Under the pieces are notes generated by a model. That model saw only the letters and a list, made by a program, of their open reading frames with translations, was not told the origin of the DNA and did no database searches. A stretch of DNA of 64,000 nucleotides, from the NCBI RefSeq assembly GCF_004010195.1, contig NC_057753.1, forward strand, positions 5,375,435 through 5,439,434. The letters run 5' to 3'. The stretch comes from Chiloscyllium plagiosum (taxonomy: Eukaryota). Below, in pieces: positions 1 to 64,000 of the stretch (the first letter of the stretch is position 1; each line of letters begins with the position of its first letter). The translations under genes were made by a program, and so were the position numbers.

Positions 1-555
1 GCCAGTTGTCTCCAAATGGCTAGTTCTCCCTGTATTTCGTGAGATCTAAACTTGCTAATCAGTCTTCTATGGGGAACCTTGTCGAACACCTTACTGAAGT
101 CCATATAGATCACATCAATATGCCCTCAATCTTCTTTGTTACTTCTTCAAAAAACTCAATCAAGTTTGAGAGTCATGATCTCCCTCGCACAAAGCCATGT
201 TGACTATCCCAAATCAGTCCTTGCCTTTCCAAATACATGTACATCCTGTCCCTCAGGATTCCCTCCAACAACTTGCCCACCACCGAAGTCAGGCTCACCG
301 GTCTATAGTTCCCTGGCTTGTCTTTACCACCCTTCTTAAACAGTAGCACACGTTTTCCAACCTCCAGTCTTCCGGCACCTCACCTGTGACTATCGATGAT
401 ACAAATATCTCAGCAAGAGGCCCAGCAATCACTTCTCTAGCTTCCCACAGAGTTCTCGGGTACATCTGATTAGGTCCTGGGGATTTATCTACCTGTAACT
501 GTTTCAAGACATCCAACACTTCCTATTGTGTAATCTGGACATTTTGCAAGATGGT
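1..555 (-). mobile_element. CR1-clade LINE ORF2 fragment
   Basis: ORF 295..519(-) 'VDKSPGPNQMYPRTLWEAREVIAGPLAEIF...GEVPEDWR' matches the CR1 pre-RT motif. Confidence 0.85.
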
Positions 556-582
556 TGAGTTTAGGAAAAAAGATAAAAAAAT

Positions 583-1140
583 CAACAACACCAGGTTATA
601 GTCCAACTGCTTTATTTGGAAGTACTAGCTTTGAGAGCACTGCTCCTTCGTCAGGTGGCGAGTAGGGCAGGATCATAAAACACAGTATTTACAGCATAAG
701 ATTATATGCTGTAACTTCTTTCAAATCACATTCCCAAGATAATTTAAGGTTTTATTAAAAAAAAGTGACATCTCAGCTCAGACATTGCATTAAAGGTGAG
801 TCACTTTTCCAAAATAAAACCTTAGTTATCTCAGGAATATGACTTGAAAGAAGAAGATCTGCGATTTACATATTAATGAGCCGACAACTGCAACCCATCC
901 TAAAAGATGGGAGACCCAACAGCAATCTAGGTGTGTTGATTATGTCATTTTAATTGCATGACACGATGATCTTGCCCTCTCAGTTCTGTGTCTTACGATC
1001 CTGCCCCACCAACTACCTGACGAAGGAGCAGCGCTCCGAAAGCTAGTACTTCCAAATAAACCTGTTGGACTGTAACCTGGCGTTGAGAGATTTTTAAAAA
1101 CTTTGTCCAGCCCAGGCCAAAAGCGGCACCTCCTCATCAT
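583..1140. mobile_element. Non-autonomous PLE-derived fold-back element (family A termini, inverted)
   Basis: 583-700 is the reverse complement of ~980-1090 (aaacctgttggactataacctggtgttg plus hammerhead motif). Confidence 0.7.
1014..1048 (+). ncRNA. Minimal type-I hammerhead ribozyme motif (family A)
   Basis: tac-CTGACGA-a-GGAGC/agc/GCTCC-GAAA-GCT-A-gta: catalytic core, stem II, palindromic AGCT stem III, stem I tac/gta. Confidence 0.7.
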
Positions 1141-1194
1141 AATTTGGGAAAAGCAACGGGACATTGCCCACCACTGCAGCCACCGGGCTCCAGC

Positions 1195-1330
1195 TCACGA
1201 TCAGTGATTGACAGCAGATTGGCACCAATAGGAAGAGCGCCTGGAGGACTAGGAGTCCTCCAACCAATCAGCTTGAAGGCTAGCGGCAGGACGCAGCTCC
1301 CACTGCGCATGTGTGCTGCCGCGCGCCGCC
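1195..1330 (-). promoter_or_regulatory. Leftward arm of a CpG-rich bidirectional promoter
   Basis: TGATTGACAG 1205-1214, CCAAT 1225-1229 and ~1264, TGGAGGAC/GTCCTCCA inverted repeat ~1242-1262, NRF1-like TGCGCATG ~1304. Confidence 0.6.
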
Positions 1331-1559
1331 CTTCGGCGGCCGGTTGATGGGGCCTAAAAATCCGAGCGAAGCCCGTGTAGTAGCAGCAGCAACAGCTGTT
1401 GACGTCGCCGCATCTGAAAGTGGCACTGCCAGGTTTCGAGGTTAGAAAAAAAATGGTTCAGTAGATTCACGGAGCGTCAAGCACCCACCCACCTTGCCTT
1501 ACCTTTCTCGTTTCCTCAGGCGGGGTTTCCCCACTGTTTCCGACGGCGGCGCTGTCACT

Positions 1560-1850
1560 ACTACGCATGCGCTGGAGCAAACGCAGTGATGCAGCGTTAT
1601 CAGCCAAAGACGGAGCACCGAGGTCTGCCCGCCCTCTCATTCACTCCCATTGGTTGGAGGACCAACCGCCGCCGCTCTGTACTCCAGCCCCACCGCTTTG
1701 TTCACTCCCATTGGTTAGAGGACCATCCGACGCAGCTCTGTCCTCCAGGCCCGCCCCCTCATTCATTCCCATTGGTTGGAGGACCAGCCTCACGCGCTCG
1801 GTCTTCCAGTCCCGCCCCCATATTCACACCCATTGGTTGGAGGACCCCAG
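1560..1850 (+). promoter_or_regulatory. Promoter array of 61-bp CCAAT/GC-box units, part 1
   Basis: ATTGG at 1649, 1710, 1771, 1832 (exact 61-bp period); CCGCCC GC boxes; NRF1-like CGCATGCG ~1564. Confidence 0.7.
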
Positions 1851-3097
1851 CAATGCGTGTCTTTGTTGGCTACTTAGAACAGTCCATCCCCCGTAGTTAC
1901 ACCGGCACCACTCCCCACCTCTTCCTCTGCCACATTGATGACTGCAGTGGCGCCACCTCGTGCAGGACCCCAGCAATGCGTGTCTTTGTTGGCTACTTAG
2001 AACAGTCCATCCCCCGTAGTTACACCGGCACCACTCCCCCTCTTCCTCTGCCACATTGATGACTGCAGTGGCGCCACCTCGTGCTCCAGCGAGGAGGTTG
2101 AGCAATTCATCAACTTCACCAACACATTCCACCCCGACCTTTAATTTACCTGGACCATCTCTGACACCTCCCTCCCTGGACCTCTCCATCTCCATTAATG
2201 ACGACGGACTTGACACTGAAATTTTTTTACAAACCCACCGACTCCCACAGCTACCTGGATTACACCTCTTCCCACCCTACCTCCTGCAAAAATGCCATCC
2301 CGTATTCCCAATTCCTCCGCCTCCACCGTTTCTGCTCCCAGGAGGACCGGTTCCACCACCTCCCATCCTGGCACCTTCCCCTGCCACCACAGAAATTGCA
2401 AACCTGCGCCCACACCTCCTCCCTCACCTCCATTCAAGGCCCCAAAGGAGCCTTCCACATCCATCAAAGTTTTACCTCACATCCACCAACACCATTTATT
2501 GTATCCGTTGCTCCCGATGCAGTCTCCTCTACATTGGGGAGACTGAATGCCTCCTAGCAGAGCGCTTTAGGGAACATCTCTGGGACACCTGCACCAATCA
2601 ACCCCACCGCCCTGTGGTCCAACATTTCAATTCCCTCTCCTACTCAGCCGAGGACATGCAGGTCCTGGGCCTCTTCCACCGCCACCCCTCACACTCGACG
2701 CCTAGAGGAAGAATGCCTCATCTTCCATCTCGGAACACTTCAAACCCAGGGCATCAATGTGGACTTCACCAGTTTCCTCATTTCCTGTTCCCTCACCTCA
2801 CCCCAGTTCCAACCTTCCAGCTCAGCACTGTTCCCATGACCTGTCTATCTTCCTTTCCACTTATCCACTCCACCTTCCTCTCTGACCTATCACCTCCATG
2901 CCACCCCCATTCACCTATTGTACTCTATGCTATCTTCACCCCAGCCCTACCCCTCTCATTTATCTCTGCACCCTGCCTCTATTCCTTTTGCCCGAAACAT
3001 CGATTTTCCTGCTCCTCGGATGCTGCTTGACCTGCTGTACTTTTCCAGCACCACTCTAATCTAGACTCTGGTTTCCAGCATCTGCGGTCCTTATTTT
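1841..3097 (+). mobile_element. Penelope-like element, 5'-truncated (RT C-terminus, GIY-YIG endonuclease, 3' terminus)
   Basis: 'FYKPTDSHSYLDYTSSHPTSCKNAIPYSQFLRL' (RT thumb) and 'IYCIRCSRCSLLYIGET...AERFREH' (GIY-YIG); frameshifted; family-B terminus ~2985-3097. Confidence 0.9.
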
Positions 3098-3099
3098 TA

Positions 3100-3410
3100 C
3101 CCGGACCAACAGCTGCAGCTCGGTCCTCCAGCCATACCCGCCCCTTTATTCACTCGCATTGGCTGGAGGACCAACCGCCGCAGATTAGTCCTCCAGCCCC
3201 GCCCCTCATTTGCCCCACCTTCCACTTGATTGGAGGACGAACCGCTACAACAGTTTGATGTTCCAGCTCCGACCTTCATTCATTCCCATTGGTTGGAGGA
3301 CCAGTCTCTCTTGATTGGTCCTTCATCGCCCCCCCTCACCAATTTCCGATTGGCACCCCGCCCCTACCCACCCCCCCCCCCCCGGCTGCCTTCAAGCAAC
3401 CCGGACTCCT
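3100..3410 (+). promoter_or_regulatory. Promoter array of CCAAT/GC-box units, part 2
   Basis: cattggctggaggacc ~3157, cattggttggaggacc ~3287; CTGGAGGAC..GTCCTCCAG inverted repeat; GC boxes. Confidence 0.65.
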
Positions 3411-3416
3411 GAGCGT

Positions 3417-3528
3417 AGAGCTCATGGGTTGCAGTGTTAGTGTCCTTACCGCTGAGCCAGGAGGTTAGAGTTCAAATTCCACCTGATCCGAAGGTGTGTA
3501 ATTGCATCCCTGAACAGGTTGATATTAA
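3417..3528 (+). mobile_element. Short tRNA-derived SINE
   Basis: A-box-like and B-box-like (agttcaaattcc) motifs; same family at 51215-51745. Confidence 0.55.
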
Positions 3529-4339
3529 TTTTGACAGGGTTCGTGTGGAGCAAGACGAGTCCCGTTGTTAGGGAATATAGCAAATGCTGGAGATCACAGC
3601 GGGTCAGACAGACCCCATGACGTTGAAGAGCATATGTCCGAAACATCGACTGGCTGCTCCTTGGATGCTGCCTGACCTGCTGTGCTTTTCCAGCACCGCA
3701 CCTATCGACTCAGCACCCATGAAGTGTCATATTATACCCAAAATGTTAGCTTGCTCTCTCTCTCAATGGATGTTGTCTGACTTGCTGTGATCTTGCTGTA
3801 CCGTTTTCGGTACAGATTCCAGCATCTGTAGTAATTTGCTGCTATTGCACACCAAGATTTGGACAAGCTTTCAGAGCGCTACTCCTTCGTCAGATAACTG
3901 GTGAGGCAGGATCATAGGACACAGTATTTATAGTAAAAGATCCAAGTGTCCTACCACTTTATACTCACAAGCATACACATACACACTCTCTCACAAACAC
4001 TCACACCTCTCCCCACTCACAAACCCACATGCACACATAAATATAAGTTTGTGAGGTGAATTTGTCCTTGCAGAATTACATTTTATTTTACTCAAAAACT
4101 GCACGAATCCATGTAAGATTCCGCAAATCCCTTTTTTAGAAATAGAACCAGTCTGAACGTTGAGGCGCAGACAGTTTAACCTCACACCTTCAATGCATTA
4201 TCTGAGCTGACATGGCATCTGTTGTTAAAGTTCACTTGAGAATGTAAATTAAAAAGTTCTGGGATAACATACAGAAGAAATGAAATCAACAAGATCATTT
4301 TTTTTTAAATGAAAGACTTAACAAACAATCCAGGTTATA

Positions 4340-4622
4340 GATAAGATTCCCTGCAGTGTGAAAACAGGCTGTTTAGCCCAACCCCATCCTCAAAGAGTAA
4401 CCCACCCAGACCCATTTCCTTACATTTACCCCTGACAAATGCACCCAACACTATGGGCAATTTAGCATAGCTAAGTCACCTGATCTGCACATCTTTGTGG
4501 AAAGAAACCCACCCAGATACGGGGAGAATGTGCAAACTCCACATGGATAGTGGCCCAAAGCAGGAATTGAACCTAGATCCCTGGCTCTGTGAGGTAGTAA
4601 TGCTAACCACTGAGCCACTGTG
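4340..4622 (-). mobile_element. HE1-like tRNA-derived V-SINE
   Basis: tRNA-like head, V-domain GTGGAGTTTGCACATTCTCCCCGT, CR1-like tail. Confidence 0.8.
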
Positions 4623-4696
4623 GTCTTTTCCAACATATCATTTCAGTTGCATCACAGTGTAAACTTGTGCCATAAATTCTGTTGTATTCCACGAAA

Positions 4697-4731
4697 TACC
4701 TGATGAAGGAGCAGCTCTCCGAAAGCTAGTG
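4697..4731 (+). ncRNA. Minimal hammerhead ribozyme motif (family A)
   Basis: tac-CTGATGA-a-GGAG..CTCC-GAAA-GCTA-gtg. Confidence 0.6.
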
Positions 4732-5145
4732 CTTCCAAATAAACCTGTTGGACTATAACCTGGTGTTGCATGGTTCTTAACTGATGTATTGAACAAAGAA
4801 TCGTTCCAAAAGCTTGTACTTGCCAATAAACCTGTTGGACTACAACCTGGTTTAGATCAGAGTGGTGCTGGAAAAGCACAGCAGGTCAGGCAGCATCCCG
4901 AGGAGCAGGAAAATCGACATTTCGGGCAAAAGCCCTTCATCACGAATAGCCTGACCTGCTGTGCTTTTCCAGCACCACTCTGATCTAAACTCTGGTTTCC
5001 AGCCTCTGCAGTCCTCACTTTTGCCTGGACTATAACCTGGTGTTGTGTGATTTTTAACTTGGTCCACTCCAGTCCAACATCATTATCAAGACTTGGGGTC
5101 GGGTGAAATCTGGATCAGTGGTGCTGGTGAAATCTACAGAGTAGG

Positions 5146-5310
5146 CAGCCCCGCCTCTCATTCGCACACTGGTTGGGGGAGCGAGCAGGCACAATGGAAT
5201 ATTGTCCCGCCTCCCATGTCCTATTGGTCGTGCCCGCCATCAATCACCCCGGGCATTGTGACGTTTCGCAGCTGCCTGGCAAGCAGGTAGGTCGGTCAGT
5301 GTGAGTGACA
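5146..5310 (+). promoter_or_regulatory. Proximal promoter and putative first exon of ZNF gene 1
   Basis: GC boxes, ATTGG 5223 with CCATCAATCA 5237-5246; donor candidates CAG|GTAGGT 5287 and GTGAGT 5301. Confidence 0.55.
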
Positions 5311-5669
5311 TTGATCAGATGTGAGGACCCTGTGACGAGGGGAGAAAGCGATTGCTATTCGTCTTATCCCCATTCTGCAAGCAGGAGCTCAAGAGATGAG
5401 CACAGCCAGCGTGGGAGAAAGCTGTGCGTGCAGAAATTGTGCAATGGGTTTGAACATCAGCCAGTCGTAAGAATGAGTGTTTGGGGTGTGGATTTACCCC
5501 ACCCCCCCTTTTTGTTGGGGAAGGAGAGGGAAAAAAAAGACGATCCATACAAACTGGAATTCCTACTTTCCATTGGCCACGAAGGGTTTTGTGTTCTGCT
5601 TTCCCCAAAAGGGATAATTTACGTCGCGCAGGCTTCTGGTTCGCTGACGTCGTTTAAAAAAGATGTTGG

Positions 5670-5835
5670 CAATCTTTACCCACTCTGGCCGACATGTGAT
5701 CCCAGACCCCAGGAATGTAGTCGACTCTTAACGGCCCTCTGGGTGATTAGGGATGGGCAATAAGTACAGCTCAAATAAATAAATACAGCCCAAGTTAGTG
5801 AAGCCCACATCCTGTGAATGAATTTTTAAAAAAAA
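5670..5835 (+). mobile_element. SINE 3' part with L2-type tail (DeuSINE-like)
   Basis: ...gactcttaacggccctctg..ttagggatgggcaataa..gcccacatcctgtgaatgaat(A)n; also at ~30090-30350, 31805-31950, 50840-51205. Confidence 0.6.
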
Positions 5836-6114
5836 ATGGATTCAATGGACTCCTTCTGCAATGTATCCATTCTTTGATTCAGTAAATTTACCGACAGGAG
5901 ACCTGTAACAAACTTTATAACAACATCTGACAATAACTCGATTTTTCAGGACCTGAATATAGAATGAGAAATGTTTGTTGAGAACATTTCAAACATCACT
6001 GTGACTTGAAAAGCACCGAGTCGCACTCAACGAGTGAGGATATTCCAATACTGTGATGGTGGTAGTTATACAGCCTGAGGAAGCATTGCACCGTTCTCAT
6101 TGTGGAGAATCTGA

Positions 6115-7029
6115 ATGCATGTTCTGTGCGTATACAAGGCTTCAGCTGATCGTCCGACCAAGGGCACCCACATCATGGAGAAACTGTGTAAGTGTGGGGA
6201 TTGTGGGAAGGGATTTAATTACCCCTCTCAGTTAGAATACCATCGACGCAGTCATGTTGGAGCAGGCATCATGGAGAAACCGTGGAAATGTGCAGATTGT
6301 GGTAAGGCATTCAATTTTCCATGCCTACTGGAAATTCATTGTCGCAGTCACACTGGGGAGAAGCCATTCATTTGTTCCATATGTGGGAAGGGATTCGCTA
6401 AGTCAACCAATTTGCTGAGACACCAGCGAAATCATACGGACACGAAGCCTTTCAGTTGCACTTATTGTGGAAAGAGTTTTGGACAGTCCTCGAACCTCAC
6501 TGCACACCAGCGTGTTCACACCGGGGAGAGGCCATTCACCTGTCCCGAGTGTGGGAAGGGATTCACTCAGTCAGCCAGCCTCATGTTGCATCAGAGAATT
6601 CACACCGAGGAAAAGCCATTCAGCTGCAGCTATTGTGCAAAGAGGTTCAGGCAGTCTTCTGACCTTGCTGCACACCAGCGGGTTCACACTGGGGAGAAAC
6701 CGTTCACCTGCTCTGTGTGTGGGAAGGGATTCACCCATTCATCTGGCCTTTGGTCACACCAGCGGGTTCACACTGACGAGAAGCTGTTTGTTTGCACTTC
6801 CTGTGGAAAGAGGTTCAGACACTCTTCTGGCCTCACGGCACATCAGCGCACTCACACTGGCGAGAGGCCATTCACCTGCTTCCTGTGTGGCAAGAGATTC
6901 ACTCAGTTATCTCACCTGCTGGCACACCAGCGCGTTCACACCGGGGTGAAGCCGTTCACCTGCTCAGAGTGTGGTAAAGGATTCACTCAGTCCGCTCATC
7001 TGCTAACACACCAAAGAGTTCACACTTGA
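6115..7029 (+). CDS. C2H2 zinc-finger protein, 10 tandem fingers (ZNF gene 1); strong-Kozak alternative start at 6175
   Basis: Open 304-aa frame with CxxC-x12-HxxxH fingers and TGEKP-type linkers. Confidence 0.9.
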
Positions 7030-7114
7030 GAGAAGCCGTTCACTTGCCCCGTGTGTGGGAAGGAATTCACTCAGTCACGATATCTGCTAAGACACCAGCG
7101 AAGTCGACAAGTGA
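7030..7114 (+). pseudogene. Vestigial 11th zinc finger after a premature TGA
   Basis: After the stop, the frame reads [24 protein letters not shown], then shifts. Confidence 0.8.
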
Positions 7115-7499
7115 CTACAGGTTTTGGACTCTGCTGTTATTCCTGCTGTAATCACATCTGCGATTGAAATTCTGATGGTATTAGTTTCGTTTCTGCTAAT
7201 ATTAACAATCCCCATAACTGACTAGAATTCTGGATGTGTCACCAAATTTCAGTGTCTCCTTTTAAAAGGACTACCTGCGATCTTCCCTCTTGATACAAGA
7301 AGTCTCACCAGGAACTAGTTTATAATAAAACTATGAACTTTCACTTCAATCCTAAATTGATCCTTGGTGCAAAGTTTGCGATCCAGTGACTGAAAGGTTC
7401 CACTGATCAACATCTCCGGTGACAAAGTGCTGATTAGTCCTTGCTGCCAAATCTTACTGACTGGCATATTCTTCACAGTCCCAACTCCTTGTGAAACTA

Positions 7500-8390
7500 A
7501 GTTATTGAGGCATGTAAAATAGTAAACTATTTCCCAGCTCCGCCAATCAAAGTTTCATCAGTCAAACTCGATAGTGATGACATTTGGAAGTTGTGGAGTT
7601 CAATCACTTCTGATGCAGCAGCAACATTTGGTAAATGTGGAATGTGCATCAAAGACTGGTTTGAGAGCTACTCATAAGAGATGAAATTTGTCACTGAAGC
7701 AAAAGGCAAAGCTGACCTAATGCTCAGCAGCTATTATACTGCACCCATTTGAAAGTAACCAGGATGATTGTGGAAGAAACAGGGAGGTTCTGTGCAAAGA
7801 ATCACTGGATTCTTTGTTCTATGTCAACAAATCAAAACTGTATGTGACAGTGGAAATTATGTGATATATCTGATGGGATCAAGAGGATACTTAGTTCAAT
7901 TCTCACCAAAATTGTCCCCTGAAATTGACAGATGTTGATGAAATCACCCACATAAGGATACAGACATCCTGCAGATTTGAACATGAGTGCAAACTGTACT
8001 CCTGTGAGATGGCCATCTCTCAAACTCTGTCAAAGCCTTTGCAGCTTTCAGTCATGGTTCATTTGGATGAGAAACCTTCATCGCTTGAGCTGGAGAAAGG
8101 CCATTGATTGCTTAGCAAACAGAAAGGTTCTCTGTGGCAAGGATGGCATTTGAACTTCAAGCACAGGACGTCCGACCTGTTGCTGCACATTCACGATCTC
8201 ATCCTCCTGTGCTGGTACATAGGACCTGTTCCATAGGATACAACAAAAGGCTGTCACAATATATACAAAAGCAGACTGAGTGTATCGAGGAGCAGAGTGC
8301 AGTTTCTGTGCTACCAAATCGACAGCGGACCCAATCATCTCCATGTACCAGATACAAGAGAAGTGCCCAATTGGCATTTAAGCTTGAACA
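7500..8390 (+). mobile_element. Degraded RTE-clade LINE ORF fragment
   Basis: Pieces 'AAATFGKCGMCIKDWFESYS*EMKFVTEAKGKA', 'DGIKR', 'HLDEKPSSLELEKAIDCLAN..GKDGI' resemble the RTE endonuclease-RT linker. Confidence 0.65.
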
Positions 8391-8994
8391 CTGCCCGGCT
8401 TCTGTGCAGAAACAAATGAAATGTGAGAATCAATGAGTGAAAGCAGACATTTTTGGGTGAAGTACAACTTACTTTTATAGTTGCGAAAGGCACTGAGGAG
8501 TTTCATTCCCAATAGATGGCTTTCAACTTGAAGTTCACAAACTGGAGCTAGCGCCACCTCCTTTTGCACTTTTTGGTGTAAGAAGGTTGAAGTTTGTGTT
8601 AAACTGTGAAAGCCAACTTTTTTTTTAGTTGTATTTTCCTTCACTCTTATTATAGTCCTTTTAGAAAGGCAGCTGAGGAAAGAACAAAAGGGTAAATTTG
8701 GAGAATAGCTAAAGAAAAGTACCAAAAGGATTGGAGAGACAAAGTTTCTCAAAAAGGTATTTTCAACATCTTTGAGCTGAAAGGAAAGTTAAGCAAATTG
8801 ATAACATTATGCATGTTTCTCAATGGTTGCTTGCCCTTTTGCAAAGAGGTTGATGGTTTCCAATGAGAAGTAATGAATGAAAGACTTCTAAAGGTTTAGT
8901 TTAGTTATCTTTCAAGACAAGCGCTTAGGAACAGCAGAGATGGGTATTTTCTCCAAAGTGATTGCATGTATGTCTGTCTGTGATCTACAAAGGC

Positions 8995-9700
8995 TAGATT
9001 CATATGGACCAGGAGAGGCCCTTTGACCATCGATTCTGTCCTGCCATAACCATGCTAAATCTGTACTTGTCCCACTTTCCTGCACTAGGCCACAACCTTT
9101 GAACATTATGACACTTCAAGTGTTCATCCAAGTACTTTTTAAAAACTGTGAGGTGACCCAGCTCAACTGTCCTTGAGTTGCACCAGGCAGTGCATTCCAC
9201 CACCCTCTGCATGGAAAAAATGTTTTTCACAAATCCCTCTCTACATTTTGTCTGACACCTTAAAACACATTATTGACCCTTCAACTGCTGTCCACCCCAT
9301 CCCATAGTCTTATACATCATAGTCAGGCTCCCTGCCTCAGCTCTGACAAAAGCAACCTAACCCCATGCGGCTAAAATTTCTCCGTGTCAGGCAACATCCT
9401 GGCGAACTTCCTCTGCACTGATCGCTCTCCAGTGTAATCGCATCCATCTGACCGTGTGGGGACCAGAACTGCACATGGTACTCCAGCTGTGTCTTTGCCA
9501 AAATCCTGTACAGTTCCAACTTGACCTCAATGCTCTCGTAATATACGCTGTGAATGATAAAGGCGAGCGTATTATATGCTGCCTGAACTACCCTGTAAAC
9601 CTACCCTACGACCCTCAGGGATTTGTGGACAAGCTCCCAATATCCCGGTGTTTCTCTGCGCTTCCACGTTTCCGACCATCCATTGAGTACTACTTGGTAC
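8995..9700 (-). mobile_element. CR1 LINE 3' fragment
   Basis: 'LYRILAKTQLEYHVQFWSPH', 'VFKKYLDEHL'. Confidence 0.75.
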
Positions 9701-10096
9701 AAATACTAAATTGTCCAGTAAATTTCCTCCAGCAACCTTGAGGATGGTAACTAAAGGGACGCCCCATTGAAAACAAAAGCTAAAGGGAATCGCACCAGCA
9801 AATGGAAGTTGGTGTATTCACAGGAATTTAGCAATCCAGTATCTGTGTACATTCTGTCCAAATTCAGGAGAGTGTAGCTCAGATTCATCTGAATATGTCT
9901 GTATCTTCACCTCTAAACTTGTTAAGAAGTTGAATTTAATCACCTGTCCACCATCACATCCTGACATGGGGAGATTAGCAAAGCTTTTCAGACAGATATT
10001 TCCTTGATCTTTTGATAAGACCACCCGAAAGTCCAAGAGTGGCTTGACTCAGATGGTAAATAGAGCATGATTTATGTACATGTGGGTGTGGTGTTA

Positions 10097-11775
10097 TAGA
10101 GTCATCCAGTACAGAAACAGAACCCTCGTCCACGCCAACCAGACATCCAAATCTGACCTAGTCGCATTTGCCAGCATTTGGCCCATATCCCTCCAAACCC
10201 TTCCCGTTCATACCCACCTAGATGCCTTTTAAGTGATGTAATTGAACTGCCCTACTCCCTCTGGCAATTTGTTCTGTACATGCACCACTCTCTATGTGAA
10301 GAAGTTACCCCTTATGACCCCTTTAAATCATTCCCCTCTTACCTTAAACCTATGCCTTTCAGGGAGAAAAAATCTTAACTCTTCACCCTATCCATGTCCC
10401 TCATGATTTTATAAACCTTTATAAGGCCATCCCTCAGTCTCCACTGGAGGAAAAAGCCTCAGCATATTCAGCCTCACCTTATAACTGAAACCCTCCAGTC
10501 CTGGCAACATGCTTGTAAATTTATTCTGCACTCTCTCAAGCTTAACAACATTCTTTGTACAGAAGGGCAATCAGAATTGTAAGCAGCATTCAAAAACGTC
10601 GTGCAGTTGCAACATGACATCCCAACCTCTACACGCAATTAGATGTGATTCCATGATAAGCGTGTGGTGAGGTCTGCTTGTTCAGGAAAAGGGGAACAGG
10701 CTTTGTACTTCTTTTTCTGTGGAATTACAAAAAAAGGGCAGCAGTTTCATGAGGAATGCATCCACTGCCTTTTAGAGGAACAAAATTCCAAAAACTTGCA
10801 ATTCTCTGAGAGACAAAAATGTTTCCTCATCTTTGTTTCAAATGGGTGACATCTTATTTTTAAATGATAACCCTTTTTCCATTCGACCTTCACCTGGTTA
10901 AGTCTCCTGTGGATCTAATATGCATCAATTAAGTCACCTCTGACTTTTTTAAACTCCACAGAATACAGGCCTAAACTGTCTAGCCTTTCCAAATAAGGCA
11001 ATCTACTCATTCCAGGCTTTGTCTAGTAACTTCCACCGAACTACTTTCGATGCATTAACTTTGGCAACTAGTACTGTAGACAATACTCCAGATGCAGTCT
11101 CACCAGTGCCTTGTATACTGAAACATAACCTCCCTACTCTTGCATTCAATTCTCAACAAACAACAACATTCTATTAGCTTTCCTGATCACTTGTTGTACC
11201 TTCATTCTAATCTTCTGTGATTAATGCATTGGGAAAACCAGACCTCTCCACATCTCAGACCTCTGCAACCTCTCACCAATTTAGATAATATGCTTCTTTA
11301 TTATTCTTTCTGCCAACATGAACAATTTCACATGTTCCCATATTGTACTCCATTTGAAAAATACTTAGCCCATTCAGGTAACCTGTCTAGATTTCTTTGT
11401 AAGCTCCTTATGTCCTCTTCCAGAATTGTAGAGCTGTACAGCATGGAAACAGACTTTTTGGTCCAACTCATCCATGCCGACCAGATATCCTAAATTAACC
11501 TAGTCCCATTTGCCAACATTTGGCCCATATCCCTCTAAATCCTTCCTATTCACATACCCATCAAAATTATTTTTAAATGTTGTAATTATATCAGCCTCCA
11601 CCACTTCTTTTGGCAGCTCATTCCATATGTGCACCACCCTCTATGTGAAAAAGTTGCCTCTTAGGTCCCTTTTAAATCTTTCTCTTCTCACCTTAAACCT
11701 ATGCCCTCCCGTTCTGGACTCCTTCACGCCAGAGCAAAGACCTTGGCTATTCACCCTAGCCATGCCCCTCATGAC
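10097..11775 (-). mobile_element. Cluster of CR1 LINE 3' fragments
   Basis: Repeated CR1 3' ends (cagtacagaaacag.., ccatgccgaccaga) and RT C-terminal remnants. Confidence 0.7.
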
Positions 11776-11994
11776 TCTTCAAAACTTCCTTTTTTATCTC
11801 TCTTTGTGTCTTAGCAAGGCACTCAGACATGCTCAGCTGCTTGAAAACAAATCAGCACTGATTATTGTGGACAGTAGATTGAGAACCCAGTTTTCGCCAA
11901 GGTCACCTACTTCACAGAGAAAACTAGCATTAGGACGATACCAGTCTGTGGAATTCTATCAGAGGGAGTTCCATTAAAACAAAAAGGTATAGAC

Positions 11995-12620
11995 TCAATC
12001 TAGTCTACTGCATTCACTGCTCACAATGTGCTGTCCTCTACTTTAGGGAAATGAGGCATGGACTGGGTGAACACTTCACAGAACACCTAGGCTCTGTCCA
12101 CAAAAGAGACTGAACTTCCACTTGCCTGCCTTTTCAACACACTACCTTGTTCCCTGGTCAACATCTCTATCTCAGGCTTGCTGCAGTGCTCCAGTGAAGC
12201 TCAGCGCAAGCTGGAGGAACAGCACCTCATTTTCCACTTGGGGACCCCACAGCCTTCTGGACTGGATATCAAATTCAACAATTTTAGGGCTTGAGGCAAC
12301 TTCTTCCATGTTCTTACCCCTTTGGGCCTTGTTATCACATGGTCTGCTATTATACAGTACCCATTAATGGCCATTCATTCTCGAACGCTGACCATTATCC
12401 ACGCTTTTGTCTGTCTAACCATTCTTCTCTCCCTTTGGGCTTTATCTCCACTTCCAAACCCTCCTCCCATCATATCCTCTGCAAAAAAAAACCCAACTTT
12501 TTCTGCGATACCATCAGTTCTGAAGAAGGGTCATTGGACCCGAACTGTTAACTCTGCTTTCTCTCCACAGAATCTGCCAGATCTGCAAAGATTTTCCAGC
12601 AATTTCTGTTTTTGTTACAG
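11995..12620 (+). mobile_element. Degraded PLE GIY-YIG region with family-C terminus
   Basis: gtctactgcattcactgctcacaatgtg..ctctac resembles 2495-2540; terminal gttctgaagaagggtcattggacccgaac 12517-12544. Confidence 0.65.
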
Positions 12621-12989
12621 ACTCTTGAGTTTGGAAAATACTCACTAGGTGGATGCGGGTGAACAGGGAGAATATTTAAAGTCCTTGTGTGAACTTCTAT
12701 TTGAACCAAGTGGATTTGTGACCAACCAATAATTTAGAATAGCGTGAGTTGAACTGGAATTGGAAGGGGTGAATCTACATTGATGTATTTTCATGTGTGA
12801 CTTGAAATGATTTAGCAGTTCTTCATGGTGCCTGCTCAGGGGTTTGCGTTGCTGTTTCTGAGCATTTTAGAAGCTTTCGTGTGTTTTCATTGGTTTGTAA
12901 CCAAGAAATTACAAAAACCGACTCCTGGTCTAGAAATAGTTGGGATAGCCAGAAGTCAGTTGTGAGAAGTCAATAAGAATGTTCTAGAG

Positions 12990-13720
12990 TCCACTTGGAA
13001 TACTGTGAGCGGATTTGGGCACTCCACCTTAGAATATATTGGCCTTGGAAGGAGTACAGCGTAGGTTTACAAGAATGACGTCTGGATTGCAGAAATTACA
13101 TTATGAGGAGAGATTACATAAATTAGGCCTGTTTTCTCTAGAATTCAGAAGGTTCAGGGGTGATCTGATTGAAGTCTTCATGATGGTAACAGGAAAAGAC
13201 AGAGTACATATAGATAAACTGTTTCCTCTGGTTGGCGAATCTGGAAACCTTTAATTCACTACCCCAGAAGGCTGTGGAGGCCAGGTCATTGAGTATATTT
13301 AAAACGGAGAGAGGTGAGTTCTTCATTGTAAAGGTGATCAAGGGTTCCAGGGAGAAAGTAGGAGAATGGGGTTGAGAAACTTATCAGCCATGATCGAATG
13401 GCAGAGCAGACTTGATGGGCTGAATGGCCTAATTTCTGCTCCTATGTCTTATGGTCTTATGGGAACATAGTCTGAGAACTAGGGCCAGACTGTTGTGGAG
13501 TGACATTAGGGAGTATATCTGGACACAAAAGGTGGTAGATGTTCAGAACTCTCTTCCACAAATGGCAGTGGTTGTAGGAACGGTTGTTAATTTAAAATGT
13601 GAATTTTTTTTTAAGCAAAGGTATTCAGAAATAAGGCCAAAGGAAGGTATATGGAGTGGATCTCATTGAATAGCAGAACAGGCTTGAGAGACTGAATAGC
13701 CTACTCCTGTTCTTATGTTC
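12990..13720 (+). mobile_element. CR1 LINE 3' fragments
   Basis: 'ALEGVQRRFTRMTSGLQKLHYEERLHKLGLFSLEFRRFRGDLIEVF'. Confidence 0.85.
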
Positions 13721-13821
13721 TTCTCAAGATGAGGTTTTGGTAAGAAATGACACATCTCTTGGTTAAAAAATCTTTAGAAATTTAATGAGTGTGAAGAAAT
13801 AGCTTCCATCCTCACATGCAG

Positions 13822-14130
13822 ATTGGATTCCCTACAGTGTGGAAACAGGCCCTTCGGCCCAGCAAGTCCACCCCAACCCTCCGAAGAGTAACCCACCCAG
13901 ACCCATTTCCCTCTGACTAATGCACCTAACACCACAGGCAATTTAGCATGGCCAATTCACCCTGACCTGCATATCATTTGATGGTGAGAAGAAACCAGAG
14001 CACCCGGAGGAAACCCGCACAGACACAGGGAGAATGTGCAAACTCCACACAGACAGTCGCCCAAGGCTGGAATTGAACCTGGGACCCTGGTGCTGTGAGG
14101 TAGCAGTGCTAACCACTGAGCCACCGTGCC
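13822..14130 (-). mobile_element. HE1-like SINE
   Basis: Full head, V-domain and tail. Confidence 0.85.
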
Positions 14131-14642
14131 GGCAGCCTTATGGCTGACACATGCAGGGCAGGCCTGTTCTCTCGGCCTAAACTCCGGATCATACCAGCTA
14201 ACCTTTTAAAGGAGACTTGTCACCACTAGTTACAGACAAGCACTCACCTGTTTGCCCTCTGGGACCAATAGGCCATTGTGTTCATATAGTAGCTACAAGG
14301 AGACTTTTAGTCGGAGGGAAGGGCATAGCTCAAGGCCCTCCAGGTAGATAGATATGCCCAATTCAGAAGAAATGTCTTTACCAGAGAGTGGTGAGAAAGT
14401 TGAACTCATTATCATGGGGAGTGATTAGACGAGAAAATATTGATATATTTAGAGAGTCCCAGACAAAAAAGCTGGTGAAGGGAGTTTCGAAGAATAGTCG
14501 TCATTGACTCAAAACATTATCTCTGTTTCTCCACAAATGCTACCAGACCTTCTGAGTTTCTCCAGCATCCTGTGTTTGTTTCAGATTTCCAGTATCGGTG
14601 GTAACCTGCCATTATTTGGGTGCAGGGAATAGAGGGTTATTT

Positions 14643-14888
14643 GATTAGATTAGATTAGATTACCTACAGTGGGGAAGCAGGCCCTTCGGCCCAACAAGTC
14701 CACACCGACCCGCCGAAGCGTAACCCACCCAGACCCATTCTCCTACATTTACCCCATCACCTAACACTACGGGCAATTTAGCATGGCCTATTCACCTAAC
14801 CTGCACATTTTTGGATAGTGGGAGGAAACCGGAGCACCCGGAGGAAACCCACGCAGACACGGGGAGAACGTGCAAACTCCACACAGTC
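14643..14888 (-). mobile_element. HE1-like SINE, 5'-truncated
   Basis: V-domain and (AATCT)n tail. Confidence 0.85.
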
Positions 14889-15212
14889 TGATGATAGAGT
14901 TGGATTTGGGAAAAAAATGAGAGGAGCTTGGTTTGGAATATTAACACCAACAGAGGTCTATAATGATTGTGTCAAAAGCCCTGTTTCTGTGTCATGTATC
15001 CTGTCTAAATACACTCCTTCAGGATTTAGCTCTAGCCTTGACATTCTGTCACCTATTTCTAAACTCTTTTAACTAGAGGAAATAATGTATATGTATCCTG
15101 TGTTTCCATAATTGTATTGAATGCTGCTGTTATTGCCACTGTTAGTAACATCCAAAACTGAACCTCGTTCATTCCGACTATTGAGGTTTATTCCTACTGA
15201 TGCGAATAATGT

Positions 15213-15445
15213 CCGTAGCAAATGGAAATAGCTGGAGAAATTCAGCAGGTCTGATAACATCTGTGATGAGAAAGCAGAGTCACCATTTCAGGTCCAGTGG
15301 ACTTTCTTCAGAATGTTCTGAAGGAGGGTCACTGGACCTGAAATGTTGACTCTGCTCTCTCTCCACAGATACTGTCAGACCTGTTGAGTTTCTCCAGCTA
15401 CTTCTGTTTTTGTTTCAGATTTCCAGCAGTTCTCTGTTTTTTCTT
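15213..15445. mobile_element. Family C PLE-derived fold-back (MITE-like) element
   Basis: ~100-bp inverted arms meeting at ttcttcagaa/ttctgaagga; degenerate hammerhead motifs in both arms. Confidence 0.7.
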
Positions 15446-18169
15446 TAATAATCCCTGTGACTGGGTTGTAGTTTCACATCCTGTGTCTCTTAACTAAGTC
15501 CACTTTGTTTCAAACACAGTCTGTCAAGTCCTTGGGTTTCCCAAGTTAAGAGGAAGTTAACTAATGTCCCAGTTGCCAACTGCCCCATTTTAAGATCTTT
15601 TCTCCTTGTTAATTCTAGATTATTTTTGTTACTCTCATGAACAACTTCTGACATCCCATACCTCCCAAATAGCCTCTCTTTCCGTCTTGGAATCCAGAGC
15701 AGTTTTTGGTATTAAGCAGAAGCTGGAAATAATAACCTGTACTGTTTCAAGTTTTGTCTTGGATTATTTGCTTAAATTTTTCCTAGCACTGATGTGATGC
15801 TGACGCTGCCAGAGTAAGTGGTGGAGGCTGATACAATTACGACATTTAAAAGGCATCTGGATGGAAATGAGAATAGGACGGATTTAGAGGGATATGGGCC
15901 AAATACACGCAAATGGGATGAGGTCAGATTGGGATGTCTGGTCAGTGCAATGAGTTGGGTCTGTTTCTATGCTGTATGACTCTGATTCTAATTGCTGCAA
16001 GTTTTAACAGGGCTGTCACGCTTAAAATCTTCAGATGTTTTGGCTCCTATATAAAGAGGGTGAGAAGATTGTGTCTACAGCCCCTGCCAGTTCCACGTGA
16101 AGAATGCTGTTCTTGAACAGCAGTCCTTCAATGTTTAACTGGAGGGCCAGCCTCAAGAATGGCGTCATGTTTCTTCCTGTTTCCTGTCTGTATGGAGGGT
16201 GGGGCAATTATTGAGAAATAATGGGGTATTATGATGTCATAGAGTCATAGAGATGTACAGCACGGAAACAGACCCTTCGGTCCAACCCGTCCATGCCGAC
16301 CAGATATCCCAACCCAATCTAGTTCCACTTGGCAGCACTCCCCCAGTCCTGTTGCAATTATTGAGAAATAATGAGGTATTATGATGTCCCCCAGTCCTGC
16401 TGCAATTATGTCACAAAGACTGTTCAATAACAGCAGAGTTTTCATGTTGGAAACCAGTCTGTTCAAGACAGCAACAAACGCATCGGTTATAGATCTGTCA
16501 AAGAAATTAATGAAAACACAATGATACAGCAACTGAATAAATGACAAGCGATGTAAGTTATGAAGTTAACAATGTCTACAACATCAGTCGGTATAGGGCA
16601 CTCAAAGTCCTATGACATTGGAATAGCAATGAAATAATTTAGGGAAGTAATGGACTGCAGCCAAAACAGCCTTGTACTATTTCTTCTTGTCACCTTCCTT
16701 AGAATTCACTATATCAACTGGACCATTGACAAGGGGGAATAGCACATTGTTTAATTCCAAGAAAAGGTTGTGATTATCCAGAGGTTTGATCCTGTTTGAA
16801 ATTATCTTCCAAGTTTTAAATTTAACCTGGGCAAAATGGACCATTTGATGTTATGATCATGCTATTGCTTTAGATGTTGTTTGGTATAGATTTAAGGATA
16901 AAGGGCAGATTTGGATGCTCAAAATTATTCTACTCACTGGAGATTAATATTTATTGAAGTTCTTGAACTTATAAGCATCAACACTGTATCTTCAGTATTA
17001 GTTAGCTTTGTTGATGTTGACCACCTTTATAGGACAGAAAATGTCCACCTGGGTTTCTATAGGTATTGTATGTGTGAGGAAGGGGGGGCATATGTCATAG
17101 AGTCAGAGAGAGTACAGCATGGAAACAGACCCTTCGGTCCAACCCGTCCATGCCGAACAGATATCCCAACCCAATCTAGTCCCACCTGCCAGCGCCCGGC
17201 CCATATCCCTCCAAACCCTTCCTATTCATATACCCATCCAAATGCCTCTTAAATGTTGCAATTGTACCAGCCTCCATCACATTCTCTGGCAGCTCATTCA
17301 TATGTGTGAGGAAAGAATGTATGTATGGGTGTGGGAGAAAGAGAGGGGATATTTTTGGTTGTCCTTCTGTGCAAGAGCTACTTTTGTAAGAAATAGGAAC
17401 TCACAAAATTTTGTAGCTCAAGTCACCTTCACCAGCAGCTTAAAAACCCACATCTTCCACCACCAAGAAGGACAAGGGCTACAGGTACCTGGGAACACTA
17501 CCTCCTGTAAGTTCTCTCCAAGTCAAGTGCAATTCTATCTTGAAAACTCATTGCCATTCCTTCGGTGTTGTTGAGTCAAATCCTTGAACACTCTGCGTAA
17601 CAAGCTCTGTTGGTGTCCCAGCACCCCATGGACTGCAGCCGTTCAAGAGGCTGTCTTCACTGCGGCAATTAGGGATGGGCAGTAAATGTTTGGCCCAGCC
17701 TGAGACACCCACATACTGTGAAATATTTTAAAAGTCGGCCACTTGACCATTGACCATGCTGTAACCTTCAATAAGATCGTGACTGATTTGATTACTTAGC
17801 ATTCCTGCCTTTTGTCAATAACACACCATCAGTGTTCATCTAGAATATATATGTCCCTCTTTTTTTCTCACATTGAGTGGTCAGTCTTCAGAACTGTCTT
17901 CTTAAAAAGGTGGGGAAAGCAGATCTTTGAATATGTTTCAGGCACTGGTGGATAGATTTTTGGTAAGCTTGTATGCGAAAGGTAATCGGGGTAGGTGGGA
18001 TTGTGGATTTGAAGTTACACTCAAATCAGCAGTGATTTATTGAGTAGCTGGGCAGACTGAAGGGAGTATGCACAGTCCTGTTCATATGTTTCTTATTCAC
18101 ACCACACATTGCCTCAGATTGGCTTTGAGATAAGTTGCTCCTTTCCAGCCTGTCTTATACTGAATGATG

Positions 18170-18555
18170 AGTTGGAGGAGTCGACGTTGGACTGGGGTGG
18201 ACCAAGTTAAAAATCACAACACCAGGTTATAGTCCAACAGGTTTAGTTGGAAGCACTAGCTTTCGAGGCACTGCTTCTTCATCAGATGATTGTGAAGCAG
18301 GATCGTGAGACACAGAATTTATAGCAAAGGATTACGGTCATACAATGATATATTGTACAAACCAGATTGTTAAGTCTTTCATCTTTCAGAACCGAAACCA
18401 GCACAAGACTTAACAATCTAGGTTTGCTCAACGTATCACTGAAATGTTTTGCTATAAATTCTGTGTCTTATGGTCCTGCTTCAGAACCACCTGATGAAGG
18501 AGCAGCTCTCCGAAAGCTAGTGCTTCCAAATAAACCTGTTGGACTATTACCTGTT
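18170..18555. mobile_element. Family A PLE-derived fold-back element
   Basis: Inverted arms; minus hammerhead ~18255-18289, plus 18488-18522. Confidence 0.7.
18488..18522 (+). ncRNA. Minimal hammerhead ribozyme motif (family A)
   Basis: cac-CTGATGA-a-GGAG..CTCC-GAAA-GCTA-gtg. Confidence 0.65.
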
Positions 18556-18794
18556 ATATTGAATGATGACAGGATTCACTTCCTCTCCCCCCCCCCCCCA
18601 ACACAAAGCAAACGAAAACTACGTAAGCTGAAGATCTGAATCAAAAACAAGTTGCTGGAGAAACTCGGAGTTAATGTTTCGACTCCAGCGAGCAGGGAGC
18701 TGGTTTTCTCTCCGCAGATGCTGCCAGGTTTGCTTTGGCTTCGCAGCAGTTTTTGTACTTTTGCCAACTGGTCTGCAACCCTGATCCGCACTCA

Positions 18795-19560
18795 GCACGC
18801 CCCCTCGCCCCATTCATTCCTAATGTTGGGAGGACCATCCGAACCCCGTTGGTCCTCCAGCCCCGCCCCTCATTCTCACCGATTGTTTGATAACTAGCCT
18901 CCCCCCCCCTCCCACCTCGTTTGGACCTCCAGCACCGCCCCCCAACGATTCATTCCTATTGTTTGGAGGACCAGTCTGTCCCGGTTGGTCACCCAGCCCC
19001 GCCCCACACAATTGTTCGGCGAACCCAGCCACAGCCAATTGCTCCTCTAGCCTATCTCCCCATTCTCTTATTGGTCCAGGGCCACCGTCAATCTCGCAAC
19101 TGCGATCCGGTGCATGCGCAAAGCTGCCGCTGGGACCAGGTCGGTACTACGCGTGCCCGGGATGACTCGCGGGGCGCTTTGTGCTCCTCCTCTGCGACCG
19201 GGTTAGTCGCGGTCAAGTGGAGGGCGTCGTTTCCGCGCTGCGGGCGGTGGGGAAGGCCTCCTCGACACCCGTTGTCGGTCTCGAACCTCAATTTAAAAGC
19301 TGCGGCGTTTCGGCCAGCGGGTGATGGTTGAGATGTTTCTCTCGGCAGCCGCGCTTTAGTCCGGCCCGCCATCTTTAACGGCAGTAGCACGCGGCGGCCA
19401 CCTGAGGCCCCACCCCCCCCCAGACCCCTGCCGAATGTTGGGGAGATCAGGTCCGTCATCAGTCTTCCAGCCGCAGCCGGCTCGTTCCGATTGGACGAGA
19501 CCTCATGTCAATCACTACAAAGTCATTGTGAGCTGAGCGTGCGCACTCCCACTCCACGTG
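18795..19560 (+). promoter_or_regulatory. CpG-island promoter and first exon (probably ZNF gene 2)
   Basis: High CpG; diverged 60-70 bp units with GGAGGACCA..TGGTCCTCC; ATTGG-n10-xxGTCAATC at 19070 and 19490; NRF1-like GCATGCGCA ~19112. Confidence 0.7.
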
Positions 19561-20067
19561 GGCAATGCAGTCTGGTGCCTTGGATATTGTCCTGGCTTCT
19601 TTGCACGGGTGGTCCCTGGCCAATCTATCGTTGGTCAGACGGCAGTGTTGAGGTTGTACTTGGCAAGGGAGACACCAACTAGAAGAAAGTGAGGACTGCA
19701 GGTGCTGGAGATCAGAGTCGAAAAGTGTGGCGCTGGAAAAGCACAGCGGGTCAGGCAGCATCCCCAGGAGCAGGAGACTTGAAGTTTCGGGCAAAAGCAA
19801 CTCATCAGGATCCGTCGGGTGCATCAAGTTGAGTCAGGAGAGTTTCTGTTCCTGGACTGACAGTAATAACTCATGTTTGTAAGATATAGGAGCAAGACCA
19901 GGGCGATCAGCCCGTTGAGTCTGCTGTGCCTTTCGATCCTGGGTGATGTTTTCCTTGCTCTCCATTTTCCTGCCCTTCCCCCATAATCCTTCAATGCCTT
20001 AACAATTAAAAATCTGTCTAACTCCCTCTTACGTTGATACAATGTCCCAGCTTCCCACCGCACCTTC

Positions 20068-20365
20068 ATAGAATTCCTACAGTGTGGAAACAGGCCATTT
20101 GGCACAAAAACCCCTCATCGACCGTCCGAAGAGTAGCCCACGCAGACCCATTTCCCTACCTTATCACTACATTTCCCTTGACTAATGCATCCAGTGTAAA
20201 CGCCCATAAGCACCATGGGCAATTTAGCATGGCCAATTCAACAAACCTGCACATTTTTGGACTGTGGGAGGAAACCCACGCAGATGGGAAAGAATGTGCA
20301 AACTCCACCAAGACAGTTGCCTGAGGCTGGAATCAAAATGGGTCCCTGGCCCCTTTGGGGTAGCA
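20068..20365 (-). mobile_element. HE1-like SINE
   Basis: V-domain and tail. Confidence 0.75.
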
Positions 20366-23300
20366 AATTCCACAGATTCACAACCCTTCGGGAGAATTGG
20401 TTTCCTCACCTCTCTTTAAATTTGCTATCCCTTATCCTAACATAATGACCTCTCATCCTAGAATGCTACACAAAATGAAGCATCTGCTTTATTTTATGCC
20501 TTTTGTCATTTTGAATATCTCAATTGATCTCCCTCATTTTTCTAAATTCCAGGGAGTATAGGTCGAAACTGTTCAATTTCTTTTCAATATGACAAACCCC
20601 TCCTGTCTGAGATTAATCTTGTCACAGAGTCATAGAGATGTACAGCATGGAAACATACCTTGCAGTCCAACCCGTCCATGCCGACCAGATATCCCAACCC
20701 AATCTAGTCCCACCAGCCCATATCCCTGCAAACCCTTGCTATTCATACACCCATCCAAATGCCTTTTAAATGTTGCAATTGTACTAGCCTCCACCACTTC
20801 CTCTGGCAGCTCATTCCATACATGTACCACCCTCTGCGTGATAAAGTTGCCCTTTAGGTCTCTCTTATCTTTCCCCTCTCACTCTAAATCAATGCCCCCC
20901 CCCGCCCACTCCAGGGAATAGACTTTGTCTATTTATCCTATCCATGCCCCTCATAAATTTGTAAACCTCTATAAAGTCACCCCTCGGTCTCCGACGCTCC
21001 AGGGAATACAGCCCCAGCCTGTTCAGCCTCTCCCTATAGCTCAAATCCTCCAACACTGGCAACATCCTTGTAAACCTTTTCTGAACCCTTTCAAGTTTCG
21101 CAACATCTTTCTGATAGGAAGGAGACCAGAATTACATGCAATATTCCAACAGTGGCCTAACCAATATCCTGTACAGCCGCAACATGACTTCCCAACTCCT
21201 TGTGAACCTGCCCTGATCTGGCTCCAATGCCCCCTACATCTTTCCTCAAATAAGGGGTCCAAAACTGCACACAATACTCAGGTGTAGTCTCACTAAAACC
21301 TTGTATAGTTGCAACAATACTTCCTTACATTTATATTCTATTCCTTTAGCTGTAAAAGCCTATATGTCATTGGCTTTCTTTCTTATCTGTATCTGCATGC
21401 TAGTTTTCTGTGACTCATGAACGAGGACAGCCAAATCCCTCTGCACCAGAGCACCTCAGAGTCTCTCCCCATTTAGATAATAGATTGCCTTCCCATTTTT
21501 TTGACTAAAATACATGACTTCACACTTGTCAATTTTAAGCTCCACATTTTGGCCTACTCTCCTAACCTATCTATACCTATTTCTAAGATTCTTAATACAT
21601 CTTTGGAATTTATTGTCCCACCTATTTTTCTGTCATCTGCAAATTTGGCTCTAGAGTCTTCTATCCCCGTATCCAATTCATTAATGTAGATTGTAAATAG
21701 CTGGGGTCCAAGGACCAAACCTTGTGGCAAGCCACTAGTGACATTTTGCTATCCAGAAAAAAAAAACATTTATCCTGATACTCTTTCTTCTGTCCATCAG
21801 CCAGTCATCAATCCAAGCTCAAAAATTAGCCTGAATCCCATTTTGATCCAACCTTGTGAATAAATCTTTTCTGTGGCACATTATCAAATGCGGTGGCACG
21901 GTGGCACAGCAGTTAGCACTGCTGCCTCACAGCGCCAGAGACCCAGGTTCAATTCCCGTATCAGGCGACTGACTGTGTGGAGTTTGCACATTCTCCCCGT
22001 GTCTGCGTGGGTTTTCTCCGGGTGCTCCGGTTTCCTCCCACAGTCCAAAAATGTGCAGGTTAGGTGAATTGATCATGCTAAATTGCCTGTAGTGTTAGGT
22101 GAAGGGGTAAATGTAGGGGAATGGGTCTGGGTGGGTTGCGCTTTGGCGGGTCAGTGTGGACTTGTTGGGCTGAAGGGCCTGTTCCCACACTGTAATTAAG
22201 TAAGTAATCTGATCAAAAATGCCTTCCAGAAATTCAGATATATTATTTTCACTTTGCTTGTTACATCTTTGAAGAAATCTAGCAAATTAATCAAACATGA
22301 TTTGCCCTTCATAAACCGTGCTGATTCTAATGGAAAGTATTTTGACTTTCCAAATGTCCTGATATTACTTCCTTGATAACTGATTCTAACACTTTCCCAA
22401 CAACAGATGTTAAATTAACTGGTCCGCAACTTCCCACATTTTGCCTGCTTCCCTTTTTGAATAAGAGTGTTACATTAGCATTTTTCCAATCCACTGGAAC
22501 CTTTCCCATGTCGAGGAAATTTCGGAATACTGTAACCAATGGATCCACGATCTCCACCGTGCCTTCCTTTAATACCTTGGGATATAGGCCATCAGACTCG
22601 GGATTTGTCTGCCCTCAATCCTAACAGTTTGCTGAGTATCTTTTCCCTATCGTCGTTGATTGTTCCCTTTCTGTTGCCTCTGACTTGCCCCTTCCAACAG
22701 AAATGGCACTATTGTCCTCCACCATAAAAACTGAGGCAAGGTATTGATTTAACATCTCTGCCATTGCAGTATTCCCCAGATTAATTCTCTGGTTTCATCT
22801 TACAAGGGACCAACATTCAGCTTGGGGACTCTCTTGCCTTTTGTATACCTATAGAGGCTTTTGCTATCCTTTTTTGGTGTTTTGTGCTAGTTTTCTTTTG
22901 TAATTTACCTTAACCTATTTTTATTAATTTTTTACTATCCCTTTGTTTATGTTTGAAAGTTTCCCAATCTTCTAGCCTGTTACTGGCCTTTGCAATGTGG
23001 TATACTTAGTTTTTGACTTTATATTGTCCTTATTGTCCTTGACCACCTTGTTTGGCCATGAATTCTTTTAATACCCCCCCCCCCAGCCCCCTTGCCATCT
23101 TTCTTCCTCATTGGGATGTACCTTAATTGTGAGGAATTGAGTAGCTCCTTAAAAATCTGCCACTGAGCATGCACAGTCTTACCTTTTAGCCTTCCTGCCG
23201 AATCTTTGGGCCAAATCTGTCCTTATGCCTATGTAATTGCCTTTGTTTAATTCCAGAACTTTACTGAGGGACTCCACTTCCTCACCTCCCAAACTGAATT

Positions 23301-25290
23301 TTGAATTCTATCGTACTATGGTCACTAGTCTCTAGAGGATCCTTGACTATGATGTCACTAATTAATCTCTCCTCCTTACACGATACCAAATCCAGGGTAG
23401 CCTGCTCCTTGGTTGGTTCCACAACATGCTGCTCCAAGAAACAATCTCCAAAACAATCAATGAACTCTGCCCCCAGGCTACTCTTGCCAATTTGAGTCTT
23501 TGATTATTGCTGTACCTTTCTTGTAAGCCTCTAATATTTCCTGGTTTATACTGTACCCCATTGTGGAACCACTATTTGGGGATCTATAGATTACTCCTAC
23601 CAAGTACTTCTGCCCTTTGTTATTTCTTATTTCTACCCAGACAAATTCCACATCTTGATCACCAGTGCTTATGCCATTTCCCATTCTAGCACTGATCCCT
23701 TCCTTCACCAGCAAACCTACACCACCTCCTTTTCCTTCCAGTCTATCTTTCCGAAATGCTGAGTAACCTTGGATATTCAATTCCCAGACCTGGTCTCCTT
23801 GTAACCATGTCTTAGTATTGCTATCAAATCGTACCCTTTTGTTTCTACTTATGTCATCAACTCATTAATTTTTATTTGAATGCTTCATGCGTTTGGATAC
23901 AAGGTCTTTACATTTGTTCTCCTGGTAAATTTCCCTACTTTTATTTAATAATTCCTTGGTGCATAAAGACATTCATTTGTTCTGTTCCCCCATCTTTATT
24001 GTCTGGTAACCAGCTGCTGCTTTGCTGACCTGCACTCTTACCTCCTCTTTTAATTTGGATTTTCTAATTCTAATTTCTCCTACAACTGAACCCAACCCCC
24101 GTTTAGTTTAAAGCCCTGTGTACAGCCCTTGGTATGTGATTTGGTGGGATTCTGTTCCCAGCAAGATTCAGATGAAGACTGTCCTATTGGAACAGGTCTC
24201 TTCTTCCCCAGTACTGGTGCCAATGTCCCATGAATTCAAACCCATTTCTCCCACACCAGTCTTGAAGTCACGCATTTACCTGCTTAATCTTATTGATCCT
24301 GTGCCAATTAGCTTGTGGCTCAGGTAGTAACCAGAGATTATTACCTTTTTTGGTTCTGCTTTTTAGTTTAGGTCCTAGCTGTTAATGTTCCCTGAGCAAA
24401 ACCTCTGCCCTAGTTTTATCTATGTTGTTGGTACCTACATGGACCACGACCATTGAATCTTTACCCACCCACTCTAAGTTCCTCTGCAGCCCAGATGAGA
24501 TATCCTGAACCCGAGCACCAGGTAGGCAACATGACCTTTGGGACTCTTGATCCCAGTCACGGAGAACAGTGTCCATACCCCTAACTGTACTATCCTGAAT
24601 TACAACTACATTTCTCTCCCACCATTTGAATGGCTCCCTGATCCCTGTGGGGCGAGAGTGAGGACTGCGGATGCTGGAAACCAGAGTTTAGATCAGAGTG
24701 GTGCTGGAAAAGCACAGCAGGTCAGGCAGCATCCAAGGAGCAGGAAAATCGACGTTTCGGCCTAAAGCCCTTCAGGATTCCTGATTAAAGGCTTTTGCCC
24801 AAAACGTCGATTTTTCCTGCTCCTCTGATGCTGCCTGACCTGCTATGCTTTTCCAGCACCACTCTGATCTAATCTCTGATCCCTGCAGTCAGTTGGCTCA
24901 TCCTCCCTGCAGTCCCCATTCCTGTCCACAGAGGGAGCAAGACTCCTGAACCTGTTGGACAAGGACAAAGGCTGAGGCTACTGCAACTCTACCACCTGGC
25001 ACCCTCTGCCTGTCTTACTCTCAGCCACACACTCCTGTCCCTGACCACAGCCTGAATTTGAGTTAGTTAGTCTAAGGGGTGTGACTGTCTCCTGCATCAC
25101 AGCATCCAGGTAACTCTTTCCCCCTCCCTGATGTGTCACAATATTTGAAGCTCAGACTCCAGCTTATTGACTCTGAGACGGAATTCTTCCAGCAATCAAC
25201 ATTTACTACAGACGTGGTCACTGGGATCCAAAATGGGGTCCACCAGCTCCCATATTATGTAGGAACAACACATCACCTGACCCTCCATCT
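20365..25290 (-). mobile_element. Long degenerate CR1 LINE region (ORF1 SGNH esterase, APE, RT), possibly composite, with nested insertions
   Basis: 'CCLPGARVQDIS..VVVHVGTNNI' (esterase), 'IQGYSAFRKDRLEGKGGGVGLLVK..VGVIYRSP' (APE), 'GKVPVDWKNANVTLLFKKGSR' (RT). Confidence 0.85.
21892..22210 (+). mobile_element. HE1-like SINE, full length, inserted in CR1
   Basis: ggcacggtggcacagcagttagcact head, B box ggttcaattcc, V-domain, tail. Confidence 0.9.
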
Positions 25291-25419
25291 TTATTTAATT
25301 AGTTTTGAATTTGCTTTTTAAAAATGTTTTAGCTGTTTTTATACCTCTGCTTATTATCTCAATCTGAATCCGTGTTGGAACCAATAATTTAACAAAGATT
25401 CAGTTCAACACCGAATCAA

Positions 25420-25555
25420 ACTTCTGTGAACTGCTTTTCCAGGGTGTTGCAAGTGGAGGATTTGCAGACAGAAACTGGAGTCCAGTCATCACAACACAGT
25501 CTGAAAGAAGCACTCGATTCACCAGGATCTGAAATATCATCTGACTTTGAGTGTA
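25420..25555 (+). pseudogene. Orphan copy of the ZNF-exon acceptor and exon head, no fingers
   Basis: ttttccAG|ggtgttgcaagtggaggatttgcagacagaaac..cactcgattcaccaggatctgaaatatcatc resembles exon heads at 27303, 45132 and 63028(-). Confidence 0.6.
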
Positions 25556-26019
25556 AACATTGAGTTGCAGGCCATTTCCACTCACTGTGTTTAAAAAAAG
25601 AAAGCTCTTGCTAACATCTCAGTTGCTTTACTTAATGCCAAAAATCTTAATCCTGAGTTCCAAATTCATTTTACAACGAGAGTCGTTTTTCTTTAACTGC
25701 CTTATTTAAACATGTCAGAACTATTGTATTAGCAAATCGCTCCTTAATCTCCTTGGTTCCAAGTTGAACAACTCCAGTTTCTCCAACCTAACCTTGCAAT
25801 TAAAATCTCATCCCTCAAATTATTCTGGCAAATCTCCTTTGAACCTCTGTCATGTCTTTGGTAATGCAATTATCATTGGTTTGTGCACATCCAAATGTTC
25901 TGGGTTAACGAGTAGGATAATATTGCACACCAATAATTGTGTAGCAACATGGCATTTCTTCATGGCCATTTCCTGACCTGTGGGATTTATGGAATTATGG
26001 GAAAAAATAGACTGCAGAA

Positions 26020-26710
26020 ACCTGAGGAACAAAGATGCTCTAGTGCATGAATCACATGAAGTAGTATGCAGGTATCCCAAGTAATGAACAGTACTAATGA
26101 GATGAAATCCTTTCCTTTGAGTGGAATTGAACTTAAACGTAAGGAATTTATACTTTGGGTATACAGGGCATTGTTGAAACCACTGTGAATAGCCTGCGCT
26201 GTTTTGGTCTCCTTATTTTAGCAAAGATGTAAGTGTAAAGGAGATGATTCAACAGATGCTTACTAGATTGAAAGCTAAACTAAATGACTTATGGGCATAG
26301 TTTGGACAGTTTAGGCTTGTTGTCGCTGCACTTTAGAGATTGAAGGGTGATTTTATTGAAGTGTAAAAAGCACTGAATGATCTTGACAAATGTGGATGCG
26401 GAAAGGATGTTTCCTCTTGCAGGTTGGTCAAGCATTAGCAGACACTGTTTAAAAATAAGGGGTCCACCTTTGTAGGACAGAGGAGAATATTTTTTTTCTG
26501 AGGCTTGTACAACTTTGCAAAGCACTATCTCTGAAAGGCAGTGGAAGCAGGGTGATTGAGTATTTTTAAGATAAAGGTGGCTCGTTTCATGCCAGGCAAG
26601 GTAATCAATGATTACCAGTGATAGATGGGAATGTGCAATTTAAAACAAACAGTGATCTCATTGAGCAGTGGAGCAGGTTTAAAGGGCTGAATGGTTTGTT
26701 TTGTATGTTC
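26020..26710 (+). mobile_element. Old CR1 3' fragment
   Basis: Degenerate RT C-terminus and 3'UTR similar to 12990-13720. Confidence 0.6.
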
Positions 26711-26935
26711 ATTTGACTCCGGTCCTTTCCAGCCTCAGGCTCCATTTAGAAATGTTAAAGTTGAAAGCGAGAATTGTTAGAGGTGAGTACTTTTTGCCCA
26801 GTCAATTTAGAACCTTTGATGCTGTGCTCTGTTATCTGTGAGAAGTTTCATATCTCTGGGGATGGTGTTGCTGCTTTACTGTGGATCTGAAACCAAGCCA
26901 GTCCATTGCTCTGTTTCATCCCTGCCTTCCCTGAT

Positions 26936-26970
26936 CACCTGATGAAGGAGCATTGCTCCGAAAGCTAGTG
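26936..26970 (+). ncRNA. Minimal hammerhead ribozyme motif (family A, solo terminus)
   Basis: cac-CTGATGA-a-GGAGC/att/GCTCC-GAAA-GCTA-gtg. Confidence 0.7.
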
Positions 26971-27589
26971 TGCTTCCAATTAAACCTGTTGGACTATAAC
27001 CTGGTGTTGTGTGAATTTTAATGCTGTACACCCCAGTCCAACACCGGCATCTCCGAATCATGCCCCGATCACCTCTATGCTTTTGAACTTTCTCTGTCTT
27101 GAATAGTAGGCATTTTTATCTCTGTTTAGTAATTCACTGTTCTTCCAACTCTGTCTATATGAGGTTATACATGGAGGAGGGGTGGGAATTTATAGTTTTG
27201 GGGAATCAGTAAAGGAAAGATTGTTCCATAAAAACTAAAATTGTCTGTTCTGAATTTCTATCCTGGACAGACAGTGATAGCTTTTGTAAACTGGTTTAAC
27301 AGGGGGTAACAAGGAGAGGAATTATAGACAGGAAAATCAAAGCATTCGTCATTTCAAGATCTGACAGATTCAATCAATTCATCAGGATCTGAATGTCATT
27401 GGCTTTTGAATTTGGAAGGAGAACATTTTCCAAGAATCGTGTCTGGAAAAGCACTGAGAGAAATCCACCCAGGTAAGAGTGTTCCAGTGAACTAACTGTG
27501 GAAAGAGCTTTCAGCAGTTACCCTGACAGGAATAAACAAAATCACAACGTTCTTATCCAGGACAAACTCTGCACACGTTGCCTGTGTGG

Positions 27590-28564
27590 ATGAGGAATCC
27601 GCTGATAATCCAGCCTGGAGCCAGACGAGGATACATGTGCCACGGAGAACCGTGGAAATGTGGCGACTGTGGGAAAGGGTTCGATTACCCATCCCAGCTG
27701 GAAATTCATCGACGCACTCATACAGGGGAGAGACCGTTTATCTGTTCCAAGTGTGAGAAGGGATTCACGCATTTATCCAGCTTGCAGGCACATCAGAGAA
27801 CTCACAGCGGGGAGAGACCATTCACCTGCTCTGTCTGTGGGAAGAGATTCACCCAGTCTTCCAACCTGCTGAGGCACCAGCGGGTTCACACCGGAGAGAG
27901 GCCGTTCGCCTGTTCTGAGTGTGGGAACGCGTTCACTCAGTTGTCCAACCTGCTGCAGCACCAGCGGGTTCACACTGACGAGAGACCTTTTAAATGCCTA
28001 GACTGTGCGAAGTGCTATAAAAGCTCCAGGGAACTGTCATGCCACCAACGTGTTCACACCAATGAGAGACCGTTCAGGTGCTCTCACTGCGGGTCTGGGT
28101 TCAGGCGATCGTCTCAACTCACTGAGCACCAGCGAATTCACACCGGGGAGAGACCGTTCAGATGCTCAGAGTGTGGGAAGAGATTCACTCAGTCGTCCAA
28201 GCTCTGGAGACACCAGCATGTTCACTCTGATATGAGAACTTTTAAATGCTCTGACTGTGAGGAGAGCTTTAAAAGCAGCAATGACCTACTGAAACACCAG
28301 CGCATCCACACTGGGGAGAAGCTGTTCACCTGCTCCGAGTGTGGGAAGAGATTCACTCGGTCGTTCACCTTGCTGAGACACCAGCGACTTCATGCTGGGG
28401 AGAAGCTGTTCATCTGCTCCGAGTGCGGGAAGGACTCACTTGGGCATTCACCTTGTTGCAAAAGCGAGTTCATTCCGAGGAAAGGCCATTCACCTGATCT
28501 GTGTGTGGGAAGGGATTCACTTGTTCTTCCCCCACAGCTGAGAGACTCGCGAGTTCCTGTGTGA
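27590..28564 (+). CDS. C2H2 zinc-finger protein, 9 intact fingers and a frameshifted tail (ZNF gene 2); alternative ATG at 27635
   Basis: Open finger array; splice acceptor ttaacAG at 27301-27302. Confidence 0.85.
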
Positions 28565-31069
28565 CTGCAGGGGTTGGATTCTATTTTTGCTGCTGTCTAT
28601 CAGCTCCAGGGATGAACGTAGGGCTTAATTCTGATGTGGGAACGAAATGAGCCTGAGCTGCTCTCTTACATGGTTCAGAGTTCCTAGACACGGAGCACAC
28701 AGGCTCCTTTACAACTGGTTTTTGGGGTTGGCAAGAACAATGGGGAATGCTGGAAACATTCTCAAATCAGAAACTGGGATCGAACTTGGATTTGTTCCTG
28801 ACTGAAAGTTGACCGTCCGAGAATGACTGTGGTCGCTATGGTCCGAGGATTTAAAATGTATGTGTGATATTCCTGATTCTCCCAGTGTATGTAGGGGCTA
28901 TGGCATCAGCAACTTGCATTTATGTAGAAACTTCCAGATTGTAAAACCGCTCCAGGTGCTTTGTAGTTGATCCATAATTTGCTCAAAGAGGTCAGTTTTA
29001 ACAAGTGTTTTAAAAGAGAAGGGAGAGGGAGAGAAGTTCCGAGAGGAAGTTCCAGAGTTTTGGGACTTAGTAGATGAAAGCACGACCAACAATGGTGGTG
29101 AGGGGTTGGCAGATGTAGAGGAGCACAAGAAACCTGGAGAGACTTGGGTTTGGAGGAGGTTCCAGAGACTGTTGTTGAGTAGTGGCTGTATCCACAGAGC
29201 CTCCAGTACAGCGCAGAAATAGATCCATGCAGTTTTTGACCAATGCTGTGAAGGATTGGTCTGCTGCCTTGAACAGAATGACAAATACTGCATCTGTGGA
29301 TTTACACCATGTCACTGATCTGCACCAAGCTGGTCTGCAGCAGAGTGGGACAACATGTGACATTGGTTCAGGGGAGGGATCATGATGGAGAAAGCAGACA
29401 GGGAATTGGGAAGTCCACTCAAAAAGCTCTCCAATGTCTCACTGTTTAACTCCAGCCCTTAGGCAGTACCTGACACACTGCCTCAGTCTCTGGATGAGCC
29501 AGTCCATCCCATGATCATTAAAATCTGCTTCTGTACAGGTTACAGATGGGACAGTCTTTACCAGGACCCTCAAGGGTGCTGAAAGCCAAAAAGACATTGA
29601 GAGCGGCCTGCCTGAAGGACCTGGGAGTGCAGGATGCAATACTGTGCTCATTATGGGGCCTGTGCTTTGGAGCTCCTTGACTGTTACCCTCTCAGTGGTG
29701 TTGAGGTGCTCGCAAACAGGCACGTGGTGGGCAAAGTTCCACAGCTTGAGATCCACTTCCCTTAGAATGAGATCCCTGGTATGGGACTGTACTCGACACT
29801 GCAATTGACTCTGTGCAGCCCCTATCCCAGTAAGGGACAATAGGAGTCATCAGGGCTCAAAACACCTTCTGAGAAACGTTTAATCGACCTTGAGGAAGAT
29901 TTGATTTGTGAAATGTCAATCCAGCCCCAGTCCCTGCTGGGTGAGGACCTGCTCCTCCAATCACAGGCCACTGCTGGTAGGTTCCTTGCTGAGCCAATCA
30001 TAGGCAAACCTGGCACGAAACAGCCTTTGGTTGGAGGAACAGTGAGAAGTTGTTCCCGCAGGCAGTGATGTAGTGGCAGTGTCTGGGTTTGAATCCCATC
30101 AAGGCTGACGGTGAGATTTAAATTCAATAAAATCTGGAGCAAAGAGCTGGTCTAATGACAAACCCTATTGACTGTCATAAAAATGCATCTGATTTACTAA
30201 TGATAGTTAAGGGAAGAAATTTGCTTTCCTTGCCCTGGTCTGCATGTGATGTCAGATTCACTGCAACCTGGTTGACTCTTCACTGCCGTCAAGACAATTA
30301 GCAATAGGCAATAAATGCTGGGTGCCATCCATATCCCAGGAACAAATCGAAAAAGGGAACTGGATGGAGGTGTAAAGAGGTGGAAAGAGAAGGGAGCTGC
30401 AGGACAAGAGGGAGATATTGGGGGGGAAAACAGGCTGCAAAGAGAAATAGGAGAGAGTGAGGAAGGCTGCAGAAGGGCTGGGAGAGTAACTGGGAAACAG
30501 CAAAGAAGAGGGAACTGTTTTAAACTTGCCAATTAAAGGAACATTGAGCTAGCTGGAAACTGAAAAAAATTGGAATCGGTGAGGTAATGAGTTACTTTCA
30601 TGTAAATGTGGAATATCTAAGGCTGCAAATGTTGAGAAGCTACTATCTGGGGCATGTGCAGTTCTGCAACGAACACCAAGAAAATTGCTCCATTTAAATC
30701 TGATTGCGATGCCATTAAAATCTTCCTGCACATGTGATGGAACCTGTCACCTCACCAGTGTGTGGAAGATGTATTTAGGTTGATGCCTTTTTCTCTGAAG
30801 AGCCATGTACGTCAGTTATTTTGGGAAGAAAAACGTGTTGTTAACTCATGCTTGTTATCTTGTGCCAGTTCAAATAATCTGTTATCTGGGAAATCAATGC
30901 TTTCCTTATTGCAATATATTTAATGGTGGGCTGACGAATCTTGACGTTATTGCTGAAGTATTCTAATTCTGCGTGAATCTAAGTATGGCATCTGGCAGCA
31001 AGAATACAGAGGGTAATCTTAATATGTGATTGCATCACTAATAAAGAATTAAACAGAGCCTGATGGTAT

Positions 31070-31800
31070 GCCTGGAATATTGTGTGCAGCTTGGTCTGCC
31101 TAATGAGGAAGGATGTGATTATCACAAAGGGAGTGCGACAATCTTTTGCCAGACTGATTCCTGGGATGGCAGGACTGGTAGATGAGCGGAGGTTGATTCA
31201 GTTAGGGTTATGCTCACCGGACTTCAGAAGAATGATGAGGAATCTCATAGAATCTTTTAGGTTTCTAACAGGACTAGAGAGGGTAGGGCTGGAAATGTGT
31301 TGCTGGAAAAGCGCAGCAGGTCAGGCAGCATCCAGGGAACAGGAGAATCGATGTTTCGGGCATAAGCCTGATTCCTGAAGAAGGGCTTATGCCCGAAACG
31401 TCGATTCTCCTGTTCCCTGGATGCTGCCTGACCTGCTGTGCTTTTCCAGCAACACATTTCCAGCTCTGATCTCCAGCATCTGCAGACCTAACTTTCTCCC
31501 GAGAGAGGGTAGGTACAGGAAGGATGTTCCTCATTCCAGGGGACATCCAGAACCAAGCAGTCCCGGTCTGAGGATACAGATTTAACCATTTCGGACTGAG
31601 ATGTGGAGAAATTCACCCAGAAGGTGGGTGAGCCTGTGAAACTTGCTACCACAGAAAGCAATCAAGGTCAAAACATTGAATGATTTCAAGAAGGAATTAG
31701 ATATAGCACTTGGGGCTAAAGGGATGAAATATTATGGGGGAAAAGCATATTGAGATGGATAGCGGCCACTATTATAATGAATGGTAAGGGCTGGAAGGGC
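31070..31800 (+). mobile_element. CR1 3' fragment interrupted by a family-B fold-back element (~31288-31500)
   Basis: 'RLIPGMAGLVDERRLIQLGLCS'; gagagggtagg duplicated on both sides of the insertion. Confidence 0.75.
31371..31406 (+). ncRNA. Minimal hammerhead ribozyme motif (family B)
   Basis: attc-CTGAAGA-a-GGGC/ttat/GCCC-GAAA-CGT-C-gatt; palindromic ACGT, GUC cleavage triplet. Confidence 0.65.
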
Positions 31801-32298
31801 TGAAAGGTGATCTTTACCTTGTCAGGCCTACACATAACTCCAAACCCACAGCCGGTGTGGTTGATTCTTAACTGCCCTCTGGGCAATTAGGTATGGGTAA
31901 TAAATGCTGGCCTGGCCAGTGATGCCCACATCATGTGAATGAATTAAAGGAAACAAAATAGCACATTATTGCAGGTGAATAGTTTGCTGTTAATTTACTC
32001 TTTTTTTCCCCCCATTTTTAAAATTGGAAGTGAAACCAGTCATTGTACAACACTAGAGTGGATCACTGTCAGTTCAAAATATTCTGATTTGCTTATGGAT
32101 TTATAATTTGCAGTGCCTTTTGAGAGGTTCAAGTCTTTCGGATGCTGTTACTGTCCAAATGTTGATTTGGGCCAGGTTCAAATGAACAAAGCTGGTTGCA
32201 TAGCATGAATGACAAAAGTTGTGTGTAATTGACTGATAAGGCTACGTTTGGAAAGTAGACACTGAAACCCAGGCTTCCAGTGGACCTTCTAAACAGAG

Positions 32299-32518
32299 GC
32301 ATGGCTCAGTTGGCTGAACGGCTGGTTTGCGATGCACAGTGACACGAACAGCGTGGGTTCAATTCCTGAACCTGCTGAGGTTATCGTGAAGGGTCCTCCC
32401 TCTCCACCCTTCTTTTCACTTGAGGTGTGGTGACCTTCAGGTTAAAACTCCACCAGTTGTGTCTCTTCAGTGAGAGAGCTGCCCTATGGTCTTCGAAGAT
32501 GATAGCGACTTTACCTTT
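32299..32518 (+). mobile_element. tRNA-derived SINE (further family)
   Basis: tggctcagttgg A-box, ggttcaattcc B-box; copies at ~57835-58030(+) and ~37438-37570(-). Confidence 0.65.
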
Positions 32519-34369
32519 CAGTATAGTAGACAGGGAAAACCTAGGAGAAAGGATGCCCAGGTAGAGCATTAAAAAGCTGACTGAGGCTAAAATATTAAAA
32601 GTAGAGCCTTGAAGCTGCTTGTGTCAGTGAATGCAGGGACATCAGGGAAATGATTGAAAACAGCATGTAACAGCCTTGAGATAAGAGGAAAGCAAAGCAA
32701 CGATGAATACACAGAATATCATGTGATTCGGTGAGGCGATTATTGCTCACATGAACTGTGACTGGCCACCGGAAGACCCTCTCAAGTAAAAGCCAATGTG
32801 ACAAATCAGAGTCAGAAAATAAAGATCCAATGATAGACAAGCATGAAGGGGAAAGATTGAGACTGTGAAAGCTGCAAAAAAAAACCCTTGTGTCTCTCCT
32901 GTCCAGTTGTCGATGTGAATAATGTACTCCACATTAAATTGTAAATTGCTGCACTTGTTTGTCACTATAGATGACTCGAAAGCAGATAAACCTGTCTTGA
33001 ATTTGTCTCAATAAAGTAGATTTCCAATCAACTCTGTTTCCGATTCTCCTCTTGCCTGCAAAGATGAGACATCCCATCCCAAAGAAAGAAAGAATGAGAG
33101 CTGAATATCAGTCCAGACTGGGAGCTATTGGGTGGGTAAGTGGTCGAAGGAATGTTCAGTGGATAGGGAGAGTGTTGTTGCCACTTTTGGGAAGGAGTCC
33201 TACCTGAAGCAGTGACTAGCAATTTCTCATTTTCAAATGTTAATTGACCTGTAATTTATTTCCCCTTTTCCTCACTTTTAAATTGGGGCGATTACCCACT
33301 AATAAAGAAGCAGCACAACGTCCTTCCATCTCATTATAGGAAATCCTGGTGACTGGACAGTGCTGGGCTGTGAGTGGAGCATGCTCAGTGCGGGACATGT
33401 TGGAGTCAGTTGAGGAATGGGAAGTGCAAGCACGAGTTCCAGTTTTTCGCAGTGTTACCACGCGGATGATGACCATTTGGTCCGTTGTGCCTTCATCTGC
33501 TCTCCAGGTGAGCTTTCACTTAGTGCCTTTCTCCTGCTTTCTACCTGTACCTTTTCAGGTAATAATGCCTTGATTGAAAGTGCATTCCAGATATTAAACA
33601 TGAAGAATCTATTCCTCATGTCCCTCTTCACTTCGAGGATACCCTCCAGCGTGTTGTGTGGCACAATCACTGTGCTAATACTTGGAGCTGATCAAGGAAC
33701 AGTTGCAGGCACTGGATTCTGCACAGGCTTTAGGCCGTGAAACCATTCTGGCAATGGTGCTGAAGACTCATGCTTCACTTGTGTGTTCCTAGCCAAGCTG
33801 CTCAAGTGCAGTAACAACACTGGCATCTACCCTACATTGTAAAAGATTGCCCAGAAATGTCCTGTGCAGAAAACACAGGACAAATCCAACTCAACCAATT
33901 GCTGTCCTACCAATCTACTTTTGATCATCAGTAAAGTGATGGGAGATATCATTGACGGTGCGGTGGAGCAGCATTAGCTTAGCATTAGCCTGTTCACTGA
34001 GTCCAGTTTGGGTTTCACCAGGTCCACTCATTACAGCCTTAATTCAAACCTGCCTCAAAAGAGCTGAAAAAAAATCCTCATGACCATTCAGTCTAGAATT
34101 CTCTCTTACTACTTCCAAAGAAAACACCATGGTATTTGCACACCTCAACAATACCTGATTTTAAAGTTGCAAAACTTTCTTGATAATCTTCATTTCAGTT
34201 TCTCGTATAAAAAGCACTTTTTAAAATGTTTCATTTCCAGAAAACATATGCAGTTAACACAAAAATTACATTTACTCACCCTCTTTTTATTCTTTATAGC
34301 GGATTCCAATACCTACTTGTTGTTTACTTTCCAAATTCTTAAGCTATTTCTGTTCAACTCATGTACTGG

Positions 34370-35975
34370 ATAATGCTTCAGCTATTGAATTATCGTTTAC
34401 AGCAATGCAAACAATTTTTACATTGAATGGTAGATTACACTCCCAACTGAATGGTCTTGCATTTCATGAAAGTGAAAGTGAGGACTCCAGATGCTTGCAT
34501 TTCATGTGTTGAGTTTCTCTGCAAACCATCAGCAGATTATGATCAGTACATATGTGTTTCTTTGCAATTTAAAAAATATTGGGGGGGCAGACGTGATCTG
34601 AAATTTCACCCCTACCACCAAAAAAACTTCTGATATTAGTTTAATTTCTTAGAAAAGGAATCGACTGGCTTCTCTCTACTGCTGATTCATCATCACTGTA
34701 ACTATTCCATAGTCACTAGTATCAATTGCAATTTTAAATAGTTTTGTAAAGTCAGGGGCAGTTAACAGTGAGTCATTTATTAAGATTACTTTGTTTGTCA
34801 AGACCTGCTTGGCACAGTGTTCCCATACAACCTTGACCTGTTTCCCTAACAAATATGTTAAGATATTATGTTGAAGTTAGCCATGAATTTACGATAAAAC
34901 CCAACACATTTCGAAAAATGTAATAATCTCTTAGTTTTAGGAATAGAAAATTCTATCAGAGCCTTCATTTTTGTTCTTGGCAATATTTGCCCTTGCCCTA
35001 CAAAATGCCCTTGGTAAATTAACATCAGTTTTGCAAATTCATTTTTGGTGAGATTTATAACAAGCCAACTATTCTGTCTGTGCCTTTCGCACAAACTGTC
35101 CAACCCTGGCAACATCCTTGTAGGTCTTTTCTGAATCCGTTCAAGTTTCATAACATCTTTCCTATAGCAGGGAGACAGAATTGCATGCAGTATTCCAAGT
35201 GTTCGAACCAATGCACTGCACAGCTGCAACATAACCTTGCAACTCCTTTACTCAATGCATTGACCAATAAAGTCAAGCAAATCAAATGCCTTCTAACTAC
35301 CTGTGACTCCACTTTCAAGGAACTATGAATTTGCACTCCAAGGTCTCTCTGTTCAGCAACATTTCCCAGGACCTGACCATTCAGTGTATAAATCCTGGCC
35401 TGACTTTCCATTCCAAAACACAGCACGAAAGGCTGATATCTTCTTAGCTTGCTGGTACCCATTTAATCGAAAACATTAGAAAGAAATGAAGCACTGCTAA
35501 ATATATCAATAAGACCAGAATTTGGTGTGAATTTGTTCTAGTTAATATATTTACTTTTCTGCAATTTATGCAGAATCCAGTTTTGGAATTAACACCACCA
35601 GTGAACTCCAATTGCTTTTATTATAGTCAATCAGATGACGTTCGAGCATGTATTAAATCTCTGTTTCCACCTGAGCTTTTTTCTTTGGTCTTAACATCCA
35701 GATCTTCATGTTGTCCTTCTTTTAACTATGAAAGTATGCGATCCAGCTGTCCCATTTTTTTCCAGCATTGCCCAGGCAAGGAGTAGATGGTTCACTTTGT
35801 GAACTGTCTATCTCTTTTTCTACTTCACTTTTACTGTCATTGTTATCCTCCACTATTATTACCATCTGAAATACTTGCCCGTCTTATCTCTATCTCTATG
35901 AAGATATCGTTTTAACATGTTCAAATGCATAACGATCCTTCTTTCTGCGACCCAGATAAGTTACGTTATAAGAAG
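34370..35975 (-). mobile_element. Degraded Gypsy pol with Gmr1-type order (INT-RT-RNaseH), interrupted by CR1 at ~35090-35425
   Basis: 'GRRKKDR/HLNMLKRY' (INT C-term), 'YMLERHLIDYNKSNWSSLVVLIPK', 'FCINCRKVN', 'GHFVGQGQILP..GFYRKF', 'APDFTKLFKIAIDTSDYG', 'DNSIAEALSS'. Confidence 0.75.
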
Positions 35976-37634
35976 GAAACCACCCTGACCTGTTCATGCC
36001 TATCGGTGACTCCAGAACCACAGCAATGCAATTGATTCTGGATGGACATTAAATGCTGGCCTCACCAGATCCAAAGAACGAATAAAAGAACACCTGAAAA
36101 GTTAAACTGTACACTTCAATTAAAATGTGAATTAATGTCAACTACAAACGAAATTTGATTTGTACCCACCAATTGCAAGCACTCAGTTTTTTTAATGCTT
36201 TCTCCTTATTAATCTTTTAGTCATTTATTCTGCTCTGCCCCAGAGGGCAGTGGATGCCCAGTCTCTGGATTCATTTAAGAAAGAGTTGGATAGAGCTCTC
36301 AAGGATTGTGGAATCAAGGGTTATGGAGATAAGGCAGGAACAGCATACTGATTAAGGATGATCAGCCATGATCATATTGAATGGTGGTGCAGGCTCGAAG
36401 GGCAGAATGGCCTACTCCTGCACCTATTGTTTATTTATTCTGTCAATTATATCCTGCCTAGTCCTGTGATCTGACACCCATTTCTGCAATTAGTTTGCTC
36501 TGGTACTATGTTTAACCTATTTCTTAGTTAAGCACAAATGGTAGGTCATCCATTTGTATTTTTTCATCATAGCAATTTTTCTTATGAAATATCCCCTTAC
36601 ATGTCTATAACTAACACCTTTATTGGTCTATTTGTTAACTTAATTTGCCAGTTCATGTTAGCTAGCTGTTTTCACATCATCACAATTGCCGTTATTTAAT
36701 TTAAAAATACTAGTCTTAGACTAATCTCTCTCTCTAACTCGACGTAAAATTCAATCACATCATTTCACTGCTGTCTGGAGTGCTTTCTGCAAGATCATTA
36801 ATTAATCCTGTTTCATTGCAATTAAAAAGTCGATGCCATCAGAATATGTTATTTTAAGCATCTATCGCAAAAAAATGTACTCCTCAGCTGAGCTATCATT
36901 GCCCTTCTGATGGCTTCAGCCCATATTAGGATGGGCATACCTCCTGATTATAGCCAGTCACTGGACTTGTAATGTTAACTCTGCTTTCTCTCCACAGATA
37001 CTGCCAGGCTCACAGGGTTTTTCCAGAAATTTCTGCTTTTGTTTGATTTCTAAAGGTCCGGAAGAGGGATTACACCCGAAATGTCGACTTCTCCAACTCC
37101 TGATGCTGCCTGGCTTGCTGTGTTCTTCCAGCCTCCTGCCTATTTTGGATTCCAGCATCTGCAGTTTTTTTTTGTCTCTAACATTGTTTGATTTCCTGAA
37201 TTCTAAGTTCTTGGTTTTATATTATCCCACTATATCTTCCTTTGCACTCAACCCTACTGTATAGTTACTGTCAAGAGTACAGTGCACCATTATCACGTGG
37301 CATTTTGCCCATATCATCTCCCCTATCATTTCTACACTCTGGACTACATAGGTCATCCCTCTCAATTACCACAAAGGGAAAGGTCCAGTTCTCTGCTGGG
37401 ATTTGATCAATTTGGTTTCCAAATGGTTTCAGTCCATGAGGTAAAGTAGCCATGGTCTTACCGGACTATAGGGCTACTCCCTCATTAGAAAAAAACACTA
37501 GTTGTGGTTTAACCTGAGGGTCATCATGCCTCAGGAGAGGGGACCGGTTGAGAAGGAGAGTTCTTCATACGTACGGGTATTGAACATACAACCAGCAGAG
37601 TTAACCTGCCCTGAGTCCATGAGAAGGATCCACC

Positions 37635-37860
37635 CTTCATTGAATCCCATTGGTTGGAGGTCCAGCCTTTTGCAGGTAGGAACTCCAGTCCCGCCCCTCA
37701 TTAGCACCCAATGGTTGGAGGGCCAGTCCCTTGGGTTGTCCTTCGGGCATGCCCCGTCATTGGTTGGAGGACGAGCCATTTGAGGGTTGGTCCTCCAGTC
37801 CTCACTCCCTCAGTGACGCCCACTGCTTGGATCCAGACACGCCCCCACCGTCTGATTGGC
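37635..37860 (+). promoter_or_regulatory. CCAAT/GC-box promoter (probably ZNF gene 3)
   Basis: cattggttggagg at ~37648 and ~37758, TGGAGGAC..GTCCTCCA, GC box, ATTGG ~37855. Confidence 0.65.
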
Positions 37861-38354
37861 GCGGTTGTGGTCTGGAGGGTCCGCAGTGCGGTTGTGGTCT
37901 GGGGAATCCGCAGTCCGGTTGTGGTCTGGAGGGTCCGCAGTGCGGTTGTGGTCTGGAGGGTCCGCAGTGCGGTTGTGCTCTGGGGAATCCGCAGTGCGGT
38001 TGTGATCTGGAGGGTCCGCAGTGCGGTTGTGGTCTGGAGGGTCCGCAGTCCGGTTGTGCTCTGGGGAATCCGCAGTGCGGTTGTGATCTGGAGGGTCCGC
38101 AGTGCGGTTGTGGTCTGGACGATCCGCAGTGCGGTTGTGGTCTGGGGAATCCGCAGTGCGGTTGTGGTCTGGAGGATCCGCAGTCCGGTTGTGGTCTGGA
38201 GGGTGCGCAGCGCGGTTGTGGTCTGGGGAATCCGCAGTGCGGTTGTGGTCTGGGGAATCCGCAGTGCGGTTGTGGTCTGGAGGATCCGCAGTGCGGTTGT
38301 GGTCTGGGGAATCCGCAGTGCGGTTGTGGTCTGGAGGATCCGCAGTCCGGTTGT
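37861..38354. repeat. 27-bp GC-rich minisatellite, ~18 copies, in the putative first exon
   Basis: Unit GCGGTTGTGGTCTGG(AGGGT/GGAAT/AGGAT)CCGCAGT; donor GAG|GTGAGT at 38410. Confidence 0.95.
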
Positions 38355-38841
38355 CGAGCTGTTTCGGGCCCGTGATGTTGAATGCCGGAGCACTTCAGAG
38401 ACGGGCGAGGTGAGTGGGGCAGGAAGGGATCGAAGGAGGTGGCGGTGCGTGTTCGGTGAGATGACTCCAAACGGCACGACGTGGCTTCAAACCCCGAGTA
38501 ACAAACTCCCGTGTCGCTCCGCAGCGGACGGGGCTTCTCTTTTCGAAGGGCCCCGGCTAACAACCGCCTCTTTCATGGTTAAAAATCACACAACACCAAG
38601 TTATAGTCCAACAGGTTTAATTGGAAGCACTAGCTTTCAAAGCGACGCTCCTTCATCTGGTGATAGTGGAGGGCTCAATTGTAACAGAATTTATAGCAAA
38701 AATTTACAATGTGATGTAACTGAAATTATACATTGAAAAATCGATTGTCTGTTAAGCCTTTCATCTTCCAAGTCTGTGAGAAGATTTGTAGCTCGGGTGC
38801 TCGTTGTTGTGGTTCTGTTCGCCGAGCTGGGAATTTGTGTT

Positions 38842-38881
38842 GCAGACGTTTCGTCCCCTGTCTAGGTGACATCCTCAGTGC
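38842..38881 (-). ncRNA. Minimal hammerhead ribozyme motif (family D)
   Basis: gca-CTGAGGA-t-GTCACCT/agac/AGGGGAC-GAAA-CGT-C-tgc. Confidence 0.7.
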
Positions 38882-38941
38882 TTGGGAGCCCCCTGTGAAG
38901 CGCTTCTGTGATGTTTCCTCCAGCATTTATAGTGATTTGTA

Positions 38942-39375
38942 NNNNNNNNNNNNNNNNNNNNNNNNNNNNNNNNNNNNNNNNNNNNNNNNNNNNNNNNNNN
39001 NNNNNNNNNNNNNNNNNNNNNNNNNNNNNNNNNNNNNNNNNNNNNNNNNNNNNNNNNNNNNNNNNNNNNNNNNNNNNNNNNNNNNNNNNNNNNNNNNNNN
39101 NNNNNNNNNNNNNNNNNNNNNNNNNNNNNNNNNNNNNNNNNNNNNNNNNNNNNNNNNNNNNNNNNNNNNNNNNNNNNNNNNNNNNNNNNNNNNNNNNNNN
39201 NNNNNNNNNNNNNNNNNNNNNNNNNNNNNNNNNNNNNNNNNNNNNNNNNNNNNNNNNNNNNNNNNNNNNNNNNNNNNNNNNNNNNNNNNNNNNNNNNNNN
39301 NNNNNNNNNNNNNNNNNNNNNNNNNNNNNNNNNNNNNNNNNNNNNNNNNNNNNNNNNNNNNNNNNNNNNNNNNNN
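38942..39375. other. Assembly gap
   Basis: Run of N. Confidence 1.
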
Positions 39376-40444
39376 GTTTTTGGCGAATACATTGTATAGG
39401 TGTTCTTCCTCTTTTTGCAGTTCTGGTGTATTGCAGTGTGTTGTGGCCCTTTTGAATAGTATCTTGATGCAACTTCTTTTGTGTGTGTTGGGGTGGTTGC
39501 TTTCGTAGTTTAGGACTTGATCTGTGTGTGTGGCTTTCCTATGTACCTTTGTGGTGAATTCTCCGTTCGGTGTTCTCTGTACCATCACGTCTAGGAGTGG
39601 GAGTTGATTGTCCTCTTCTTCCTCTCTAGTGAATCGGATTCCTGTGAGTGTGGCGTTGATGATCCGGTGTGTGTTCTCTATTTCTGTGTTTCACATGATT
39701 ACAAAGGTTAACAATTGTTTACAATTAACTGTTAACAATGGTGATAGCTAGACAATATGTTGAAGGTGTTAGCCCCCCTGTGTTTTCTGTCTATGCCATG
39801 ATATTTAGATTGATTCTAATCTAAAAAGTGAGATAACGGAGTTTTACATACGGAGCACTCCTATACACACATACACATGGACACACATATACACAGACAT
39901 CCACACACACCCTTACAGACACACACGCACACACACATGCACCCCCTCACAGACTTAAGACACTGCACTCACTACACACACACATACATTTTCTCACACT
40001 CCCAACCCCCAACCCAGACAGACACACACACACACACACAGACAAAGACCCACATGCACACACATATTTTGTGGGGTTAATTTGTACTTACAGGGTTACA
40101 TTGTACTTTGCTCAAAAACTGCATGAATTCATGTAAAACTCAGCTATCTCACTTTTTAGATTAGAATCAATCTAAACATCATGGCATTGACAGAAAACAC
40201 GACGGGGGGGGCTAACACCTTCAACATATTGTCTAGCTATCACCATTGTTAACAGATAACCCGAGAATGCAACTTCTTAAAACAAGGTTTTGTGATTTAC
40301 ACATGAAAGAAGTGAAACTATCACGGTATTCTAACAGATGAAAGGCTTAACAGACGATCGATTTTTCAATGTATAATTTCAGTTACATCACATTGTAAAT
40401 TTTTGCTATAAATTCTGTGAGTTTAGGATTGAGCCCTCCACTAT

Positions 40445-40479
40445 CACCTGATGAAGGAGTGACGCTCCGAAAGCTAGTG
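40445..40479 (+). ncRNA. Minimal hammerhead ribozyme motif (family A)
   Basis: cac-CTGATGA-a-GGAGT/gac/GCTCC-GAAA-GCTA-gtg. Confidence 0.7.
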
Positions 40480-40761
40480 TGCTTCCAATTAAACCTGTTG
40501 GACTATAACCTGGTGTTGTGTGATTTTTAACTTTGTACACCCCAGTTCAACACCGGCATCTCCAAATCATGCCATTTTCGTGAGGGGCGATTTGCTGAAG
40601 AGAGCATATGCTGGAGCCATCTTTGTAGGGGGCAGTGTACAGCTGGGTGGACCTGGAAGGCAATGAAAGAAATCCCAGACAATCCTGCAGACGGTTCTCT
40701 GTAGTTCTAGGGATTTATTATTTCCTTATCCTTTTTATAAGATGTGGACATGGCTGGCAAG

Positions 40762-42715
40762 TTCATAGAATCGTAGAGATATTCAGCACAGAAACAGACC
40801 CTTCAGTTCAACCCATCCATCTTGACCAAATATCCTTTAATCTTGTCCCATTTGCCAGCACTTGGCCCATCCTTCTAAACCCTTCCTATTCATACACCTG
40901 TCGAGATGTCTTTTACATATTGTAATTGTACCAGCCTCCACCACTTCCCCTGGCAGCTCACTACATGCACGCACCATTTTCTGCATGAAAAAAATTCCCC
41001 TTAGGTCCCTTTTAAATCTTTCTCCTCTTGCCTTAAACCTATACCCTCTAGTTTTAGACACCCCCACTCCGGGTAAAAGACCTTGACTATTTACCTTATG
41101 CATGCCCATCATGGTTTTATAAACCTCTCCTGCAGCCTCTGATGCTCCAGAGAAAACAGCCCCAGTCTACCCAGCATCTCCCAGTAGCTCAAACTCCAAT
41201 CCTGGCAACATCTTTGTTGATCTGTTTTGAACCCTTTCAAGTTTCACAACCAACTTTGATTGTCCATCACTTATTGCCCTGGTGGGGGGAGATGGCGGGG
41301 GGGGGGGGGGATGGGGGAGCTCTACACAATCCCAATAAGGTGATCATCCCTTTCTTATTTCTCAGTTCCACCCAAATAACTTCCCTGCATGTATTTCAGG
41401 GAATATCCTTCCTCATTACAGCTGTAATGCTATCCCTTATCAAATACGACATTCCCCCTCCTCTCTCATCTCCCTTTCTGTCCTTCCTATAGCATTTGTA
41501 TCCTGGAATATTAAGCTGCTAGTCCTGTCCATTCCTGAGCTAAGTATCTGTAATTGCTATGATATCCCAGTCCCATGTTCCTAACCATGCCCTGAGTTCA
41601 TCTGACTTTCTTGTTGGGCCCCTTGCATTGAAATAAATGCAGTTTAATTTATCAGTCCTACCTTGTTCCCTGCTTTGTCCCTGCCTGCCCTGACTGTTTG
41701 GTTGCTTCTTTTCTCAACTGTACCAGTCTCAAATTGATCTCTTTCCTCACTATCTCCCTGCGTCCCCCCCCCCATACCTTACGAGCTTAAATTCTCCCGA
41801 GCAGCTCTAGCAAATCTCCCTGTCAGTATATTAGTCCCCTTCCAATTTAGGTGCAATCCGCCCTTCTTGTACAGGTCACTTCTACCCCAAAAGAGATTCC
41901 AATGATCCAAAAATGTGAATCCTTCTCCCATACACCAGCTCCTTAACCATGCATTCATCTGCTTTATCCTCCTATTCCTACCCTCACTAGCTTGTAGCAC
42001 CAGGAGTAATCCAGGTATTACGACTCTCGAGGAACTCCTTTTTAAATTCCTGTCTAACTCTCTGTATTCTCCCTTCGTAATCTTTTATCTTCCTATATCG
42101 CTGGTTGCAATGTGTACAATGATCTCCTGCTGGGCTGTCTTTTCCCCCGTAAGAACATCCAGCACCCCCTCTGAGACCTCCTTGATCCTGGCACCAGGGG
42201 AGCAAAACACCATTCTGATGTTTCGCTGCTGGCCACAGTAAAATGTGTCTGTCCCTCGGACTAGAGAGTCCATTAACACAATTCATCTCTTGGAACCTGA
42301 CGAACCCCTTGTTGCATTAGAGCCAGTCTCAATACGAGAAACTTGACTGTTCATGCTACATTCCCCTGAGAATCCATCAACCCCTACGTTTTCCAAAATA
42401 GCATACTTGTTTGAAATGGGAATAGCCATAGAAGATTCCTACATTACCTGCCTACCTCTCTTACCTTTCCTGGAGTTAACCCATCTATGTGATTGTATCT
42501 GCGACTTTTCTCTCTTCATATAACTGCTATCCATCATATCCCTTGCTCTTGTACGTTCCTCATTGCCTGTAAGTGTCGCTCCAACTGTTCCATTCAATCT
42601 GATAGGATTCATAACCAATGGCATTTATTGCAGATATAATCCTCAGTAACATGTAAACTCTCCCTAAGCTCCCACATCTGACAAGAAGAGCATATCACTT
42701 TACTAAAGGCCATTT
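40762..42715 (-). mobile_element. Internally deleted CR1 (ORF1 zinc finger and esterase, start of APE, 3' end)
   Basis: 'MAFSKVICSSCQMWE..YICNKCHWL', 'CSPGARIKEVSE', 'NAWLRSWCMGEGFTFLDHW..GLHLN'. Confidence 0.85.
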
Positions 42716-45190
42716 TTGCTTTGAATAAAGGTAAAAGAAAATTGTGAAATCTGAAACAAACATAGAGAATGCAAGTCAGACTCAGCAGGTCTGGCATCTG
42801 TAGAAAAAAAGCAGTTAAAAGTATTGAGTCCAGTGTGATTTCCTCAAAACTCCCTTTTGAATGCCTCGATTGATGTATCAAGATTGAAGCAGCCCACTTG
42901 GTGCTCAATTGGATAGAGTTCTGCTTCTTGATTGTTAATGGAGCTGCACTCATCCAGCCAAATGGAAAATATTGCATCACACTTTTGACTTGTGCCTTGT
43001 AGATTGTGGACGGGGTTGGGGAATAGGACGGAATTCTCAGTCTCTAACTTTCTTGTGTAGCCACACTATTGATATGGCTGGTTCAGCTCAGTTTCTGGTC
43101 AGTGTTAACCCTGGGATGTTGCTTGGAGGTGGTGGAGGGGTTCAGTTATGGCAATGCTATTAACTGTCAACAGCAGATAGTTGAATTGTGGACACTTTGG
43201 AGAGGGTGCGGAGAAGGTCTTTGAGGATGTTGCCTGGTATGGAAAGTGCTAGCTATGAAGAGTGGACGAATAGGTTAGGATTGTTTTCGTTAGAAAAAAG
43301 GAGATTGGGGGGGACCTGACTGAGTATAGATAGAGTGGATAGAAATAAGTTTTTTCCCAGGCTGAAGGATTCACTAACAAGGGTCACGCATTCAAGGTGA
43401 GAGGAGGAAAGCTAAGGGGAATACACACGGAAAGTACTTCACACAGAGGAAGGGAGGTTCCTGGAACGTGTTGGCAGCAGAGGTAGTAGAAGCAGGTACA
43501 GTAGATTAATTTAAGGTGCATCTGGACAGATACACAAGTGGGTGGGGAGCGGAGGGATACAGATCCTTAGGAATTGGGCGATAGGTTTAGATAGTTGATT
43601 TGGATCAGCACAGGCTTGGAGGGTAGGAGAGCCTGTTCCTGGGCTGTAAATTTTCTTCTTTGGTCTTTGTCATTTGTTGGAACTGGCCATTATGTGGCAC
43701 TTGAGTGTCACTTGCCAGTTAGCATCCTGAGACCATAAAATATAGGAGCAGAATTAGGCCATTTAGCTCACTGAGTTTTCTCTGCCATTTGATCACGGTC
43801 GATATGTTTCTTAACCTCATTCTCCTGCTTTCTCCCCTTACTAACCAAGAATCTTAAATACACTCAAGGACCTGGCCTTTTGAGGCAATGAGTTCCACAG
43901 ATTCATCACTGTCTGGCTGAAGAAATTCCTCCTTATCTCCTTTCTAAAGTGTCATCTCTTCACTCCAAGGCTGTGCACTCAGGTTCTAATCTCTCTTACT
44001 ACTGGAAACATCTTTTTCACATTCACTCTCACTATTCTTGCATCTTGTCTAGGTCTTGCCACAAATGAACACTGGCTTCTTAAATATCTGAGGAGTTACA
44101 GTCGGCACTGAGTATTGCGCAGTCACCGGCGAACATTCCCAACGCTGACCTTATGATGGAATGGAAGTCATCGCTGAAGTAGCTGAAGGTTTGGGCCTTG
44201 GACATTTTCCCAGCAGTGATGAACTAGGGTTGAGATGCCTCCAACAACTCCAACCGTACTTCTTTGCGGTAGGGTTGGCTGCAATCAGTGGAGAGTTTTC
44301 TTCCTGATTCCCATTGACCTCAATTGTGTTTTTGATGCCATATTTGGCCTTTAACTCAAGGGCATTCATTTCACGCCACTTCTGGAGTTCAGCTCTATTT
44401 TTTCCACTTTTACATTATGGCTAATGAATCCAAAACTTGGGTTGCCTGGCAAAACAATTGAGCTTTGTGGGGGTTGGGGGGGATGGTGGGGGGTGGGGTA
44501 TAATGTCGCTGGTCTAGTAATCTGCAACATGAGGCTAATATTCATGGGTTCAAACTGCACTATGGAAGATGATAAAATCTGAATTCAGTGCACATCTGGA
44601 GTAAAAGGCTAATCCAATAGCCAAATTGTGCCTGTGTAACCAATGTCAATTGTCATAAAACCTCATCTGGGAATCCTGGGAAGGAAATCTGCCATCCTTA
44701 ACTAGTGTGGCCTAGAAATGACACCAAAACCTAATGAGGGGGCTTGGATGGAGTGGTTAGAAAGCAACTGTTCCCGTTAGTTGAAGGGTCAATAACAAGG
44801 GGGCATAATTTTAAGGTGAAAGACAGGAGATTTGGGGGGATTTTGGGGGGAAAAAGAGGGTAGTGGCAATCTGGAACTCATTACTGTCTTACCCCTCTCT
44901 CTTCCCACAGAAGCCTGGTTCTTGTGTGGACCCAGATCTATTGACAGGGTTGCCTTCATGATGGACATTAGTGAACTAGCTAGCTTTTTATGACAATCCA
45001 GCATCTTCCGTGGTCTAGGGTTGGTGCAACAATTTACCAGACTGATTCAGCTCAGTTTTACAACCCATCTTTGATGTTTTTTTCTTGATTGTCTTTCATT
45101 CCTGTTTCTTTGTTTTACGCTGATTTCACAGGGTATGAGAAGGAGTGGATTTGTAGTCATGAAACACACCAAACGTCCCGTCAGGATTGG

Positions 45191-47680
45191 ATGGAGCAGC
45201 TCAATTCATTGCAACCTGAATATCATCGGATTTTGAACATGGAAGGAATCAGTACTGATCAGAGTGGGGAGAAACCGTGCACGTGTCTTGTGTGTGGACA
45301 AGGTTTCAGCCAGTCATCTGACCTGACAGAACATAAGTGCAGTCACAGTAGGCAGAAACCATGGAAATGTGGGGATTGTGGGAAGGGATTTAGTTATCCA
45401 TCAGAGCTGGAAATCCATCGACGCAGTCACACTGGGGAGAGGCCATTCACCTGCCCCAAGTGCGAGAAGGGATTCATCACCTCATCGCACTTGGTGGCGC
45501 ACCAGCGGGTTCACACTGGGGAAAGGCCGTTCACGTGCTCCAAGTGCGGGAAGGGATTCACCACCTCATCGCACTTGGTGACGCACCAGCGGGTTCACAC
45601 TGGGGAAAGGCCGTTCACCTGCTCTGAGAGTGGGAAGAGCTTCACTCAGTCGTCCCAACGACTGATGCACCGGGGAATTCACACCAGGGAGAAGCTGTTC
45701 ACCTGCTCGAGTTGTGAGAAGAAATTCACTCAGTTGCACAAATTGTTGACACATCAGCGAGTTCACACTGGGGCGAAGCCTTTCAGCTGCTCCATGTGTG
45801 GGAAAGAGTTTGCTCAGTCATCCAACTTGTCGAGACACCAGCAACTTCACACAGATGATAGATCTTTTAAATGCATGGACTGCGGGAAGTGCTGTAAAAG
45901 TTCCGGGGAACTAATGTCCCATCAACGAGCTCACACAGACAAGGCATTGTTGAAGTGCTCTTGCTGTGGGGCTGGTTTCAGGGGATCATCTCAGCTCACT
46001 TTACACCAGCGAGTTCACACTGGGGAGAAGCCTTTTTCCTGCTCTGATTGCGGGAAGGAATTCAGTCGGTCATCCTACCTGTTGACACACCAGCGGATGC
46101 ACACCGGTGAGAGGCCGTTCACCTGCTCGGAGTGTGGGAAAGGGTTTACTCGGTCATCCCAGTTAATGGCCCATCAGCGGGTTCACACTAGGGAGAGGCC
46201 ATTCACCTGCTTGGAGTGTGGGAAGGGATTCACTTGTTCATCCCATCTGCTGACACACCAGCGGGTTCACACCAGGGAGAAGCCATTCACCTGCTCCAAG
46301 TGTGGGAAGGGGTTTGCTCGCTTATCCAACCTGCTGACCCACCAGCGGGTTCACACTGGAGAGAGGCCGTTCTCCTGCTCAGAGTGCGGGAAGGAATTCA
46401 CTGATTCGTCCCAACTGCGCGCACACCAGCGAGTGCACACTGGGGAGAGGCCGTTCTCCTGCTCCGAGTGTGGGAAGGGATTCATTCAGTCGTCCCAACT
46501 AAGGGCACATCAGTGTACTCACACTGGAGAGAGGCCATTCACATGTTGCGAGTGCGGGAAGGGATTCACTTGTTCATCCCATCTGCTGACACACCAGCGG
46601 GTTCACACCAGGGAGAAGCCATTCACCTGCTCCAAGTGTGGGAAGGGGTTTGCTTGCTTCTCCAACCTGCTGACCCACCAGCGGGTTCACACTGGAGAGA
46701 GGCCGTTCTCCTGCTCAGAGTGTGGGAAGGAATTCACTCAGTCGTCCAACCTGCTGAGACACCAGCGACTGCACACTGGGGAGAGGCCGTTCTCCTGCTC
46801 CGAGTGTGGGAAGGAATTCAGTGATTCATCCCAACTGCGCCCACACCAGCGAGTGCACACTGGGGAGAGGCCGTTCTCCTGTTCCGAGTGTGGGAAGGGA
46901 TTCATTCAGTCATCCCAACTAAGGGCACACCAGTGTACTCACACTGGAGAGAGGCCATTCACATGTTGCAAGTGCGGGAAGGGATTTACTCAGTCTTCCA
47001 GCATGATGAGACACCAGCGGATCCACACTGACGAGAGACCTTTCAAGTGTTCTGACTGTGGGGAGTGCTATAAAAGTTCTGGGGAACTGATGACCCATCA
47101 ATATGTTCACACTGGCGAGAGACCCTATAGCTGCTGTCAGTGTGGGAGGGGGTTCAGACGATCATCTCAACTCACTGTACACCAGCGAATTCACACTGGG
47201 GAGAAGCTGTTCTCCTGCTCTGAGTGTGGGAAGGAATTTCTTCGGTCTTTCCAACTGGTGATACACCAACGAGTTCATACTGGGGAGAGGCCCTTCACCT
47301 GCTTGGAGTGTGGGAAGGGATTCACTTGCCCATCCCATCTGCTAATTCATCAAAGAATTCACACTGGCGAGAGACCGTTCATCTGCCCCAAGTGTGGGAA
47401 GGGGTTTGGTCACTCATCCAGCCTGGCGAGACACCAGCGAGTGCACACTGACGAGAGGCCTTTTGAATGTTCAGATTGCGGGAAGTGCTTTAAGAGTTGC
47501 GGGGAACTAAGGGTCCATCAACGTGTTCACACGGGTGAGAGACCGTTCAGGTGCTCTCACTGCAAGGTTGGATTCAGAAGGTTATCGAACCTCATTGTGC
47601 ACCAGCGAGTTCACACTGAGGACAGCCAGTCCCAGCCTCAGTGTGTGGAAAGAGATTCAATCAGGCATCCACCCTCCTGA
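45191..47680 (+). CDS. C2H2 zinc-finger protein, 28 fingers, one with Cys>Ser (ZNF gene 3)
   Basis: Long open finger array; acceptor ttcacAG at 45130-45131; first in-frame ATG after it at 45191. Confidence 0.9.
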
Positions 47681-48149
47681 GCCACTAGTGAGTGCATACC
47701 GGGGTCGTGCTGCACCCCTGCTCTGAGTGTGGGAAAGACGGTTTCTTACTCATCAAGCTTACATTAGCAAGTCCAGGACAATTTTGTTGTGGCGTCATGA
47801 TCAGGACGGAACTATTTCCATTGTGGTCCTGAATTGCAGTGCTGTGTTTGGAGTCAGTATTGTGGATAAAAGTAAAACAAAAAACAGCTTGGTGTGCTAT
47901 ATACCCATTGTTGACTTTTTTTGTCTATTTCTTAGCACAAGTTCCCTTTGGAAGGGCTGTTCCTCACTCCTGCCTTCCCCATCCTCATTTCCAGCAAGAG
48001 GTTTGCTAAGTTCTTGGTCTTCTTTGTTGCTAAAATTCAGGTCTTTCAATCATCTGTGACATAGGTTGCTCCAACCAAGCTTAGAAAGTGCATCTTTCTC
48101 TTGCCTCAAGCCTCGTTCGTTCTTATCACTAAATTGCTGACCACTATGC

Positions 48150-49290
48150 TTGCCCCTTTTGCTGATAATTGTTTAGGATCAAGAGAAAATATAATAGCAC
48201 TCTAGCAACACTGAAGATCCTTGACACCATCGGAATAAAGCAGCCTGCATGATTAGCACCACATCTGCAAACATTCACTCTCCCTGTGCCCTGGTAAACA
48301 ATGCTTTGAAGAAATTCACCAAGCCAACACCTTCCAAATTCAGTCTGTACCATGTAGAAGGACATTGGCAGCAGACACATGGAACACCACCACCTTCAAG
48401 CTCCCTTCCACGCACCCTCCCAAGGGCGGGATGGTGGCTCGGTGGTTAGCACTGCTGCCTCTCAGCTCCAGGGAAACCCGGGTTCGATTCCAGCCTCGGG
48501 CAACTGTCTGTGTGGAGCTTGCTCAATTCTCCCCGTATCTGCGTGGATTTCCTCTGAGTGCTCCAGTTTCCTCCCACAATCCAAAGATGTGCAGTTCAGG
48601 TGAATTGGCCGTGCTAAATTGTCCATAGTCCATAGTGTTCCGGGATGGGTAGGTTAGGTGCATGAGTCTGGGGTAAATGTAGGGGAATGGATCTGAGTGG
48701 GATACTCTTCGGAGGGTTGGTATGGACTTGGGCCGAAGGGCCTGTTTCCACATTGTAGGGATTCTAATTCTAAAGCTACTCACCATCTTGATCTGGAACA
48801 ATATCATGATCTTTCATTGTCAATGGATCAGAGATCTAGAACTCCCTCTCCAATAGTATTATGTGTATAACCACACCAAGTAGACCTCCAGAAGGTCAAG
48901 AAGGCAGCTCGCCATCTCCTGTTTAAGGTACAGGCAATGAGTGCTAGTCTAGCTAGACTGCCCATTTCCCTTGAATGGATAGAAAATAAATCACCAAAAA
49001 TCCATAGCAGCTTCCATGACCATTTCTATTTAGAAGGACAAGCCCAGCAGACCCATGGGAACATCATTACCTACAAGTTCCCCTCCAGCCACTCAGGGTC
49101 CTGACTTGGAAATATATTGCTATTCCTTCACTGTCGCTGTGTCAGAATCCTGGAAATTCCCTCCTTCAGGGCATTGCTTGTCTAACTGCAGCAGTTCAAA
49201 AAGATGAAGCGCCTTCTCAAGGGCAACTAGGGATGGGCAATAAATGCTGGCCAGTCAGTGATGCCTATGTCCCACAAGTGAATGCAAAGA
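48150..49290 (+). mobile_element. L2-clade LINE 3' fragments with a nested HE1-like SINE (~48425-48770)
   Basis: ggaacaccaccaccttcaagctccc..gggcaactagggatgggcaataaatgctgg tail. Confidence 0.7.
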
Positions 49291-50280
49291 AATCCTGGAA
49301 CCCTAAAGACTCAAGCTCAAGTTCTCTGTCATGTGATGCCACCATGACCTATCCCCTTTGCACATGAACATTAGAATTCAGAGAATGAATTCTGCTCAAC
49401 ATTTCTCATCATGACTGTTTGAATCATTAACGAGGAACCATTTAAATTTAATGAGCATTTAACTCTTTCCCCTCACATGCTGCCAGTTCTCCCCCCCGCC
49501 TCCACACACACATTTCCTTTAATTGGGACACTGATCTTCAAAATTCCTGTGGAACACCTGAAAAATGTATGTCATTGTCTTAGAGGGTGAGCACTGGGTT
49601 GGTATTTATAAATACCATTTTTAAAAAAGCCTGTACTTTTGATTATGACTGAAATTGGGAAAAGGACTGCTCATTAATTAAAAGAAGACGTGGAAAGGAT
49701 TACTACACTTTTAAAAAGCAAGTTACCTGATATCCTCAAGCAGTGGGGAAAGTCTAGTTGCAGATGAGCTGATTGATCTGGGAATGGTGACCAGTTAGTT
49801 GATGACAAAAACCTTTCTCCTGACAACAGTGATGTGATTGGCTCCCAGGTAGATGACCAGCTTATGGGTGTGATTATTTTGGCAGAAAACATTGGACCTC
49901 TGAAAAGAAAGGCGCTGCCCTTTTCTCTGCAGTTAACAAAATACAATGAAGCCAGAAGAAAGCCATTTTCCTTTCCCTCAGTTGATCCACGCTATTGCTG
50001 TTAATAAGTCTGAGACTTTATAAACGTGAGCCAGTCATCACGTACCTCTTGCAAGCCAGTGAAAATACCTGGGGAAGAAAGATCAAGGAGCAGCAGCAGG
50101 ACCTGACAACCAAAGGAAACACCTCAGTGAACCCTGAAGATAAGGATTATTGAACTGCTTTCCTCAGTCTGTCCCTCTGTCCATTATACTCCTGTTCTGA
50201 TTCTTTGTAAGTCGGTCCATATGTGCAGGGTTAAAAAATCACACAATACCAGGTTATAGTCCAACAGGTTTATTTGGAAG

Positions 50281-50315
50281 CACTAGCTTTCGAGGCACTG
50301 CCTCTTCATCAGATG
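50281..50315 (-). ncRNA. Minimal hammerhead ribozyme motif (family A variant with a compensated stem II)
   Basis: cat-CTGATGA-a-GAGGC/agt/GCCTC-GAAA-GCTA-gtg. Confidence 0.7.
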
Positions 50316-51214
50316 CCTCAAAGTCTAGTGCTTCCAAATAAGCCAGTTGCGTAATTTTAACTTTGTCCACCTCAGTCCAATACCGGCACCTCCAAATCAT
50401 ATATGTGCAGGCGCAGCTTTATAAAGGGATTAGTGTTTTAACTTGCAGACTATATGTTCGTAAGTGTTTACATGTAGCCAGAAACTGTTGATTTGTAATA
50501 AATATTGATCGTTCAGTACAAAAACCTGGTCCCTGCCTATGCTTTCTGCCAACTTGGTTGTAAACGTCTGGTAATTTAGGGAGTTTTGAAGTGCTTCTGT
50601 AAAAAAAATTGTGATGGCTTGGGCAATAGCAGGACTTGATTTCCCACACATTCTCCCTGGGATGTGTAGCGCTATGCAGCTCCAAAGGACAGCTGCTTCT
50701 TGGGCAATATAGTAGTGAACACCAAAAAAAATGGAGAGGTAACCTTCTGACATTCTACTGATGATATCTTGTCAGAGAGAAAGCAGCTGAACTGAAATCC
50801 TTCTTCCCTGGGTGTGTGGTGCATGTGTGTGCGTGCAAGTAGTGATGTCGCAGTAATGTCACTGTATTGGTAATTCAGAACTCTAGGCTAATGGTCTGGG
50901 GAAATTGGTGAGTCCCACTATGGCAGGTGTTGAAGTTTTGAATTCAGCTTTGAACAAAATGTAGAATTAAAATCTGAATTTGTGGTGACAGTGTAACCAC
51001 TGTCCATTGTTGCAAAACCCATCTGGTTCATTGATGTCCTGTAGGGAAGGATATCTACTGTCCTGATGTGGTCTGGCTCTGTCATCTGACTCTAGACCTG
51101 CAGCAAAGTGGCTGACTCTCAACTGCTGTCTGGGCAATTAGGAATAAACAATAAATGCTGGAATAGTCAGCAATACTCATCCCATGAACGAAGTTAAGAA
51201 GAAAAAACCTGTGC

Positions 51215-51745
51215 TATAGATATTTACTGATCAATCTGTTCAGAGATGTTATAACACACCTCAGAAGCAGGTGGGACTTGAACTCAGGCTTCCTGGCCCA
51301 GACGTAGGGTCACTGTCACAGTGGCACAAGAGTCCCCGAATAAAGAAAGTGTGTTCGACAGCATCCTTACCAGTGGAGTACTTCCTCAATATTGCTGTTT
51401 TCTGTTAATTTTTACACTTCAGCTCCGGAATGAGACTTGAACTTGGAATTGTCAGAAGCAAGGCGCTACCCGTTAAGCCACCACTCACTGTCTTACATTT
51501 GTAGTGTATGTAATTCCTAATTGTTCAGAGTTGTTTTAAATATCTTTGAAGCAGGTTAGACTTCATCTCAGGTTTCCTGACCCAAAGGTAGCGACACTAT
51601 GACTGCACCACAAGGGCCCGAATCTACGGGACATACTTTTGAATCAACAAAATTAAATGACATGACTTCCCGAGTATGTGGAACTTGAACCCAGATCTCC
51701 TTTCACAGAGGTAGGGTCACTACCAACATGCCATAAAAGTCCGAA
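51215..51745 (-). repeat. Cluster of 3-4 short tRNA-derived SINE heads
   Basis: Repeated gacttgaac..cagg..cctg..gtaggg(t)cact at ~51260, 51421, 51543, 51666. Confidence 0.6.
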
Positions 51746-51999
51746 CCCTGTGGTGTACTCTGAGAACAATGAGCACGCAGTGGCACCTCTGCACAAGAAC
51801 AGTGCTGAACCGTTGATGTGCATATTATTGTTAAGGAAGTAGACTTCTGGACCAGGATTTGCATTACACTGGTTGGATGGCAAATTGACTTACTTCCCCA
51901 CATATTTCTCAGCCCTTATTTTTCCAGAAGATCATCCTCAATCTCCAGTGCTAGCTCTTTTAGTGTCAGGACACCTACCCATTTATAACTCTGGCTCTT

Positions 52000-52990
52000 T
52001 GCCCTCATGTCTTACTTCCCCTCCCACAACGCCAATAGGGTTCCACTGTTCCTCACTTTTGACCTCAGCAGCATCCACATCCAAACAATCATAAGCTGCC
52101 ATTTCCACCACTTCCAATAGGGTGTCACCACCAGGTACATATTCTGCTCTCTTCCCCGGCAGCCTTCTGCAGGGACCATTCCCTCCTGAACACCTTGGTC
52201 CACTCCTCCTCCACTCCCAATGCCTCTCACAACCCCAGGTCTAAGTCATGTCCAGTTACTTCCTCCCTCCTCACTATCCAGGGCTCCAGCCCCACCTTTC
52301 AGGTGAAGCAGCAATTAACCTGTACTTTCCTCAATCTGGGCTATTGTACTGCCTACTCACAATGTGGTCTCCTCTACATTGGGGAGATAGGGTAACTGAC
52401 TTGCAGAACACCTACGTTCTGTCCACAACAAACAACCCCAAACTTCCGGTTACCTGCCACTTGAACACACCACTTTGTTCCCTGGCTAACACCTCTGTCT
52501 CAGGCTTGCTGAAATACTCCGGAGAAGCTCAGTGCAAGCCGGAAGAACATCTCCTCATTCTCCGGTTGGGGACCCCACTTCAGGACTCATTATTGAGTTT
52601 AATAATTTAAAGGCCTGAGCATTTTCCTGGAATCCCACAGACCAGGCCTCGTCATCACACGGACTGCCCACACACTTGACCCATTGTCAATTACTAATGG
52701 CCCCCATTAGCAGCGATTGATTCTCCTTGGCTGACCATTACCCATTCCTTTATACAAAAGGTAAAAGAACTGCAGATGCTGTAAATCAGAAACAAAACCA
52801 GAAATTACTGGAAAAACTCAGTAGGTCAGGCAGCATCTGTGGAGAGAAATCAGAGTTAACATTTCAGGCTGAAATGCTGAGGAATGTTCTGAGGAAGGGT
52901 CACTTGACCGGAGACATTAATTCTGACTTCTCCCCACAGATGCTGCCTGACCTGTTGAGCTTTTCCAGCAATTTCTGTTTTTGTTACCCG
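52000..52990 (+). mobile_element. Degraded PLE 3' part with family-C inverted terminus
   Basis: 'LGYCTAYSQCGLLYIGE' GIY-YIG remnant. Confidence 0.7.
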
Positions 52991-53737
52991 TTCCTTTGTC
53001 CAAATGCTGTTCTCTCTCTTTGGATCCATCTCCACCCAACGTTTACTACTACCCCCTCTCCCACTCCATCTTCAGCATAAGTAGCAATCTTTTCTGAGAT
53101 ACATTCTGGATTAGTGGTGCTGGAAGAGCACAGCAGTTCAGGCAGCATCCAAGGAGCAGTAAAATCGACGTTTCGGGCAAAATCCCTTCTGTGGGTGGGT
53201 CACCGGATCTGAAACGTTAAGCTCAGCTTTCTCTCCACAGATGCTGCCAAAACTGCTGAGTTTCTCCAGTAATGTATATTGTAGTCACTAATTTACATCT
53301 GTTTATTGAACTTAGCCTGCAACACTGGTAGAAGTTCCTTACCTTCAACTACAATTGCAATTATACCAAAGTCGTATCCAAGTCTAATTGGTGTGAAGGT
53401 GCAAGATGCAGAGATTTCGGGATGCTGGTCTATTTCCACTTCCCTGAAGTACTCTGACTTCCATCACAGGGAGGAATTTCTTCATCTAACTGCAGCTTCA
53501 ATTATTGTTGCTGGTGTCACACGTCCCGAATGAGTTCTGTGAAATGAGTAGCCAACTTTACCTCTTTTTAACTTTCTTCATTAAAGGCAGGGATGACTAT
53601 GCTCAAGAAAGACAGCTGTGACTTCATAAACAATGCTTCCACCCAAATACAAGTATTGAGGTCTGTGCCTGTGCTAAATGAACAGAATGAATGCTGGGTT
53701 CCTCTGTGTGTGTCTCTCTCTCTCTCGAAAGAACTGT

Positions 53738-54027
53738 GAGGCGGCTCAGTGGTTAGCACTGCTGCCTCACAGCACCAGGGAAAAAGGTTCGATTCCAGCC
53801 TTGGGTGCTCATTTGTGTGGAGTTTGCACATTCTCCCTGTGTCTGTGTGGGTTTCCTCCACAGTCCAAAGATGTGCAGGTCAGGTGAATTAGCCATGCTA
53901 AATTGCCCATAGTGTTAGGTGCATTAGTCAGAGGGAAATGGGTCTGGGTGCTTAGTATTCGGAGGGTCGGTGTGGAATGCTGGTCCGAAGGGCCTGTTTC
54001 CACACTGTAGGGAATCTAATCTAATCT
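53738..54027 (+). mobile_element. HE1-like SINE
   Basis: Head, V-domain and (AATCT)n tail. Confidence 0.85.
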
Positions 54028-54179
54028 AGAACAAACTGTAGTCCAGAACGCCATCTTGTGGCTGGTCTCCTTCATCTTCTGTACATTTGAACCCCTTCAT
54101 TTCAGGTTGACTTTCAAGAGAAATGAAGGATCTACACCACCTCCTTGTAATGATGATCGGAAGATATGCAGATCATAAA

Positions 54180-55570
54180 AGCTTACACTGAGGGGGTAAC
54201 ATATTGGTGTGGATAGAAGATCAGTCGACTAACAGGAAACAGAGTTTAGGCACAAATGGATCTTTCTACGGTCAGTAAGATGTAACAAGTGATGTTCCAC
54301 AGAGATCAAGTTTTACAACTTCTATAAATTTATACAATTACTTGGATAAAGGGGTTGGTTGCAAAATTAGTTGACGATGCATAGATTAGGTAGGAATGTA
54401 AGTTGTGAAAAGGATATAAGAAGGGTTCAAAGGGATACAGATAGGTTAAAAGGGCAAAGATCTGGCAAATGGAATATAATGAGGAAAAACATGAAATTGT
54501 TAATTTGACCTGAAGAATGAAAAAAGCCTATTGTCTAAGTGGTGAGAGATTACAGATCTCTGTGATGTGGAGTGATCTGGGTGTCTGGGTGCACAAAACA
54601 CAAGTTTAATAGGCAAGTGTAGCAAGTAATTCAGAAAAGTAATAGGATGTTATTGTTTTTTGTAAGAGGAGTAAGTAAGAAAACCATGTTTAATTTATAC
54701 AGGACATTGGTGAGGCCACATTTGGAGAATTGTGCACAGTCAAACAGTCGAACTCGTCACTGTTGACCATAATCCCAAACTAAACTAGTCCCACTTGCTT
54801 ATGCTTGGCCTATATCCCCCCAACCACTTCTTATTCATGTAGTATTTTAAGCATTATAACTGTACCTGCACCCATCACTTCCTCTGGAAGTTCATTCCAC
54901 ACACAAACCACCCTCTGTGTGAAAAAAACTGCCCCTCCTGTCTTTTTAAAATCTTTCTCCTCTCACTTTAAAAGTATGCCTCCTTGAACTTCCCCACCCT
55001 AGGGAAAAGACACCTGCCATTCACCTTATCTATACCCCTCATGATTTTATAAACCACTAGTTATTATAATAATATATTTTAAATTATGATATAAGAAGTC
55101 TTGGTCTTCTTATTTAAGAAAAGACGCAAATACACTGGAAGAGATTCTGAGAAATTTTACTGGACTAATACCTGGGATGGGAAGGTTGTGTTATTAGGAA
55201 AGATTAGATAGACTAGGCTTGTATCCACTGAGATTTGGATGTGTAACGGGTCGCTGACATGAAAGATCCAAAGGGTTCTTTAGAGGGTGTGTGATGAAAA
55301 GATATCTCGTCGGAGATACTAGAACTGGGATCGCTCTATAAAGACTTGTCAGACAGAGATGAGATTTTATTTTTGCATAGTCATGAGTCTTTCAGACTTT
55401 CTTCCTTGAGAGGGGTGGAAGTGGTGTCTTTGAATAGTTTTAATGCAAAGCTATGTGATTCTTGGTAAGTAAAGGATGAAAGGCTATCATGGGTAGGAAG
55501 TAATCCAATCAGCCATGATCGTGTTGAATGTGGAGCAGGGTTGAGGGACGCAGTGGGATACTCCTGCTCC
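54180..55570 (+). mobile_element. Old CR1 RT/3' fragment with an inverted nested CR1 piece
   Basis: Degenerate RT C-terminal motifs. Confidence 0.6.
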
Positions 55571-58500
55571 TAGTTCATATCGCTGTATTTCACCATGTAA
55601 GTAAAACCATGGTTGAGCATCTGAAAGAATGGATGCACCTTCTCTGCATCAAATAAACTGGTTTTCTTGTGATTAAACTTGATACCTGCATAACAGAAAT
55701 CATCTTGTGGGGCTGTGAAATTAGGGGAATCGAGTGCTTCCTGCTGGCCTGCAAAATCCCTCCAGAATGACAACAACTGTGGATGCTGAAGATCTGACAC
55801 AAAAACAGAAATTTCTGGAGCAACTCAGCAGATCTGACAGCATCTGTGGAGAGAAAACAGAGTTCACGTTGAGTCCAGTGACTGAAGGCGGGTCACTGGA
55901 CTCGGAACGTTAACTCTGCTTTCTCTCCAAAGACACTGCTGGGTTTCTCCAACAATTTCTGGCTTTACTCCCTCAGGAATTAATCTCGCTTCTCAGGGAC
56001 TTCTAACGTCTGAACATTTGTTGACTGTTGCAGTCTGATTTCCTGTGCTGCCAATACAGTTGTGCGCGCTAGCCGCTCTCTTAACACTTACGACACTCTG
56101 TAATAGTGGCTGGATATGACTCCCACTGGTGAGTTCCCTTAATGGGATTGACTGCACCTTGTTTCTTTGTGCACTTTCTGCCAGTGAATGTGCCAAGTGC
56201 TCTTTTCTTGCCTATTCCTGGAAAGAACTACAAACATTGCAATCTTTCGATAATTGAGACTCATTAATTCCATTGTAACTTGTGTTCCCTGCTGTGAGAC
56301 TTTTTCTCCACTTTTCCAGCATTTGCATGGGCTTCTATTGCATGCTGCTTCATGTCACTGTTGTCTTTTTGGAATGTTAGATCGCTGGGCTGGCCTTTTT
56401 TATCCTTAGCAGTGTGGTATCCCTGGGCTTTATTTCTGAAGCTCCTTGTCACTTACCCTTCAGATCAAAGGAGTCTGATCACCACATTGTTAGGCCAGGA
56501 CGAGTTGAACCGAAGGGTCTGTTTCCATGATGTACATCTCTCTGCTGATGACTATGAGCCAGGTAAGCAAACATTTACAGGCTTCAGTAACATGCCTACA
56601 TACAGTGGCGAGTAAGACTGCAGCTTCCGGAGCCCCTACAGATTCAGGCTCCAACTGCACGGTGATCCGAAATCATTCTGACACAAGCTCCTTCTGCACA
56701 CAATTCAGTTGCTATTCTTAAAGGCCCAGATAACACGTAACTCTACATCAACCATCTCTCGCCTGAGATTCCTCTGAAATCTTTCTGCGTCTCAGATTCT
56801 GGACTGCTACACATTCAGGATTTTCCTCACTCCACCAGTGTCAGATTTGCATTCAGCTGCCTGGATACTGAACTCTGAAGTCCTTCCCTCACTATTCTTA
56901 TTCTCTCTCCTCTCCTTTCAGAAGCCCCTTCTAACCTGACTCTTTGCCCAAATCTTTGCTCACCTGGAATACTGTGCACAGTTTTGGTCCCCTTACTTGT
57001 GAAGGGATGTAGCTGCATTGGAGGCAGGTCAGAGGAGACTCACTAGATTGGTTCTGAAGGCGAGGGATTTGTCTTATCAAGAGAAATTGAATATTTAGAT
57101 CTACGCCCTCTAGAGCTTCGAAGAATGGGAGGAGATTGGAGTTATATAAAAATGCCAAAGGGGATTGACAAAGTAGATGCAGAAAGGATGTTTTTTCATG
57201 TAAGGCAATCTCGAACAAGAGGTACAATTTTAGGAAAAGGGTGAACAAATTTAAAGTAGAAATGGGGAGAAATTACTTCTCTGAAAGAGTCATGAACCTG
57301 TGGAAATCACTGGCACAGAGTGTGGTGGATGCCAGGACATTGAGTAAATGGAAGGAGAAGACAGGGACAGATTTACAATTAGCAATGGGTTGAAGGGTTA
57401 TGAGTAGTGACACAAAAGTGGAGTTGAGGCCAAGATGAAATTAGCAATGATCAGACTAATTGGCGCTGCAGACTCGAGGTACTGAATCCTCCAATCCTGT
57501 ACCTAGATCTTACGCCCTAATACTTCCTTCTGCAGAACTGAAATTGGTTTGATAACACTCAGTCACACGGCACAGAAACAGACCCTTCGGTTCAACTTGT
57601 CTGCGCCGACCAGACATCCCCACCTGAGCCAGTCGCATTTGCCAGCATTTGCCTTCCTATTCATGTACCTATCCAGATACCTTTTGAATGTTGTAATTGT
57701 ACCAGCCTCCACCACGTCCTCTGGCAGCTCATTCCATACACACACCACTCTTTGTGGAGAAGTTACACCTCAGGTCCTTTTTAAATCTTACCGCTCTTGC
57801 CTTCCTGGCCGTTATTAGGCAGAGGAGGGAATCAGTTTAGCTCAGTTGGCTGGATTGTTGGTTTACAGAGCAGTGTGATGCCATCACCGGTTTGAAGTTA
57901 TGATGAAGGACCCTCCTTTTCAATCTCTTCCCAGGCCTGAGGTCTGGTGGCCCTCAGGTTAAATCCCCACCAGTTGCTTCTCTCTCTAATGAGAGAGCAG
58001 CCCCTACGGTCTGGTAGGACTATGGCCACACAACACAACAACAGACCGAGGAATGGACTCTCTAACCTCAAATAATACTGATCTTGCTATAATGCTGATC
58101 TCGCCTACTGCACGCCCTGTGTAATGTAACCTGTCTAAGTTGTTAATTTACAACCTTTGATCTGTACATCCCTGCTTACTATGATCTGCTCAGAAACAAA
58201 GCTTTTCGCTGTACTTCGGCGCACATGACAATAAATCAATTAGTTTAAGCCAACGCATTGAGACTTTGCCTCATTGGGAACCTGATTTGTCAACCTGAAT
58301 TTCTTCGGTGGCTTTAAACAGAGGAATCCCCATGGGGCTGGCAGGAACATCTCAACATGTTACTGAACAGTGCAGAAACATTTCAAGAGCTGATTTACTA
58401 GAAGAGGTGGGCAGACAGGGAATGTCACCATTAGAACAACGAGTCCTTGGTTTCAATAAATGAACTGGCAGAAAGGTCATACTGTCATTGTTGAATAAAA

Positions 58501-61081
58501 AGTGATTAAATTATGTCTTGAATTTTAATCAATCACATTGTAAGCTGGAACTCAGATGAGAAGATGGGTTGGAAGGAAAGACTGGGAGCAATGCATTACC
58601 ACAGGAAGCCTTAGAATGAGAGTGAGAAGTCATTCAGAACTGACCCACATCATAGCAGCAATTCTGTCGACATCTGTAGTAAGAAGGATGGAGGTACTTA
58701 AAGTAGAGACCTTACGACTGTTGGAGAATGATGTATCAAGGACTTCATGAACTGAGGGTAAGAGTGAGGGGAAAGAACGGGATCTGGAAAGCAGCAGACC
58801 CTTCATTTTCCAGGAGAAGTGAGGCCTGTCTGTATAAATGTCAGATGTTACACAGCACAGGGTCAACTGGTGGATTCACCCATGATGAACAATTTCCAAC
58901 TTATCCCATTAAAAGCTTGGTGGATTGTGCAGAGAATCAACAAAGGTTGCTCTGAGACAGGCTTGTGTTATAGATAATGAAAAGCAACACACACACACAT
59001 ACTCCTTCTTCCATCGGATGGCTAAAGCAATGTACCTAACTGGAAATACCAACATTTGTTGTCCAACCCTAGTTACACCTGAAATGAACGGTCATTTCAG
59101 GTGGCAGTTAAGAGTCAAGCATGTTGCTGTAGGTCTGGGGTCAGATGTAGGCCAGACTGGGTAAGGACTGCAGAGTTCCTTCACTAAGGACATCTGTGTA
59201 CCAGATGTGTTTTTATGAGAATTGATGACGTTTTCATGGTTCCACTATGGGTTAGACTAACTTGTAATTCCAGATTTATTTCTTGAATTTTAAACTCTAC
59301 CAGTTGCCTTGGTGATTTGGATCTGAACCAATGTTCTCAGTGTGTTACTATAAGAGCCCTTCAGGCTTTTGCCCAAAACGTCGAATTTCCTGCTCCTCAG
59401 ATGCTGCCTGACCTGCTGTGCTTTTCCAGCCCATGCTAATCTAGACTCTGGCTTCCAGCATCTGCAGTCCTCACTGTTGCCTAGGAGATTGAGTAGGCTA
59501 TCTGGCCCCTCAAGCCTGCTCAGCCATTCAATAGGTTCACGGCTGATCTTGTTGTGGACTCAGTTCCACTTACTTGCCCCATCACAATAACCCTTCATTC
59601 CTTAATGGTAATGTTGGCCCTGACTACAGGATAACCTTTGAGAGTGCAGGAGGAAGAATCTTTCTGATTCGTGGTAAGGTATGTAGACAATAGGAGGCAA
59701 CGCAAGGAAGATCTGAATAATTCCAGTGACTTTACTATTGAGGAATGTTTAATAAAGACACTTATATACATACATTAAAATTAAGAATCTTCAATACAAG
59801 CAACTCCAGGATGTCATCTCAAGGATAGGATCAGAATCTGCGCCCAGACGTGAATACGTTAGTGTATTGAAAGTGGAGCAGAGCCAGGGGAGGTGTTTCA
59901 AGGTATATTGTTCCAGCAAGGTCCTTGGTCCTCTGCTCTGATTTTGCAGTCAGTGCCACAAATGTCCCCACTGGCAGTTTGTGCCTGAAGCTGTTGGATT
60001 TTACCTAAACAAAGGCCTGGACTGATTTAGGCCTTTGGTGCCTTCCAACTCCTCACTCAGACTCTGCCTCTGTCTCAATATTCTGTTCCAGTGCTTGGCT
60101 TGATTTTGTCCTTTGTTGGTGTGTGTCCAATCCTGTGCCTTCTGTTCCCAGTCTAACTAATTGCAGTCCTGCAGAATACTTCACTACCGACCACCACTTT
60201 ATTTTTCAATTTTTCCACCAGTTCCCTCAAAAACTTGCACTGTTAAACTGACTGGAAGGTACACACATGTGCACAAAAGGCTTCTCCGGCATCACTTTCC
60301 AAACCCAGGCAGCAGATCCATGGGAACAGTACCATTGCTCTCCAAGCCACTCTGCAGCCTGACTTGGAAACATATCGCCATTCCTTCAGTGTCGCTGGAA
60401 CTCCGTCCCCCATGGCATTGTGGATGTCCCTACACCAAACAGACTGTGGCTATTCAAGAAGACAGCTCACCACCACTTTCGCCAGGGCAGGACAGTTTGC
60501 ACATTCTCCCAGTGTCTGCATGGGTTTCCTCCGGGTGCTCGGTTTCCTCCCACAATCCAAAGATGTGCAGGTTAGGGTGAATTGGCCATGCTAAATTGCC
60601 CATAGTATTCAGGGATGTCTAGGTTAGGTGCATTGATTGGGGTAAATACAGGATAATAGGGTAGGGGAATGGGTCTGGGTGGGTTACTCTTCGGAGGGTC
60701 AGTGTGGACTCGTTGGCCCGAAGGACCTGTTTCCACACTGTAGGGATTCTATGAACTAGGAATAGGCAATAAACATTAGTCTTTCCAGTGATTCACCACA
60801 TCCCAGAAAGAAATTTAAGACAAAACACAGACCAACTGATTTTAGACCCAAGTCAAATCTTACTTTTGATTCTTGAACTCCTTAGAAAGCCTACTGAGTG
60901 TTTACTCATAACTCCCATCGCACTCACCTATAACCGACAGGTTATTTTCCATTTCTTATAACATGCCAACATCATTGTATACCCTGGCTTCACTTAAGAA
61001 CTTCTCTGTTCGCAGTTACCTCAGAACACTGCTTCTCAAGATTATGATCTGGGCCACTACGACCCCAATTGCAGCACCACT

Positions 61082-61605
61082 TGTAAATTTAGGTCCAGAG
61101 CCCAAAATTACTGGCGCAGGGGCTGAGGGGTGTCAAACTCATTACTGATATTAAAAGAGGTTTTTGAGAGGCAAGAGTTTAAATACAATGCATAAGCTAA
61201 ACAGTCAGAAAACGCTTATAGCCTTCACAGGTAAGAATGGTTGATTGGTCCCCAAGGATAATGCAGTGTGTGTGTGTGCTGGCTTCTGTTGCTGGTGTTT
61301 TCTCTGAACAGTTAAATAGTGGGGGCAAAACTGAATTAATTCGAATTCTCTTTCCTTTCCTCTCTTGAGCTTGCTTTAATGTTCACACAGTTTGCATGTG
61401 TCCAGAGTTAAAACTGTCTGGTTTTAGAGCCTGTGCTGGAGACAAGTCCTGGGCAGAGGTAACAGGTATAACGTGTGTCTGTCAGCCAGAAAGCAGCTGT
61501 AGAAGCTTTCCTCATCAGATTGTGACAGAGCGAAGGAGACCTATTTGTACAAGACTCAAAGCATTTTTTGAGCTCCCATAAGTTAAGAGAGACTGATTTC
61601 TTACA
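61082..61605 (-). mobile_element. Candidate LTR followed by a PBS-like sequence
   Basis: TGTAA...TTACA termini; on the minus strand followed by AG-TGGTGCTGC. Confidence 0.4.
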
Positions 61606-62016
61606 GTCCATTATTTTGCTTGGATCTGCCTCCAATTTCTCGGTTTCTTTACCAGATGGCAGGGTAACACTTGAGGACTCGATTCTCCCCAAATTCCCAC
61701 TAATTTTCTTCACCATGGACAACGGAGGAACCATTGCATGGAATGGCCAGGTCAGTAAGAATTGTCAGCAAGGATTGATCCGCACCGGATCACTGGAGAT
61801 GTTAATCAGCGGAACGTTTCAAACATTGAATCATAAAGCTTGTATCAAAGATCAGTGCAGGATGAGAGGGACAGTTACAGTGGGACACTGCAGTGCTGAG
61901 AACACCATCAGTTGTAGATTCAGGGTGTTAACCTCCAGCCCAGTTAAGAGATAACACCAGGAGAAACATACCCAACTGTAAGAATGGATGTGATAACAGT
62001 AGAGTTTGAACCACAG

Positions 62017-62796
62017 TCATTTGTGAACTCGTTGATGTTTTAGCAGTTGGGATGAATCAATGAATCCCTTCCCACACTCCGAGCAGACAAAAGGCCTCTC
62101 CCCAGTGTGAACTCGCTGGTGTCTTAACAGTTGGCACGAATCAGTGAATCCCTTCCCACATGCAGCGCAGGTGAATGGCCTCTCCCCCGTGTGAATGCGC
62201 TGGTGTACAGTGAGGCTGCCCGAATGCCTGAAGCTTTTACCACAGTCAGTGCAGCTGAATGGTTTCTCCTCAGTGTGCACTCGCTGGTGCTTCAGCAGAG
62301 TGGATGAAAGCCTGAAGCTCATTCCACAGGAGGTACAGCTGAATGGCTTCTCCTCAGTGTGAACTCGCTGGTGTGACACCAAGTTGGATGAATTAATGAA
62401 TCCTTTCCCACACACGGAGCAGGTGAATGGCCTCTCCCCGGTGTGCACTCGCCGGTGTAATGCCAGGTTGTATGACTGCGTGAATCTCTTCCCGCACAAA
62501 GAGCAGCTGTACGGCTTCTCTCCAGTGTGGACCCGCTGGTGCAACGCCAGGTTGGAGGACTGAGAGAATTCCTTCCCACACACTGAGCAGGTGAACGGCC
62601 TCTCCCCGGTGTGAGTGCGTCGATGAGTTTCCAACTTTGACGGACATGTGAATCCCTTTCCGCAGTCTGCACACTTCCACGGTTTCTCTGCGGCATCGCT
62701 GTCCTCTTGCCCCTCCAGGGTGATGAAAGTTGAAGTCCCGTACACACTCAAAACAAGTGTACGGTTGCAAACTGTGCACAACTTTTTGCTGTCCAT
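62017..62796 (-). CDS. C2H2 zinc-finger protein, 8 fingers (ZNF gene 4)
   Basis: Open array ending HQRVHK*; acceptor ttttacAG at 63030-63029; first in-frame ATG at 62796. Confidence 0.85.
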
Positions 62797-64000
62797 GAAA
62801 CTAGTTAAAGCTTTTTCCACAGTCAGGTCACTAGAACACTCTCACTCAGATGCGTGCCTTTGAGCTTTTTCAGTTAAATATATGTTTGAAATCTCACCCC
62901 TCAGGCAGAACGGAGAATCATTTCTCTTTGCACATTCAGAAGGTCCTGATGAATTGGGTGACTCTGTCAGGTGCTGATGTGATGTTCATTTTGACTTGTC
63001 CTCTGTAAATTCTCTCCTCTAATCCCCCCTGTAAAAAGAGTGAACAAAAATCACTTAAACTACAGGATAAAAATTCAGAACAGGCAATTCCAGTGTCTGT
63101 GGAATACTTTCCTCTCTTGTTGCTCCAAAAGCTGTAAAATCCTATCCTACACACTCTCGTTCTCCTGGACTGGAATATCAATAAAGTGTGGGACAATTGT
63201 CTCTTATTCTCACGAATCAACTGTCACAGATGCATATATCTGTGTATTGGTAAGGGCAACTACTGTACAGTTCTTGCAATGCACCAAGTTATGTCTTCAC
63301 ATTGAGCATAGCCTCCCATCATATTGGTAGAGAATAGCACCTTGCTCTTTATTCTGTCATAGGTTGTGGGTGTGGCTGGCAAGGTCCAAAAATGTTACCC
63401 ATTGCTAATTGCTAAGTGGCTTGCTCAGCCCTTTCAGATTGCAGTTTAGAGTTGCTATAGATCTGTGGTCACATGTCGGCTAGACCAGGAGGAACGGCAG
63501 ATTTCCTTCCTTACAAGTTATTTGTTAACGAGGTGCGCTTTCTACAACAATCAATGATAGTTTCATGAGCACCAATACTGCAATTAATTTTCAATTCCAG
63601 CTTTATTAACTGAGTTGGAATTCCATCGGTTGCTGTGGTGTTTTGAATCCATATCCACAGACCATTAGACTGGGCCTCTTTATTACTACTTACAGCTACA
63701 CCAGTGAGAGAGCCAGGAGAACTCTACTCAACCAAAATCTGTAACCTCAGGGCATGCAATGAGGTGTTAACCTGGTGAGGCAACAACCAAGACTATTTGA
63801 ATGCAAAACAGTGGAAGTAGTAAGTGATTGAGCGAGCTGATCCCACAACATTTACATCAGGCTGACACTCCACAGTCCTGCTGCATCCAGTCATGAATGG
63901 TGGTGGACAATTAAACAACTCACTGGAGCAGGGCCCCCACAAATATTCCCATGCTCAATGATGAAGGAGCTCGGCACATCACTGCAAATGGCAAAGCTGA

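Follow-up and report, generated by a model that had tools for sequence, protein, structure and literature searches.

The window (the whole 64,000-nucleotide stretch of Chiloscyllium plagiosum DNA analyzed here, positions 5,375,435 to 5,439,434 of contig NC_057753.1) carries C2H2 zinc-finger (ZNF) coding exons at 6115–7029, 27536–28564 and 45089–47680 on the forward strand and at 62017–62841 on the reverse strand. Copies of a hammerhead ribozyme motif that fall into four families, A through D, are also present, and a profile search of the window found 39 pseudo-LTR (pLTR) ends (13 of family A, 12 of B, 13 of C and one of D), many of them arranged as inverted pairs. The original prediction had reported a recurring hammerhead core with paired stems; this is real and every listed coordinate was verified, although the inventory undercounted the total. 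A complete minimal type-I hammerhead core occurs in eight of the named copies (six of family A, the family B copy with its core at 31375 and the family D copy with its core at 38878); in these CUGANGA...GAAA...UH is present in type-I order, and it is broken in every family C copy of the window.

The six family A copies named originally all have intact cores, laid out as CUGAYGA-A-stem II (4–5 bp)-GAA-AGCU-A with a stem I of 3 bp. The copy at 1014–1048 (forward strand; core start 1017) has stem I tac/gta, stem II GGAGC/GCTCC and the AGCU palindrome; its predicted cleavage site follows A1045, its pLTR homology runs from 984 to 1140, and its inverted partner is a reverse-strand pLTR end at 575–716 whose core is broken by CAAA in place of GAAA. 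The forward-strand copy at 4697–4731 (core start 4700; pLTR homology 4626–4782) has a 4-bp stem II, and the one at 18488–18522 (forward; core start 18491) has an inverted partner at 18254–18288 (reverse) with one stem II mismatch. The copy at 26936–26970 (forward; core start 26939) is situated within an intron predicted for the ZNF gene at 27536, and its homology spans the full tail up to the element's ATG (26936–27062). That at 40445–40479 (forward; core start 40448) is within a 334-nt pLTR fragment, 40238–40571, that shows 92% match to the natural long copy L031, and its inverted partner at 38578–38766 (reverse) has a broken core. The sixth, at 50281–50315 (reverse; core start 50312), belongs to a lineage with a compensated stem II, GAGGC/GCCTC. 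A pLTR piece missing from the original list (3858–3950, reverse) has its core letters intact, a weak stem I and a downstream truncation. The core is intact in 7 of 10 family A copies in the window versus 10 of 22 from random stretches. Putative signals in family A follow the order TATA box, hammerhead, AAUAAA/AUUAAA about 8–12 nt past the predicted cut, GU-rich tract, branch-point/CAG and ATG, an order that resembles the R region of an LTR.

The intact family B core (31370–31407, forward; core start 31375; GGGC/GCCC, ACGU-C) is the center of a fold-back with a truncated inverted copy (31285–31467). Its stem I consists of 2 bp, a U·U mismatch and 2 bp, and for this reason it was missed by the strict descriptor discussed below. 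The copies originally called decayed, near 2990, 4940, 24780, 37055 and 59370, all have truncated or mutated cores. Other family B features are a 5′-truncated Penelope-like element (PLE) at 1842–3091 (forward), with an RT thumb, a Cx4CxxC linker, a GIY-YIG endonuclease (Pfam PF01541, E = 0.0014, under the gathering score) and a terminal pLTR from which the 5′ core is deleted; inverted pairs at 4850–5025 (broken core; includes the copy near 4940) and 24650–24880 (both cores broken); a previously unlisted end at 19681–19811 (reverse) damaged in stems II and III; and ends at 37056–37165 (forward, decayed) and 59364–59475 (forward, 5′ core missing). The four family C copies, described at the outset as somewhat degenerate, are present and all have broken cores: an end at 12514–12617 (forward; core start 12520, 3′ core broken) and inverted pairs at 15220–15428 (copy 15319; both cores broken), 52765–52986 (copy 52889) and 55772–55966 (copy 55882). 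None of the 11 anchor-recruited family C copies in the window has an intact core. In family C the predicted cut adjoins a putative UUAAC branch point, downstream of which come a pyrimidine tract and CAG|AUG. The family D copy is an intact minimal hammerhead (38842–38881, reverse; core 38878), with an ATG across positions 9, 9.1 and 10.1. It belongs to a 5′-truncated, apparently Poseidon-type PLE (38770–39708, reverse) made up of an RT thumb (39400–39708), an assembly gap, and the pLTR and tail; this element is flanked on either side by the arms of an inverted pair of family A.

Stem III is a loopless palindrome, AGCU in family A and ACGU in B, C and D, and both its 4-nt length and the single extra base after CUGANGA were seen as originally described. 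A strict descriptor with a 4-nt palindromic stem III matched the window seven times, against a mean of 0.03 and a maximum of 1 in 100 order-3 Markov shuffles. When pairing was not demanded, 60 fixed-position 10-kb stretches gave 75 core-only matches (mean of 9 in 10 Markov controls), among which 46 have a palindromic stem III (1.7 in controls) and 34 show all three stems together (none in the 10 controls). The extra base, 9.1, is A in 34 and T in 4 of 39 cases, and the first stem II pair (G10.1-C11.1) is G-C or G-U in six of seven types. The strict-descriptor and three-stem counts reject a chance origin of the motifs. Many copies do lie at fold-back junctions, where spurious pairing can arise (as upstream of 50312), and the motifs escape the Rfam hammerhead models to which the original prediction had looked for confirmation: a scan at E ≤ 10 returned 14 matches, none to a hammerhead family and only weak ones to hairpin and snoRNA models, under their gathering scores. 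Against these points stand the counts just given, the 60 genomic copies of a compensated four-base lineage, and the occurrence of the same core with differing stems in four families, so that chance matches or palindromes made by fold-back insertion are an exceedingly improbable explanation. Folding of ten copies as monomers never predicted a hammerhead with stem III as the minimum, and nine of the ten z-scores lie between −0.4 and −1.3; that of copy 50312, −2.36, has its source in the fold-back junction. The lowest-energy state in self-cofolds of five copies was never a double hammerhead, and folding is not decisive on dimer cleavage.

The proposal that these are minimal type-I hammerheads of PLE termini, of the dimer-dependent type, is supported. 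PLE RT, thumb or GIY-YIG sequences lie upstream on the same strand in families A, B and D; for family C the only PLE ORF link is GIY-YIG pieces upstream in 3 of 30 loci, two of them clearly on the same strand. Family A pLTRs lie beside RT plus GIY-YIG in loci L031 and L032, and family B pLTRs do so in L207 and at 1842–3091 of the window. In L031 a pair of family A hammerheads 2.5 kb from each other enclose a PLE ORF that has ADKG and YVDD motifs and whose ATG is at the long tail end, and L207 has an RT thumb, a Cx4CxxC linker and GIY-YIG followed by the B end. Family D ends are preceded by a GIY-YIG without linker or by RT in L203, L133, L172, L181 and L212. No full-length uninterrupted RT-EN ORF was found in 19 chosen loci, the copies examined being all truncated or frameshifted. 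The 3′ ends are bimodal in 30 copies of each family (∼86–91 and ∼121–126 in A, ∼94 and ∼126 in B, ∼95–100 and ∼131–137 in C, and ∼76 and ∼114 nt after C3 in D), and the 32–38 nt between the two end points in all four families fit the 30–40 bp PLE tail. Inverted 5′-truncated partners occur in all four, and partial tandems were also seen. The Cx2-5CxxC linker is of a CHRRNCKTC type in family B (L067, L096, L115 and L209), degenerate and truncated in family A (L031), and not seen in family C; family D has no linker zinc finger before GIY-YIG, and the ATG that opens its stem II may be the one used. Judged by motif alone, A and B appear to be Neptune-type and D Poseidon-type elements.

This overall anatomy is the same as in known PLEs (PMC4209133, PMC8557442, PMC11167929). 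Minimal hammerheads in the pLTRs of metazoan PLEs were described in 2014 by Cervera and de la Pena (PMC4209133), and that work reports the same type-I topology, lack of loop III, palindromic 15.2–16.2, additional base between 9 and 10.1 and G10.1-C11.1 pair, as well as several families per genome, a pLTR location, mostly single truncated copies, and pairs on opposite strands 100–700 bp apart. The 4–5 bp stem II found here differs from the 7–8 bp of the Schistosoma motifs given there. Its main text names no cartilaginous fish, and the papers found on Penelope elements in elasmobranchs mention no ribozymes in their titles or the beginnings of their abstracts; the supplements in either case may list such families. 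The Neptune clade (Craig et al. 2021, PMC8557442) likewise has a Cx2-5CxxC linker that separates RT from the endonuclease (unambiguous in B, degenerate and truncated in A), partial tandems, inverted 5′-truncated copies and a 30–40 bp tail, a likeness by motif and description only. Family D is like the Anolis carolinensis Poseidon element PAc (Frangieh et al. 2024, PMC11167929) in several respects: stem II opens with an ATG whose frame stays open along the tail, the short end carries an AC-rich stretch, some 38 nt separate the two ends, and no zinc-finger linker precedes GIY-YIG. It differs in the position of the ends, ∼76 and ∼114 nt after C3. The PAc hammerhead cleaved only with its element's protein. 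Unlike PAc, family A carries the ATG not in stem II but at the long end of the tail.

The motifs are thus very probably minimal type-I hammerheads belonging to the pLTRs of four PLE families and marking the 3′ ends of 5′-truncated insertions, and the single copies in the window are likely inert. Reverse transcription would start 75–135 nt downstream of the core, which would explain why nearly every insertion, however short, has a hammerhead region. Where an element is a full tandem, a single RNA would carry two pLTR hammerheads, and these may pair through the 4-nt palindrome into a double hammerhead that would cut the element RNA, probably aided by the element's own protein. The copies are dispersed, stop at one of two points and frequently have an inverted truncated partner. 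Most are only 80–330 nt long and have no ORF, and PLE-derived, non-coding, non-LTR retrozymes with type-I hammerheads have been reported from animals including one chondrichthyan, where they derive from pLTRs (bioRxiv 10.64898/2026.07.22.740005); the short copies might accordingly be self-propagating, non-autonomous elements that replicate as circular RNA rather than dead-end truncations. Retrozymes form head-to-tail arrays, however, and the copies here are single or in inverted rather than direct pairs, their 5′ ends are ragged, their 3′ ends agree with the PLE tail, and none of the 17 TRF rows in the window is a head-to-tail hammerhead array, all of which makes replication of this sort very unlikely.

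Different stems characterize the four families, and within family A the original prediction had pointed to compensatory changes in two stems. That in stem II is real and represents a single compensated lineage event: the GAGGC/GCCTC double change is found in 60 genome copies, against 36 with only the left and 8 with only the right change. Covariation in stem I (tac/gta versus cac/gtg) is weak, with CAC/GTG in 50, TAC/GTG in 5, CAC/GTA in 4 and TAC/GTA in 2 of 79 family A copies. The pair counts do not draw on a MAFFT alignment of 18 copies from the window, in which the family D copy and one family A copy were misplaced. Conservation of the core relative to the flanks is seen for shared variants in families A, B and D and is not significant for private ones. 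No shared variant is present in the 10 non-CpG core columns of families A, B or D, against flank counts of 10 of 54 columns in A, 15 of 52 in B and 5 of 38 in D, and one such core column has a shared variant in family C. With no subfamily-level variants in A, B and D, the core was therefore likely selected in the mobile masters; selection on RNA cutting there would give an invariant core and compensated stems, and copies, once inserted, seem to decay at a flank-like pace. Private variants in the core are not significantly below those of the flanks in any family (B, 2.6% versus 3.2%, p = 0.65; C, 8.3% versus 6.2%, p = 0.42; A, 0.9% versus 3.1%, p = 0.07, 22 copies; D, 0 versus 3.1%, p = 0.21, 8 copies). 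Since the core values are lower in A and D, there may be weak post-insertion retention in these two families. G12, which lies within a CpG, is altered in 14–42% of copies.

Could intact copies cut the pre-mRNA of the ZNF genes, as the original prediction proposed? On the gene strand, two intact family A copies (26939 and 40448) come after a predicted promoter or donor and before the predicted ZNF-exon acceptor, and with perhaps 4700 they could dampen ZNF expression as sense copies in predicted introns, acting as trans-dimers or aided by PLE protein. Compared with random stretches (4.2 per 100 kb), family A is also 2.6- to 5-fold denser here (20.5 per 100 kb in the window and 11.1 in the ZNF cluster), and the intact copies located upstream of ZNF exons tend toward sense (14 versus 7 antisense, p = 0.19). 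Against this, the full set of copies in the 7 kb upstream of 20 ZNF exons is balanced, 45 sense versus 48 antisense (p = 0.84); nor do family A copies, at 16 sense versus 10 antisense, show the depletion that a harmful sense effect, including one through their poly(A) signals, would leave. Each predicted unit holds at most one intact sense copy per family, AGCU cannot pair with ACGU, and no intact same-family, same-strand partner for 26939, 40448 or perhaps 4700 is present in the predicted ZNF unit. Single minimal hammerheads were inactive in vitro (PMC4209133), stem III hammerheads were the predicted monomer minimum in none of the ten copies, and Anolis RNA-seq had no read ends at the cleavage site (PMC11167929). 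A search of sequencing runs with window positions 3950–7400 listed no RNA run. With the copies dispersed genome-wide and no significant protection of their cores, cutting of ZNF pre-mRNA is unlikely, and the hammerheads do not reveal a new regulatory device of these genes.

A further, rather improbable reading is that Neptune-type pLTRs act as compact switches of RNA processing, with the hammerhead in competition with the machinery of the host. The family C layout would then place the ribozyme inside a 5′-UTR intron, and the roughly one million pLTR ends of the genome would supply host genes with poly(A) sites, splice acceptors and cut sites that protein can switch. The literature found on Penelope pLTRs and polyadenylation, a review, says nothing about poly(A) signals of PLEs.

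The PLE hammerheads add four more families, in one genome, to a class known since 2014. Because the copy load is very high, this genome is a good resource for finding out which positions of the hammerhead are indispensable to mobile PLEs, a measurement that bears on the purpose of PLE ribozymes. About 1.2 million pLTR ends are estimated genome-wide by extrapolation from 198 in 576 kb, the density being 34 per 100 kb in random stretches and 47 in the ZNF cluster. Exact-pattern counts across the genome are 21,816 for family A, 65,144 for B, 277 for C and 4,452 for D, and reversed-pattern controls gave no match for any family. The sum, about 92,000 copies, compares with about 4,000 in coelacanth and about 9,000 in Xenopus, values obtained with another descriptor (PMC4209133).

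The hammerhead motif in the window is real, and its kind has been known since 2014. A strict structural descriptor finds it intact in family A copies at 1017, 4700, 18491, 26939, 40448 and 50312 (the last on the minus strand) and in a family D copy at 38878 (minus strand), seven matches in the window against 0.03 expected from 100 Markov shuffles. This descriptor and a CUGANGA scan confirmed the sites of the original prediction; the family B copy at 31375 has an intact core with an interrupted stem I, and the remaining B copies and the named C copies, rightly described as degenerate, are broken. Family profiles, each made from 30 genome copies, recognize 13 A, 12 B, 13 C and 1 D end in the window, 39 in all, many of them arranged as inverted pairs. 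The Rfam search that had been suggested gave no hammerhead match in the window, probably because its models presuppose a genuine stem III.

Assignment of the motif to Penelope-like elements (PLEs) was also correct: it lies in the ends of families A–D, with PLE coding sequence upstream. At L031, a locus elsewhere in the genome, two family A hammerheads on the same strand, 2.5 kb from each other, flank a frameshifted ORF with ADKG and YVDD motifs, the ATG of which coincides with the stopping point of longer family A copies. An RT thumb, Cx4CxxC linker and GIY-YIG domain precede the family B end at locus L207, and a B-type fragment with the same parts followed by a B end occupies 1842–3091 of the window. 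RT or linker-less GIY-YIG lies ahead of the family D end at loci L203, L133, L172, L181 and L212, and the RT thumb of the window's D copy is at 39400–39708; for family C the upstream coding sequence consists only of GIY-YIG pieces, in 3 of 30 loci. By the linker criterion given in PMC8557442, A and B appear to be Neptune-type and D Poseidon-type. The 3′ ends of all four families have two stopping points 32–38 nt apart, matching the PLE "tail" that PMC11167929 ascribes to two internal reverse-transcription start sites. The stretch 38578–40571 is a nested structure in which the two halves of a family A inverted pair enclose a Poseidon-type D fragment and an (AC)n tract, and abutting PLE ends from different families are frequent (also at 4626–5079 and 53103–53284, and as L009-type junctions at L175, L176 and L193).

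Across the 3.56-Gb assembly that includes the window (G000:C44:5375435-5439434), exact patterns match 21,816 times for A, 65,144 for B, 277 for C and 4,452 for D, and reversed-pattern controls give 0 for every family. Sixty fixed-position random 10-kb stretches (576,292 called bases) hold 198 ends by profile, or 34 per 100 kb, compared with 61 in the window and 47 in the surrounding 564 kb (G000:C44:5125435-5689434). The latter is a zinc-finger (ZNF) cluster with 20 single-exon C2H2 arrays of 3–27 fingers each, 15 on the plus strand. Local enrichment is seen for family A and not for family B: A reaches 20.5 ends per 100 kb in the window and, across the cluster, 11.1 (2.6-fold denser than random), compared with 4.2 in the random stretches.

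When the core was sought in the 60 random stretches without any pairing requirement, 75 matches were found (mean of 9 in 10 controls), of which 57 have stem II (control mean 0.5), 46 a palindromic stem III (1.7) and 34 all three stems (0). The compensatory changes predicted for the stems are borne out in stem II, where the four-base swap GAGGC/GCCTC occurs in 60 copies versus 36 and 8 with one-sided forms, and marks one compensated lineage; in stem I of family A they are weak (TAC/GTA in 2 of 79; one-sided forms 5 and 4). Decay was examined in copies recruited through the downstream flank alone and retained if the 5′ flank was present (A 22/40, B 43/120, C 12/47, D 8/14; pooled from the random stretches, the contig C44 bearing the window, and the window). 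The expected conservation of the core relative to its flanks held for shared variants, which occupy 0 of 10 non-CpG core columns in each of A, B and D versus 10/54, 15/52 and 5/38 flank columns, respectively (family C, 1/10 and 19/55). For private variants, core and flank rates do not differ significantly in any of the four families (A 0.9 vs 3.1%, p=0.07; B 2.6 vs 3.2%, p=0.65; C 8.3 vs 6.2%, p=0.42; D 0 vs 3.1%, p=0.21). G12, which lies in a CpG, is changed in 14–42% of copies. This pattern fits selection in mobile masters followed by near-neutral decay, with A borderline and underpowered.

The analysis establishes the motif and its repetitive character, the link to PLEs, the tail ends, the inverted partners and a core invariant among lineages. 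Reverse transcription would initiate just 3′ of the motif, so that short insertions would keep the hammerhead. Two pLTR motifs on a single element RNA may pair through their palindromes and then cut, probably aided by protein; isolated single copies are probably inactive.

Several motifs that resemble general consensus signals adjoin the hammerhead. In 74 of 101 family A copies ATTAAA (42) or AATAAA (32) soon follows the predicted cut, with a GU-rich tract next (26975–27062 in the window; also L031 and family A ends); TATAAAT precedes the core by ∼45 nt, and TTTAAC...CCCCAG immediately precedes the ORF's ATG. This layout may resemble an LTR with promoter, poly(A) and splice acceptor. It remains a lead, since the A/T toggle of the hexamer is a single event, family B has no conserved AG, and family A shows no sense-strand depletion within 7 kb upstream of the 20 ZNF exons (16 sense, 10 antisense). 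Family C has TTAAC, then a pyrimidine tract and CAG|ATG, 3′ of its predicted cut, an arrangement that would put the ribozyme within an intron of the element; the branch-point-like TTAAC overlaps the 3′ strand of stem I (12545–12580 and 52915–52950; loci L141–L170). PLE 5′-UTR introns are known (PMC2377424), and PMC4209133 places one beside the D. virilis hammerhead. A literature search on PLE poly(A) signals found nothing.

The original prediction was that intact copies could cut ZNF pre-mRNA. The window contains four ZNF coding exons, and copies 26939 and 40448 fall on the gene strand within introns of gene models predicted from sequence alone (with acceptor-like sites close to 27302 and 45131 and a donor-like site at 38410). 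Transcription of copy 4700 would depend on whether the first ZNF gene starts from a CpG-rich candidate promoter near 1300 or from a second candidate near 5200, which bears a CCAAT motif and is followed by a donor-like site. No predicted unit has more than one intact sense copy of any family, and the palindromes of A and B are incompatible with each other; minimal hammerheads did not cleave as monomers and cleaved little as dimers, according to PMC4209133. In PMC11167929 hammerhead cleavage required protein, and RNA-seq had no read ends at the site. Within 7 kb upstream of the 20 ZNF exons there is no strand bias among all ends (45 sense vs 48 antisense), and intact ends number 14 sense and 7 antisense (p=0.19); of the family A copies, 7 of 10 in the window are intact versus 10 of 22 in the random stretches. 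A small cost of multimers stays plausible because tandem retrozymes are somewhat depleted from Xenopus introns, according to a 2026 preprint (bioRxiv 10.64898/2026.07.22.740005).

CpG-rich stretches preceding the ZNF genes contain a recurrent ∼61-bp CCAAT/GC-box unit (1627–1846, in tandem; 3110–3345; 18810–19010; 37640–37800), possibly a cluster-specific promoter module. A CpG-rich 27-bp tandem repeat (37861–38354, 18.3 copies) directly 5′ of the donor-like site at 38410 belongs to the predicted exon 1 of the 45089 ZNF gene. A second ZNF acceptor/exon-start sequence (25421–25548), 1.8 kb upstream of that near 27300, is possibly an alternative or duplicated exon, and ZNF exon 27536–28564 has an apparent frameshift near 28455, with finger-like sequence continuing in another frame past the ninth finger.
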